Assembly (NCBI GenBank): GCA_008632985.1
Contig: QPGO01000275.1
Coordinates: 1 to 64,000, forward strand
Source: Psammoneis japonica
Taxonomy: Eukaryota
DNA length: 64,000 bases
Reading direction: 5' to 3'
Part shown: positions 1 to 64,000 of the stretch, one piece after another
How the letters are laid out: each line of letters starts with the position of its first letter
Numbering within the stretch: the first letter of the stretch is position 1
Position numbers and translations under genes: made by a program
Notes under the pieces: generated by a model
The model's input: the letters and a program-made list of their open reading frames with translations, nothing else
What the model was told of the DNA's origin: nothing
The model's database searches: none

Positions 1-1438
1 AAGGTCAACTTGAGTGCCGACTTGGAACAAGCATGTGACACATGGCTTGCCTTTGGGTTCCAGGCTAATTGTGCACACAACCCTGCAATGCAAATGTGCA
101 ATGTCAATGAGTGCTTCTTTGCACTGACAACAAAGGAGTTGTTTTGATCTCATTGTGTCCAACAACCTTGTCAACTGCCTTTCTCACATCCGCTTGACAT
201 GATGTTGCAGATCTTTTGATGCTTTGCATCTTTTTTCGATTTTTCACGCACAGGGCTCCCCCCGTCTCCATTCAGAATCATTGCCACAATTGTGACACCA
301 TGGCGGCCAAGAACAAATTCATCAAGAATGCACCATCGCCCTGTCCATTTGCTGTCATCCTCTTTCTGGTGCTGTGCTTTTGTGACATTCCCATTTCTGA
401 CAGAGTCTTTGCCGTCACTCATCACCTGCATGTCGTCCGGCAAAACAAGCCAACAAACCCAACAGAGGACTGCAATTTGAGCCCAATGAGGAAAGGGGAC
501 GGCACCAAGGATTCTTTTGACATTTGCATTGGTTGTTGTGCTGCAGTGGGGGTGCTGTGACCTTTGGGTCTTCTCATGTGTGCGGCCTGTCTGCAACACA
601 CGCAACAAGATCACAACTCAGCTGCAGCTGAAAAGGCAGCTGCTGCCACTGCAGCTCCGCATCTCTTTTTGTTGCTGTCTCAGATCACAATGGAACATGT
701 TGTTGGATGTTTAGATTGTCGTGGGTGCATTCAGTGCTTGGCGCCAATTGGCTTTGGTGCGCACCGGCAAGCAGCTTTGCTGCGATGGATGACAGCAGCC
801 CACAAACAGTTTTTGAAACATTGAAATGCAAAGGTGGTTCAACTCGGGTTGGTTCTGGCAGTCCTCAATGCCACAATGTGGACCCACAAAACATTTGTCT
901 TTCTGCTGCTTCACATGATTCCAAACTGCCTGGACCAGAAAAAGCACCCGGTCCCTTCTGCAGAATGGAAGAGAGAACTGTTTCCTCTTGTAAAGCCAGA
1001 CAAAACAGACTGGAGAAACATTGCCATCTCCATCCCATTTGTTGCATTCAAGTGGGCCCCGTGCAAGGCTTGGATCCAAGGCAAGCTCTTTCTTGAGATG
1101 ACACAATTTGCCCTGGGAAACTTGAGCCAAAGGTTGTTGCATTTGTCATCAACTTAGTGCTTCAAAAGAAGAGATCATTTCCAGATGATGGAGAAGGGTG
1201 GACTTGCTTTTCACAGTCTCTTTTCTTTGCTCTGGCACAAAATTGCAAGCCAAAAAGCATCGCCTCCAATTGACCGTCCTCACTTTGGGTGATTGTTGTT
1301 GTGTGGCACGGTGTGAGTCCATTGCATCCGTCTGTTGAATGCAACCAACACACATCATCATCATGTGGAACCAAGATGTCGTTCACATAAAAACCCAAAA
1401 ATGTCCCACAGCACAAAGAACGCATTGAGAACATTGCA

Positions 1439-2858
1439 ATGTCAATGAACAAGAAAAGAGAAAGGATGGAGCTTGTCAAAGTCCAGGAGGTTGAAGGCTT
1501 TGGGAATGCTGTTGTTGCCCAGACAGCTTTGATTCCAGGCACTTTGGGGCTGGAAGTCTTTCAAGAACAGGCTTTGATTGTCTTCCCTCCTCACAACGGC
1601 ACAGTCTCACCACTGTGGGGACAATTGAGCCAAATGCTGCATGAGCAAAGCTGGCCGGACTGTTTGCACTTTTTGGAGCAACCCAAGGACATCCCAGAAA
1701 AGGTTTTGTCCTTTTGTGTTGACATGAAATGTGCTGACGCTCGTCGAGTGCAAGAGTTTGTGTCTGAACACGTCGAGTCTCAGGAATGTGCCAAGCGCTT
1801 CACTCATCTTTTCACGGTGATCAAATTCAACACTGTGGCTGTTCAACCAGTCAATGCTGATGGCGGTGGGCCTGGAAGCTGCAAGGGGCACAGTCTCTTT
1901 GAAGTCACATGTCGAATGGCACACTCATGTCATCCCAACTGTGTCTGGTTTAGTTTGCAAGACGGTTGCTCTAAGATGGTGCAAGTGATTGCACCCATCC
2001 AGTCTGGAGAGATGCTTGCTGTCAACTGCCTTGAGCAGAAGTGCTTGGAAAAGCCCATGTTCCTCCATTGAGCCAAGCTAAAAAGCACTAAGAACTTTGA
2101 CTGCAGATGCGATGGATGCATGTCATTGACTGGAGATGACTCCCAGCACTTCTGCTGCCACAAAGCATTGTAAAGGGTGCCATCTGGTGCAACAAGTTGA
2201 CATTGATGATCCTCCAGATCTGACTGCTTGTGATGTGTGTGGTGAAACAGCACCTGATGCCTTTCAGGAATGGATGCTGGAAAATGAAGAAGAGGCAAGC
2301 CAAAAGATTGACTGTGTGGATCGGGTTGCTGACTTGGGCACACCCGCAGACATTGCACATTCCATCCGATCACTCAAGCCTCCATGTGAACATCATGGGG
2401 TTGCTCTCCCAACACACCGGGCACAGGTTGATCTCTGCTTGGAACTCAATCAACTTTCAAAGGCTGTCATGGCACAATGCAAGTGGAGCAACTGTTGTTT
2501 GCGCATCCACGGAGAAAATTGTCTTGACGAACAAACTGGATTTGGGTGCAAATGCATGGGTGACTTGCTGGTTCAAGATGAAGGCCAACAGGCTGCCCGG
2601 AATGCATGTCAAAAAGCAGTGCAGGCCCTTCAAGTTTCTCGGGGAGGATCCAACAAGCCGCACATGCAATGTGCCATGAAAATCAGTGCAGAAGCATCGC
2701 ATCACGTCTTTGCCAACAGAATTGTCGGCAAAGTGCGGTCTCTGTGGTGTCCGAGCGACAAAGAAGTGCAGTCGTTGCAGAAACACAGTGCATTGCAACA
2801 GGGATCCCCAGCCAGTTCATTGGAAGGTGCACAAGAAGTTCTGCACTGAGACATCTTG
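1439..2858 (+). pseudogene. SMYD-like SET-domain protein with C-terminal MYND zinc finger (stops/frameshifts)
   Basis: SET motif 'SLFEVTCRMAHSCHPNC...IQSGEMLAVNCL' and post-SET 'FDCRCDGC'. At ~2730-2858 'CGLCGVRATKKCSRCRNTVHCNRDPQPVHWKVHKKFC' is a zf-MYND, with Tyr positions now C/H. Confidence 0.8.
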
Positions 2859-3283
2859 ATCAATCAAGCCTCTCCTCCCCCATTTCCCAGGTTTTGCGAC
2901 ATTTCTTCATTCTTTCCCAAATCGTAAAAATTGTACAAACATTGTACAGGAGATTCAATCACCAACCAGTTTGGTCTCAATGCTGTTTTCAAAGTCTTTC
3001 TGGCACACCCGTGCTCACTCCAGGTCCTCGAGCTGCACAGCATTCTCCGCAGATTGATGACACCAAGAAAACGAAGCTTTCATTGCACTGTTGTGATGTT
3101 GCAGCTTCGATTGCATCAGCCCCATGATGTGTTCATGCATGCTAAAGATGTTCCCCATGGACTGTCACAAGAACACTTCCAAACGACGAGTCTCTCCCGC
3201 TGGAGGAACAACCTGTGATGCAGTTGCTTTGCCCACAGTTGCCCGATTGCAAAGGATCTTTGTCTGGTGTAAAGTCGTCCCAG

Positions 3284-4031
3284 TCACAGTGCACGGTCTC
3301 CTGTGGGACCATCAGCATTCTTCTGTTGTGATCTCGCAAAGATTGTCATCATTCTTTGTTCCTTCTCTGCTGACCGCTTCACACGATCAACCCACCATTG
3401 GGTCTTTTCCAACATTTCAGAATGGCTCAAGTGAGTTTCTGTCAGGAGCTGCATTGGAAGTGGCCACAAACAATGATGACCCAGCCAAGAAGGCAAAATC
3501 TTCCACATGGTTTGTCTCACCACAAATTCCAGTCGAAGCCACTTGGTCCGGGGCATGCCACAGTCAGGCAGTTCCTTGATGGCATGAGCACAAGGCAATC
3601 ATTCTGTGGCAAAGGTGGGCACTGCTTGACTCCAATCATCCTCAAACTGATCAAGACATCCAGCCAACATCTGGACATCCTGCAATGCCGAATTGCATCC
3701 TTGTCCCAGACTGGCTGACAAGACATGAGCGGCATCACCAAGCAACATGACGGTTCCATCTCAGACCTGCATGCAGCTGCATTTGACTGTTTGCAACATG
3801 GAAACGGGACATGATTGGAGACTCTCCGCTTCTTTGTCCGACATGAATCCTGCCAAGTGTGGTGACAGATCATTTGGACATTTCCTGGCAGCAGAAGCGT
3901 CATCCATTGCAGCAAAAGGATTGTCCTCTTTGGGGAACACAATGACACCATTGAGATGCTCCTTGTTGCGTCCACCGGGAGCCATCATCACAGTCTTTCT
4001 GTGGTGGCATCCAACTGTTGAGATGGTCCGA
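3284..4031 (-). pseudogene. C-terminal half of FAD-dependent monooxygenase (kynurenine 3-monooxygenase-like), split by the Copia insertion
   Basis: Reverse translation of ~3660-3760 gives 'V*DGTVMLLGDAAHVLSASLGQGCNSALQDV' (GD motif of flavoprotein monooxygenases); in-frame TGA. Confidence 0.8.
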
Positions 4032-4385
4032 TGTGACAAAAATGCATGCATCGGTCATGTCAAACCTGTGTGACCCTGCGCATGTGCATTTGTTAGAAGA
4101 TCTGAAGACAGAGCAAGAGTGCCAAACCCACACGTAAAGACCAGCACAGAATCTACAATGAGACATTTTGAAGAAACTCTGGACATTTTGAAGAGACTCT
4201 TTTGATTGTCATTTTCATTTTTACACTGGATTAGCTCACAATTTCTCTGACGCAGAAGTTGTCATGCACCTTTGCCATTTACAGCCGCTCCTTCTGAGAG
4301 TTCACATTTTGGTTGATTGTTGCTTTCCAGCTTTCAACCACTGATTGGCCGGCAAATCCTTGCAAGATTTGGGTTCAACCCCACA
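4032..4385 (+). repeat. 5' LTR
   Basis: Begins tgtgacaaaaatgcatgcatcggtcatgtcaaacc and ends gggttcaaccccaca; aligns to 9527-9904. Confidence 0.9.
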
Positions 4386-4455
4386 CGCTTCCTCTGCAAC
4401 CTGCTTCACAACTTGTCAATTTCAAGCCAGCTGTTGACTAAAACCAGTCCCCTGA

Positions 4456-7400
4456 TGATGGTCAACACCCACACTTCTGCTGCTGCTGTGACATCTCCTG
4501 GGACTGCTCAGACTTCTGCATCCGCTGGAGCAAATGTTGCTGCTGGCACTGCCACTCCAGCTCCTGTTGGAGCTCCTGCCCCAGCTGCAGCTCCTGCTCC
4601 TGTCTCTTCAGGCTCCACTGGTGACACCTGTTCCTCCTGGAGGTGGCAGAGGACACGGCCCTGGTGGTGGTGGCGTGCCTCCTGCTGCACCCACTGTGGG
4701 ACCCATCTTCACTTTGACCACAGGTCAACATCAACCCAATCAGTTCATTGACTGTGGAACTTCCCAGGGACTCAAGCTTTTGCACAACGTGATTCAACCA
4801 CTGCCGTGCGAGTTCAATGGTGACTCTGAAGGCTTGAACAAATTTGCAGAAATGCTGATTCAATGCGCCACTTCCTCAGGATGGTTCACAGGTGGTGGGA
4901 ACATCATTGACATTCCTGACAGCAATGGCACAAATGGAAACTTCATCATGAACTGTGGTTGACTCACCATGGAGGATGTCAGGAATCATGTGCAAGCCTG
5001 CATGAATGGTCAAAACAGGCAAGCTCAAAATGCTGTGCAGATGGCAGAGTGCATCTCTCAGTCTCTCACTCCAGAAGCACGAGACAAGATCATTGCCAAA
5101 CATGAGCAATGCACCATCAATGGCAACCTTGTCAGAACATTGCTCTTCAAGCTGCTCACCCAAAAGGCCATTGTTGACACTCGTTCTGCTGCCAACTTCT
5201 TCCGTGAGAATCTGTTGAACCTGGACACCTGCATGGCTGGCGTGAACTCCGATGTCAAGAAGTTCAACGAGTGTTTCAAACTCAATTGTGAGGGACTGCG
5301 AGCTCAAGGTGAGAACTTTGATGACCTCAACACATTCCTGTTCAAAGGACATGAAGCAGCAAGTGATGAGTTGTTCATCAAGCACACGGCTCCCCACAAG
5401 GACAATTGTGATGATGGCAAAAACTGCTCACCTGAGAGGATCATGACACTCGCGCTCAACAAGCACACCAACCTCAAGTGACATGATCAATGGGGAGCAC
5501 TGTCTCCTGCCAAAGAGAAGACAGTTGCACTCTCCACAGAGACAGCCACCATCAAGGACCACAATCTCAAGTTGACCAAATCTTTTCTCAATCTGGCAAG
5601 TGCATGAGTCCCAAGAAGAAAGAAGACAAGGACAAAGGCGGCAAGGAGATCAGAGACAAGAAGAAAGGAAAAGGGAAGCAGGGAGACTCTGACAACTCCT
5701 GGAAAAGAGTTCCACTGCAGGACTCTCACCCTGCCAAACTTGTGAATGGCAAGAAGCATCATTTCAAAACTCACGGCAATCGCAAGCACTGCTGGTGTCA
5801 ATGCCACACCGCATGGGTCGTTCACCTGCCAGATGACAATGGACCCAACAGTTGTAGGTTGAGAAAGTCACAAGAGTCAGGCAACAATTTGCACTCCTCA
5901 AAGAGAGTTTCATTTGCAAGTGCACTTGCTGCCATCCTTGACAACATCCAATCTGAGGAATGAATGTTCTTTGGGACCATCATGAGGGCTCTCTGCACAT
6001 GGACATGCTGCATGAAGATGGCGGCAACTCTGTTCCTTGGAACCCTCACCATGGCCTGGACAGCTGCAACAATGGCACCTCTGCTGGTGTCAATGATCCT
6101 GGTTGTCACATTTGGCCTTCCTCACAAAACATTCAAGAAAGTCATGATGCCGACAATGACGTTGGGTGAGTGGATCATTTCACAAATCCCAGCTGATGCA
6201 CAAATGTTGCGCAAACACTTGCCATCAAACAAAAGCATGTGTTGTCCGAGGTGCATGACTGCAAAAAGAACAGGTCACTTGACAAAAGTGGCTGAAAAAC
6301 AAGCAACCTGCAAAGTGACCTTTACACCGGCAGCCAATGCTTCTGTGGTCTTTGTTCCAAGGCATTTTAGCCAACCATGAAACCAACGCCACTTGCAACT
6401 TGAATTCTTTCATGATTGACATTGACAACCATGCCTCTTGCACTGTGTCAAACAATTGCAAGCACTTCATTGGTGAACTCACACCAGTCAGGATGAAAGT
6501 GAGAGGCACTGGAGGAGAGCTCCTAAAGGTTGAAGGGAGAGGAATGCTGGAATGGAAAATTGAGGATGAGAATGGCGAAATCCATGCTTTCGCCATTTGC
6601 AAAGCACTCTGTGTGCCAAACTTACCTGCATGTCTGTTCTGTCCTCAACAATGGAGCTCACAGGCAAACAATCACAAGCCTGAACCCTGTGGCACCATCT
6701 CCGTCAACCAAGAAGACTGGTGCCTGCTCATGTGAGACCAAGAGAAGTCACACCCATCAACCAACTTGAAAGTCCGACTCCTGGATTTGTCCCTCAGCTC
6801 AAAGGGAGGCCTGCAAAACAAAGATGCAAGGCAGTGACAGTGTTTGTGGATCACCACAGTGGACTCAGCTGCATCCACTTACAATGATCACTCATCTCTG
6901 AGGACACCCTGAAGGCTGAGAGAGCATTTGAAGCCTTTGCTCACCAACATCACATCTGAATCAAACACTGCCATGCCAACAATGGAAGATTTGCTGACAA
7001 CACATTCATTCAAGACGTTGAGAGAGTGGGACAGACGATTTCCCACTGTGGAGCAAATGCTTGTCACTGAAAAACGGATTCGCGACCTGCAAGAGCAAGC
7101 ACGCAAGCAATTGCTGCATGCAAAGGCAAGATGGCCATCAGCAATTGAATTGAAATTGTGGCCAAGTGCCTTGCATTGCACAAATGAAATCAGGAACTCC
7201 TCACCTGATCACACCAATGGTTCCTTGCTGATCAAGATGTTTGCTTCCATCAAGGCAGCACTGAAGATCAAGGCTCACCACACTTTTGGATGTCCAGTCC
7301 ATGCTCTGAACAATGGATTGCAAAGTGGAGGATGCATTACAAAGTGGAGCTCAAGAGCAAGACTTGGAATCAATCTTGGTCCATCACCAAGACACGCTGG

Positions 7401-9490
7401 TTTGGAGTCACCAGTCCTGAATTTGGAAACAGGCCTGATGTTGCCTCAATTTCATCTGCAATGCAACAACTTTTTTGAAACAGTCAGACCATCTGCTGGA
7501 AATCCTCCAACATTTTCCCAATGGCAGACCACAGCAGGCTTCAAGACACAAGCTGAGCCAAGTTGATTCAACACATTTTGGCAATCAGAAGAGTCAATGG
7601 AGCCCACAGCAGCTCAAACACCAAGACTGGAACCGGAACCTGCAATTCTGCAACAACATGCTCTTGCACAAGAAAACATGGGCAGCCAAGTGTGAGCAGA
7701 TGCGGTTGCAAATGATGACCAACAACTGCATGGCCGAAAGCCAGGAGCAACAACATGCTCAAGGTGTTGCATCGTGTGCTGCTCACCACAAAGAGCACTG
7801 TGACGCAATGCATGAGGGGGATTGTTGTCTCCAAGATGACATGGACCGATCCCCATCATTTGTGACTTGATCCAACCAAGACACCATGCACTTTGACCAA
7901 GCTGTGCATGCACCTGACCAAGATGAATTTACAATGGCAGCAGTCAAAGAGGTCAATGACCACATCAAGCACAAACACTTGAGATTGATTCCCAGAGATC
8001 AAGTTCCAGAGGGAGTCAAGGTCTTGCCTTCAGTTTGGTCCATGAAACACAAGTGAGACATCAAAACTCAAAAAGTCCACAAGTGGAAAGCAAGATTGAA
8101 TGCACACGGTGGAAAGCAGGAACATGCAATCAACTGCTTCAACACATGCCGCCCAGTTGTAAACTGGCACACTGCACGATTGATCCTCATCCTGTCCATC
8201 CTCAACAGATGGCACACACGCCAAGTCAACTTTGTCCTTGCCTCTCTGCATGCTGACATTGAGTGTGAGACATGCACATGGAATTGCCCAAAGGAATTGA
8301 GACAAAGTGTGGCAATGGCAAGACTCATGTGTTGCAACTGTTGAAGAACCTGCATGGACAGAAGCAAGCAGGACGAGTTTGGGGAGAACATCTCAAAAAA
8401 GGATTGCTCAGAATTGGATTCAAACAATCCAGTGTCAACAAATGCCTTTGCCACCGACACAATGTGCCATTTGTGCACTGTGTTGATGATGGCATTTTTG
8501 CTTCTCCTGACAAAGATGCCATGGACAAAGCAATTCTGGATGTCAAGAACAAAACCTTCGACATTGATGATCAAGGGAGCATTGAAGATCACCTTGGCAT
8601 CAACATTGAAATGCTTCCTGATGGTTGCACAAAACTTGCACAACCACATCTCAACCAGCAGTTGCTGCAAATGGCGAACTTGCCAAAACGAGCAGCCAAC
8701 AAATCCACTCCAGCTCCTTCTTCCAAGATGCCACATCAAAACAAGAACAACTTGTCATTTGAAGGGAGCTTCCATTGTTGAGCTGTGATTGGTGAGCTCA
8801 ACTTCCTTGAGAAGTGCACTCAACCCAACAACACTTGTGCGGCACATCAAGTCGCTTGGTTTTCTGAAGACCCAAAATGAGCGCACGGCAAAGCTGCACT
8901 GTGGCTTTGCAAGCACCTTTGCAACACTGCCCAAGAATGAATCACACTTGGTCCAATTGAGGACAAGTCATTGGAAGTTTATGTGGATGCCAACTTTGCA
9001 GGCAATTGGAACAAGCTAACTGCAACTGTGGCACAAGCACCACCGAGTCAAGAACAGGTCATGTCATTGCATTTGCAGGATGTCCAATTGCATGGTCATC
9101 CAAGTTGCAAACTCAAGTGGCACCAAGTGTGGCTGAAGCTGAGCTCATCACGCTTTTGGAAAGTCTTCGAAGTGCCACCCCAATTGTGAACATTCTGAAT
9201 GAGATCAAGGGAAACGGTCATCCTGTCATCTCAGACATGCCCAAGGTCCATTGCAAGGCATTTGAGGACAATTCTGGTGCTCTCAAGACAGCATGTTTGC
9301 CCAAGATGTGACCACGGACCAAACATTTCAACAACATGCTTCATCATTTCAAGGATCACGTTCACTGGGGAATTGCTTCAATCTGTCCTGTGGACACATG
9401 ATGTCATCAGGGAGACATGTTCACAAAGCCTCTGCCACAGAATGACTTTCTCAGACACAGAAAGTTTCTTCTCTGCTTGTGGATTGTCAG
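4456..9490 (+). pseudogene. Copia gag-pol (protease, integrase, RT, RNase H), many stops/frameshifts
   Basis: PR 'IDIDNHASCTVSN'; IN 'VFVDHHSGLS...KHCHANNGRFAD...EKRIRDLQEQARKQLLHAKARWP'; RT 'KWKARLNAHGGKQ', 'LLKNLHGQKQAGRVW', 'FVHCVDDGIF'; RH 'VYVDANFAGNW', 'RTGHVIAFAGCPIAWSSKLQT', 'FEDNSGA'. Confidence 0.92.
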
Positions 9491-9526
9491 ATGCGTCACT
9501 GTTCCACCCAACACTGTTGAAGGGAG

Positions 9527-9904
9527 TGTGACTAAAACACATGCATCGGTCATGTCAAACCTGCATGACCCTGCATGTGTGCATTTCTGAGAAGATCTGA
9601 AGACAGAGCAAGAGTGCTGAACCCACATGTAAAGACCAGCACAGAATCAGCAATGAGACATTTTGAAGAAACTCTGGACATTTCAAAGAGACTCTTTTAA
9701 ATGCAATTCAAAATGCTCACAAAGGATCACTTTCATTTTTACATTGGATTAGCTCACAGTTTCTCCAACGCAGAAGGTGTCATGCACCTTTGCCATTTCA
9801 CAGCTGCTCCTTCCAAGAGTTCACATTTTGGTTGATTGTTGCTTTGCAGCTTTTAACCGCTAATTGGCTGGCAAAACCTTGCAAGATTTGGGTTCAATCA
9901 GACA
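9527..9904 (+). repeat. 3' LTR
   Basis: Begins tgtgactaaaacacatgcatcggtcatgtcaaacc and ends gggttcaatcagaca; ~24 bp longer than the 5' LTR. Confidence 0.9.
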
Positions 9905-9909
9905 TCCAA

Positions 9910-10546
9910 CAAGAGCAGATTGACACCTTCATTGCAACTTCTTTTTGCACAATGCAGAGACTTGCAATTGTTTGCAACTTCCTCAGTTTTGCACCACTCC
10001 AATTCCTCTTGTCCCAACACCATCAGCAGCAACAAGATGATCAAATGATTCTTGTTGTGTGACCTCTTTGTTGCTGCTGTCCTTTGCCGTGCACACCCTC
10101 ACAACCTTTTTGTCTAAATCCAGTTGTTCTGCAGCGCTGTCAAAGTGTGGTTGCACAGAATTCTTTGGAGCATGTTTGATCTGAGAAAGCTCCTCCAATG
10201 ACATCAGCGGAATGCCATTCCTGTCGATGCTCAGAAACAAGGGTCGTGCACTTTTGATTGGCTTCTTTGGTTTGCTGTGCAGTGCTGCACTGATGGCCCA
10301 AATGCCTCGTTTTTCCAATGCAGCCTCAAGGTTGGGAATTTGTTGAATGGCAGCCAGTCCTTGACGCTGCTGCAAGGCAATGGGACATGTCCGCACCTCT
10401 TCTGGAGAGAGCTCTTGGGGATCAAGATGCTTCTCGTGAACACACACCTTGCATCCGGGGCAACGGACCAAGCAATGCACCAGCAACAATGACGTCAGAC
10501 CACCGCCAACAATGACAATCTTTTTTGAAGATGCAACAAGGGACAC
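9910..10546 (-). pseudogene. N-terminal half of FAD-dependent monooxygenase (KMO-like)
   Basis: 'KKIVIVGGGLTSLLL' Rossmann motif, 'VHEKHLDP', 'SIDRN', 'FDHLVAADG' DG motif; same strand as the C-terminal half on the other side of the Copia. Confidence 0.82.
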
Positions 10547-10754
10547 AGTTCTTCTTCTTGCTCTTGTCTTGCAGGATTTTTGAGCTTTTCTACCAGTGTG
10601 ACTGTGCTGTTGCTGCAGCTGCGATCACAGAAATTTCTGCAGCACTCTGAAAGTTGCAATTGTTAAAACCACAGATTGCCATCCTGAGCTGGTGTTGCCT
10701 GACCTCTTTTGGACAAAGAAATGTAGTGAATCGAAGCTAGAAGCAGCGATGCTG

Positions 10755-12375
10755 GGCCAGTGCAACAAAAAAATCTGCCCTCAGTTCTGCCCTGCAGAGA
10801 GCAGCACTCATCCTGCGGGGAAGAAGACCCAGCTGCAGCAATCAGGGCTGAACCTGCATGCCAGCAATCAACCTGTGCAAACACACTTGAGGAGTTGGAA
10901 GCCAAAAGAAAAACCTTCCAAGAAGCTCAAAAAATGCCGCACCATCACCTGCACCATGGCTTTTGAGTGCCCGTGGTTCCACTCAGTGACCCTTGCAGCA
11001 AAGGCATGAACACCATTGTTGACTCATGTGATCATGAAAAAATGATGCTTGCACTGGAGTTTTAGCCAACCCTTGTCTTTTTGGTGTTTGATCACTTTTT
11101 CTGCAATGGAGGAAGCATGCTGCGCCACTCAACTCAATGATTGGAGGACAAAGGTGAGAATGCCATCACTTGCCAAAGGAAGCATTAGAAATCTAGTGGT
11201 TGTGTTTGCACTCATTGCAAAGCCCGTCTTTTGGGCATTTGGTGCTTTTTTCTGTGATGGCAGAGTTTTTCTCTCACTGTTGCTCTTGTTTTGTGGTCAC
11301 TCACAGGTCTGCAAGGCACCCATTGCAGTGACGGCATGAACACCTTCATGGACCAACATGATCATGAAAAAATGCTTGCAGTGGATTTCTTGTTGCTCCT
11401 CACCTCTTGGTTGTTTGGTGACTTTTGCTCTGAGTGAGAACACAAACAATGCTGCCATGTCTGACACAGCAGCACTCACAATCAAGCTGGGTGCTTGGAC
11501 TGCAAAAGGTGAGAACAACAGAGTTTGACAACAAGAGTGTTGAAAATGTGATGGCCAAGTTTGTTTGTTTTGCACATGGCATCTTTTGGGTGTTTGGTGC
11601 TTTTCAAGTGTGGCACAGCATTTTCCTCACTGTCTCTCCTGTCTCACCATCACCCACAGGTCCACTTGGCACCCATTGCATCCAAAGCACCAAGGTGATT
11701 GTGGAACAAATGGTTGTCAAAACACACATCTTAAGCCAAGGATGTGAAAAAGCACAGAGAGATCAGCGGTGCAACCCTTGGTCATGCCTTCTGCACTGTG
11801 GAGAAGCTTGTTTTCTTGTCAAGCTGGTGGAAGTGCAATGAGGTGCTGATTGTTCTTTGGGCTGACAAAATTGTTTGGCAGCACTGTTTGAACATGAAAC
11901 TCACAACAGTGATCTCAAACGGGTGCTTTGGAGCTTGTCAACATTGAAAGTGGTGCAAGTCATCCACCTGATTTCCCCAGCACAAGGAGAGCAAGTGTTT
12001 CTGCTGCACTCAGGACACCTGTGGGTGCTGCTTGCTGTGCCGCCAGATGTGCTGTTGGTGTTGGCTCATTTGCTGGGTTGCATGCAGTGATGCTCATGGT
12101 TGAGATGCCGCATTGAGATGAGTGGAACTTTCAGCTTTTTTTTCATGTGCCATTGCACCCTACCTTGCCAAGGACAGATGATTGCATCGCGCAAAAGGGG
12201 TGTGCAGGGTGGAATTTTTGGCTTTGGAAATTCCACCATGCCTTCTACCTGGGTGGAATGAACAGCAGATGTGGTGGAATTTTTGAGAAGATGCGGCTGC
12301 GGCATTGACAGTTTCACATGCACAAATTCCATTTTTCAGCAGGAAAATGCCACTTGGGTAGAATTTTGGTGACGG
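10755..12375 (-). mobile_element. Internally deleted Crypton-related unit, head-to-tail with the full element
   Basis: 10770-10990 matches 12390-12570; 12011-12115 matches 15679-15784; 12261-12366 matches 15922-16028. Confidence 0.65.
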
Positions 12376-12574
12376 GCCAACACACAACCAAAAACATCTA
12401 CCCTCAGTTCTGCCCTGCAGAGAGCAGCACTCATCCCAGGGGGAAGAAGACCATGCTGCAGCAATCAGCACTGAACCTGCGCAACAGTGGTCAACCTGCG
12501 TAAACCATGCAAGAAGTTGAAGCCAAAAAAACAACTGGCCTTTGAACGCCCACAGTTCCACTCAGTGCTCATTG

Positions 12575-13460
12575 CAGCAAAGGCACGAATGCCATTGTGG
12601 ACCAATGTGGCAGTGATGCAAATGATGTTTTTGTTGGATTTGTTGCTGACCCTTGCCTTTTGGGTGTTTGATGACTTTGACAGGTGGGAGGAAGCACAAA
12701 GCACCGCCGCGTTGGCAATGGGGCATTGATGTGTCCACCCGGCACTCGGGCAACAAATGTGAGAACTCCATTGTGGGCTGATGCAGCAGTGATGCAAATG
12801 ATGTTTTTGTTTCATTTGTTGCTTGACCTCATCTCTTGGGTGTTTGATGACTTTGACTGGGTGGAGGGAAGCACGAAGAGCCACCGCATTGGCAACAGTG
12901 GGGTTCACAAGTCCACCCAGTGCTTTGACAGCAAAGGTGAGAATGCCATTGTTGATGAATGGGAGTGTGACAACAATGATGCTTGTGTTGGAGCTTTTGA
13001 CAAACCGTTTTTCTTGGGTGTTTGATGACTTTGACCAGGTGGGGGGAAGCACAAAGTGCCACCACGTTGCCAATGGTGGGGTTGACAAGTCCACCCAGCA
13101 CTCAGACAGCAAAGGTGAGAACACCATCATGGACCAACAGGAATGTGACAACAATGATGCTTGTGTCAGATGTTTGCTGAGCCTTTTCTCTTGGCTGTTT
13201 GATGACTTTGACAAGGAGATGGGCAGCCACAGCACCACCGCATTGCCAACAGTGGTGTTGACAAGTCCACCCAGCACTCAGAGAGCAAAGGTGAGAATGC
13301 CATCAGGGGCCATTGGGAATGTGACAACAATGATGCTTGTGTCAGATTTTTGCTTGACCTTGTCTCTTGTGTGTTTGATGACTTTTGCCAGGAGATGGGA
13401 AGTGCGCAGCACCGCCGCATTGTCGACAACAGCATTGACAAGTCCACCCGGGTGGTGCCG
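12575..13460. repeat. Tandem array, ~175-180 bp unit, ~5 copies, downstream of the Crypton ORF
   Basis: Recurring gcaaaggtgagaatgcc...tgtttgatgactttgac...ttgacaagtccacccagcactc at ~12576, 12751, 12931, 13109, 13284; degenerate relatives at ~10995-11600. Confidence 0.85.
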
Positions 13461-13564
13461 CATTGGCACTCGGAGCATGGGTGCCAAGGCCACCACAGAC
13501 TGTGAAGTTGTAAAAAAAGGTGAGAACAAAATTTGCATTTTGCAATTTTTGTCACAATGGATTT

Positions 13565-15770
13565 GTTGAGTCCTCAACTCCAGGTGCCCACCTTGTTGCT
13601 TGTCCTTTTGCATTGCTCGCAGGATGTTGGTTGTGGATTCACCCTCACAATGCACAGAGCACACTTTGTCAATTGCAACCTCGGCAAGCATCCCTGATGC
13701 AACCACAGATTGAATCTGGTCCCAGAATGTTTTTCTCTTGGAGAATGTGTGCTTGACTTGACCTCGCTTGGCAGGAGCAAACAAATGCACAGCTTTCATT
13801 CCACCAACACCAGCCATCCACTCATCCCACAGAATGTGGAATGTCTTTGGGCCTCGTGTCAATTGGGCATTGTTGTCCCTCTGTCCTCTTTCCTCAGCAC
13901 CTTGACCGTCTTGAGCTTGCATCTGTTGTTGTCTTGGGCATGCGATGTGACCAGGCTGGCTGCTGACTCTGTTGAGGGACGAGTGCACTTTTGTTGGAAG
14001 CCCTGTTTTGTGTCCCTTTGCAGGGCAGTCAAGTCATTCTTCATGGTGCACTGAGTCTGTTGCACTTCATTCAGCCCTGCAAGAAGGCAGGCTGCCATTT
14101 GTCCATCTCAGGCTTGTCTGTCACTCGATGACTCAGTGCTGCAATTTGCCATGTTGTCACCATTGGTCTGTTTCAGCTTCATCAATGTGCAAGGTGTCTT
14201 CAACATTGCACAGAATGAGCTGCACCTTTGATGCTGGATTTTCATTGTTGCCAAGCAATCCTTGAACATCATCAGCATGGGCATCCTTGATTCTCTGCAT
14301 GACACCCACAGTGACACTGTCACACATTTCTTCATCACAGCTGTGCCAAGTGCTTCTGCCATGCTGGATGGAAAATGTGCAGATGTGTTTGGCACCACAT
14401 GCTGCAACATCCACTCCTTGGTCATGCAGCAGCCCCACTTCAACCAATTGATTGGACCACCAATGCAGAGCAGCCCAGCAACCTTGGCATCAGGCCAAGG
14501 CAGGTCCACATTTGTGCACTTGTCCTGCTGCTTCTTTGACTGTTTCCACCTTGCACAACTGTTCATTTCATCCTTGTTTGCCCCTTTTGATTGAGCCAAA
14601 GCAGTTGAAAGTTTCCTTGTAGAGTGAGTGCCAAGCAATTCCACAACCAACCATTCAAATTGATCTGAGTTCAGATTTTTCTTCAAAGCTGAGCAAGCTT
14701 TGCGGTTTGCTGCCTTGGGATTGTGGGTGCCAAAATTGAACATGAGCTCTCTGTTCCCACCATGCCTTGCCATTGATGTCTCAAGGTGAAGCCCCAATCC
14801 AAGCAACACACAATGCAGCAGATGGTCTGCACCAAAAAGAACTTGGAGTTGGCACTGTTGTTCCTCCTGAGCATTCTTTGACCAATTCAGGTGCATTCTA
14901 AGAGCAAAAGGGAATTGTTGGGTCACTGGTGGCCTTGCGCTCTGAGCTTTGCATGTGTCATCAAGTCATGCAATCAAGTTGTGAGTGACCTTCAAAAGAC
15001 CAGGAATGCCAAATTTGCATCAAGGTCAGAGGAGCCATCCAACAAATGCAAGATTTGTTCATGCTCTTCCTTCCCAAGCCTGCCACCTCCATTTTGGTTG
15101 TTGCATTTGTCAAGTCATTCACAACCACTGATTGTGTTGGGTTTCCCCATCCAACTTGATCATTCCATGCCATGTGCTTGTTTGGCATGAAGCATGACAT
15201 CGCCTTTTTGCAAAACATCAGTGAGTTTGCTTGTCCACTGAGCAGCTTGTCATTTGGCCCAGGATTGGGCTTTCCAACAGCCTTGACTCCAAACCACTCA
15301 CCAATCTCCTTTGGTGCAATTTTTGTCAACACATTGTTTGGAAACAGGTGCGGCAACTGGTGTGTGGTTTTGTCCTGATGTGACATGAATTCTGCAAGGA
15401 CATTGTGATGTTGCAGGATTGAGTCCGGGACGTTGATGCAATGAGCCAGGCTTGTCAAGGCAAACTCAGGCCTGTCTTCTGAAGCTCCTTTTTCTTTTTG
15501 CCTTCTTTTGTTTTGTGTTGGTGATGGAGGCAGTGGCATTGGAGGTGGTGTCGGAGGTGGCAGCGCTGGAGTGAGCAGCGCATTGCGTGCATCCTTGTTC
15601 ATTTTTAGTCTGGGCAAAGAACAAGGTGCAAGTCGGCCGTCTGCTTTCTACAAGGAGCACGGATGTTTTGGTTGCACTCAGGACACCTGTGGGCACTGCT
15701 TGCCACACCACCAAACATGCAGTTGGCATTGGCACATCTGCCGGGATTGTTTGTGTCATTGATGCTCATG
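13565..15770 (-). pseudogene. Crypton tyrosine recombinase with C-terminal GCR1_C-like domain
   Basis: 'KKAMSCFMPNKHMAWNDQVGWGNPTQS', 'LNWSKNAQEE', 'LGTHSTRK' (HxxR), 'ARWK...QDKCTNVDLPWPDAKVA', C-terminal 'PKTFHILWDEWMAGVGGMKA...FSKRKTFWD...AIDKV'; Cys-rich N-terminus. Confidence 0.82.
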
Positions 15771-16229
15771 GTTGAGACCGCATTGGCAGAACTTTGAGAG
15801 CTCTTTATGTTGACATGAGACATGAGACATGAACGGAAGAGCAAGATCATGCAAAAACAAGCACGCAGGGTAGAAGTTTTGCTTCCAAGAATTCTGCCCT
15901 CCCTTCCACCTCAGCAGAAAAAACAGAGAATGTGTGGTGGAATTTTTGCAAAGAACGGTGACTGCAGTGACAGTTTTGCATGTGTCAACTCCACTTTCCA
16001 GTTGAAAAATGCTGCTTGGGTGGAATTTCAGAGGTGATGGCAGAGTGTTGCAGTGTCATTGGTCAGCAGTTGCCAGGTTGAAGCTTCGCGCAAATTTGTG
16101 CATGATTCAGGTGCATGTGCTCCACACCTTGATGTGGGCATCACGCCATTTAGTTTGTTCATTCATTTGCATTCATTTGATGCAATTTGCACTTTTTGGT
16201 TTTGCCAAGTTGGGCACTCTCTCTAGCCA

Positions 16230-17320
16230 GATTTAGTTCTCATAGACAGGAATCTTGTCCACAACATCTGCAATGCCTGCAACATTGACTCATGTGTTCG
16301 ACAGGCCAATGTTCTTGCACAATGCCATGTGCAGTTTGCAAACAGACTTGGGGAAAGTGGCTGAGTTCTGCTCTCTGCATCAGAGACATTGCTCATCAGC
16401 ATCTTTTGACAGATCAGTTTCTGCATCTGCTCATGTGGCTGTGCATGTGGTTGCTGTCTTCAATTGCAGAGGTGTGTTGGGATTGACAATGCAAGGTGCA
16501 GTGGGATGTCAAGAAACCATTCATTGTCATTCCCTTTCTTTTGCACCTGAGCTGTCAGAATGGGATGATCTTGCCAGCCTGGCACCACAAGTTTTGGAGC
16601 CTGTTGTGGTGCAAATGGTTGGATCCGATCTCATGTGCTCCTTTTGCACCTGGCAGTTGCCTTCACTTGGTGGAGATGCCCGGCTTTGTGAGTGTCATGG
16701 AGCACGTTCAAGCATTTCTTAGACACTGGCAGACACTTCTGAGCCATCAAACGCTTGAGACAAGTGGCAACCGAAGGTTGAACACCCATTGTTGCAAATG
16801 TTGATCTCTTCAAATCTTCTTCCAACTGCAACCCTTTTCCTTCATGGACAGGACATTTGTGCTCATCATCAGCAAGAGCCACTTGAAACCCAAAGAATGC
16901 AAGGAGCTGTTCGTGCACAATGTTGTTGGTTTCAGGATTTGGCACCCATGGCATGGAGTCCAAGTGCTTGTTGCCTGTTGGGCAATTCACTCCTTGATCC
17001 AGTGTGAACCTGATGTGAGCCTTTTCTTCTTTTTTGGCTGAAGCTCCAGCTTGAGGATTTGTGTGAGTGGCATCTTCTGTTGCTGCGCTTTCCCACAGCA
17101 GCAAACAACTTGAAGCAAACAAGAGCTGTGCCTTCATCTCCTCCTCACTCAAGGGCACTGTGGCTGGCAAAGTGATCACATGTTGTGATGCAAGTTCAGC
17201 TGATCCCTTTTGTGTTGTGTCAACAATTGCTCCATTTGCTGTTGCCACATCTCCTTCAGTCGTGGGTGTCAACGACAATGAAATTTTGAATTTTCTGTGC
17301 CAAAACAGGAATTTTGACAA
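16230..17320 (-). pseudogene. Unknown protein (paralog at ~37500-38550)
   Basis: 229-aa Tyr-free ORF 16631-17320 with a recognisable paralogous translation in copy B; no family recognised. Confidence 0.4.
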
Positions 17321-17611
17321 ATTTTGATGTTTTTGAGATCTTTTTGAAAGATCGTTTCTTTGTCACAGACAGTCGGGGGGATTGAGTCATGCCTTGAGTC
17401 CCACCACTTCTTTTCACTTCATTGTCACAATGCAATGACCCTCAAAAGGCAACTTCACCTTTCATTCCTGCTGAGCAGGTTCCTTCTGTTCAATGGAATT
17501 CCCAGCCATCACAAAGTGCAGTGGTCACTTGGAGAGAAACAGCCATCAGATCTTTTCAGGGCATCTCACTGCCTGGCTGTCATGAAGAACATCTTAGCTG
17601 ACCCCAACACC

Positions 17612-18530
17612 ATGAAGAAAGTTGGAGCCTTTGTTGTTGCTGCTGCTCTGGCAGTCTTTTACACTGCCACCATGTGGAACAATCCTCAGGGTGGTGTTGA
17701 CAAAGCATCCTTGTGCAGTTTCTACTCCAGTCAACAATGCCAAAACCTGCAGCAGGACACTGATCATGAGGATGAGTGGGGGCCTCTTGTTGGACACTGG
17801 AAAGGCACTCTAGGTCATGTGCCACCCAGTTTAGAGTTGTGCCTCATCATTCATGTCTTGCCCGTTTTTGGACAAGTCTTTTGAGTGCAGCCTTGATCAG
17901 GGAGGTCAGTTCATCCCCACCATGGCAATGTGGTTCAATCCAAACACCAATGAGACTCATTTCTTTGTTGACACCATCAATGGTGTGTGCACTGGAAAGC
18001 TTGATGATGTGACTGGAACATGATGTGGGAACATGGAAGAGACATGGCAGAAGCATGTTGCCAGATTGTGATTGTTGCAATTTGCCTGACAAGGAGATGA
18101 GCATTCCTCATGAGATTCAGTTTGTAGCAGAAAAAGCAGTGACAGGAGATCCAGACACAGTTGTTGGAATGGAAGTTTGTTCTACCTGGATGATGATGAC
18201 TGCAACCAAGATGCACCATGTCCTCAACTGTTGGTTGTTGTTCAAATGGAAAAGTCAGATGACAATGTTGTGGAACCAAAGCTGTTTCTTCCTGATTAGA
18301 GTTGCCTGCCTGTGCTAATTCAGTCCTTTTTGATTGATGTTGATGACAAGGTCAAAATCATGCATGATGGCAGTGACTCAATTTTTCAAAGCACACTGGA
18401 TGAAAAGTCAATGACTGGCACTGTCAACTGTGACAGCGCAGATGCAGCATTGGCCTTGACCTTGTTGTGGAGCAATGATCATCCTGAGCATGTGTTGGTG
18501 GAACAGTTTCCAAAGGAAATTGTCAACTGA
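17612..18530 (+). pseudogene. Unknown secreted/membrane-anchored protein (paralogs at ~38833-39760 and ~45434-46320)
   Basis: 'MKKVGAFVVAAALAVFY' signal/TM-like start in all three copies; conserved acidic segments 'DDKVKIMHDGSDSIFQxTLDEK'. Confidence 0.5.
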
Positions 18531-19369
18531 GCAACGACAATCTCGTCACACTGTGCTGTGAACGGAGGTCAATCTTGCCACTGCATGGAATCACACTGCA
18601 AGTGGAGCTCACAACCTTGACTGGCGGATGTGTTTAGACCAGCGGGCTTGACAAACTAAGAACAAAGTCGAGAAATGCTCAAAGGACTGTTGCTGATTGG
18701 CTGATGAAGAAGCCAACATGCTGGATGCCATGCACAACCCTCACATCATTTTCTCATCTGAAAACCCATGTGCACAAAGCCTCTTGTGCCAGCAAAGAAA
18801 CACATGAGGATGCCCTTGCGGCTTGTGCACAACTTGAAGACACCTGGGAATGGAGACAAAAGGATTTTCTTGTGGTGGATGGATGCAGTTGAGCAAAAAC
18901 AATTGGGGCCCTGGCAAGTGCAAAGATGACTCAAACAGAAGGTTTTCATGTGTGCTGGCAAGATGTGGTGGGATGACAAACAAAACAGCACCAATTGGTG
19001 AGAGCAACAATGTCTGGCATGCATGTGAAGGCAGACAACTCAAAGTTTGCTGTTTGTTTGAAACAAAGCCAAAGCAATGGTTTCACCCTCCTGGAACAAA
19101 CCAATCATGTTGCTTTCTTTCTCTTCCGGCCAAAAAAAATCCTGCAAAACCTGCAAACTTCAGGACAGGACATTTTGACAAAAAAATGTCAAGGGACACT
19201 CAGTGACTTTTCTTGCATTTTTGATTCAAATTGACTGGCAAGTTTGGAATCATGCAGAACCCACACATGAATTTGTGGTGTGTTCAACCCAACTGTGTGC
19301 CTCCTGAGCTGAAACCGACCACGTCACAAGATGCGCTAAAAACAACAAACACAAAAAATTAATTGCGCC

Positions 19370-20690
19370 ATGTCGTCTTCAAGTGACGGCAATGCCAATG
19401 GCACCAACCATGTGCCACCAACACAAGACAGTCATGCTCATGGCATGCCTTGTGATGAGGACATGGGGCTTGTGCCAACCGCTCACCTCTTTGATCAAAG
19501 GCTGTTCTTGTCCCTCCATGTTTGTGTTTGCAAAGAACTGTTGACAGAAGAAAAGCTGCTTGTGGGTGCAAGCATCATGTCAACGAAGGTGTCCAGCCTC
19601 AGAGCTCTTTTCCACAAGTGCAAGCATGTTTGCAATGACAACCCCACACCCAAAAACCTTTCCACCTCAGGCAATTCTGGTGACTTAAAGAAACATCTGA
19701 TGACGTGGTTCTGCATCTTCTGGCAGGAAGGAGCATGCATTGAAAAGCGCCCCTTCAGCACTTCCAAGAACTGGAGCCAGGCAGAAGATTCACATGTTGT
19801 TGAGACACTTGGCAACCCTTCCTTCCAGAAACCCCTCCAGCACCTTCACCAAAAGGCTCCACATGTTGCACTGGACAAGGGCAACCCACCCCTTGTGGCT
19901 GTGTGCCAACAGTTCACAGTGGTTCTGTGCAACAATTTTGACAAGTGCAAACCAACATGCAGGTTTCAAGATGACCCACTGCTGAAGGTGTTTGATCCCA
20001 ATGACAAGACAATTGCTTCCCATGCTCCAGATGTCATCAAATTGAGGGTTGGCCAGCTTGGAAGCAGACCAACAGTGGTGCACAAGCTTGGCATGAAAAG
20101 TGGCTCGGACCCAGAAGGTTTTGAAAATGCACTTGATCTGACAGATCCACTGGACCAATCAACTCTCTGTCGGTGGAAGGCAATTGACTGCCATGGTGAT
20201 TCATCTGTTCTCAAGAAGTTTGTGCACCTTCTTCCAGCTGGATCAGGTGTGGATGCCTTGGATCCCAGCGCCGTCAAACACAGCCTGAAAGCTGCCAACT
20301 CCATCTTGCGCAGCATGTGCAAGGGTGACAGCTCCTCCAGCAAGCCCAAAGTGTGTCTGAAAAAATCCTCAAGGTGGTCAATGAGTTGAAAAGTGACATG
20401 ATGGACGAGGTCAACAAAGAGAACATGTTTTTCTTGCAGCAGAATCAAGACCGTGCCCAGGACAAGGTGGAGTGACTGGGCAACAAGATTCCGGCCATGA
20501 TGCATGAAAAGGTTGGCAACTTCAAAAAGCACAAGAGAAAGATCAAGCAGTGCAAAAAAGACTGCAGTGAGCACAAGGAGCTCAAGAAAGGGGTGGCAAA
20601 AGCATGAAAAGTTGAGTTGGACAGCAACATTGACCATGACAACACTTCTTTTCTTCTGTCTGAGTCATCCAGCAGCAGCAACAATGAGGT
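19370..20690 (+). pseudogene. Unknown protein relic (339-aa ORF plus frameshifted charged tail)
   Basis: Protein-like composition with zero Tyr and His/Cys excess; no family recognised. Confidence 0.4.
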
Positions 20691-20879
20691 GAGTGCCTTG
20701 TGCATTGTCCATTTTTGCAATGCCAATGATTTGTGCCAACTCAGTGTTTGTTGTCAACACAAGCGCCATCAACACCATGGAAGGAACAAGTCTGAGAAAG
20801 CATCTGCTGGGAATGAAACAAAACCAAAATTCTGTCTTTAAAGTGCTGCTGCACTTCCACCCCGCAACTCCGGCAACAA

Positions 20880-23800
20880 GCTGACCCACACCCCCAGCAC
20901 ACTAACAGTGCGGCTGGAGCACATGGCAATTGGCCAAGATTGGCATTGTCCGCAGACAATGCCGCGCCAAAGCAACTGGCGATCATTCGAGTTCCACATG
21001 CAGCAAGGCGCTTGGCCTCTTTCACACTCAACTTGAACATTGGTTTTACCACAGCCAGCCAGTTCCAAATGCAATGGGTTGAATGTGTGAGGTGTTCATC
21101 GACTGAGTCGAGCAGTTGTGCTCTGTCCTTTGCAAGACATTCATTTGATTTCAAACAAACAGCCCGAACTTCTGCTTTGGCGTCTCTTTGCTGGGATGAC
21201 TTCCTGGTGTCCGAATCATGGCCGTGCATGTCATCATTGTGAGAATCCCACAGCTCCCACCACTGTTCCCAAATGTGATTGCCGATTGTTGCTGCCCAAT
21301 CCAAACATTGTTCTTTTTCAGAGAGACCCTGGTACAAACTGCCAGATGACAGGTGAGCTTGCTGGGTTGCATTCCACTCACGGGAAAAGCATCCACTGAA
21401 GAGATGTCTCCAACCAATGGCATCCTGGGAGCGGAGTGCTGCCGCTGCACTCCGATGAAGACCATCGGAACACATGATTTCCTCTTTGGAACCATGACTC
21501 AATGGATGAAACAATCAAATCATGGATGGATGGAGATGTGTGAATGTCATCACACTTTTTCCGCAGGCCTTGTAAGAACTTTCTATGCCATTCGTTGTCA
21601 TGGGGACACCGCAGAATGTGGTCTCGGTCCTCCATTGGATGCTGGCAGTGTGTGCAACAATCAGGCCGGACCAGATTGTGCCGGTGGACGATTTTGTCAG
21701 TTGGAAGTAAATCTTGGACCAGCTTGACTGTGCTCACCTTTCGTCTGATGTTTCTTGACATCAATTTGGAATGTGCTGTCCAATCGATGGACTCGTAAAC
21801 CATGTCAGACCATCCATGCTTGTCTTTCATGTAACTAATGAGCACGGGACTAGATGCCTCGTAGTGAAGAGTGGGCTTGAAATTTGAATTAACAGTCGCA
21901 TCTTGAACAACCAAATTTGCCATGCAATGGGGAGTTCTGGGAGCTGCCAACACGTTTGCTGAGCAATGTCCGTGACATCGACCGGCTAGCACATCTGCGC
22001 GTACGTTCAATTTGGCAGGCAATGGCAGCAATTCGAAAGGGATGTCTTTGTCTTGATGACCTTTCACCCAATGGACATCAACAAAAGTTCCGGAAGACCC
22101 TCCAACAGAGAAACTCGAAATGGCGTGAGTAGACTGGTGCATTTTGTTCAACAAATCCCGTTCTGCTGACAAGGCATTCGCCACGTGATGTCGTTGGTGG
22201 CAGTCATGGACTCGGTTGGATTCATCTAGATTGTCCGGCAAGGGAGGTGCTGCTGCAAAATTCATGATGTTTCAAATCAATGAAGAGTTGTCGCAATGAA
22301 GATCGAATCCAAGAAGAAAGATCGATTGACAACATTCCATCATTCGAAGGATAAATCGCAGTGCGGATGAGATGCCGCACGCCTCTGCCCCACATGAAGA
22401 CGGATGAAAGCCGAACACGGGGCCAGCACAATCCACCAAAGGTGCGCCTGAAATTGAGAGAGTACATCCAAAAGTACCTTGAAATTCTTTAACCGATCCA
22501 TCACTGCCGACAGAGGCACGCGACAACCGGAGACACTCAACGATCTTGAACATTGACTTGTGTAAAGCAACGTCGGCAAACAAGGGAGCCTCCCATTGAG
22601 GGGTCGACCGGAGCATTTCCAAGAAGTCATTTGGAATGGGCAACTGCACGGGAGCTGCAACGGGAGAAGCCACCGAGGCCAGTCTCCAACGACCATCACT
22701 CACAGCAGAGACAACAACTGGAGCAGCGGAAGGTGACAGGTCATCTAATGTCTCCAACTCAGATGTGGATTCCGCGCAATTGTCACGCATTGGGAAAACC
22801 TGAAAACCAGATTCAATCCAAACAAACAAGCACTCTTCATCCGGTTCATGGCATGCCGGGCAAGCCATTCGCATGTCCGAGGAGGAAACAACCCACTGTC
22901 CCAAAGGACTCTTGAGATTCATCGTATTCTCTGTACATGAAATTGAACAAAACTGCTTCCATTGTTTCCAAGCACGCGTAGACGGGCGTTGTTGTTCCAC
23001 TGGGTTCAACCCAGACACTCCACTGACAAGAGACCGTTTGCCTTCCAATGTGTGTTGATCGATGGACCGGCCATTTGGGAGAGTGACATTCAAAACGGTT
23101 GGACATTGAGGCACAATCTGCAACAGTTTGCCCACCTGATCTCGAGATCTGTAAAAAAGAAATTCCGGAGTCCAAAACAACATCCACAATGCATTGATCG
23201 TCATCTCTCTGCAGCGGGAGGACGCCAGTGTTGTCAAAGTCGATGCAGGCGTTCACTCTTGCGAGAAATGATCGCATTGACATGAACCATTTGGACTCGG
23301 CGTGAGGCAGTTTTGAAGTCACGTCGTAGAGGAAACTTGCGCCCGTGCCCAAATGAAATTGAACCCAAGAGACGGCGACTTGAGACATGGCCTGTGGTTG
23401 TCCCGATCTGCGCAAATGTCATAAAAACTGTGACACTTGGGCTGCACCTTGCTCCACGTCTAGAGAACGAAATCCTCCTCCACCAAGGGAGCATGGCCCG
23501 AACAAAACATCGCGCTTTGTGTTCCGATTGTATCGCATTTTGCAACGATGACACACACTGCCTTTCGTTGAATTTCCAGAAGTTCCTTTGGAAGAAAGTG
23601 TGCATTTGGAAGAACGCAGGTCATGGAGGTGAGCAGCATGTGAAGCAATGGGTCCAAGCTTGTGTCGGTCTAGTGGGCAAGATCGGAGAAACATGGCAAT
23701 GTCATCGCTTTTCTTCTAAGCGCCAAACATTGCATCTTCTGGCTGCCAACGGGAGCTTTGCAAGCACCAAAGTCTTGTGGGAGGAACATGCAGATGGCTG

Positions 23801-26800
23801 TTTGCTCCTTTGACTCGTGGTCCTGTCAGCAGATGAAATCTCGATCATGAGTTTGTCATTGCAAGGCCGGAGGTGGGGCTCACCGTTGTCCGCAAACATC
23901 CATTCGATGGCGTGAAATGAGCATTTGGGCAATTCCATTTCGTGGCCCGCGGCGTTCAAGAGGTCACACCACAATTGATTGTCCTCTTGCATTTTGAAAG
24001 CAAGTTCAAGCATGCAAGGCTGAGGAGATGCGTGAAAATCGTTGACTTGTTTGGACGTGTCATCCACGCAGCCTTGGCTGAACATTCGAATGGACGTTGT
24101 TCTGTCAGGGGTTTCAAAGAACGCGCCATGAGCATGACGATCAAAGACATCAAAGAGACTGTTGCAGATTTGGCTCCAATGAAGGACGATCTGCCGCTGC
24201 CTTGCCCCGTCCCGAGAATGGGCAACTCTTCAGAGTGGGAGCAGGATGTTGGAGACAATCCGAGAACCGTTTTCAACCAGCAGCGAGCTTCATGAAGTGC
24301 AGTGTTGGCGACTTGGGTGACTTTCTTAGGCATGCCATTGCTGCGGTTCTGGACAGCGATCAAAGCGGGAATGTTCCTGTCAAAACAAGACGCACAATCA
24401 TGTCGCTGTCAATGGCCGACTTGCGAGACACTCGACTGGTCTCAAGCATGAGTTCCTTGAGATGAACTGGAGCATGGGCATTGAGAAAGGGACGAGTGCC
24501 ACAAATGCCGGGATTGTGTGACCTTCGATGTTCCATGTTTTGAGCTAGAGCTCTCCACTTTACGCCGGCAATGAGTTGAAAGTCAGCTTTGTAGATGTGA
24601 ATCACGCACAGGCGGTGAATCTTGTTGTTGCCGGGTTCTTTGAAAATCATCACGTTGACCATGTCCTTCCAGCGGTCGAAAGAGTGACCCCATTGTAATG
24701 CATGATTGAGAAGGTTGAGGCAGATTTGGATGAGAGTTTGTTGGATGTCATCCAAAGCAGTGCGGTCTGAGTCTTCTTCATGGTCCAAGATGGGGCATCC
24801 GAAAATTGATGAGGCGCATGCATGGCCTTCCAATGTCCCAAATGCAAGCCAGAACACAGGGACGTGGAGGTAGACTCCTTCCAACTTTTGATTTTGCCCT
24901 CTAACTCTGCCTCGGTTAACTGATCTGACATCGAAACAGGAGATCGACATTTTAAATGTGCGATCAATTGAGCTGTAGCCTCGTTGAGAGACGAAGTGTC
25001 GCAATCACCGTCTGACATGAGTTCTGCCATGATGGCATCACCGGTGAATCCAAGGTCCATGGATGAAGGGGGTGCGGTCGGAGGAGTGCCTTGAGCTTGT
25101 CCAAAATGTTTCTGATTCCTCACCCGAAGAGTGGTGGCAACGTCTTCTGGTGCATCAAGAGTCATCCAGTCATCGCATTCTTTTGGATGTGCATTTGGGT
25201 TTCTAGGAACTTGAACGCTGTTGATGCCGGTGTCGCGTTCCGCCTTACACGATTTTATCTTCTTGAACAGACGCACCATTTCTTCTGCTTTTCGAACATT
25301 GCGAAGAATTGCAGCTTGCTTTTGGGATTGTGTGGTGCCTTCCAAAATTGAGTGCGGCAATTTTTGTTGACATTTCTCTCTCCTGATGCACAACACTGTC
25401 CGCTGCTGGCCTTTTACAATCTGATTGAGCTTCCCGCAGGGCTGCCAAACATTCTTGGAAGGTCTCGGGAATGACAAATGAACCTTTGAGTTCATCCCGA
25501 ATCCATTGAATCTGAGACACACAATCGATTTTGGTGTGCATCATTGAAACAACTCTGGAGAAAATGTAAACTCGATGGCGAAGGTCCAACAGCTCTACCG
25601 ACCAGTCAGGTTCCCAATGTCATCTGCAATGTTTGGCCGCGGATAAGGAGAGCTGTAAAATGTCACGATCTAGTTGCTCTGCCAGTTCATGGTTGGGTTT
25701 GTTAAGCGCTGAAAGCCATGCAGACCTTTCCAACACCGAACGGCTTTCCAACACAGGACCAAAAGATTTCAAATGAGCCGCAACTTGGGGTTTCGATGAC
25801 GCTTGAACATCTCGGAAGCATGCTTTAGGTGGATCAACTGTGGGGTTCCCAAACAATGCGATTGCATCAAAATCCACACAATGTGCTCTGTGGTCAGAAG
25901 CAACTCGACACCTGAATGCTTTGCACCCTCCCAATCTAACGGCTGACAATGCTCCTGGTGAAGCAAGGACAAAATCGAGGCGTTTAGATCCACGGGTGTA
26001 AGTGGAAAAATTGGCATTGCCAATGAGATTGAAGAACACGTTGGACAAATTGAATCATTGTGCTGGGCTTGCCAAAGAATCAGTGTCAAATTCGAAATCC
26101 GCATTGAAATCACCGAACAAAATAACTTCTCTGTTGGAGTCAGTCATGAAGTCTTGAAGAATGCAGGACAAATCCATGCAAAAGGCTTTCCGAGGGTCTG
26201 CAACTGTGTTTCCGTTCTGTCAGAGGAGACATTGTTGTTGAGCAAACGCGGTGGTTTTTCCTGGTTGTCATTGGTTCTTGGCACACACTCTGTGGCATGA
26301 AACAAACACAACTTGTCTTCCGTTGCGGCCGTTGAATGCTTGAACAGACCATCACCCAAGAGGATCAGAATGTTGGGATCGGCACCTCGCCGATGCGGAA
26401 TTGCAAGAAAACAGAGCGGTTCCGCCTGGCTTGCACTGTGCAGAGAAGGGTGTGGAACTGGTGGAGAACGTTCCTCTGCCATGCAACAGAGAATTGGAGA
26501 CCGTCGACCTGCGTGCTGACAGAATGTCGAATTGAGTCGTGTCCAAACATGCTTCAGATGCACCAACAATGTTGGCTTGGATTTCGTTGGCCACTTGGCA
26601 GCATTCGTTTGTGTCGCCACCTCGCTTGTCGAACTTACATCCATTGGCAGTGAAGGCGCATGATCTTGTGTGGTGTGGTGGCTTGGGATGGAGGCTGTCA
26701 CCAATGGGTTCGTTGGTGTTCAAGCATGAGAAGTCGATGCGTCGATCAGCCGGCGGATGGCAACATCGTCTGTCTAAAAGAGATTGCCATGCGGAAACGG

Positions 26801-26860
26801 TCAAGGTGGAAGGGTTTCTACTCATGATTGGGCCATGCTCCTCCAAAGAGAAGACTGGGG
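20880..26860 (-). pseudogene. LINE ORF2 (endonuclease, reverse transcriptase, RNase H)
   Basis: Motifs above spread over frameshifted ORFs 26352-26846, 25620-26048, 24650-25522, 24360-25004, 23702-24085, 22272-23237, 21378-22265, 20741-21514. Confidence 0.85.
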
Positions 26861-27024
26861 CTTAAAGCAAGGAAGTGGAGCAAAGCCATGTTGAAAGGAG
26901 AAAGGCTGATGCTTGCCAGCACGTCGGAATGCTCGAGCAAGGGACAGAGGAGATGTGTGCTGATGAATGTCAGGAGGGCGCCCAATGGTTTGTGGAGATG
27001 GAGGCGGCGAGATCCATCTCTGCG

Positions 27025-28770
27025 CTAAAAATCCGAGTCTTTTCCATCGTTGCTGCGGTCTGGAGTCTGATTTTGGTTTTGTCGCTTCCTCGCAAGGCTG
27101 GCCAAAGAAGCGGATTGAGACGCTTGGAGCAACTGAATGATCTCGTTCATCTGGTCTTGCATGCCTGACAATTTCTCCAAATGTTGTGATTGCACATTGT
27201 GCATTTTGGTGGCATGTTCGTCACACAGTTCTTGAAGAGCCTTCTCGTGGTGGGATTGCATTTGAGTCATTGTTCGTTGAACCTCGGCCAATCAAACGGA
27301 AGTGATTGATGAACTCAAAGAAGATTGAGCGACCTGAGAACAAGATGCCTGCGGAGACGCGACACCGGGGCATCCAGTGTAACCACAATTCGAGGCATGA
27401 AATGATGGTGGGTTCATGAATGTCTGAGGAGGAATGGGGCGGGCTGCCAACTTGTCATGACCAGAAAGAGCAGAGCAACAATTGCCTCTACCAGGCAAAG
27501 GGTTGGGTGGACAGGAGGTGCGGGGAGCATCAATGTTGGCCAGAGGAGACACATCCAAAAAGGCAAGGGACTAGAAGCTGCGGATGCCAGCGGACACAAT
27601 GGATTTGCTGGCATCTGAGGTGTCATCAAAAACTCCGGAAATCTGAGGCAGATCTTCAAAAGGAGGAGTCGAACATGCTTCTTTTGGAAGATTCGGAGTT
27701 TCGTTCAGAACACACGTTGAAATCTCAGCTCGGGCCTTTTTGAATTGAGTGCGGTGGACCAGGATGTTGTGTCTGCCAGTGGATGACACGGAAGGAGAAG
27801 GAAAAATGTCGATCACGCCCTGGATTGCTTTGATGTGATTCTCCAAGTGAAGCATCATAACCGCAGTCGTGTGCAACAACGGCACAACGAAGGTGTTGTT
27901 GTTGCGTTGAGCTTGCTTTTTGACTGCGTCACAAAAGGCAAGTGGAGACACGTGTCGAGTTTTTGCCATGAGGATGTGAGTTGGAAGTTTGTCGGATGCA
28001 CATGATAAAGTTTTTGCTGCGGTGCGGCAGTCTTCTTGTTGAACTTCAACCGAAAAGGTCACCGCACGAATTGGTGCCGATGTTCTGTTGTCATCTGACC
28101 AAACGGAAGTGGGGACTAAGCGAAACTTTGGCATTTTGGTTTTTAAATCCCCGAGCTCCTTGACAAACAACTTCGTTGCAGCATCAATGGGAGTGTGTTT
28201 TGACGCAGTGGCAATAAAATGTGCTGGACTTGCCGTGTTGACAACAGATTCGTTCCAATGATGACGCTTCAAACCCATGTTGTTTGCCTCCAAAATACTT
28301 TGAATGTTGGGGTGTGAACGAATGTCTCACAGAGGTGCTTTCGCAAGAATGTGGTGACACAAACGATGAGTGAATGGACGATTCTCGCCACTGTGAGTTG
28401 TCGAAATCTGGAAGTGGCGTTCGTGCAGGAGGGTCGAAACCCATTCGGCGACATTGACATTTGTAATTCTGGTGTTGTTGTTGTCCAAAACCTGAACTTC
28501 GTTGTGGAACGTAAACAGGATCTGACTGAGAACTTGGAGATGAGAGGCAACGAGGGCCATTGGCTTGCAAGTTGCTTCTGGACCACGAACGTCAAAACGA
28601 ACGGTCATCTCTTCAAACTGTCATTCTTTTGGTTTAGATGAAGGTTTGAGGGATGCTTGGTTGACAGCAATGTCGTCGGAAATGATCGCATCTTTGTTTG
28701 CATCAGCGGCATTGCTGCCGGCAGTGGCGGAAGACGACGCCATGGTGATTGGTGTTTCTACGGCGGGCCT
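27025..28770 (-). pseudogene. LINE ORF1
   Basis: ORFs 28327-28608, 27571-28293 and 27025-27291 (coiled-coil-like tail) lie upstream of ORF2 on the same strand. Confidence 0.6.
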
Positions 28771-29249
28771 GGCATTGAAAACACGCAGGTAAATTCAATG
28801 CTGACAAATGCAGAAAAGTGGCATCTGCTGGGAACAACTCCAATGGCTGCAGTGGAAGGAATGAGTCTGCAGAGCTGGAGGAAGATGGCCAGTCTGATGG
28901 CAAGAGCAATTCACACAATGAGCCAGTGCAAGACAAGGCGCAACACCATGATTTCAATTTCTTGGATTTGGGTTCTTGGTTGTCAAACATGTGCTGCAAC
29001 TTTGGCTTTTGTGGGCGTTGCTTACATTGTGCTGGTTGCAAAGCTCACCTTGACAAAAATGACCCCACTTCCCTGACTTGTGGGTGCGATGATTGCATTC
29101 ACGGGGCACAACTTTGTGCACTTGCATTGTGTCCTGATGTGGACTACACCACCACAGACTGTGACATTCCAGTTGAACATTGTTCAGAGAACAACAGCAT
29201 TCTAATGGCACAACTTTTATTTCTGTGGCTCCAGCACTTTTGAGTCATC

Positions 29250-30900
29250 ATCCAGATGTCCTGTCAACCCCACAATTGTGTGCCCAAATCCCAGCAGAGC
29301 CTTTTGCTTGGTTGGGTTGGTGTTGCTTTACAAAAACTTGGAATTGTGGCACAATCAATGGCAATGAAATTATCTGCAAAACAAGAGCTTTCTAATGATG
29401 TCACTTTTATTTCCACACCCCCAGGAGGATCGAATTGGCACTCAGATGTCCCACACACCCACAGCTGCGCACCAAAATCCCAGTGCGTTTTGCTCAAGCA
29501 GGCACTGCTTTACAAAAACTTGGAATTACGGCACAATCAATGGCAATGACATCACCTGCAGAACAAGAGCTTTCCAATGATGTCACTTTTATTTCCATGC
29601 CTGCACTGCACCTGAATCATCATCCAGATGTTCTGCCAACCCCGCAGCTGTGCACCAAAGTCCCAGTGTGTTTTGCTCAAGCAGGCGTCACTCCAGCTAG
29701 AGTTGGAATTGTGGGAGAATCAAAGGCAACAACGCTGTCTACAGAATGAGATCTTTCTGACAATGTGGCTTTCATTTCCATGCCTCTAGCACATCCAAAT
29801 CACCATCCAGATGTCCCGCTGACCCACACTTGCGTGCCCAAACCCCAATGCATTTTGCTCAAGTGGAGGCATTGCTTTACAAGAACTTGGAATTGTGGCG
29901 CAATCAACAGCAACATCATCATCCACAGAATGATGGCTTTCTAATGACGTTGCTTTCATTGCCATGCCCCTGATGCATCCAAGTTGGCATTCAGACATCC
30001 TGCCAACCCAGCAGCTGCACACCCAAATCCCAGTGCGTTTTGCTTGAGGTGCCATGCACAGACTCAACTTTGCTAAACTTGCACCAGAGCATGTGCAGAA
30101 AAGATGCAAAATCACAGTGCTGATCTGCAATCCAAGATTCCATCTCTGACAGTGTGAACCCCACAAAAATTCTGGACCAAACTCCTGCGTGGGACTCAAC
30201 ACAACATGGCATGACTCAGAGGAGCTGGGTGACAATGATGTCTCTTTGCAAGACCCAACAAACCACACGTGCATGGAAAGATCATCAAGAGCAGATGTTG
30301 ATTGCAACAGTCAAACTGCAGCTCACACATCCATGTCCAAAGATGCCACAGATTGCAATCTAATGCCTTCTAATTTGTGATTGAGGAAATCCAATGGCAT
30401 CTTTGGACATGTTGGTGTGAGACGCAGTTTGACCCCCCAAACCTTCTTCCCAAATGTGTGCTTGAGACACTTCAACACCTCTTTCTTTGTGACACTTGAC
30501 ATGTTGACAAAATGATTGCCACTGAAAGTCTTTGCTCCACTCAGCAGACTCATTGCAGCTTTAGCACTGCCATCCATGGCCCACAAGCAACAGCACATGA
30601 GACTGTGTCTGATGCCTTGAGCAGGCGTTGGTTTACAAAAACTTGGAATTGCAGCACAGTCAATGGCAGTGACATCATCTGCTGAACAAGAGCTTTCTGA
30701 TGATGTCACTTGTGTTTCCACACCTGTGCAGCACATCCAAGTCATCATCCAGACATTCTGCCGACCCCCCGTGTGCACCAAAATCCCACTGCATTTTGCT
30801 CAAACAGGCGTTGCTCCAGCTGGAGCAGAAATTGTGGGACAATCAAAGGCAATGACACCATCTGCAGAATGACAACTTTCCAATGGTGTTGCTTTTGTTC
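29250..30900. repeat. Tandem array, ~183 bp unit, interrupted at ~30050-30620
   Basis: Recurring tccagatgtc...caaatcccagtgcg...tacaaaaacttggaattgtggcacaatcaatggcaatga...agagctttctaatgatgtcactt at ~29251, 29441, 29623, 29806, 29991, then ~30625-30900. Confidence 0.88.
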
Positions 30901-31189
30901 CCATGACCACAGCAGATTGGTTCTCCAGTTGTGGTTCAATGCCATCAACGACAATGACGCCACATTTCTGCTGCTGCGAGGTGGGCAAACAATGTCAGCA
31001 GTTCTCAATGAATCTGAGATTTGTCACCAAATTGGACACTGCTCATGACAAACCCTTGGGGATGGACCTTTCTTTAAGCCAACACTGGACCTGAGGATGC
31101 AAGTTGTGGTTGCATCCCATGGGCTTGTCTGTGGAAAGGAGTGGCTCACCCTGTTGGTGCTGACCTGGTCCAGTGTTGACTGAAGGAAG

Positions 31190-31830
31190 ATGCAATTCAT
31201 CATCATCAACTCAGAGGTCTCTCAAAATGTTGTGCAAGTGAAACATTCATTGAATCACCAAGAAACACCTGCGCAATGGAAAAGGCAAGGGCCACCAAAA
31301 AATCCCAAACTTCTGGCAGACATTGCCCCACATGCGCTCAATGCAATTGTGGCAGCCTTTGTTCAGATGACAGTTGAAGGCATCCTTGCATGGCTCACGA
31401 TCTGCAAGCATGGTGCCTGTCCATGGACCTGCCTGATTTGCGCCACAGCCGCAAGCCTCATCCAAAGAGATGTGGCAGTGCCTCTCTGTGCCACGACACT
31501 TGACTTGGATTTCATTCTCCCATCTTCTGCCCATGGCGCACAACTCCCAAGCCATCCTGTCATGAGCATTTCCTGTGGCATGGACATCCAAGACTTGGCA
31601 CTTTGGGACAGCATCTGCAATTGCTTGGATGCAAATTGCTGGAAAACCCTTTTGATTGATGCGCAACATTGGGTTCTTGCATTTGTCGCTACACCGGGCA
31701 TGTGAATTCTCACAGCATGTCCATCCAGTGCTCCCACATGACCCAAGCGCAGTTCAGGAAGATTGTTCTTGTTTGTTGAGACTTGATTTGCCATGAATCA
31801 AAGCTCTGGCTCTGTCGTGGGAAAACACAC
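31190..31830 (-). pseudogene. PIF/Harbinger DDE transposase fragment
   Basis: 'HVGALDGHAVRIHMP', 'INQKGFPAICIQAIADA', 'GNAHDRMAW', 'LDEAC...PWTG...KDAFNCHL...IERMWG...FGIFWWPL' (DDE_Tnp_4-type motifs with Y->C/H). Confidence 0.82.
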
Positions 31831-33269
31831 AGTGCCAACATCAGCTGGAACAATCACCTTGAAAAAATCCAACAATGTGTCCTCCACACAAGTGTGACCC
31901 ACACCAAAAGCAAACACAAGAGCCCCCAACAAACAACCTCCAGCCCCCATGCAACCAACTTTCAATTTTTCATTGACCGCAAGTGGCCTCCTGTTGCAAT
32001 CCTGTCATCCCCCCACCATGTTGGCATCTGACAACCTTGGCTTCAAATGTGGGTGTGCAATTTGTTTTGGAGACATTCTGTGGTGTGTGGGGGCATTCTG
32101 AAAACAGCGACAAATTCTCCTGAGAGCAAGGAGGCACAACATGAATTGAGCAAGTCCCAAACAATGCATTTTGCATGAGAATGCTCTTGTGATGATTCTC
32201 GTGCTTCAATGGCATCAGCATGACACAAAATGGCAGTGAGTTCTGCCAACAAAGCCAGGCTCTTTTTTTCTTTTTCCTTGGTCTCATTGCCACCAATGCA
32301 CTGAGATCTGGTGGAGCTTCATCAAAAGAAGACATGGCAAGTTTGCATGAGCGTGATTGATTTGCTTTTTCTGTCAACACCACTGGTGCTTCAGCTCTGC
32401 TCATGAGAAGATGCCTCCAAACACCGTGCACTTTGCAGCTCTTGCCCATTGTGAGTGTGAAATCAGGGACAGTCTCAGAGACATCAAAATTCAGAAAGTG
32501 ACATCACATCTGACAATTTTGAAAAATGTCATTTTGCAGACTGTGCAAGGGTTTGCAAGGGCAACGGAACAGGTCAGCACCATTGTTCAGTTCCCACGCA
32601 CTGCATTTTCAGCCAATCAAATTGTGTTTCAACTCCATCATGAGTCAGCAGAAGCCAAATGTGACACATCATCACTTGACAACATCAACATCCTTTTTGG
32701 CATTTGTGACTCATCATCACTCAAGAGATGACAAAATGGAAATGGATTGTGGACAGATGCAGTGGTGGGAAAACTGCACATTCAGAAACATGCATCAACA
32801 ACCACAGTCACTGCGGCATCACCATGGCCACTCCACTCCATTCATGCCATCACACTGGGACAGCAAGACAGGCAAGAGCATTCATCCAAGGAAACTCAAA
32901 TGCCTTGAGTTTTGTGGTGGCATTTGTTGTTTGAAGACTCCTCAAAGTTGTTGCATTCTTTTCCATTTTCTGCCAGTGCTGATGGTGGGTGTTTTTTCTC
33001 TTCTGCCGACAAGATCATTCATGAGTCAACTGGCACTGGCGTGATGCAATGGGTGAGAGAACCACAAAGACTGTGAAAATGTCTCGAGTTTGAGGGGGGC
33101 ATTTGTCATTTGACAACTCCCAAAATTTGTTGTGTTCTTTTCTGTTTTCTGCTGGTGCAGATGGTTGGTGTTCTTTGTTTTGTTCACTGCCAACAACAAG
33201 ATCATGGCAAACAATCAGCCATGGAAAGACACACATTGGTGGTTGGTTGGCACCAGCAGGACTTTGCTC

Positions 33270-33830
33270 CTCTTTCAACACATTGAACATTGGTTGACTG
33301 CAGTGCATTTGCTCCAGAAGAAACCCGCAGGTGCGAGCAGGCACAACACAACCATGTGTGCTGTTGCACACATGATGCTTTGGGCACTTGCACCAAAATC
33401 ATTCTCTGCTTTGACACAGATGCTTCTGGCAGATGATTCTGGCTGTGGACACATTGAATGTTGGTTGACTGCAATTCATTAGCTCCAGAAGGAACCTGCA
33501 GGTGTGAGCATGCACGACGCGACCACGTGTGTCATTTTGGACATGATGCTTCCGGCCCTTGCACCAAAATTGTTCTTTTCTTTGGTGCAGACACTGCTGG
33601 CTGTAGAGTGGGGATTGCTGCCACAATCTCGCCAACAAACATTGACCACAATGCATGCACTCTCTCTAAAAGAATCCCACAGTGGTTTTTGTGCATGGGA
33701 ATGCATGCACGACATGACCACGGAGGCCGTTTTGCACATGACTCTTCTGGCCCTCACAGCAAAATGCTTCTTCAGCTCTTCTTCTCTTCTTTGACATGGA
33801 TGCTGCTGGCTCTGGAGTGGGGGTTGCCAC
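33270..33830. repeat. Degenerate tandem repeat, ~170-190 bp unit, 3 copies
   Basis: acattgaa..ttggttgactgca..gctccagaag..gcaggtg..cacatgatgctt..gcaccaaaat at ~33278 and ~33450; weaker third copy ~33638. Confidence 0.7.
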
Positions 33831-34079
33831 TGCCGGATGCACCACTTGGAGGTTGGCAGGGAAGCAAAAGGGTGATGGACTGACAAACAAACCAGTGCTT
33901 GGTTGCATCCATGGTGATGGCAGCATCGGAACCAGAAGGACAGGAGGAGGCAGTGGAGGTGCAATTGCATTTAGCTGTTGACGCCATTGGAAGTGATGGA
34001 TGCTGCCATGTTGCGGCTGTTCTTGACTGGCAGTTTGCTGTGGTGAGTTTTTGGTCTCAATTCCAAACAAAAGGGACTT

Positions 34080-36400
34080 GTCAGAATTGCAGACAATGAC
34101 TCATGCTCATTCCCATTGCTGCCTTCATCACCAACAGTGCTAGAGTGTTGCTGCCTTTGGACATGTGGCAGCAGCTCAGGGTTGGAAATGCATTTGGGGC
34201 ACTGACACCAACTGTTGGTTGGGTGCTTGGGACACTGAGAGTGCTGCTGTCTCTGAGACAGCAAGCACTCAGAAACAAATTCATCCCCATCATCCTCAGG
34301 GCACTCTGGAAGATTTTGGTGCCACGGGAATTTTGAACCATGCTTTGATGCCCTGCTGTTGATTTTACAGAGCTTGAGATGGGACAGGAACCTTGGCTCA
34401 TTTTGAAAATGGCTCGGCACTTCCTTGGCTGTCTCCACTCCAAAGAGTTCAAGCCACAGTTTCAAATTGTGCCTTGCACTCCCTTGCAGGTTGAGACTGT
34501 CTGCAAGCTCCCATCGCATCCCCATGTTTGCAAAGTGTGCCATGAGATGGTGACACTTTTCAAGTGAGGACTGTCCTTTTTTGGTGATCCATGGTGAAAG
34601 CTTGTGTTTTGACTTTGCCAATGGCTTGATCTCCTGGCAGCAGTCTCCAACGATCTTGGGTGAGTGCTGGACATTCTCAATCAATGCATCCCCAATGCTT
34701 GTCTTGCCCCTTCCATGAATGGCGTCTTTCCATTGTCCAACTTGCCTTGTCCTGGTGGCTCACCTTTGGTGTTTGCAACCTTGAACTTGCACCATCACTC
34801 TCTCAGGTGAATCCAAGACAGTGCTGTTGGGACGGGAACTTTGTGCATGAGAGAACTGCAATGCTGCATCCACCTCTTGCTTTGTCTCAAATTGGACATT
34901 TCTTGTGGGTCATGGATCTTTCCATTGACAGTTCCATCTTGCAGCACCATGACAACACCAGACTTGTCCTCTTGATTGAATGCACACAGGCAACTTAAGA
35001 ACTGTCGGAGAGCTGAGTTGAAGTCCTTGTGGTTGCGACGCATGAATTTTGTGATGCATTGAATTGCATGGAACAATCCAAGTCAACCAACAATTGTGGC
35101 ACCAAAGATGATTTGGCAGAAAGGGTCAAGCTTCAGCCATGTGTTGGTGTGCACACACTTGGGTGCAAAGTTGTTTTGATGAGCCATCTGCTCAATTGCA
35201 TGGGAACAATCAGACATGGCAGTGGAGTTGACAAGACCTGCAAAGGTTGTAAATCCAGCATCAGTCAACTGCATTGCACACACATCAGCACCCAACAATG
35301 ATGGATGATTTGCAATGACGGAGTGTGTGTGGTTGACTGTGGTTGAAGTCTTGCATCCATGTGATTGAATCTCTCACTTGTGATGATCATCATCACTCAC
35401 ACCACAAGCTGTCAGATCTGACTGGTTGGCTTCAAGAGCCAGGTCAAGCAGCTGAGCGCCAGAAGGAGGAAGCTGTCCATGCCATTCTTGCAAAGAAGGC
35501 AAGTCCAGAAATGCTGCATCCTGGTTGGTCTTGTCAGAGCTGCAGTGTGACAGCTTCATTTCTTCCTGCCGGTGGTTTTGGCTTTTGAAAAGTGATCAAG
35601 AGAACCATTGTGTGCTTGATTCTGTCAATGCAGCCTCTTCCAACCAAGAAGACACCTTGTTGTGGAGCAGGAAGATGCTTGGGGTCCACCAGGAATGTGG
35701 CACAACCACAGTCTGGAAGGGCATTCAGGACATGCCCATCACTCGACCTGACAAGAGCCTTGCAACAAGAGCACTTTAAGGTTGTGCCATGCTCCCAGTC
35801 AGTGCGGCCAACCACTCTGAACACCGGGGTCACACTGCTCGCAAACCTTGCTCCACCACACTCAACCCTTGCATGTTCAAGAGTCCCAGAGCTGCAGGCA
35901 GTGCACAACAGAGGTGCATCGGGGAGATTGAGCTCCCGCCATGTAAGATGTGTTGCAGTGCCTTGAATGGATTCACACATGGGATTGGGAGTCACATGGA
36001 AAGTGGTCGCAGCGCCATTTGATGCATTTGTCACAGTCACTGCAAAGTCAAGGGCACTGCATGTGAATAAATTCAAGCAACGCCAAAATTGGGAGAGGCA
36101 CTTTGACACTTTCATGAGCCAATTGAGCAGTTTCAGATGAACTCCAAGTTGCCATTGCTGCTGGCATTGCTTTCTTCAGGAGGCCAGCAGTCATTTTCTT
36201 GTGTGGAAATGGCTCAACTCCACTCTTTGGCACCTTGCTGCTTGACACATTGTGCACAATGGCTGCATTCTCTGGAGGTGTGTCCCAGAAGTCTTCTTCA
36301 ACCTCCTCTTCACCATTGTCTTCAGGGGGGAACAGGCAGTCACGCAACAAAATCCTTCTTTGCATCAAATTGTTTTTGCACTCACGGGGCATTGACAACA
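34080..36400 (-). pseudogene. Dada-like DDE transposase relic
   Basis: CxxC...CxxC N-terminal ribbon (35534-36115), 'TTVNHTHSVIAN' (xDHT-like), 'PKCVHTNTW', 'LGLFHAIQCITK', 'KGQSSLEKCHHLMAHFAN'. Superfamily assignment is from motif memory only. Confidence 0.5.
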
Positions 36401-37069
36401 GAAACTCGAGCGTTTTTCTTTAATGCTGAAATCAGCATGCCATCTGGACAAACACAGCTGTCTGTGCTTGGGTTCTTGTGACAAGTCTTGTCATGGCCAT
36501 GCTTGCATGACTTGCCTTTGACACATCGTTTGCACACCTTGGTGCTGAAGTCCACATGACTGGTGATTTTTTTGTGAAACTTGCTGTTGCTCCCAAGCAA
36601 GTTGCAGTTGTGATTGAATTTGTGCTCCTTCCTTTGTGCTTCCTCTTTTGCTTTTTATTTGGCTCTTGCTTCTTGTGAGCATGCGTTCCTGGCGGCTGAG
36701 GCCTGCTGCTCAAGCTTCTTCTGCCGGGAAGGGCTCGACTGGCTTTTGGGCCTCATTTCTTTGCAAATGAGACTGGGCATGATGACAAGAGAAAAAGCAC
36801 ACCAAAAGGCGTTCCTTCTATGTTGAAAGGCAGTGTGAAGGGAGAGGCTTCATTTGGCTGAAGTGCACACCTCAAAACATGCAACAAGGGTTGTTCTCAT
36901 TGTGGGTGCAGCTGAAGATCAAAGTGAAAATGGTGCATGCCAACACACGTCTTTTCCACAGAGTTGTCCTGCTGTGGGGGGGATGTTGCAGGTCCCCAAA
37001 TGAACTCTGTTTTGCATGGGGGCCTTGAGCAATGACAGCACCCCCCCCAAAAAATGTCGGTCTTGGGTT

Positions 37070-40000
37070 GTTTGCATTCATTCAGTGCAATTTACACATT
37101 TGGTTTCACCAAGTTGGGCCCTCTCTCTAAGTGGTTGTCCACACAGATGGCATGACAGCACACATGCTGTCTCTGGCTGTGGCACTTCTGGTGCTAATTC
37201 TACAACACAGCACATGAAACAGCATGTTTTTGCACAAAAAATCGTGCCGGCGATTGATCCGTGGCTCCAGAGGGCAACAAACTCGTTTCTTGTGTGTTCA
37301 GAAGCCTTGGAATGCTGCTGCAAATCGATTTTCTTTGTGCATTTCACACGCCCCCATGCCCGTTGATGTTCAATGAAGTTCCATCAATGGAAAAACAATT
37401 GAGGAGCATTGGAAAAATCGTGGTGGCGTTTTGGACTGGGACATCACATTGACAGCACATTTTGTCCAAACGTGCCTTCTGCACGGACAACCACTGGCCA
37501 GAGTTAGTTCTCATAGATGGGCATCTCATCCACAACATCTGCAGTGCCTGTGACATCAATTCTTGCACTCAACAGGCCAATTTTCTTGTGCAATGTCACG
37601 TGCAGTTTGCAAACAGACTTGGGGAAAGCGGCTGAGCCCTGCTCTCTGCATCAGAGACATTGTTCATCCACATTTTTTGACAGATCAGTTTCTGTGTCTG
37701 CTCATGTGGCCATGCATGTTGTTGCTGTCTTTGATTGCAGAGGCACATTGGAGTTGACAATGCAAGGCACAATGGGATGTCAAGAAACCATTCATTGTCA
37801 ACCCCTTTCTTTTGCACCTGAGCTGTCAGAATGGGATGATCTGGCCAGCCTGGCATCACAAGTTTTGGAGCTTGTTGCAGTGCAAACAGTTGGATCCACT
37901 CTTGTGTGCTGCTTTTGTGCCCAGCAGTTTTTTTACTTGGCAGAGACACCCGACTTTGCGAATGTCATGGAGCAAGTTCGAGCATTTCTTGGACACTGGC
38001 GGGTGCTTCTGAGCCATCAAACGCTTGAGAAAAGTGGTGACAGAAGGTTGAACACCCATTTTTGTGAACATTGATTTCTTCAAATCTTCTTCCAACCATG
38101 ACTCTTTTCCTTCATGGATGGGGCATTTGCACTCATTGTCAGCAAGAACCATTTGGAACCCAAAGAATGTGAGGAGCTGTTCATGCACAACGTCATTGGT
38201 TTTGGGATTCCCATGGCATGGAGTCCAAGCACTCGTTGCCTGTTGGGTGATTAACTCCTTGAGCCAGCACAAAGCTGATGTGAGCCTTTTCTTCTTTTTT
38301 GGCTGACACTCCAGCTTGAGGATTTGTGTGAGTGGTGTCTTCTGTTGTTGCACCCACCCATGGTGGCAAACAACTTCAAACAAACAAGAGTTGCGCCTTC
38401 ATCTCCCACTCACTCAAGGCCACTGCAGCTGGCAAAGAGATTGCATGTTGTGATGCAAGTTTGGCTGATCTCTTTTGTGTTGTGTCAACAATTGCTTCAT
38501 TCATTTTGAAATTTCTGTGCCAAAACAGGAATTTTGACAAGTTGGAATGTTTTTGAGATCTTTTTGAAAGATTGTCACTTTGTCACAGACAGTTGGGGGG
38601 ATCAAGTCATGCCTTGAGTCCCACCGCTTCTTTTCACTTCATTGTCACACAACGCATCAGCCCTGAAAAGGCAACTTCACCTTTCATTCCTGCTGAACAG
38701 GGTCCTTCTGTTCAATGGAATTCCCAGCCATCACAATGTGCAGCAGTTGTTTGGAGAGAAACAGCCATCAGATCTTTTTGGGGCATCTCACTGCCTGCTG
38801 TTATAAAGAACATCTTAGCTGACCCCAACACCATGAAGAAAGTGGGAGCCTTTGTTGTTGTTGCTGCTCTGGCGGTCTTTTACGCTGCTGCCATGTGTGG
38901 AACAATCCTCAGGGTGGTGTTGACAAAGAGTCCTTGTGCAATTTCCACTCCAATCAACAATGCCAAAACCTGCAGCAGGACATTGATCATGAGGATGACT
39001 GGGAACCTCTTGTTGGACACTGGAAAGGCACTCTGGGTGTGCCACCCAGATTAGAGTTGCACCTCATCATTCATGTCTTGCCCATTTTTGGACAAGCCTT
39101 TGTGTGCAGTCCTGATCAGGGAGGTCAATTCATCCCTGCCACGGCAACATGGTTCACAATCTAGACACCAATGAGACTCATTTCTTTGTTGACACCATGG
39201 ATGGTGTGTGCATTGGAAAGCTTGATGATGCAACTGAAAATGTGAGGATGGGAACATGGAAGCAACATGGCAGAAGCATGTCTCTGGATTGTGGTCATTG
39301 TGATCTGCCTGACAAGGAGATGAGCGTTCCTCATGAGACTCAGTTTGCAGTGGAAAAAACAGTGACAGGAGATCCAGAGATGATTTTTGGAATGGAAGGC
39401 TGTTGGCACGGCTACCCAGATGATGATGACTGTGACCGAGATGTGCCATGTCCTCCGCTGTTGGTCATCATTCAAATGGAAAAGTCAGATGACAATGTTG
39501 TGGAACCAAAGCTGTTTCTTCCCAATCAGAGTCACCTGCCAGTGCCAATTTAGTCCTTTTTGATTGACATTGATGACAAGGTCAAAATCATGCATGATGG
39601 CAGTGACTCAATTTTTCAAGGCACACTGGATGAAAAGGCAATGACTGGCACTGTCAAGTGTGACAGTGCAGATGCAGCATTGGCCTTGACCTTGTTGTGG
39701 AGCAATGATCATCCTAAACATGTGTTGGCAGAACAGTTTCCAAAGGAAATTGTCAACTGAGCAACAACAATCTCACCACACTGTGCTGCAAACAGAGGTC
39801 AATCTCACCACTGTGTGGAAACGCACTGCAAATGGAGCTCACATTCTTGACTGGCAGATGCATTTGGACCAATGGGCTTGATGAAACAAACTAAGAACAA
39901 AGTCAAGAACAACTCAAAGGACTGTTGTTGACTGGCTGACAAAGAAGCCGGCCATGCTGGATGCCACACACGACCCCCATGTCATTTTCTTGTCTGAAAA

Positions 40001-40425
40001 CCCACACACAAAACCTCTTGTGTCAGCGAAGAAATGCACGACACCCTCTCAGCTTGAGCACAGCTTGAGGACACCTGGGAATGGAGACAAAAGGATTTGC
40101 TTGTGGTGGACAGATGCAGTTGAGCAGAAACAATTGGGGCCCCAGCAAGTGAAAAGATGATTCAAACAGAAGGTTTTCATGCATGCTGGTGAGATGTGGT
40201 GGGATGACAAACAACACAGCACCAATCAGTGCGAGCAACAATGAATGTCTGGCAAGCATGCAAAGGCAGACAGTTCAAAGTTTGCTGTTTGTTTGAAACA
40301 AAGCTAAAGCAATGGTTTCATCCTCCTGGAACAAACCAATGATGCCACTTTCTTTTTCTTCTAGCCTCCCTAAAACTGCCACTTTCTTTTTCTTCCAGCC
40401 TCCCCAAAGCCAAACAGATCTGGCT
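37070..40425. repeat. Segmental repeat copy B (longest)
   Basis: Colinear with 16165-19130 and 45270-46882. Confidence 0.88.
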
Positions 40426-41100
40426 TTTCACAAAGCAAGGAGCAAACAATCCCCACCCTGGACATGTCTGCTCTCCTGTTCCCCACTTTGGCCAAGACAT
40501 GGGCCCAGAACACTGGATGACTGTTGTCCTGTTTCAAAAGTTGTTGCCAATGTGCTTCCATCAACACTGAGACTGTGGCTTGATGACCCATCAGACTTGC
40601 TTTGTCCAATGCTGTTTCTCCCCCCACATCTTTGGCATGTCCACATTGTCTCCTTTGTCCAGCAGCAGTCTGGCAACACTTTCACTGCCTGAAACACCTT
40701 TTTGCTTCTGACACTTGAAGCACAATGAAGAGCCGTGCCACCCAAGGAGGCTGACTTCAAATCAACGTTGGCACCATTTTGCAGTGGAAACATGCACACA
40801 TCATCACACCCATTCATCAAAGCAATGTGCAACAGTGTCAAACCACTGCTGTCAGCTTTGTCATTGACTGCTGTGCCGCGCGATGCAAGCATGCAAGCCA
40901 TGGACACATCAAGCATCCAAATGCATGCCAGGTGCAAGAGCGTTGGTCCACATGACCAATCTGTCACACACGCTCCAGCATCCAGCAAGAGTTGCACTTT
41001 TGCATCTCAGTTGGCTGTGTCATGATGAGCAACAACATGAAAAAGGATGGGGGATGGAGCGCCATCACCCATTTGGTTCACAAGCATGTTTGGAATGCAT
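40400..41100 (-). pseudogene. Ankyrin-repeat protein
   Basis: 'LLLDAGA', 'GPTLLHLAC', 'GLTLLHIALMNGCDDVCMFPLQNGANVD', 'GGTALHCA', 'GETALDKASLMGH'. Confidence 0.85.
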
Positions 41101-44100
41101 CTGTGCTGCCACTTTCAAGCAAAAGGCTTGACTCCAAAACTTGATCCAGGTCCACTTCTAAACAGAACAGAACTGCCATCAAATTCGGTGCTGCTTTTGC
41201 TCATGGCTCATTTGCAGCATGTCCGAGCTGCTGTGCCATGCCTTCAGCACTTGGCACAGCTCACATTGGAGATGCTGCAGATGATGACAGCAGATGGGCC
41301 AAAAGGAGACAGTGGTCTGTTCCTCCCCCCTGCAGAGCTGTGAATGCTGGATGAATCTTGCACCACTCAGGTGATGTCCATCAGTGGCGGGGCCTTGTTG
41401 CTGGTCTGCACTTTCATGACTTCAGTCCCTGCAGAGGGAATGGCCACCTGGTGTGACCCAGATGTCACTGTGGCCTCAAATCTTAGTGTGTCAGACACTG
41501 GCTCTGTTGTTGCTCCTCCAGATGGCCAGTGCACAGTGCCTGCTTTGGCTCTGGATCACATGTGCCAATTCCTTTGGCACCATTCAGTCTTGTGGCTGTT
41601 GTTTGTGTGTGGCTCTTGGTGTCCCTTAGGCTTGCCAAAGCCCTTGGATTGCTTTGCAAATTTGTCTGCTGCTTGGTCATTTGACAGTGCACGTGCCCTT
41701 GCACTGGGTGGCAGCTCCAAGTCATGCCTCAATCAGCAGAGATTGGTCCTCTCCTGGCATCTGCAGCAGGCTCCTTGCTGAGCAGCCATGTCCCATGCTT
41801 GCCCAATTCTGTGCAGGGGAGTTTCCATTGCCCTCTTCCCTTGTGGACACTCAGGGTGAGTGGTCCCATGCATCTGCTCTCTGCCTTCTTGTCTCCACTT
41901 GCCTGTGGGACAGATGTGGTCCCCCAACATCTCCTTGGAGGACTTTGGGGCCAGTCTTGGTGCCATGAGTCAGGATGCAGTGAGAGTGCTGTCATCAGCA
42001 TTGCAGGGCCATCCCTTTCTGGCTGTCCAAGTGGTTTGCCATGGTGTCAACCTTCTCCACAGACTTTCAAGTTCATCCAATCCCAAGATCACAGTTTGCT
42101 GCTGCATCTCTCTTGCAGCTGTCACCTCAGGACCAAACCATGATGGTCTCATGTCATCCAAGTCAGCTGTGCCAGACTGGGATCTCACCTTTCAGATGCA
42201 TCATGATTGCATTCTCAACAAGCTCAATGACAGCTTGCACACCCAACATCTTGAGATTGCGCGAATCTTGCCTGGAGTGCTGGTTTTTCCTGGGGGCACT
42301 GTCTGGGTTCTCTGCCAATGGAATGCCATTCGGATCTCTGGTTTCACACCCTCTGGCCACCAAGAAACTTTGGACCTTGAAGTGTTTTGCAATCAACACA
42401 TTTGCAGTCCAATCTGTCAACCTGTTTCTGATGCAGTGCTCTCCCAAGGTTGTGAGTTTGGAATGGCCAGTGCCTCTGGTGTTGCTTGTCACCAACAGTG
42501 ACATTCAGGCTCAGATGGCCAGGAGCACCGGCGGAACCAGGGGTTGTTGCTGGTGTCAGCCAGTGAGGGCAGTGACAACATTGGTGACTGGCTTGTGAAC
42601 CATTCAGCAGTCCATTGTGCAATTGTGTTTCATCAGCCTCATGTTTGTTTTGGTGCTGGGACACACAGCTTCCTCTCCTGCTTGTGGGGGTGCATCAATG
42701 CTGTTGGGGCCCTTGCATGAGCCACCACCACCCAACTGCCTGCTGCCGCCAAGTGCACTTGAGCCTCCCACACTCAATCTCATGGTGGACACTTGGCTGC
42801 AACACCAAGCTGCCACCATCAGCCAGCACCAATCTCAACTCAAGTTGGCACAGTGCACACAACTGGGGTCATGGGTGCACCCCCTGGCTTGCAGCAGTCA
42901 TCTGACTGGCAACCCACTCTGCCACTGTTGGTGAGCTGCACTTTGTTCAGCAGTCCGCCAACAGGGGTGCACATGCTGTTGGCTTCATCAGCCCAGCAGG
43001 CATCTGGCTCTACACTGTGGCATTCTGCACCTTCTGTGCCCATGACTGTTTCCTTCAAAGTCACCCCAGCAGCTGCTGTTTGCACGTTGAAGGACTGGGT
43101 TTTGTGCCCAGCCAGCAACTGATCACACCAGGCACCAAAGGTCACAGCACCATCTCTTGTCTCCTCTCCTCCTTTTGGAACCCATCTTTTTAATGCTGCT
43201 CTGCTGACTTCACAGTGAGTGTGCTCCCAGATGAATGCAAACTGCCCCCCTGCCCACATTTGTCCAGCATTCTGTGATGCCACATTCAGTCAATCAGCGG
43301 GGCTGGTGGCCTGTCATGCATCATGTCACAGGAGTGTCTCATGCAAACAGGTTCTTTTGGTGCCTCCTTTAAATTTGGCATTTTCTTGTGTAGAAGCTTT
43401 TTGGGCCTGGCATCAAGTCAGTGTGGACATTCAATGCTCTGCCAACCTTTTGCAGCCCCTGACTCAATGTGTGTTCACTCTCACACTCACTCTGCCAGAA
43501 TCCACCAGCCCAGTCTGCCTTCCTTGGATGGGGCTGTTGGTCACGTCCATGGAATTGCTGCTGGCACATTTTCAGTCAGTGGCTCCTGCAGCTTGGGGGG
43601 TGATGGGTCCACCAATTTAACAGCAGCAGTCTGCCATGTGAACCTTTGCAATGTGTGCTCTGCACTCTGTGATTGTGTGCTGTCCATTTGCCTTGGGAAG
43701 TTTTGGATGCCTTTTGTGTTGCCCACTCTCACCATTTTCTGCATTGTCTTGTGGAGCTTCACTTCTGTGACTCCTCTTTGTCTGGAGAGCACATGGTGGT
43801 CTGGCGCACTTGGTCTCTGAGGCCTCTGGTCAATGTTCAGCACTGCCCACTCTCAAGCACCCACCATCCTGTGCAATGGGATGAAGCAGCCAATCACTCA
43901 CATGCATTGACACTTTGGATGGAGTGCACCATGGCTTTGTTTGGGACAAACCTGCACTCTGATGCATGTCTGTGGTCCGTGCTGGCAGAGGCAATCCTGG
44001 AGCTCATCATGGCAACTTGTCACAAAATTTCATCTGCTCAGCTCACCACCTTGGATGTGGCCACCAACAAGTGGCTGAAATTCACTGATGACATGCCTCG

Positions 44101-44499
44101 CATGAAGCAACAGGTGCTTTCTCAAGTGGAAATCTGATGCCAACACTTGCTGCTTTTGTGACCTCTTTGCTTTGGTTGAGTGCAAGCCTCCCACAATCCA
44201 AACCATGGACCACAGGTTGCAACAAACTGGCAAATGTCTGTCTTTTCCACACCAACACCGGAGGTCCAAATCCATGCTGTGCCAACAAGACCTCCCCCCT
44301 GCAGCATGTCACTGTGGAGAAAGCCAAGTGGTCATCACATCTGTTGAATGACTTTGCATGTCTTTGTTCTTGGACAGAGCAGCCAGCAGTGGCAGCAAAG
44401 TTGGAACTGACCAAGGCCTTTGCAGACACAATGATGGTGAAGCTCTCTCTGCACCCACCTGCTGGGATGCACACTGTCCAACCCAGCTCAGTTTCCCAT

Positions 44500-45130
44500 C
44501 ATGCACAAGTCCAGTGGGCTCCTTGAGCTCTCCTGTGACTGGAGTGTCCCCGTTCTTAGACTCTGTGGACAAGGCAAGCTTGTCATGTCTGAACTCAGGC
44601 TGGGCAGCTGGAGCACAGAAATCAATTTGATGTGGCACCTCAGTCACACCATTCTTGTTTGGTGGGGCTTCTCCATGAAATTCTTTGATGACAGAATGCA
44701 GAAGCTGCTCATCGTCAACACTGAAGGGCTCCATGTCAATGTCTTGGAGTTCATTGCCATCACAATTGATGTGTGCAGCATGGTCTGCAAGTGAAGTTCT
44801 GTGACAATTGGAGATGCTAAATCTTGTGCGCAAGCCAACAACACAAGTGCCCTCTCTTGGTTCCACTGTGCCAGTCCCTCTCATTGCCCAGTTGTTCAAT
44901 GCCCAGCACATTTTCTTGACACCTTTCTCTTTGCCACTGACTTTCTGGGGAGACTGGTGAGAGCAGCCATGTCAAGGGGAGCACCATCAATGAGGCGGAC
45001 ACCCTCTCTTGCCCAGCAGACTGTCTTTCATCTGGCAGCATTCAACATCATGCAATGCTCCTGTTTGTTGACAATTCAAGTGTGCAGAGTCCCCTCAGAG
45101 ATTGGTGTCATGATTTCATTGCTTGTTGAA
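44500..45130 (+). pseudogene. DIRS/Ngaro-type retrotransposon RNase H fragment (element may extend left to ~41350)
   Basis: 'LGSWSTEINLMW', 'LHVNVLEFIAITI', 'ANNTSALSW', 'HVKGSTINEADTLS' (HxxGxxNxxADxLS) at ~44968. Confidence 0.62.
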
Positions 45131-45269
45131 CAGGGCACAATTGTGGGCTTGTCTGGACCACCAATCACATGGCTTTTGAGTCTTGTGCTGGCTGCTTTCT
45201 TGGGCAGTGCAGCTTCAACAACGTCCACCTCTCACAACTGACTTTGACCCAAATCTTCATGATCCTCAG

Positions 45270-46882
45270 CTGCTGTCATGCTTGGGTCTTTCTGTTCAAT
45301 GGAGTTCCCAACCATCAAAATGCACCACACTTGCTTGGAGAGAAACAGCCCATCAGATCTGTTTGGGGCATCTAGCTTCTTGTTCTGCTGGAGTTCTTCT
45401 GAAGAACATCTCTGCTCTTTGCTGACAAACACCATGAAGAAAGTGGGAGTTTTTGTTGTTGTTGCTGCTCCAGCGGCAGTCTTGTGTGCTGCCACCATGT
45501 GGAACAATCCTCAGGATGGCATCAACAGAAAGTCCTTGCGCAATTTCTGATCCAATCAAAAAGACCAAAACCTGCAGCAGGACAATGATCATGAGAATGA
45601 CTGGGAACCTCTTGTTGGATGCTGGAAAGGCACTCTGGGTGTGCCACCCAGTTTAGAGTTGCACATCATTTTTTGTGTCTTGCCTGTTTTTGGACAAGTC
45701 TTCATGCACAGTCTTGATCAGGGAGGACAGCTGAGTTCATCCCTGCCATGGCAACATGGTTCAATCCAGACACCAACGGGATTCATGTCTTTGTTGATGC
45801 CATCAACGGTGTCTACATTGGAAAGCTTGACAATGTGACCAGAAACAAAATGACGGGAACATGGCAGCAGCGTGGCAGAAGCATGTCTCTAGATTGTGGT
45901 CATTGCAACCCACCAAACAAGGAGATGAGTGTTCCTCATGCAGCTCAATTTGCTGCAGAAAAGCAGTGATGCAATTGTTGGAATGGAAGGCTGTTGGCAC
46001 GGCTGCCTGGATGATGACACCTGTGACAGAGATGCACCATGTCCTCCACTGTTGGTTGTGATCCAAACAGAAAAAGTTGGACAACAATGTTGTGGAACCC
46101 AAGCTGTTTCTTCCTGATCAGAGTCACCTGCCCGTGCCAATTTGGACCTTTCTGATTGATGTTGATGGCCAGGTCAAAATTGTGCATGATGGCAGTGACT
46201 AGATTTTCCAAGACACTCTGGATGAAAAGACAATGATTGGCACTGTCAAGTGCAACAACATGGATGCAGCATCTGCCTTGACCCATTTGTTGGTGGAACA
46301 CTTTCCAAGCAAAGTTGAGGACTGAGCAACAGCAATCTCACCAAATCATGTGCTGCAAAGAGAGGTCAAACTTGCTGCTGCGTACAATCACACTGCAAAC
46401 AGAGCTCACGTCCTTGACTTGCGAATGCATTCAAACCAACAGGATTGGCAAAATGAACAAAGTGCAAAATGACTGTCTTCAATTGGCCAACAAAGCCTGC
46501 CATGCTAGAAGCCACACAAGGCCCAACGTCATTTTTCTGCCAGAAACCAGAAACCCCACGTGCTGAAACCTCTTCTGTGCCAGCCAGGAAAATCACAAAG
46601 TGTTTGAGGGTGGACACACCTTGAGGTCTCAGTTTTGCATGTGATGGATGGATGCAGTTGAGCAAATTAAGTTCAAAACAAAGTTTTTTGACAGCAAGAC
46701 AAACAGCACAGTAGAAGTGCAGTTCAGTGCTGGTTTGAACATCTAGCAAACATGTCATGCACACAATCAAAGCTCATTGTTTTTGCAAAACAAAGCCACA
46801 GCAACTGTTTCACATCCCTGGAACAAAGCTGTCTGGTTGCTTTCTTTTTCTTCCGGTTTTCCTGCAGCTGAACAGATCTGGC
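45270..46882. repeat. Segmental repeat copy C (partial, more diverged)
   Basis: Matches 17470-19130 and 38690-40425. Confidence 0.82.
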
Positions 46883-48553
46883 ATTGACTTTTGTCAGAGC
46901 TCAAATGGTCGAAAGGAATCTTTCACATGAATTGTCAAAAATCATCATCATCACCATGAATGACCATGACATTCAGTGCCCTTGACGGCTCACTTGTTCC
47001 AACCTTTTGGCAACACAAATGACACCATTAGAATGGCGATCATTTGGTTTGTCATGATGGGGTCCCAATGCCAACATGAGTCACTCATGGTTGACTTGTG
47101 GTTGATTTTAGACATGGCAAAACTGCTCAGTGGCTTCTTCCAAACATCAACCATGGTGACCCCCTTGTGGCAGAAACTGGGAAGAAACAACATTTCCATT
47201 GAGTCCTCCACATTGTTCATTTTAGCCATGCATGCCTCTAATTTTGCCTCAGCCTTCAATCTGGACTCCTTGTGGTTTGCATTTGTGGCGACACAACACA
47301 AGGACAATCCTTGTGTGCCAAATGATCTGTTGACATTCTGCTCACAAGCTGCCACAATTCATCCAATCTTTTATGATGCAGGTCAACATCAGTGCATGTC
47401 ACTGAATGCTTTGAATGGTGTGATGAAAGTGATTCACAAAAGTCATCATAGAAGGGACTCGAAAGTGCCATTGCATGTCTTGCATTTTTGCAGTGGAGAT
47501 TCTGTCTCATTTGTGTCATGGCATAAAATCTGAACAGTCGTCTTGTGACTCGGTCTCATGCTGTGCAAAAAGACATGAAGTTGGTGCTCATGACCCAATG
47601 AATTTGTGTCTCTGATTGATGTTGCACTGCTGGTCATCTTCTGGGTCTGTTGATTGTGGCCTGTGTTGCGCCATTTCTGTGGTTCTGTGGGTCATCANTC
47701 ATTTGGTTCTTTCAAGACATGACTGCAATGTCTGTCTCTTGTGTGCTCCACATTTTTTTGCACAGCTGTGACTCTCACCACTGCCTTTTGCTCCAGAAGA
47801 CCCACAATCCTGTTTTTGCCAAGCTTTTGATTTTCCCAGTGTGGGTGGGGGGCATTGGTGGAGAGAGGTCATTCCTGTGCAGACAGCGGATCACTCTCAG
47901 CACGTTTTAAATGATCATTCAAAAATGTTGCATCAGTCACAAATGTGGAGCCAAGCAACTTTGCAAAAACTCAACTGAAATGTCGTCTGATCAACGGTGT
48001 TTTGATTTGCATGGTGAAGAGCAATGCCTTTGACAAGAAAACAATTCAACCAATTTCTTGAGAAGTTGACATTCAGATGTAGATGGACAGACAAACTGAC
48101 GACAATTGTTTTTGTTGCCCATGGTGCTGTTCCACACAATTTCCACAAAATGACTCTCAGAGAGCCCCAGTGATTCCTGTTGGGTGCTTTTGTTGCACTG
48201 CTGGCACTTGTGACAGTTGGAGCCTTTGTGCAGCTGATGCATGTGGTGATTGGAGCCTCTTTGTCACACTGAATGACAGCCAAAGCAGCCAACTTCACAT
48301 TGAAAATGACATGCCAAAGTTGCCATGTTGCAGCAAGCCTTTGAAACCAGGAGCGCAGAAGCTGTTTTTGGTTTTGGGGTTGTCCCAGCCAGCAGCACAT
48401 CATCAACCCCATCCAACGAGTTGCCAAATGGGCAAAGCTTGGCTGCAATGTGAGCTTTCTTGCTTGCTTGTTGGCACCACTGGCTGTTCTTCCAAGTCTG
48501 GAGATCTTTGAGACAAGGGCTCTCTCTGACACTGCTTTGCACAGTCAAGCTGC

Positions 48554-48990
48554 TCTCAATTTCTTGGATGACTTTGTCATCAGCAATGCCAAGGCAGCCA
48601 TCAAATCTCAAACACTTCATGCTCAGTGGCAAATTAGCAACATTGCAAAGAAGGTTCCCAAAGATGGGGTCATTTGGAGTTCATGTTCACCTGATGACAA
48701 GGACAATTTTCTCAAATGGAGCTCAATTTCTTGGATGACTTTGTCATCAGCAATGCCAAGGCAGTCATCAAATCTCAAACACTTTGTGCTCAGTGGCAAA
48801 AGCATCATTCTTCACATGAACAAGAGCTCTCAGTCCATCCTTGCAGTCCATTTTGAGCATTGGCCATTGCAGGAAAGATGAGAGATGGTGAGACTCTCAA
48901 TCAGCAACATTGCAAAGAAGGTTCCCAAAGATGGGATCATTTGGAGTTCATGTTCACAAGATGACCAGGGCAATTCTCAAGTGGAGCTCA
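48554..48990. repeat. Local duplication A-B-A'-x-B'
   Basis: 48554-48632 ~ 48722-48800; 48636-48726 ~ 48903-48990. Confidence 0.85.
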
Positions 48991-49229
48991 AATTCAGAAG
49001 AAAATGGATGAAAGAGTCAAGCAATGCACACATGGAACAAGAGTGCTCAAACAGGTCACAACAAAACATGTCAGATTGTCTGTGCTCAGCTGGAATTGAA
49101 ACAACTGACATTGCCCCCCACTCAAGCTTTGGACACACCTGAGAAAGCAATGAATGGATTGGAGACATTTCAAAAAGCAGGACAGAGAGTGATTGAGCAT
49201 TTGCTCATGATCCCCAAGCACAGTTGTTG

Positions 49230-50723
49230 TCAGCAACAAAATGTTTTGCAGTGAGTGCAGTTTAGCGTCATTTTCTGTTGATCAGTCAGCTGGTTTGAGA
49301 GCCACAAATTGGTGCCTTTTTCCAAGAATGAGTCCAGTGTGTGATGCTCCAGCTCTTTCTTGCACTTGTTGAGATGCCTTTTGTGTTCCTGCAATTTGTG
49401 GGAGTGACATCCAAAAACCAACTTGTGCATTGTCAGCAGTTTGGGGTGTTTGGGACCAAGTTCCACATGAACACCAACACAGACACAGTCTGGCACTTCC
49501 ATTCCCTGTGGCACTGCATCGTCATCAATGGCAATCCTCAAGTGAGCAACTTTTCCCATTTCTTGCAGCTTGCCAAAGGTGTCTGCAAATCACACCTTGC
49601 CAACATGAGGTGAAGCAAGTGCAATGAGATGAGTCTTTTTGTCAATGCTGTTGCTCACTGCCGTGGGAGTTGCTGCCATGGCAGCCATGGCAGCCATGGC
49701 ACCTCCCAAACTGTGACCTGCAAAACAAAGAGAATGCCCCTCATGCCTTGGATCCTTGAGAAAAGTCAAAATCTCATGAACAATCTTGGTGAACTTGATC
49801 TCTCTGTTGTTGCCTTCTGGTTCAAACAAATGCTGGTAAAAACCACAATGACTGTGATGTCATTTCAACAAGCAACAAATGAGTGGCATCACTGCAAGAT
49901 GGGAAATCAGCAAGAACAAAGCACATTGTGGACAACAGATTCTCTCCATGTGCATGTGAGACTCACATGGTGACATTGTCAAAATCATTCAGCACATCCG
50001 CAGGATTCGGAATGACCGCCAACTCCTTGGGCATGTGGCGAATGTCTCGTTCATGGGCCTTGAAATCTTGTCCCCAGTCTCTCATGTTGATGCTTCCCCA
50101 AAAGGCAATGGTCAGTTGCTTTGGTGCAGGATTCCTTGCCATCCATGGATGGGTCTTGATTGTCATCTGTGAAATCTAAACTGGTCATCCAACACTTCAT
50201 GTGTTGCTTCTTCATCTTCTTTTGAATTGGAGTTTTTATTGACAAGGTGCTGCAAAATTTCTAAATCAAATTCGGGGTTGCATTTGCAAAGCAATTTCCA
50301 TCTGGATTTTTTCAACCAGTCCATGTTGCGTTTGAGCCACTCCAACATTTCCGATGCCATTCTTGGAGTTGTGCAAAAGAAATTAGGATCGTCAAGTGCA
50401 TTCTTCCCATCAACAAGGTTGCTCCAATTGTTGAAGAGTGCAAAATCTTGAATCAGACAGGACACTGCAAGCATCAGATGCATTTCACTGAAAAGCAAAC
50501 GTTTTTCTTGTTGTGAATCATCATCAACACTCTGTTGTAAATTGTCATGAGTTTCTGCCAAACAAGTTGTTGTTTCATCAACATTGGTGTTGTTGTTGCA
50601 CTCCTCAACTGCATGTGCAGATTCCATTGGTGTGAAAAGCAATGAAAACAGGAAAAGTGCAAGCAGGCCCACTGGTGGAAACCACTGGGGCCTTTTGGTC
50701 ATGGGCATTGTGCATGGTGGCAT
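49230..50723 (-). pseudogene. Class 3 lipase with N-terminal signal peptide
   Basis: 'LTIAFWGS', 'DWGQDF', 'SLCFAGHSLGGAMA' (GxSxG), 'ASPHVG', 'HLRIAIDDDAVPQ'; hydrophobic N-terminus; stops and frameshifts. Confidence 0.85.
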
Positions 50724-51790
50724 GTGTGTCTTGGTTCTTTGACAGACTTGAAGACTTGGGAAGTCTCCAGCTGTGCCAGTTTTGTTGCATCATGTGGCAA
50801 CAATTGTTTTTATCAACATTCATCAATGTGAGCCAAAACAACCAATCACATTGATGATGACATCAAAGTTGCCACATTGCAGTGTTTGAAATTTTGAACA
50901 AGAAACAATGCCAGCCAATGCACATTGAATCCACACGATGACTTGTGCAGGCTCTGTGCGTGCCAGCTCTCATTGTAAAATTTTGAGCACGTGTCAAAAT
51001 TTTGACGTTTCAAGATGGTGGGGTCAACCAGCAGCAGCAACACCGTGAATGACACACAACAGTCACAGTGCAGCGGCATCAAGAGTCAATTGGCTCTGCC
51101 GCTGTGGTCGCCATCTCCGTTGACTGCACCAAACAACAATGACAATGGATTGATGCAACAAGAGCTGATGATGATGCACCCATTGGCTGCCACAGCATCA
51201 GCACCAGGCTCCACATTGAACCAGTTTCCAGCACCCACCGCTCCCATGACACAATCTCATGCCTAATCCCTTTGCAGCTCAGAGCCAACAACTCTTGGTG
51301 GCCACGTCCTTGACGTGTTCCAGCTCCCCAGGTGATGCACAAAATGACAATCCATTTTGAACACAAATCATGCATCTCTTGTGTGCAGCATTTGAACACA
51401 AAATGCTTGGGCGGATGGGCTTTCACAGGTGTCTAGAGTGTGAACATCCAAATGGTTTTTTTGTTGGCACTCAACTCCTCATGGGGCATGCATCACAAAC
51501 TTCCTCTGCAGACTCAACGCTGGTTCTGCATCAGCACATTTTACACTGAGATTTCTTTTCAGGTGGAAAACCACCAAGCATCATCACAGAAAGATGTGTT
51601 TGGGCAACATCCAAACAACGGCAACAATTTTGCCGAAAATCATCCGTTGTGTTGCGAAAATCATCTGTTGTGTTGCGACTCATTTGTCACAATGAAAAAC
51701 ACAGATGGCACAATGACAATGGCATTGCAACACTCATGTGAGTCTTGTCAGTGTTGCAAAACATTCAAATTTGGATGAATCCATGCTTTT

Positions 51791-52590
51791 GGTGGTGAAA
51801 GCTCGTTTGTGAGTGAGAGACCATGCAAAAATCATGCAAATGTTGTTTTTGTTCACGACATGCCAGCTGAAACATGTCCCTTGCTAAATGGGAATCCTGG
51901 CCCACTCCTGTGGACCGCGACATGTTTCAACTGGCGCGTGACAGATTTCTGCGTGATTTCCATGTCCCTCGCACAAATCGCGCAGCCCTGCGGCGCAAAT
52001 CATCTGCCCACCACCCCAGTCATTTGAGCTTCATTGTTCAGCTTCACGCCTGCTCACTGTCCAGGTTCGCCAATCCAAAACAATGTTCATGGGTCCATCT
52101 CTTTCATCTGGGAAGCTGGTTGACAGAAGAGACAAGAAAGGTCTCTTTCACAGCTTTTGCTCTCTTGGCAATCAATTGGTTGGTGGTGAAAGCTCGTTTG
52201 TGAGTGAGAGACTGCACAAAAATTGTGCAAATGTCGTTTTTGTGCATGATTTGGGTCACGTGCCGGCTGGAACACGTCCCTTGCTGAGTGGGACTCCTGG
52301 CCCACTCCTGTGGACCGCAACATGTTTTAACTGGTGCATGACAGATTTCCACGTGATTTCTACGTCCCTCGCACAAATCGCGTAGCCCTGCGGCACAAAT
52401 CGTCTGTCCACCACCCCAATCATTTGAACTTCATTGTTCAACTTCATTGTTCAGCTTCACACCCGCTCACTGATTGGGTCTGCCAATCCAAAACAACATT
52501 CATGGGTCCATCTCTTTCATCTGGGAAGCTGATTGACAGAAGAGACAAGAAAGGTCTCTTTCATGGCTTTCACTCTCTTGACAATCAATT
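51791..52590. repeat. Tandem duplication, ~400 bp unit x2
   Basis: ggtggtgaaagctcgtttgtgagtgagagac at ~51791 and ~52182; internal offset of exactly 400 (51921 vs 52321). Confidence 0.9.
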
Positions 52591-53715
52591 AAAATGTAAA
52601 GTGCGACGATTCAGGAAACTTGGTGCAAGTCAACACCACAGGATTGAAGTCAAAAAGGAGGTCCGAAAGATGACAAAACAAACAAAGAGCCAAGCCTAGT
52701 CAAAGAGAGAGTTGTGACAAAACTGTGAAAAGATGCCAGCTCGATTCCTAGACAAAGGTGACTAGATGCAAAAAATCGACACTGCTCATCACATGGAGTG
52801 TGCTGTGTGCTGAGCAATGAAACCCCGGCCAGTCGCACGACACTTTGCACCTCCGACAAGAACAGTTTGTGACATGTAGTTTGCCTTGGTCTGGATGTGG
52901 AACATGAAGTGAAGGATCCACTTGTTATGAATGCATGGAAGATCTCTCGCAAACTCTGCCACCAACCTCTTTCAAAGCCAAGCGTTGCAAAAAGAGGAAT
53001 GGTCTGTAGAAGTCCTGGCCCTCACATCAGCATCTGAACAGTTTTCCCACAGGAGTGATCTTTCTGTCACCAATCTTCTCAAAATCAACTGTTGCCCGCA
53101 CAACGTAGACCACCATGTGCACCGTTAGAATTGCAAGCACGCTTCGACGCAAATTCGCCATGGTGGCTACGCAAATTCTGCGTGGAATTTCTTGCTTTTT
53201 ACCAGGAGCCAAAAAATTTGCACGGTGCGATTTGTGAGGTGGTGCATGTGCAAAAGTGTGCCAGATTCTACGTGCGTAGAGATTGGTGTGTTTTCTGCAC
53301 AAATCGCCAAAGTCACCTCACCAACTTGAACCCATGCCACCTCAAGGGGGTCATTTGCTGCTTTTTTTAGCTCGAATTTGGCCGAACAGCTCGTGATTTG
53401 CATGATTTTTCCTGAATTTCACCGTGCTTCACCGTGGTGAAAACACCAAGCCACAAGTCTGTGACGGAGGTGGGCCGTGCGTCAACTCTCATTTGTTTTG
53501 TGTTCGATGTGTGTCAAAGGTCACGTGCACATCAAATGTTTGTGCATGGACCACTGCGTTTTGGACTTGTGTTGACATCACCGTCATGGTTGTGCTTTGA
53601 TCACGGTGGCTGATGTTCTCATTTTCGTGCATGATTGGGGGTGAATGCACATGATTTTTGCACTCAAAAACAAACACCACAAATGTCCTCACTCAAATGC
53701 CACGGCAATTCTGGG

Positions 53716-54502
53716 GGCGTGCTCCAGTCCTGGGTGGGACTCTGTGTGACATTCAGCCCACAGAGTTCTGCGTGCGAGCTCTGCAGTGCGAGAATTTAAC
53801 CAATGGACATTTTCATCTTCAACATCAAACAAACAGCCAAGTTTGTGGCACATTTGTGCCCATTCTCACTCGACACGTTCCAGCTCTGGGTGGGACCTCA
53901 CACTGCTGACCTGTGACAAAATGTTTTTCATCATCCGTCATGTGTTTCATGAGCACATTTCTGTGTGTTCTGTTGTAAAAAAATGTTCCACACTGCCTGT
54001 TTTGTGAAGCCAGAGGCTTTTTATTTTCTGCACTTGTGACAACAAAAATGCACTGGGTGCATTCTTCAATGTCTGAAGAACACACCCAGGAATGACACAA
54101 ACAATGCACTTCAAGTGTGAAGGAGGAGATGCATTCACAAAATTGCCTCTTTTTCTGTTGGCGATCATTTGCGTTTCAATTGCTGAACAACTTCGCCAGA
54201 GCTTGCACGCAGAATTCTGTGGGCCAAATGTCACAAAAAGTCCCACCTGGGACTGGAACCCATCACTCAAAGTTTTTGGAAATCCGCCTGCCCTGCGCCA
54301 TTCTTAAGACATTTACAAATGGTGCAGAAGAAAAAAATGTTAAAAGTTGTTGAATGGATGGCCCAACAATTGTGCCACAAAATGAAGCAAAATTCCACCA
54401 AAGTCACGTAGACACGTGCGTGCGTGACATGCGGCGTGATCCAAAAAACCATCGATGTCACAGCTCAGTGGCACAAGGTCCCACCTGGAGCTGGAATACG
54501 TC
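53716..54502. repeat. Two pairs of inverted repeats sharing a CCAG..CTGGGTGGGAC...GTGACA core
   Basis: 53720-53782 is the imperfect reverse complement of 54197-54259; 53875-53918 is that of 54457-54502. Confidence 0.75.
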
Positions 54503-57500
54503 TGGGACAAATGCGGGGATGACCCACCTTGAGGCAATTGCAGAACTGCGTGCCAGATTGCAAGATGACTCACCTTTCTGATTTTTTTTTGCACTGGAAA
54601 CTTTGTGCACGCCACACGCATCATTGCAAAAAATTGGTTGTCGCAATGACTGTGACAACAGCGACGTGTCCTTGACTGTTTGAGCATCACAGTCATTTGG
54701 TTTGTTGACTGTGAGAATGCACTCAGTTGTGAAAGTCCCCGGGTGAAGCCTCCGTTAGAAAGCAAAACATCGCGCCAATGCCGAGCTCTGTTTTTCAACA
54801 ATCATTTGATGCATTTGATCATGGAACAATTGAGAGTTCATCTGGGAGACTTTCTTGATGCACTCATGTTCCAAGGAGTGTCATTGACAGCAAAGTCCTT
54901 CTCCAGGAGCGCCGCAAACATGTTGTCGTCATTGTCGGCATTGAATGGCCGAGCAAATTGCAAAAATGGCACAACCATCATCTCTGTCTGACATTTCGCT
55001 GCTGTGTGCAACTCCTGCACATGCCCCAAGCTGTGCCAGTTAGCCTGGAAGGTGCTGGGATGTGTTGCGATCCATGGGAGGTCTTCTCTTTCCCTCTTCC
55101 ACACCACTTGCAGACCTTCCAGTTGGGAGTGCTCGCTCACTCCTGGATGGCCATCCCACATGGCTCACAGCAGATGTCACTGGATCCACCAATCAAGAGC
55201 TCGCACTCGCGCATGTAGAATGCGCACTGTGACACTCGTGTGAAAACCGCACGGTTTTAAAAAATGCCTGGATTCAGCCAATCAGAAGCTCCGAAATCAC
55301 CCTCTCACACTCTCATCAGCAACAAATCTTCACTGGGTGAAGCCATAAAAAAGAAGCTGCCGGCAATGCTGAGAAAGACGACACTGCTGTTCGATGACCT
55401 TCAAATCATCACAACAACCACAGCACTAGACAGCAGAAAAGGAGGCTGCAAGGTCAGTGCTCGGAGAAAGAGAAGTGACCAAAGTTGTCTGCTGAGAAGA
55501 GCAGAGGGCTGGTGGAAGAAAGAGGAGTGCTGCGCTGGCAGAGAAGAAGTGCAGCTGGCCAGCTCTCAGTGGTGGAATTGCAAGAGCTGAAGCTCCTTGC
55601 AAGGGTGGAAAGATGCCACAGAAGAACTTGGCCATGGCAATGATGGTGGTGGCTTTTCTGAAAAAGAAAGCAAGGAGATGAACAGTCTTGGGGGAGTCAT
55701 GGTGCAATGCCTTGCAGCTGTTTAAGCTCAACTTGGGTGCCTTTGGCTTTTGGCCTGGGGTGCTTTGCGGAGCAGCCCCAGCACACAAAAGATTTGTTGG
55801 CAGCAGGAAGCTTGTTGGCAGCCCATTTGGGGAACCATCCTGCTGCTGAGAAGTTGTGGCATGGCTTCCACAAGTCAGGTGGGGTCCAAAGGTTGCTTCA
55901 TTTCCCCCTCACACCACAAAAAACAATGCCCAAGTTGACAGCCCTCCTGGGAACTGGTGCGCCCTGCCACACGCACGGAGGTGGGTGCACAAGAATGGCA
56001 GATGTCACACAAGGGTGGCACCTGAGTCAACAGGGTAGTTGCTCCTCATCTCAAAGCTCCTGGATTGTGAAAAAAAGGGCCAGCAAAATAGCCTCCCTTG
56101 AAGAGTCAGGCAAAAAACTCTGCCCTCCATTTTGCTGCCTTTGTCAGTGCCAAACAATGAACTCATGTGGTTCATTGACATCAGAGGTGCTGCCTTCAGC
56201 TGCAATGTGCAGACTTTGCCAGCAGCCCCATGCCAGTCAATCTGGAGCAAGAGAAAGAGCACAAGCACAGAAATGCAGGTGGCAATGAGAGCCTCAAAAG
56301 ATGACATCTGAAAAGCTTGCCACTGACGACATCAAGCACAGTGGGTCATGACAGAAACACTCACAAACAGCACTCACCACAGTGCCAGCAGACAGCCCAG
56401 CCAGACACATGCTGCACACTTGCATTTGTGCTCTTCACTGCCATGCCAGCTTGAGCTCTCAAACAAGAGAGGGCTGCTTGCTGGCATGGTCTTTAGAGTG
56501 GAGCAATGTGACATGACAGCAGAAAATCAAGGAACTCTGTGGAGTTGCTCTCATGCAGAAATGCTTTTGCTTGACAAAGCTGAGAGCAAGCATCACAGCA
56601 CAGGCAAGAATGATGACAACAGCACTGCTCACAGCACAGGCAATGATGACAACAGTGCTGAAGCAGCTGTGCTGGTGAAAGTGCTCTCACAAGCAGCAAC
56701 TCTGCCACATGTGTTGCAGCCAAGTCTCAAGCAACACACTTTTGTTGAAAGGGCTCAACTGTGCCACATTGTTGGCCATCTTGTGCAATGCTCATGTCCA
56801 GTCTTCACACAACACAAGCTGCCACATGGTGTGGGGTGTGCCAATTGACAGGGAGCCAAGCTGAGCTGGCTTCACTTGCCCTTGACTTTGTTTTGAGAAA
56901 TGCAGCTGCTCTTGCTGAGCAAGACATTGAGGGGTGCCATTGCAAGTGTGAACAGTGCCAGCCACACCTGTGCACACGGTGCTGCAGCGCTTCTTCTTGA
57001 GCTCTGAGATTGTGATGAGACAACTTTGTCTTCCACACAACAGGCGTGAGCTCTGCACTGTTGAGTGTGCTGAGAAAAAAGATGAGCTGCAACACAAAGG
57101 GGGTGAGCAACCGGTGTGAATGACAAGAAGCAAGGCAGCTTTTGCCCACTTTCAGGCTGCAACTCTTTTCACTGATGCACTCGCCAGAACAAAAAGGGCA
57201 TTGAGTGCTTCTCACGGGGGAGATTCTGAGCTGGCGCCGGACTGTGCCACAGCTTTGAAAAGTGACACACATTTGTTGACAGCCCTGGAAATGACATTTG
57301 TGTCATTTTTTAAGTTGGATGAAAAACAACACATGCATTGTCTGAAGTCAATGACATGGAAAACTGACGTTTCAACTCAACTCACACGTCAAATGTCTCA
57401 TGGCGTTAAAACATTGGCTGGAATTGCATGTGAATTTGTTGATTCATTGCAGTGCGAACTGTTTGAGTCAGTGGTCAAGAGGCAAAAAAGGGAATGAGGA

Positions 57501-57774
57501 ATCCCGAAGGACAAGCCCCGTTGAAGGTGTGACGCGATTTTTTAAAAATGCTCGGCTCTGATTGGCTGAGGAGATCTGTGTGATGCAGTTTTTTAATCAG
57601 TTCCTAAAAACATCGTAGACTCGGGTCGAGCTCCACAATCAATCTAAAATCATCTAAAATGATCGGGAGCTCCGGCGCTAAAAGGGTCTAAAATGGAGAT
57701 GTTGAAAATGGAACGCCAGTGTCCACAAAACGCAGCATTTTTGAACGCTTTTGTTGCAACGGGAAACAACAGAG

Positions 57775-57850
57775 TCTCTTTTCTCTTTTTTTCTCTTTTC
57801 TTTTCTCTTCTTTCTTTTTCTTTCCTTTTTCTCCTCCTCTGTTCCCTCTC
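57775..57850 (+). repeat. Polypyrimidine (CTTTT-like) low-complexity tract
   Basis: tctcttttctctttttttctcttttcttttctcttc... Confidence 0.85.
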
Positions 57851-60289
57851 GGTCTAAAATGCGCTCCAGCAACATGGTATAAAAACCTCCCGCATTGATT
57901 TCCATGGGCACAACATCCCGTAGAAACCATTCTATAATCAACTTTATCTAAAATTGAAAAAATTAATAAATTTGGTGTTCGCAGAAACTTGACTAGTTCG
58001 ACTGCTCGTTTTTGCCCGCTCGCCCACGCACTGAAACACGAGGGAAGTCGACAAACCATGATGGAAAAGAGCCGATGCGGCCCCGTTCTTGAAAACCACC
58101 TGTCAGTGGCTAAATTAATTTTGCAGACTTGTTCATAATGCCACAATTGAGTGCATGTCAAAATTGATTTAGCCACAGGGAGAAATTGAAGAAGATGTTG
58201 TCTCGAACAGCTGCAGGCACACATTTCTCCAGAACATGTCAGAGGCAAATCGACCTTGCTCAGTTCTGCTCATTCCATCAAAAGGGGGCACCAGGTGAAT
58301 CCCTTGAGCATGTGTTGTTGTGCCCACCCCTTGATGTTGAAAGGACGGTTTTGACTTTTCTGCAGCAACAGGTGTCGGCAGCAAGTGCTGTTGGACACGA
58401 AGAATTGGCCTGGTGATGAGAGCAAATTCAAGACGCGCTGCTGTCAATGTCAGAGAATGTAAGAGAACAAACAAATGATTCAAAGGTTGGTGAGATTGTC
58501 GAAAACTGGGACAAGGAGAAAGCAGCGAATTCATTTCAACTGAGCAGAGGTGGGCTTGCCGCCGCAACATTTGGGTGTTGTTCTTGTTTGTTCTTGTCGC
58601 CCTCTCGGTCTGAATGCAACATAAAACAATTGGAGCAACAGATGTTTGCATTTGTCTTCACCCACTTTGTCACAATGCTCAACGTTGCAAATGACATTGC
58701 CACTCTGAAGAGACACGAGAGCGAGCGGCATGAGAGTGAGGTTGACGACGAGCTAACTTCCCCGGGACTTTCCCACTCTGGTCAGCTTAAACTCACCTCC
58801 AATGTTCAGTGAAAATGGCAAGAGCATTCCCAATTGACTTTGTGTTGCCATCGACAAGTGTTTCTTGAAACAGTTGTCGTCAGTTCCGGCCGACGTCTTT
58901 GACATTGCGATGGGAGCGGCGACGGTTGCGAGTTTTATTTTTCTGAAATTTGAGGTTTGTCTTCTGTGATCATGTTGTGGACAAACAAATGTTGTGCGAA
59001 CACCACCATCGCTGGCACGATGTTGTGCCCATGAGTGGTGAAGACCCAGCACAAAACCCCCGTAGAAAAATCGTGCACGCCTTGTTCGGTCTGGTCGGAT
59101 CTTTGCACGGGAGCGATTCGTACACCAGAAGCATGCCAGCGGGGGGATGGACAGGCAGGCACAATCAGGGGGGCACCAGAGGTGCACAAATCGTCTTGTC
59201 GTCTGTGCGTGTGCTTCCTTGCGCACAATCAATGCGCGAATGCGTGAATGACAAAACGATGAGGTGGCTCACGGATGCAGGTGGGCTACGAAAGTGTCTG
59301 TGATGACGTGCTGCACGTGAGAGAATTTTCATGGGGCAAAGTTCCAAATTTTTGCAAATTCGCCGCGACGCAACGCGTGCCAAATGACAAGTTTGGGTCC
59401 ACATTCTGCCATGCCCGACAACACAATCACTTTTGCTGACATCAGACACTCCGTGCAATGTTCCAAGGTCACAGTTGCTGGCACATGATCCAAGCCAATG
59501 CAATTGGATCGAATGCAAAAAGCACTTTGCCGACATTGCCAAGTGCTGCATTGACGCACAAATGCCGCATCCGTTGTTGGGTTGTTGTTGCGTTCCAGAT
59601 GGGACGAAGAAATCTGCTGTTGCATTGAGAGCATCATTTGTTCATCTGATTGGGGAGGGTTCAAAGGAAAAGGTGAAATGGTCATTGCAAGGCATCATTT
59701 TTACCTCACATTGATGGAGAGGATGGGAACAAGGCAGTCCATGCGCCTCAGTGCGGATGATGGAGGGCATGTCCAGTTAGAGCCTTTGCCTGGTGCTGGA
59801 GGGGCATTTGGCAACATTGCTGCGCCCATGGATGCAGACACTGCCCACAGAATGGGCATTGTGCATGATTCTGAATGCACTTTCCTCCGGTTTGAGGCTT
59901 GAGACTTTGTTTCGCGTCAACGATGGAGAATGTAGAAAAGGTGGATCGTAAGTGCCACAGAGCGAACGCACCGACGGATTGCATGGCAATGTTCTGGACC
60001 GCCTCTCACCATTTTGCCACTTGTTTGTAGACACTTGGGTTGTCACTGCCTCAGGAGCTGCATCAAGTTTGACAGAGCCGGCAAGTCACGGACAAAACAG
60101 CACAAAAAATAGAGAAGTGGACAGGGCTGCTTGCAAAGCGCAACTGTCCTCACTGTTGAGGCTGGCTTTCAAGAAAGATTTCACGGGACACAAGGGAGTG
60201 CTGGAAGCAGTTCGTTTGTGTTGTTCTGGATTGGGAATTGAGAATTTTGGCTTGGCAGTGCAGCTCTGCTCTAGTCTAAACTAACATCT

Positions 60290-60450
60290 GCATGCCTTCT
60301 CCACAAACTCCCGCACAGCATGAGTTTCTTCACTGGCAAGGACGTGGTCTTCAGGCTCATCATGTTGGAGCATCATCCACATGCCCTCAACACAGTCACA
60401 GGCTTTTCCCTGATCATGCTTTGCATCAATGTTTCCCAGGTGCAAAGAAG
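60290..60450 (-). pseudogene. gmd: GDP-mannose 4,6-dehydratase internal fragment
   Basis: '[51 protein letters not shown]' matches the GMD consensus LxLGNxDAKRDWGxAxDYVExMWxMLQxDEPxDY/FVxAxxExHxVREFVEK. Confidence 0.85.
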
Positions 60451-61199
60451 ATGAAGAGCCTGCAAGGAGCCCCACTCCGGATCACACGAACAGCACGAGA
60501 AACCAATGATGAAATGAGTCAACTTGACAAAGGAGCCATTGGATCTCGCAGAGTGCTTTGAAAGAACCGGCAGCGCAAACTAAGAAAACGTTGTTCGAAA
60601 GCGAGCCAGTGACGTTCTGTTATTTTATCGGGATGTCATTCCCAAACCGCAGCCGGAAACCTTAACCACAACAACACAAGCATCTTTTTGCTGCACTCCA
60701 GTCCACACCCAAATCATAAGTCAGCCACCGGTGCCATCCTCATGTTGCCCGGGAACAGGCGCAGGTGAAAAATTGACGTCCGTTGCTGGCGCACAATGTC
60801 GATTCCAGAGAACGTGTGCAACAGTGAGTGCGATGAAACAATCAAGAGCCTTTTCGTCTTCATTGTCCAAAAAACATTTGTTGCACGTGCGTCGCGAGTC
60901 GTTGATGATTTCCGGGAGGAACACACCAGCAGGTGTGCATCAAAAGCCATGGATGTTGCATTGCGGGAGGGATTGAAGGCAGTGGCGAAACGGGCGAACA
61001 AAAAAGAGGATGTCAGCAAAGGAGAGTGACAACAACAATGCACCTTTTCAATCTTGCCTTGCTGTTCATTGCTGTGCATTGTCAAGAAGTGACAAACAGC
61101 TGTCCCATCTCATCCGCAAAAAGGATGGAAAACCACGGACACTGACACCACCGCGCACGCACACACGACAGTCCATCCAGCTTCAACTGGAGCAGGTCC

Positions 61200-61915
61200 A
61201 TTGACAATGCCTGTGGCAATGCACAAGAAATGAACAACACAGTCTGTGAGAATTTATCTTCTGCATGCTGTCAAAACCGGCAGGGCTCGCCCACCATTTT
61301 GCTTCGCTCAAACAACAGATGCAACCAAGCCACTTCAGAACAGATCAACTGACAGATGCTTCCTGTGGCAATGGCACAAGAGAAACAGACAACAGAGTCC
61401 GTGAGTGTGTGTCTTCAACATGCAGCTGTCCAAGCCATGAACTGTAAAAAGCAGAGAATGCGAGCTCACAAGATGGGCGCACCGTTTTTTGAATCACCAG
61501 AACAACCGATGCAACCCAAGCAATTCGGATTGAATGAACCAACAGATGCTTCCTGTGGCAATGGCACAATGAACAGATGACAGAGCCCGTGAGAGTGCAA
61601 TGGTTCTTTGACATGTGGCCATCCAAGCCATGAACCGCAAAAAGCAGAGAGTGCGAGCACGTGAGAACTGAGTGCCGTTTTGCTTCGCCCAAACAACAAT
61701 TGAAACCAACCCAATTCAGACCCATCAACTGACAGATGCTTCCTGTGGCAATGGCGCAACAAACAGAAAATGGAGTCCGTGAGAGTGCTGCTTTGATTTG
61801 GCCAAACCACAAACTGCAACAACAGGAAAAAACAAGCTTGTGAGAACTGCGCACCGTTTTGCATCACCCAAACAAGTCATGCAACCAAACCCACTCGGAT
61901 TCGATCAACCCACAG
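61200..61915. repeat. Tandem array, ~190 bp unit, ~3.5 copies
   Basis: acagatgcttcctgtggcaatggc at ~61352, 61542, 61732; degenerate copy at ~61203. Confidence 0.85.
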
Positions 61916-62476
61916 TTGTGACACTGCCGGACCCCTTTGACATGTTGTAACTTGGGAGATGTTTGGTGCCGGGAACACACAATTGCCGGGCAAAATTCAT
62001 CCTGAGAGAAGCCAAGAGGTCGTAAGTCTAAATTGCACATTTTCTCCACAACCAACAGCCCTGCTGCACTTTGCTTGCCATCACAAATGAAGCAGATGTT
62101 GTAGATGGAGAAGGAAGCAGTGAGTCGAGGTGTCACAGCTCTGCTTTCGAAAGAGAGCTGTGTGATGTGTTGATGATGCGTCGTGTTGTTGTGTGCAGAT
62201 TTTGGCGATCGAACCGCTTCTCGCCCCATAAAAATTCTCTCAGGTACGGCACGTCGTCACAGCCGGAAGTACCGTCGTGATCCACCTCATCGTTTTGTCG
62301 TTCGTGCGCGCGCTGAGTGTGCGAATGCGCGTGTGCGAACGACAACAGACGATTTATGAACCTCTGGGGGGCACTGTGAACACCATCCAGGCTAACACAC
62401 TGCCAAACTCAAACACAGACAAAAAAACTCCCTCCGACACAACTCAAATCTGCAACACACAATGATGTGCGCCGTC

Positions 62477-62915
62477 GGTGTCCCACTTTACGGCGTGATA
62501 TCTCAATGACTCTTTCACCGATTTTCCCGTTTCTTGTTTCCTTCTTAACGATAACATCACGATGAATTCCAAAAGCTTGGTCCCATTCTGTGTCAATCAG
62601 AATTATGGATTTCTGTTTTGTCCAAAGCCAGGTCAGTGAAATTTGGTTCGAGTGAGGTGTCCCACTTTACGGCGTGATATCTCAAAGAAGCTTTAACCCA
62701 TTTTCCCGTTTCTTGTTTCCTTCTTAACGATAACATCACGATGCATCCCACAAGCTTGGTCCCATTCTGTGTCAATGAGAATTATGGATTTCTGTTTTGT
62801 CCAACGCCAGGTCAGTGAAATTTGGTGCGAGTGAGGTGTCCCACTTTGCGGGGTGATGTCTCAATGATACTTTCACCGATTTCCCCGTTTCTTGTTTCAT
62901 TCTTAATGAGAATTG
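62477..62915. repeat. Tandem array, 179 bp unit, ~2.4 copies, high identity
   Basis: ggtgtcccacttt at 62477, 62656, 62835. Confidence 0.92.
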
Positions 62916-63163
62916 TCCAATTGACTTCAAGACGTTGGGCTCGTTACACAGTGTTGAGCTTTAAGCACAGAAATATTTGCCCAAAATTTGCCACCAAAGA
63001 ATGTCCTCACTAAAATTTTAAATTTTAGAAGCGCGCACGAAGGAGACCGGTGCGTCTAATTGGCTACGAATAAAATGAAACGGTGAGTTCTGTCTACAGC
63101 TGGCTGTACGTTGCACACCATGTGCATGTGTTGTGTAATGCATGCATGTACTACTAACCAATT

Positions 63164-64000
63164 TTAATTATCTACCAAGACGTGCAGATTTAGTTCTCGA
63201 AGCGCCTGGTCGCTTGGATCAATCCAGTTCTTTCGGAGGCTATGCTCTATGTGTGCTCTGCCACGTCTGCCCCAATGCTCGGCACCTGGTCCATTGAACT
63301 CAGCCCTTACCCAAGCCATTTTTGTCAGAGACTCAGGTTTTTTATAGTTCTTGTCAAACACACCAGCAATCATCCGTGATCGGAGGTACAGTGCTGCCAG
63401 GCAACACGTGAAAATCCCGCAGTCTTGGGATCTACTGTATTGAGCAGGCATCTTCTGACAATGATGGAAAACACTGTGCTCCTTCCAAAGAGAAGATGTC
63501 TTCAGATATTCCGAAACCCTCTCTGCTATTGCCTTTGAGCCACTTGGGTAGGAATCGAAATAAATGAAAATCCCGTCATCCCACAACGTCCGGTCCACTA
63601 CCAGAAGAGAGAAGTGGCCGTACGAAGCATCACCGGTAAAAATAGGCGCAAAAATAAGGTTGTCATTTTCAAAATCAATTTGGTGTCCTCCTCTGTTTGA
63701 GTACGCTTTCCATGATCCACTGGAGAAAAAGGAGTCATCCGCAGCTTTTACGCCCTGATCAAAATGAGGCCGCACCAAAGTATTGAGATAACCTCGCACC
63801 ACTGAACCTTTAATCATTTGACCTTGCCGCCGGAGCTCCGACATAAAAGCACAAGATATCACAGCATCTCCAACATTTGGAAGGGCTGGATTCTGCCCTG
63901 GTGTCGTGAGGTCGTCACTCTCGCCCAAAATGGAGTCAGCCATTGCGCCGCACCCAACTTGCTCGGCTGAAACGTCATCAGATGTTTTCAGGGGCTTCTT
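63164..64000 (-). CDS. Ulp1/SENP-like (peptidase C48) domain protein, 5'-truncated by the window edge; probably the C-terminus of a transposon protein
   Basis: 'IFAPIF...GHFSLLVVD...IYFDS...PAQ..SQDCGIF' (His/Asp/Gln/Cys catalytic pattern). The frame stays open from 63943 to 64000; 9 Tyr in 259 aa and no stops. Confidence 0.8.
   Translation of the reverse strand, partial: KKPLKTSDDVSAEQVGCGAMADSILGESDDLTTPGQNPALPNVGDAVISCAFMSELRRQGQMIKGSVVRGYLNTLVRPHFDQGVKAADDSFFSSGSWKAYSNRGGHQIDFENDNLIFAPIFTGDASYGHFSLLVVDRTLWDDGIFIYFDSYPSGSKAIAERVSEYLKTSSLWKEHSVFHHCQKMPAQYSRSQDCGIFTCCLAALYLRSRMIAGVFDKNYKKPESLTKMAWVRAEFNGPGAEHWGRRGRAHIEHSLRKNWIDPSDQALRELNLHVLVDN

Follow-up and report, generated by a model that had tools for sequence, protein, structure and literature searches.

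The stretch of DNA analysed here (64,000 nucleotides, referred to as the window) comprises a domain at 1..62150 in which TpA is depleted and TpG and CpA are enriched and which continues past the left end of the window, a domain edge at 62100..62230, located by dinucleotide counts per 100 nt, and a flank of normal composition at 62231..64000. The domain holds selfish DNA (a Copia element, a LINE-like element and GCR1_C ORFs) together with cellular-type gene fragments; no viral hallmark genes were found in the window. The Copia-type LTR retrotransposon (4032..9897, plus strand) has LTRs at 4032-4378 and 9527-9897 and a pol region at approximately 6060-9494 with a few frameshifts. It matches Pfam Pol_BBD and RVT_2, and its extent was determined by tblastn with 10 full-length homologs. 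The span of the LINE-like non-LTR retroelement (20969..26729, minus strand; 397 homologs at E<=0.001) was likewise set by tblastn. Its homolog P0037 carries Exo_endo_phos, and the element itself gave a weak zf-RVT match. Four long ORFs in series at 12468..15647 (minus strand) include one, probably Crypton-like, with a Pfam GCR1_C match (E 5.9e-06 on 13281-14033, minus strand). This series overlaps a 176-nt tandem array identified by TRF (12575-13449) and contains 5 TA in 3180 nt. A blastn self-comparison also revealed three copies of a repeat, A (16223..19126), B (37494-40361) and C (45284-46546), of which A and B are 84.6% identical to each other and 75-76% identical to C.

The gene fragments, all on the minus strand, are an ankyrin-repeat ORF fragment (40431..41006; Pfam Ank_4, E 4.2e-09), a class-3 lipase gene fragment (49593..49859; Pfam Lipase_3, E 8.2e-10) and a GDP-mannose 4,6-dehydratase (GMD) pseudogene fragment (60284..60481; PDB 6q94_B, E 7.2e-17; Pfam GDP_Man_Dehyd, E 1.1e-16). 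Relative to human GMD, the last of these shows R>H, W>Q and Y>C changes, so the Cys at a GMD Tyr position that a preliminary description of this DNA had pointed out is indeed there. Two of its other examples were not reproduced. The supposed Harbinger DEAC motif found no support, as three minus-strand ORFs (31250-31753, 31366-31797 and 31973-32503) had no DDE-type Pfam domain at E<=1, and the MYND motif with His in place of Tyr could not be recovered, there being no MYND match among 382 scanned ORFs of at least 75 aa (E<=0.001).

Our results showed that TA is nearly absent from positions 1-62000, with 344 occurrences against 4211 ± 51 expected from 200 mononucleotide shuffles (o/e 0.08), a 12-fold depletion. 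TG (o/e 1.76) and CA (1.74) are in excess, in agreement with the preliminary description, and CG is reduced to 0.33. AA (1.21), TT (1.22) and AT (0.88) are not depleted, and TC (1.01) and GA (1.04) are close to expectation. The full 64-kb window gave o/e values of 0.09 for TA, 1.74 for TG, 1.72 for CA and 0.35 for CG. The windowed TpA and CpG comparison proposed earlier gave the same picture here, with TA o/e between 0.03 and 0.19 for all 2-kb bins across 1-62000 and at 0.45 for 62001-64000. On a 1-kb scale, Rho_TpA was at most 0.26 in 62/62 windows of the domain (median of 1-kb windows, 0.07) and was negatively correlated with Rho_CpA+TpG (Spearman -0.55). Among stop triplets on both strands, TAA and TAG together number 500 and TGA 3203. 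The surviving TA sites are strongly biased in their flanking bases (ATAT 0, ATAC 5 and ATAG 8, versus 101 for CTAA); at polarised Tyr sites no significant effect of the flanking bases was detected (p = 0.19). Since TA is depleted and CA enriched, fungal RIP (CpA>TpA) is rejected as the cause and, as noted previously, runs the opposite way. Pol-eta-type synthesis (WA>WG), which had been offered as a candidate, is disfavoured, as neither AA nor TT is depleted.

The direction of the change can be read from Tyr codons. Among 143 stop-to-stop ORFs that lie within the domain and have a length of 120 aa or more, 113 are without Tyr, including ORF 19340-20386 (0 Tyr in 349 aa), versus 9 Tyr in 278 aa for ORF 63167-64000 in the flank, which confirms that the ORFs of the domain are almost free of Tyr. 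At the Tyr-consensus positions of the Copia element (n=27, consensus drawn from 8 full-length homologs), we found 1 Tyr, 11 Cys, 10 His, 2 Ser, 2 Leu and 1 Phe; those of the LINE-like element (n=15) held 1 Tyr, 7 Cys, 4 His and 3 Phe. Summed over both (n=42), Tyr was retained at 2, replaced by Cys at 18 and by His at 14, and replaced by other residues at 8. Thus, 32 of 42 codons are now TGY or CAY, each a single transition away from TAY, and the claim that Tyr gave way to Cys or His in unrelated families is upheld. Conserved non-Tyr residues were retained at 474 of 624 positions (76%) in Copia and at 297 of 361 (82%) in the LINE-like element. The altered Copia motifs listed previously were all found (LHGQKQ at 8350, CVDD at 8479, DHLG at 8587 and RTGH at 9051). 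As a control, 25 of 27 database homologs have three or fewer Cys or His at Tyr columns, and none of 79 metagenomic loci with a related Copia reverse transcriptase had Rho_TpA below 0.41. The Tyr>Cys/His pattern recurs in two unrelated database proteins of other origin, P0015 and P0019. Since Y>C corresponds to A>G on the sense strand and Y>H to A>G on the antisense strand, the similar frequencies of the two (18 versus 14, p = 0.60) indicate that the change has no strand bias. These data bear out the proposal that an ancestral TA was converted to TG or CA on either strand.

Decay of 5-methylcytosine at CpG, which also yields TpG and CpA, operates in this DNA as well (CG o/e 0.33), and the depletions of TA and CG are correlated (Spearman 0.58, 1-kb windows). 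Arg was changed to His, Cys, Gln or a stop at 12 of 39 Copia positions, and C precedes 10 of the 11 Asp>Asn changes. However, CpG decay cannot remove TA or alter Tyr codons, which contain no CpG, and we reject it as the sole cause because 40 of 42 Tyr were lost. CpG-type Arg changes (12/39 in Copia, 7/28 in the LINE-like element) are much rarer than Tyr losses (26/27 and 14/15), indicating that CpG decay is the slower process. Furthermore, there is hardly any of it in the block at 22-28 kb, where Rho_TpA is 0.08-0.21 while Rho_CG is 0.71-0.83, and the LINE-like element has lost its TA with its CpG almost intact. The earlier argument that CpG decay cannot explain the loss of Tyr therefore stands.

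Comparison of the Copia LTRs, which outside YR dinucleotides show 6 differences in 179 columns and which have a TA o/e of 0.21, revealed 7 columns with TG in one LTR and CA in the other and 0 with GT and AC; by our own arithmetic, a CpG-only model predicts approximately 1.6. Because the LTRs were identical when inserted, this divergence must have arisen after insertion. The 7 discordant sites are out of about 23 inferred to have been converted, the latter figure being a rough estimate, and random independent resolution predicts about half. It may be that part of the LTR change predates insertion or that its direction depends on context. In the repeats, a converted site reads unambiguously as TG or as CA, with differences among the paralogous copies, and 4 columns of the three-copy alignment of A, B and C hold CA, TA and TG. 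Under a simple model, about 72 of the 83 TG<->CA discordances that arose after duplication of the 2.9-kb repeat pair are assigned to CpG decay. CpG decay can thus give much of such discordance, and the repeat comparison alone does not prove TA ancestry. The ancestor of this pair already bore most of the TG/CA excess, and the timing therefore differs between elements.

At the edge of the domain, TA rises from 0-2 per 100 nt (up to 62200) to 1-4, CG rises from 1-5 to 12, and TG+CA falls from 20-23 to 10, all within about 150 bp. This shift in composition at about 62,100-62,230 agrees with the limit near 62,200 given previously. A 179-nt tandem array occupies 62477-62906 of the flank (TA o/e 0.47, CG 0.89), which also gives rise to a spliced transcript from the plus strand and carries on its minus strand an Ulp1-like ORF that is open (63167-64000; Pfam Peptidase_C48, E 3e-07), for which no match was found in the protein collection searched. 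An X2 contig links 62877-63081 to 63179-64000, and the intron between them (63083-63179, plus strand) is canonical (GTGAGT..AG) after a 1-nt shift. It has 9 TA in 97 nt (Rho_TpA 1.11), versus a domain mean of 0.54 TA per 97 nt. Within the domain lies an island of near-normal composition (57401..58200; TA o/e 0.36, CG 0.90, TG 1.24, CA 1.03), with a contig depth of 231 versus about 36 alongside, in which no clear terminal repeats were found. TpA hypermutation is thus regionally confined, on the basis of 1.8 kb of flank (TA o/e 0.47) and one island. The sharp edge and the TA-rich intron, within this 1.8 kb of flank, support the suggested confinement to a silent repeat-rich domain. The idea that the change is induced by repetition was not borne out, as the depleted stretch 55340-57340 has a flank-like contig depth (about 36 versus 35).

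Several other explanations of the depletion need to be weighed. A sequencing or assembly artefact is the least probable of them. Modified bases can produce systematic consensus errors on some platforms, for instance if a modified TpA base were consistently misread; X1, the sequencing run that supplied our k-mer contigs, may be the assembly's own sample. However, X1 contigs with a depth of 32-37 showed 0 differences to the window over three stretches (54674-55092, 55270-57604 and 58786-59360; 419, 2335 and 575 nt). The depletion stops sharply at the edge and spares the 0.8-kb island, converted sites are cleanly TG or CA and differ among paralogous copies, and P0015 and P0019, which come from other sources, share the Tyr>Cys/His pattern. 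Editing of element transcripts from A to I by an ADAR-like or ADAT-like enzyme, fixed through reverse transcription and re-insertion, also seems very improbable to us. Two of the mutated elements are retroelements, many LTR changes are common to both LTRs, and RNA editors tend to favour U 5' of the edited A, according to a 2026 preprint (bioRxiv 10.64898/2026.01.13.699255). Editing of sense RNA, however, gives Tyr>Cys only, in contrast to the equally common Tyr>His (14 versus 18), and the Copia LTRs diverged at TG/CA sites after insertion. GMD and lipase fragments and stretches without a recognisable element are as depleted as the elements, and AA is not depleted, whereas ADAR tolerates A at -1. 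In addition, a Copia element with YVDD changed to CVDD would be unable to copy itself.

It is improbable, though less so, that TpA>TpG/CpA is an organism-wide neutral bias without targeting, with old junk at equilibrium and with genes and young DNA retaining TA. In its favour, the elements that make up the domain are decayed, the losses of TA and CG correlate as described above, and TA is low in the flank itself (0.47; 0.35 in non-coding 62230-62877). In contrast to this expectation, the flank intron has a Rho_TpA of 1.11, the edge is only about 150 bp wide, and 14 of its 15 Tyr are gone from the LINE-like block even though it is young by Rho_CG (0.71-0.83) and by its conserved non-Tyr residues (82% retained); the low non-YR divergence of the Copia LTRs (6/179 at a TA o/e of 0.21) points the same way. 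An approximately 1000-fold rate difference between regions of Bigelowiella natans, given in the same preprint, also argues against it. The alternative that we would take most seriously, while still considering it unlikely, retains a targeted TpA process and places the initial event on thymine: a TET/JBP-type oxygenase modifies T, for example to 5-hydroxymethyl- or 5-formyl-uracil in TpA, and the modified base pairs with G, giving T>C. Dinoflagellate 5-hydroxymethyluracil is located preferentially in TpA and TpC, and 5-formyluracil mispairs with G. Because TpA is self-complementary, A>G and T>C on the opposite strand are indistinguishable by sequence, and the symmetric outcomes (18:14) suit this route as well. 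However, TC is not depleted (TC o/e 1.01, GA 1.04), and the B. natans preprint proposes adenine deamination as the candidate (bioRxiv 10.64898/2026.01.13.699255).

We thus consider it highly probable that a process acting in place on double-stranded genomic DNA, and limited to a silent transposon-rich domain, turns TpA into TpG or CpA. This DNA itself shows in which direction the process runs, that it is dinucleotide-specific and strand-symmetric, that it acts after insertion and that it is regionally confined. The change is a transition at the A or the T of TpA, that is, A>G on either strand. Its rate would be tens of times above that of other substitutions, its targets are nearly exhausted, and ordinary CpG>TpG/CpA decay proceeds concurrently and more slowly. 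Because conversion of TA to TG or CA can abolish stop codons and never make one, elements are disabled by missense, with essentially all Tyr lost, and long false ORFs remain. This process would be an enzyme-driven defence, with a DNA-acting TadA/ADAT2-like adenine deaminase as the most likely candidate. In tRNA, A34 is always preceded by U33, which would fit the TpA requirement of an ADAT2-like deaminase. Targeting would probably be by a chromatin mark.

Contrary to the preliminary description, which considered this signature undescribed, the same signature has been measured in B. natans. Mettrop et al. (bioRxiv 10.64898/2026.01.13.699255) report TpA-only A>G/T>C hypermutation in mutation-accumulation lines, with de novo mutations in integrated viral DNA at approximately 6e-7 per site per generation, an enrichment of transposable-element domains (reverse-transcriptase, DDE) among low-TpA genes, and ADAT2 as a named candidate. 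Both systems have TpA as the sole target, TpG and CpA as products, regional confinement and TpA-depleted clusters enriched in CpA+TpG; 55 of 64 1-kb windows here pass both cluster cut-offs of that preprint. The two differ in their targets, which are retrotransposons and gene scraps here and integrated viral DNA in B. natans, and in the extent of depletion, with Rho_TpA near-saturated over at least 62 kb here (median 0.07) versus 0.45 in the B. natans NCLDV region. Unlike in B. natans, strong CpG decay is superimposed here, and the process is known from sequence rather than from new mutations. The lack of a protein match for the flank ORF is weak evidence against the annotated B. natans assembly as the source. 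Ascomycete RIP likewise disables transposons permanently and in place by dinucleotide-specific transitions, but in the opposite direction (CpA>TpA), enriching TA and making stop codons, whereas here TA is erased and no stops are created. ADAR, APOBEC and Pol eta also cause clustered, context-dependent transitions that are used or proposed as a defence against selfish elements. However, ADAR hyper-editing acts on one strand of RNA, whereas here both strands are equally affected; APOBEC editing of retroelements is C>T, whereas here TA alone is affected; and Pol-eta somatic hypermutation (WA>WG) also alters AA.

TpA hypermutation is rare and has been reported so far, in the literature that we searched, by one 2026 preprint, on B. 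natans. As a targeted A:T>G:C change to DNA, this hypermutation mirrors RIP and APOBEC editing, and the window adds its saturated end state, in which retrotransposons and captured gene scraps are affected, beyond viral inserts. The process acts equally on both DNA strands, which argues against RNA editing, it is faster than CpG decay and independent of it, and it halts no more than about 150 bp away from transcribed DNA. The loss of TAA and TAG leads gene finders to call long false proteins without Tyr and with abundant Cys and His; public collections already contain two of them. We tentatively raise the possibility, to which we give somewhat less than even weight, that the host is other than B. 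natans and that chromatin-domain-targeted TpA erasure by a DNA-acting ADAT/TadA-like deaminase is a wider eukaryotic defence against transposons and viruses. If so, this defence would disable genes purely by missense, through wholesale loss of Tyr and without creating stop codons; P0015 and P0019 would be examples of the long false ORFs that it has left in genomes and databases. If the host is not B. natans, the phenomenon would extend beyond one species, and comparative genomics could seek the co-occurring enzyme.

TA dinucleotides were nearly absent from the first 62 kb of the window, while TG and CA were in excess. Over the whole window, the observed/expected ratios (o/e, or Rho) were 0.09 for TA, 1.74 for TG, 1.72 for CA and 0.35 for CG. 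In the sliding-window profile of TpA and CpG o/e that the preliminary description had proposed, TA was low in each 2-kb bin of positions 1-62000 (0.03-0.19), as compared to 0.45 in the last bin. The TA scarcity and TG/CA excess that it had claimed over ~62 kb were thus confirmed: 344 TA were found in 1-62000 versus 4211 ± 51 expected from 200 mononucleotide shuffles, with no depletion of AA (1.21), TT (1.22) or AT (0.88). Summed over both strands, there were 278 TAA, 222 TAG and 3203 TGA triplets, a scarcity of TAA and TAG relative to TGA that crowds the domain with long mechanical ORFs. Tyrosine was likewise almost missing, as had been claimed; none occurred in 113 of 143 stop-to-stop ORFs (minimum 120 aa) within the domain, as compared to 9 Tyr in the 278 aa of the flank ORF at 63167-64000. 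The domain boundary lies at about 62,100-62,230. TA per 100 nt is 0-2 as far as 62200 and 1-4 beyond, and at the boundary CG per 100 nt rises from 1-5 to 12 and TG+CA drops from 20-23 to 10. A single N at 47698 is the sole ambiguous base of the 64 kb.

The public sequencing run X1 (2019), which contains 74% of sampled words from 54001-64000, served as a check on the assembled sequence. Its contigs, at depths of 32-37, showed 0 differences to the depleted stretches 54674-55092, 55270-57604 and 58786-59360, and 0 differences to the flank at 62877-64000. These contigs exclude a consensus or polishing artefact, with support that is not fully independent, since X1 is possibly the assembly's own sample. 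Miscalls at a modified base could also be put forward as the cause of the depletion. Against this, a 0.8-kb island (57401-58200) is spared, the effect ends at a sharp edge, and each site reads as a clean TG or CA, the choice being unlike between paralogous copies. At 44220-47277, X1 contigs at depths of 45-56 carried 16 and 26 mismatches per 1.4 kb to the window, mostly transitions and including adjacent TG<->CA doubles (e.g., 44827/8, 45219/20 and 46376/7); they may derive from paralogous copies or from another haplotype in which the same sites were resolved otherwise. At 51338-54672, summed X1 contig depth was 3,838 to 31,040, as compared to ~35 for single-copy DNA, with many internal joints. 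The stretch belongs to a repeat family of very high copy number whose copies are rearranged.

The window was searched by Pfam scans of every stop-to-stop ORF of 75 aa or more (382 in all: 144 + 150 + 88) and by tblastn with database homologs. The domain contains a Copia-type element on the plus strand (4032-9897; LTRs at 4032-4378 and 9527-9897) with a nearly full-length pol (~6060-9494), and a LINE-like element on the minus strand (~20969-26729). The LINE-like ORF at 22275-23252 had 397 homologs at E<=0.001, the best with an identity of only 35%; one long homolog contained an APE-type endonuclease domain, and there was a weak zf-RVT match. The domain also contains a minus-strand ORF series with a GCR1_C domain (12468-15647), a repeat found by self-comparison in three copies (16223-19126, 37494-40361 and 45284-46546), and scraps of cellular-type genes, namely DUF7733 (561-821, plus strand), ankyrin repeats (40431-41006, minus strand) and class-3 lipase (49593-49859, minus strand). 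Database matches identified a further scrap, of GDP-mannose 4,6-dehydratase (GMD), at 60284-60481 on the minus strand. Two of the originally named families were not recovered: the three ORFs around 31451, read as Harbinger, gave no DDE-type match at E<=1, and MYND had no match in the Pfam scans of the 382 ORFs. These scans also revealed no capsid or other viral hallmark domain and thus lent no support to a giant-virus origin. Rfam and tRNA scans gave 0 hits. Tandem arrays of 176-190-nt units occur in the domain (12575-13449, 29324-29686 and 61297-61790) and in the flank (62477-62906); the two arrays that flank the domain edge show no relationship (score 31 versus a null of 28.6 ± 2.9) and do not form a before/after pair.

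The direction of change was read from an alignment of the window with 8 full-length Copia polyproteins, which excluded the database homologs P0019 (odd composition) and P0025 (most distant), at the 651 positions where 6 or more homologs could be compared and at least 75% of them agreed. At 27 Tyr-consensus positions, the window had Y at 1, C at 11, H at 10, S at 2, L at 2 and F at 1, whereas 474 of 624 non-Tyr consensus positions were kept. The 39 Arg-consensus positions retained R at 22 and showed CpG-type changes (H at 4, C at 3, stop at 3, Q at 2), G at 1 and other residues at 4. Of 40 Asp-consensus positions, 11 had become N, with C preceding in 10 of the 11, as in CpG>CpA over the codon boundary. 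Similarly, among 376 conserved positions of the LINE-like element, defined with the 59 homologs that reach 500 aa out of 150 matches listed, 15 Tyr-consensus positions had become C at 7, H at 4 and F at 3, with Y at 1. In this element 297 of 361 non-Tyr positions were kept, and the 28 Arg-consensus positions comprised R at 20, 7 CpG-type changes and G at 1. Pooling both elements, 42 Tyr positions gave Y at 2, C at 18, H at 14 and other residues at 8. Tyr codons contain no CpG, and TAY>TGY and TAY>CAY are single transitions; the ancestral dinucleotide was therefore TA, and the original argument that CpG decay could not produce Cys and His at what are now 32 of 42 Tyr positions holds. Database homologs mostly lacked these residues: in 25 of 27, no more than 3 of the 33 Tyr-consensus columns held Cys or His. 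Rho_TpA was <0.41 in none of 79 metagenomic loci with related Copia reverse transcriptase (median 0.68), in a scan that relied on conserved peptide patterns and so was biased towards unmutated copies. Relative to human GMD, the GMD fragment had H for R, Q for W and C for Y. Its conserved Trp has become Gln (TGG>CAG), which requires two transitions and could have passed through TGG>TAG and then TA>CA. Where TA is strongly hypermutated, TG and CA may thus be interconverted by way of ordinary G>A or C>T changes.

Tyr>Cys (sense A>G) and Tyr>His (antisense A>G) were similarly frequent (18 versus 14; binomial p = 0.60), a strand balance that is consistent with action on duplex DNA and speaks against reverse transcription of edited sense RNA. 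The two LTRs of one element are identical at insertion. Those of the Copia element have since diverged at 34 of 347 aligned positions, with 7 TG<->CA discordant dinucleotide columns as compared to 0 in the GT<->AC control. Other columns were CG/CG (2), CG versus TG or CA (5), TA/TA (3) and TA versus TG or CA (3). By our arithmetic, a CpG-only model fitted to these counts predicts ~1.6 discordant columns, so several TA sites were resolved differently in each LTR, in place and after insertion. Outside pyrimidine-purine dinucleotides, 6 of 179 LTR columns differ, and LTR TA o/e is 0.21-0.22. Assuming an ancestral Rho_TpA of 0.54-0.68, like that of intact relatives, TA turnover in the LTRs is roughly estimated at some 30-70x background. 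A 2.9-kb repeat pair gave 83 TG<->CA discordant columns versus 7 in the control; a simple CpG model ascribed ~72 of the 83 to ~180 ancestral CpGs, and 502 columns were concordant TG/TG or CA/CA; most TA loss is therefore older than this duplication. Among informative three-copy columns, (CA,CG,TG) occurred 6 times and (CA,TA,TG) 4 times. TA conversion and CpG decay thus both contribute in the repeat copies, and the repeat comparisons by themselves would not prove TA ancestry. In the 22-28 kb block, which is LINE-like, Rho_TpA was 0.08-0.21 while Rho_CG was still 0.71-0.83, showing that TA loss is faster than, and independent of, CpG decay.

The flank was transcribed, and its intron was undepleted. 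A contig of X2, a run from the same sample as X1, connects 62877-63081 with 63179-64000; after an allowed 1-nt shift, the junction is a canonical plus-strand GTGAGT...AG intron (63083-63179), indicating that transcription and splicing occur in the flank, antisense to an Ulp1-like ORF. This Ulp1-protease-like ORF (63167-64000, minus strand) is open and extends past the window, plus-strand ORFs here are at most 64 aa, and a search of 5.8 billion proteins, in both length classes, returned nothing for the Ulp1-like ORF. X2 is cDNA-like at this one splice; it gave almost no exact cover within 44001-62000, which we did not count as evidence of silence, and no RNA-labelled run was among those containing 54001-64000 words. 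The intron holds 9 TA in 97 nt (Rho 1.11), as compared to a domain mean of 0.54 per 97 nt. At 1 kb from the domain, nearly neutral DNA is therefore undepleted, in a flank of only 1.8 kb with an overall TA o/e of 0.47; this speaks against a neutral bias across the genome. Contig depth was ~36 in depleted 55340-57340 and 35 in the flank; thus, present-day repetition is not required for depletion. The island at 57401-58200 had o/e values of 0.36 (TA), 0.90 (CG), 1.24 (TG) and 1.03 (CA) and could represent a more recent insertion or an element that is protected. Its contig depth is ~6x that of its surroundings. The motif CTAAAA occurs in it seven times (in five cases as TCTAAAAT), together with a long CT-rich tract and one TATAAAA. 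Neither terminal repeats nor a target duplication were seen, so that a transposon defined by these was rejected, and Rfam and tRNA scans gave no hit in the island. A Pfam 'Conotoxin' match (E 7e-4, under the family cut-off) in a low-complexity island ORF was taken as chance.

The process is TA-only, consists of transitions on both strands, acts in place and is regionally confined. Several known activities differ from it. Fungal RIP runs in the opposite direction to the TA loss seen here, as the preliminary description had stated, and APOBEC makes C>T. Pol eta-type synthesis, one of its candidates, fits poorly, since it would deplete AA too and neither AA (1.21) nor TT (1.22) is depleted. ADAR would act on one strand, unlike the 18 versus 14 balance of Tyr changes. 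A full-text literature search for the same signature returned only one preprint, on the alga Bigelowiella natans (Mettrop et al., bioRxiv 10.64898/2026.01.13.699255), the sole published description found, and its covered sections make the original view of the process as undescribed outdated. In mutation-accumulation lines, 231 of 302 new single-nucleotide mutations fell in integrated giant-virus and virophage regions; those in viral regions were almost exclusively A>G/T>C, all at TpA, at ~1000x the background rate in some lines only. The same preprint reports 124 genomic clusters of TpA-depleted, CpA+TpG-enriched 1-kb windows and 324 gene models with low TpA, among which reverse-transcriptase and DDE domains are over-represented, and puts forward an ADAT2-like deaminase as an untested proposal. 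Domain windows failing its cut-offs (10.64898/2026.01.13.699255) failed on CpA+TpG only. As far as the covered sections describe it, the process is of the same kind here, at its end state and on retrotransposons and gene scraps. The covered part of a comparative-chromatin preprint contained nothing on B. natans methylation.

The core interpretation was thus supported, and the process would be an enzyme-driven, chromatin-guided defence. The natural tRNA target of ADAT2/TadA, A34, is always preceded by U33, which would explain a strict TpA requirement of an ADAT2-like enzyme. Within in-place conversion of TpA to TpG or CpA on duplex DNA, we tentatively favor a DNA-acting TadA/ADAT2-like adenine deaminase; a route through thymine modification ranks after it and seems unlikely. 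Surviving TAs by flank numbered 0 for ATAT, 5 for ATAC/GTAT, 8 for ATAG/CTAT, 9 for GTAC and 101 for CTAA/TTAG. This bias, which would also depend on how frequent each context was ancestrally, may point to a target A that is preferably followed by a pyrimidine. The flank effect was not significant at polarised Tyr sites (p = 0.19), and apart from the flank bias no protected motif was found around surviving TAs.

Conversion of TA to TG or CA can abolish TAA and TAG but makes no new stop codon, so that inactivation proceeds by missense alone and leaves long false ORFs, a consequence absent from the covered preprint sections (10.64898/2026.01.13.699255). Tyr columns of the database homologs P0015 (NCBI source, 919 aa; Y6, C13 and H6 of 28) and P0019 (ENA source, 1481 aa; Y13, C12 and H5 of 32) indicate that the signature is present elsewhere in public data; neither is a nearest relative of the window's Copia. 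Copies such as these get called as intact genes. Judged against the covered sections of the B. natans preprint, the domain is a new, saturated and transposon-directed example of a kind of process only recently described.

Follow-up and report, generated by a model that had tools for sequence, protein, structure and literature searches.

Flank-dependent loss of TpA dinucleotides across 62 kb of decayed transposable elements and repeats in Psammoneis japonica

Repeat-induced point mutation (RIP) of fungi converts C to T, chiefly at CpA, and thereby creates TpA. TadA has U-A-C-G as its tRNA target, and ADAR acts on RNA substrates with a loose neighbour preference. In Bigelowiella natans, hypermutation directed at TpA has been described for foreign DNA, integrated viral sequence included (Mettrop et al., bioRxiv 10.64898/2026.01.13.699255). 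According to that preprint, TpA>TpG/CpA changes arise de novo in mutation-accumulation lines, the genome contains clustered 1-kb windows in which TpA is depleted and CpA+TpG enriched, TpA-depleted genes are enriched in reverse transcriptase and transposase domains, and an adenine deaminase with a 5′-T requirement is proposed. Its main text gives no preference beyond the dinucleotide, the word “motif” there meaning TpA only. For the Tad2-Tad3 (ADAT2/ADAT3) enzyme of N. crassa, T/U is reported directly 5′ of the edited A at 96.7% of sites, with P(TA) 22–233 times that of other dinucleotides and TTAGGA as the favoured motif (PMC13431901), while amphioxus ADAT2 expressed in E. coli is reported to favour, in DNA, the context GAA where A is the target and TCG where it is C (PMC10354150).

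Here we analysed a window of 64,000 nt (positions 1..64000) from Psammoneis japonica, of which positions 1 to ~62,000 consist of decayed transposable elements and repeats (Table 1). Over the entire 64-kb window the observed/expected ratio (o/e) is 0.09 for TpA, 1.72 for CA, 1.74 for TG and 1.21 for both AA and TT, and CpG is also depleted. In 1-kb bins up to 62 kb, TA o/e ranges from 0.00 to 0.26, and at a boundary near 62.0 kb it goes from <=0.12 to >=0.30. When the thresholds of the B. natans preprint, as we read them, were applied in 1-kb windows (Rho_TpA <= 0.43, Rho_CpA+TpG >= 1.52), 55 of the 64 windows satisfied both, with a longest run of 29. The two cases are linked by signature only, and they differ in depth: TpA o/e is 0.09 over 62 kb here, against the Rho_TpA of 0.45 given for the active NCLDV region of B. 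natans.

Table 1 Features of the analysed window
Feature	Position	Strand	Remarks
Decayed-repeat block, TpA almost fully turned into TpG/CpA	1..62000	.	From dinucleotide o/e
Two GTAC sites (2934 and 2945), the sole RTAY sites of 1-10600	2934..2948	.	
Decayed Ty1/copia-type LTR retrotransposon	4032..9897	+	LTRs 4032-4378 and 9527-9897; pol remnants 6081-9494
Dispersed repeat, copy 1	16223..19126	+	85% identity over 2929 positions
Long retroelement ORF remnant	20969..26732	-	RNase H-like part 21381-22271; CpG kept, most TpA lost
Tandem array, ~183-bp units	29093..30946	+	Source of per-column TA/TG/CA counts
Dispersed repeat, copy 2	37494..40361	+	
Dispersed repeat, copy 3, partial	45284-46546		
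Near-normal flank, internal control	62001..64000	.	TA o/e 0.34-0.57
179-bp tandem array, inside control flank	62477-63013		
Ulp1-like ORF, inside control flank	63167-64000	-	Peptidase_C48, E 3e-7

Coding remnants within the block record the direction of change. The LTRs of the copia element are 84% identical by BLAST (90% over 345 aligned positions), and its pol region matches the Pfam domains RVT_2 (E 2.3e-12) and Pol_BBD and shares 50-62% identity with intact homologues (P0003, P0013, and P0019; tblastn against 6081-9494). Codons at which at least 70% of the full-length homologues carry Tyr were taken as conserved Tyr; these 27 sites now encode Cys (11), His (10), Tyr (1), or other residues (5), while 32 of 40 Lys and 24 of 27 Asn are retained, and retention over all non-Tyr residue types is 45–92%. 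A 50% consensus over all 27 copia homologues gives 33 Tyr sites, of which 14 have become Cys and 11 His, with one Tyr left. The minus-strand ORF remnant, whose RNase H-like part has 1818 relatives at E <= 0.001 (phmmer) and whose full extent is spanned by homologues of 1560–1934 aa (P0029 and P0037; tblastn), has a CpG o/e of 0.53–0.83 and a TA o/e of 0.08–0.21, and its 19 consensus-Tyr codons read Phe (6), Cys (6), Tyr (3), His (1), and other (3). When repeat copies are compared, A/G differences occur at 58% of the remaining TA sites versus 7–10% of AA, CA, and GA sites. The o/e of 1.21 for AA and TT agrees with the remark in the initial annotation of this DNA that AA/TT runs stay abundant. 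Together these results show that TA is the ancestral state, that change runs from TA to TG or CA, and that the process is specific for TpA.

Both strands were hit, after insertion or duplication. The dispersed repeat copies contain 83 dinucleotide sites at which one copy reads TG and its counterpart CA, and 172 such sites occur over five repeat alignments; the copia LTRs likewise differ at TG/CA and TA/TG sites, and the copia sense strand shows Cys and His in similar numbers. The hits were independent of one another, since no strand-coordinated runs were found among the 83 discordant sites (42 runs versus 41.8 expected). Within the 183-bp array, five of the six columns in which a TA persists show TG as well as CA among the remaining units, and TA in those columns is therefore ancestral.

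The 344 TpAs that survive in 1-62000 are distributed unequally over flank classes (YTAR 170, RTAR 87, YTAY 73, and RTAY 14; chi2 144, p 4e-31), with ATAT (0), ATAC (2), GTAT (3), CTAT (3), ATAG (5), and GTAC (9) as rare contexts. This bias recurs in 7/7 sub-blocks made of unrelated elements, with 0–8 RTAY sites per block, while the control flank, 62001-64000, shows none, its YTAR, RTAR, YTAY, and RTAY classes being near-equal (15/15/19/15 as listed, p 0.97). Strong depletion extends to each of the 16 NTAN contexts, none of which exceeds an o/e of 0.21, the value of the best survivor, CTAA. YTAR had been described as kept, but it supplies only about half of the survivors (170/344), and its share shows no clear rise as depletion deepens (0.45, 0.56, and 0.51 in three bins).

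Positions 1-10600, a sample of the larger 1..62000 block, hold 42 TpAs (YTAR 20, YTAY 11, RTAR 9, RTAY 2; chi2 15.7, p 0.0013). Their tetramers are CTAA (11), TTAC (8), GTAA (7), TTAG (7), CTAC, GTAC, and TTAA (2 each), and ATAA, GTAG, and TTAT (1 each); CTAG, ATAT, ATAC, and GTAT were not found among them. The initial annotation, which had judged this sample by eye, was right about the near absence of ATAT, ATAC, GTAT, and GTAC, the GTAC pair of Table 1 being the sole exception. Its list of commonest residues fails for CTAG and TTAA, and the GTAA and TTAC that it set aside as a minor class make up 15 of the 42, as common as the supposed top group.

A rate model was used to express these differences, assuming single-exposure decay, an ancestral TpA o/e of 0.6–1.0, and expectations from base composition. 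The counts reject uniform depletion across NTAN contexts (deviance 238.9 on 15 df). An additive half-site model lowers the deviance to 39.0, and under the assumptions above the rate relative to A as the base 3′ of the changed A is 3.45 for T (95% bootstrap interval 2.96–3.98), 1.88 for C (1.42–2.36), and 1.20 for G (0.96–1.50). The additive model retains a residual misfit (39.0 on 12 df, p 1e-4), with TTAT and ATAA (19 and 18 vs 10 fitted) above the fit and TTAA (39 vs 56 fitted) below it. Values of -ln survival are 1.60 for YTAR, 2.26 for RTAR, 2.45 for YTAY, and 4.10 for RTAY. Both strands of TpA are targets, and therefore RTAY is lost first and YTAR last; YTAR is the slowest class and not a spared one, about 80% of it being gone on an assumed ancestral o/e near 0.8. 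The flank preference is a kinetic bias of about 2–3.5-fold and not a motif.

The choice of strand was examined at 32 Tyr-derived codons, where 20 TG products were observed against 19.9 expected if only the 3′ neighbour matters and 12.1 if only the -2 base does. These codons reject a model in which only the -2 base acts (log-likelihood -27.3 versus -21.7 for the 3′-only model), while a model with equal flanks (-22.2) is not separated from the 3′-only model by these codons. Tyr codons with a pyrimidine before the TA (Y-TA-Y) give 13 TG versus 6 CA, which is not significant alone (p 0.17). Among the products, YTGY+RCAR exceed YCAY+RTGR (4030 vs 3059; 77 vs 78 in the last 2 kb), although the baseline of this asymmetry is uncertain, those 2 kb being its sole control. 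No effect of flank class on strand was found in the repeat alignments (discordant sites R_R 40, Y_Y 32, Y_R 28, R_Y 40), counts that are diluted by CpG-derived TG/CA sites, nor did flanks determine outcomes in the 183-bp array (Y_Y TG 24/CA 22; R_R TG 14/CA 9), whose units are non-independent. The proposal that A->G prefers 5′-TAY is correct in direction, survivors numbering 25 for TAT, 62 for TAC, 110 for TAG, and 147 for TAA, but it does not hold as a motif, and an equal-flank model fits the Tyr data as well. A preference of at least 10-fold is rejected at Tyr codons (P 0.005), and the TTAA/TCAA pair that the annotation cites for a preference short of absolute lies at 52328/51928 rather than 52321/51921. 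Overall, the annotation's observation is confirmed and its interpretation partly supported. The sequence alone would fit attack on A (in TAY) as well as attack on the paired T (in RTA).

We give a probability of roughly 0.7 to TpA-specific A:T>G:C hypermutation with a flank-dependent rate and slow-tail survivors as the best explanation as a whole. Under this explanation, a TpA-specific transition process would act on chromosomal DNA and would have run almost to completion in 1 to ~62,000, yielding TpG or CpA according to which A:T pair changes. The process would be fastest with a pyrimidine 3′ of the changed A (T > C) and slowest with a purine, and the remaining TpAs would be the slow tail of this neighbour-dependent decay rather than a protected motif. 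A hazard gap between RTAY and YTAR of only ~2.5-fold (~3.4-fold for 3′ T vs 3′ A) would suffice for the 12-fold survivor bias because the process is near saturation.

A symmetric reading of the duplex tetranucleotide, with RTAY the best and YTAR the worst substrate, both flanks of equal weight, and the strand chosen at random, is possible but rather doubtful. Such a pattern could arise from a dsDNA-binding enzyme, perhaps a dimer, or from the local geometry or stability of the TpA step, with no single-strand preference for TAY. Survival is indeed approximately multiplicative in the flanks (-ln 1.60, 2.26–2.45, and 4.10, with a geometric mean of the extremes of 2.56), the fit at Tyr codons nearly equals that of the 3′-only model, and neither flank-determined strands nor coordinated runs appear among the repeat copies. 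The repeat-based part of this support suffers from the CpG-derived dilution, however, and both the product asymmetry and the excess of TG at Y-TA-Y Tyr codons lean toward a dominant 3′ neighbour. It is improbable that the survivor bias instead reflects ancestral composition, new TpAs formed by C>T or G>A at CA or TG, or protection by modification or proteins. The flat YTAR share across depletion depths is what an equilibrium predicts, the additive decay model leaves its significant misfit, and the ancestral NTAN spectrum is known from the 2-kb flank only. Back-mutation, however, predicts TpAs where NCAN+NTGN are commonest, and precursor counts of 1075 for ATAA, 787 for ATAT, and 774 for CTAA correspond to 18, 0, and 56 TpAs observed; the TAs in five of the six TA-bearing array columns are ancestral, and the bias recurs in seven blocks of unrelated elements next to a flank with equal classes.

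RNA editing of the elements' transcripts by ADAR-like or Tad2/Tad3-like enzymes, fixed by reverse transcription, appears very improbable, even though two of the affected elements are retroelements and fungal mRNA sites of Tad2-Tad3 are reported to have T before A in 96.7% (PMC13431901). At copia Tyr sites, the 14 Cys and 11 His read on the sense strand mean that both strands were changed, the TG/CA divergence of LTRs, tandem arrays, and dispersed copies postdates their insertion or duplication, and the entire 62 kb is affected, including non-coding parts; in the B. natans preprint, moreover, changes are described as arising in integrated viral DNA during culture (bioRxiv 10.64898/2026.01.13.699255). 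A loss so extreme and sharply bounded could also suggest a sequencing or assembly artefact, such as systematic miscalls at modified TpA, but this is hardly credible. Logan contigs of run X1, which may be the assembly's own sample, show zero differences at 54674-55092, 55270-57604, 58786-59360, and 62877-64000; miscalls on both strands would also make CpG, yet CpG is depleted; and the differences between copies fit independent mutation, with ordered Tyr>Cys/His changes in coding remnants.

Returning to TpA-specific hypermutation, its agent may be an adenine deaminase of nucleic acids with a requirement for 5′ T, as in the U33-A34 context of TadA/ADAT2, and a TadA/ADAT2-like DNA adenine deaminase is the inferred candidate. 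The strong 5′ T/U requirement reported for Tad2-Tad3 resembles the process seen here, but the substrates of Tad2-Tad3, TadA, and ADAT are RNA hairpins whereas that of this process is DNA, and Tad2-Tad3 reportedly favours G at +1 (TTAGGA) whereas T and C at +1 are fastest here, with TTAG one of the slowest contexts. The GAA preference reported for amphioxus ADAT2 also differs from the TpA target. The initial annotation had likened TAY to the UAC of TadA substrates; a 3′ T is faster than a 3′ C, and therefore the target is not simply UAC. Hyper-editing of repeat-derived dsRNA by ADAR is similar in that A>G changes cluster in repeats, but here AA is untouched, the changes fall on both DNA strands, and they reach repeats that are not transcribed. 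RIP shares with this process dinucleotide-specific transitions at the DNA level that ruin repeated elements in place and leave a dinucleotide signature, although it is the mirror image, since here TpA is destroyed and CpA/TpG are created.

By inference, the process would serve to defend the genome against DNA that is foreign or repeated. TpA hypermutation itself is already known, having been reported for the first time in 2026, and the flank bias described here refines it.

The window is a eukaryotic, repeat-rich sequence with a G+C content of 48%, an 11-fold deficit of TpA and an excess of CpA (whole-window observed/expected (o/e) ratios: TpA 0.09, CpG 0.35, CpA 1.72, TpG 1.74, ApA and TpT 1.21). 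A lone N occupies position 47698. When calculated per 1-kb bin, TpA o/e ranges from 0.00 to 0.26 in all bins up to 62 kb (positions 1–62000, hereafter the block), is 0.30–0.38 at 62.0–63.0 kb, and 0.34–0.90 further on. The two thresholds for depleted TpA and elevated CpA+TpG reported for TpA hypermutation in Bigelowiella natans (Rho_TpA ≤ 0.43 with Rho_CpA+TpG ≥ 1.52; bioRxiv 10.64898/2026.01.13.699255), with the formula as we read it in the text of that preprint, are both passed by 55 of 64 1-kb windows, the longest run being 29. CpG o/e alternates along the block between a low state (0.05–0.3 in 1–21 kb, 29–51 kb and 55–57 kb) and a high state (0.5–0.83 in 21–29 kb, 51–55 kb and 57–62 kb), and CpG-type changes also occur at Arg and Asp codons of a decayed copia pol gene. 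TpA is low in both states, which indicates that the loss of TpA and the decay of CpG are distinct processes that occupy different domains.

The identifiable targets are foreign or mobile in origin (a copia-type LTR element, a long retroelement ORF, and GCR1_C and Ulp1 domains), and much of the block carries no recognisable origin. Most long open reading frames (ORFs), in all frames, exist because TAA and TAG stops have been lost, and they were therefore not counted as genes; of the 144 ORFs that reach 120 aa, only six gave a Pfam match. The long retroelement ORF, identified by phmmer with the segment 21381–22271 (minus strand), has kept its CpG and lost most of its TpA, and a search with 24363–25004 (minus strand) returned no homologous protein of greater length at E ≤ 0.001. 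The GCR1_C domain, which Crypton-type elements often carry, adjoins a 176-bp tandem array (12575–13449), which it overlaps in part. The ORF with a weak SET-domain match may be a hypermutated gene, either host-like or borne by a transposable element.

Features recognised in the window
Feature	Coordinates	Strand	Remarks
ORF with weak SET-domain match	1391–2068	plus	E 0.0017; 19.2 bits, under the 22.4 cut-off
Ty1/copia-type LTR retrotransposon	LTRs 4032–4378 and 9527–9897; pol 6081–9494		decayed remnant
GCR1_C domain	13281–14033	minus	E 5.9e-6
Long retroelement ORF remnant	20969–26732	minus	homologues of 1560–1934 aa; RNase H-like part
Ulp1-like ORF	63167–64000	minus	in the flank (62001–64000)
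Ankyrin piece			Pfam
Repeats			several tandem arrays and one dispersed repeat in 2–3 copies

Contigs assembled from two sequencing runs (X1 and X2, Logan contigs) were compared with the window at 90% likeness. Each contig either matched the window exactly or was a paralogue, and no usable allelic difference was present among the 40 of 514 differing places listed. The region 51338–54672 has a Logan word depth of up to 31,040, against about 33 in single-copy parts, and therefore belongs to a repeat family of very high copy number in the source genome; it also contains many rearranged joints. An X2 contig links position 63081 to 63179 and omits 97 nt bordering the Ulp1-like ORF, a joint that may represent a spliced transcript if X2 is RNA.

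The decayed pol was aligned with intact copia polyproteins from public collections. Full-length copia homologues agree on Tyr (70% or more of them) at 27 codons, and there the window encodes Cys at 11, His at 10, Tyr at one, and other residues at five, while every non-Tyr residue type is kept at 45–92% (for example, Lys 32/40 and Asn 24/27). A 50% consensus of all 27 homologues gives 33 Tyr sites, of which 14 became Cys (TG) and 11 His (CA), with one Tyr remaining. Since TAY codons have become TGY or CAY, TA is the ancestral state, and the changes are transitions at TpA giving TpG or CpA. Fungal repeat-induced point mutation (RIP) converts C to T at CpA and leaves an excess of TpA in repeats; the process here is its mirror image, destroying the dinucleotide that RIP creates. 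RIP is rejected by the depletion of TpA, the enrichment of CpA, and the direction from TA to CA or TG at Tyr codons.

TG and CA outcomes are roughly equally frequent on the copia sense strand, from which it follows that the RNA of the element was not edited before reverse transcription. In the second retroelement, 19 consensus-Tyr codons became Phe (6), Cys (6), His (1) or other residues (3), or remained Tyr (3); the ratio of six Cys to one His would allow a possible sense-strand bias, on very small numbers. Repeat copies differ most often at dinucleotides that read TG in one of them and CA in the other, with 83 such discordant sites in a 2.9-kb pair and 172 across five repeat alignments, and the copia LTR pair differs likewise. 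This discordance indicates that hits occurred after insertion or duplication, independently in each copy. Edits made in retroelement transcripts and fixed on reverse transcription would be confined to the sense strand and are therefore excluded, both by the near-equal outcomes on the copia sense strand and by the divergence of copies after insertion. Along a copy, TG and CA outcomes follow one another at random (42 runs vs. 41.8 expected), and no strand-coordinated bursts were seen in the runs count at the discordant sites of the repeat pair. Differences between A and G affect 58% of the remaining TA sites in repeat copies vs. 7–10% of AA, CA, and GA sites, so that the unequal rates at TA and AA anticipated by the initial annotation were found.

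The TpAs that survive are unevenly distributed among their flanking contexts. The first 10.6 kb of the block (1–10600) hold 42 TpAs: 11 CTAA, eight TTAC, seven each of GTAA and TTAG, two each of CTAC, GTAC, and TTAA, and one each of ATAA, GTAG, and TTAT. Grouped by flanking purine (R) or pyrimidine (Y), they comprise 20 YTAR, 11 YTAY, nine RTAR, and two RTAY sites (p 0.0013), the last two being the GTACs at 2934 and 2945 that had been singled out as exceptions to a near absence of such contexts. CTAA, TTAG, CTAG, and TTAA had been named as the commonest residual contexts; in 1–10600 CTAG is absent, TTAA occurs twice, and GTAA and TTAC are as common as that group. A TTAA/TCAA pair cited against an absolute preference does exist, at 52328/51928 rather than at 52321/51921.

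Across the whole block, 344 TpAs remain (170 YTAR, 87 RTAR, 73 YTAY, and 14 RTAY; chi2 144, p 4e-31), and the bias recurs in seven of seven sub-blocks. The bias is missing from the last 2 kb (class counts 15/15/19/15, p 0.97), the sole internal control for these counts. TTAG and CTAA survive best, and few survivors remain in ATAT (0), ATAC (2), GTAT (3), CTAT (3), ATAG (5), and GTAC (9). By the base 3′ of the A, survivors number 25 TAT, 62 TAC, 110 TAG, and 147 TAA, mirrored on the 5′ side by 25 ATA, 76 GTA, 112 CTA, and 131 TTA. YTAR sites, previously described as kept, enjoy no protection, as all 16 contexts are strongly depleted (o/e 0.00 to 0.21). Back-mutation as the source of the residual TpAs is rejected: by the counts of precursors, most would then lie in ATAA and ATAT, which is not seen. 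In addition, five of the six TA-bearing columns of a 183-bp tandem array also hold both TG and CA. Residual TpAs are thus true survivors rather than new ones.

Uniform depletion across contexts is rejected (deviance 238.9 on 15 df). A half-site decay model, in which the A of each strand reacts at a rate fixed by its own 3′ neighbour (+1), lowers the deviance to 39.0, with relative rates (A = 1) of 3.45 for T (bootstrap 95% interval 2.96–3.98), 1.88 for C (1.42–2.36), and 1.20 for G (0.96–1.50). Some misfit persists, as TTAT and ATAA lie over the fit and TTAA under it, and the YTAR share does not clearly rise as depletion deepens. Under an assumed ancestral o/e of 0.8, cumulative hazards are 1.60 for YTAR, 2.26 for RTAR, 2.45 for YTAY, and 4.10 for RTAY. 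The 2.5-fold rate difference between classes suffices for a 12-fold survivor bias because the process is near saturation. 

Because survivors alone cannot distinguish the +1 base from the base 5′ of the T of TpA (−2), we turned to the choice of strand at 32 codons that derive from Tyr and whose ancestral state is known to be TA. TG was observed at 20 of these, compared to expectations of 19.9 if only the +1 base acts, 12.1 if only the −2 base acts, and 16 if both flanks act equally (log-likelihoods −21.7, −27.3, and −22.2, respectively). A dependence on the −2 base only is rejected, while the +1-only and equal-flank models fit about alike; a preference of at least 10-fold is excluded (P 0.005), and one of 5-fold is borderline (P 0.08). 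Product counts across the block lean towards the +1 neighbour (4030 YTGY and RCAR vs. 3059 YCAY and RTGR; 77 vs. 78 in the flank), against a poorly known baseline. Strand choice in repeat copies showed no flank effect (discordant sites: R_R 40, Y_Y 32, Y_R 28, R_Y 40), nor did the 183-bp array (Y_Y, 24 TG and 22 CA; R_R, 14 TG and nine CA), in counts that are diluted by CpG-derived sites, inseparable with two or three copies, and in array units that are not independent. Together these results establish a modest preference for a pyrimidine, T over C, 3′ of the changed A or, equivalently, for a purine on the 5′ side of the T that changed. The initial annotation's observation on surviving TpAs is thereby confirmed and its interpretation partly supported.

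By its signature, the locus is a new, extreme example of the TpA hypermutation recently described in B. natans. There, giant-virus and virophage DNA that had integrated was reported to gain de novo A>G and T>C mutations exclusively at TpA, which arose in culture, in some lines only, at a rate of about 1e-7 to 1e-6 for each site and generation (bioRxiv 10.64898/2026.01.13.699255). The same preprint describes 124 clusters of windows in which TpA is scarce and CpA+TpG in excess, as well as an enrichment of reverse transcriptase and transposase domains in TpA-depleted genes, and it proposes a homologue of ADAT2 as the candidate enzyme. No preference beyond the TpA dinucleotide is stated in its main text, and its supplements may hold context data; apart from it, our literature search found no description of a TpA-specific process.

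A T stands immediately 5′ of the changed A, as in an ADAT2/TadA-type footprint, and attack on the T of the pair would look the same. By analogy, a deaminase of this type could act on DNA here. Known ADAT-type activities likewise require a 5′ T but differ at +1: the order here (T > C > G ≥ A) matches neither the TTAGGA motif favoured by fungal Tad2-Tad3 (PMC13431901) nor the GAA favoured by amphioxus ADAT2 on DNA (PMC10354150). A more speculative reading takes the pattern as the trace of an enzyme that recognises a site of two-fold symmetry in duplex DNA, which would be a naturally occurring activity that edits adenine (or thymine) in double-stranded DNA. This would be consistent with RTAY decaying fastest and YTAR slowest, with strands hit about equally, and with neighbouring outcomes free of strand-coordinated runs. 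We consider this unlikely, at a probability of roughly 0.15; such an activity would differ from an ADAT2 of the single-strand, tRNA-loop type, as has been proposed to date, and the 16-context ranking would then be a fingerprint by which to identify the enzyme.

TpA-directed hypermutation is a eukaryotic, genome-defence-like process that has been reported only very recently, and the window represents its end state, with about 97% of the expected TpA gone across 62 kb. It ranks all 16 flanking contexts quantitatively, which the main text of the B. natans preprint does not do and which is a useful if incremental step, and it supplies evidence of independent hits, on both strands and after insertion. 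As a general caution, near saturation the survivor spectrum greatly inflates a modest kinetic preference. The context fingerprint is what in vitro tests of candidate deaminases need, and it could help to detect this process in further genomes.
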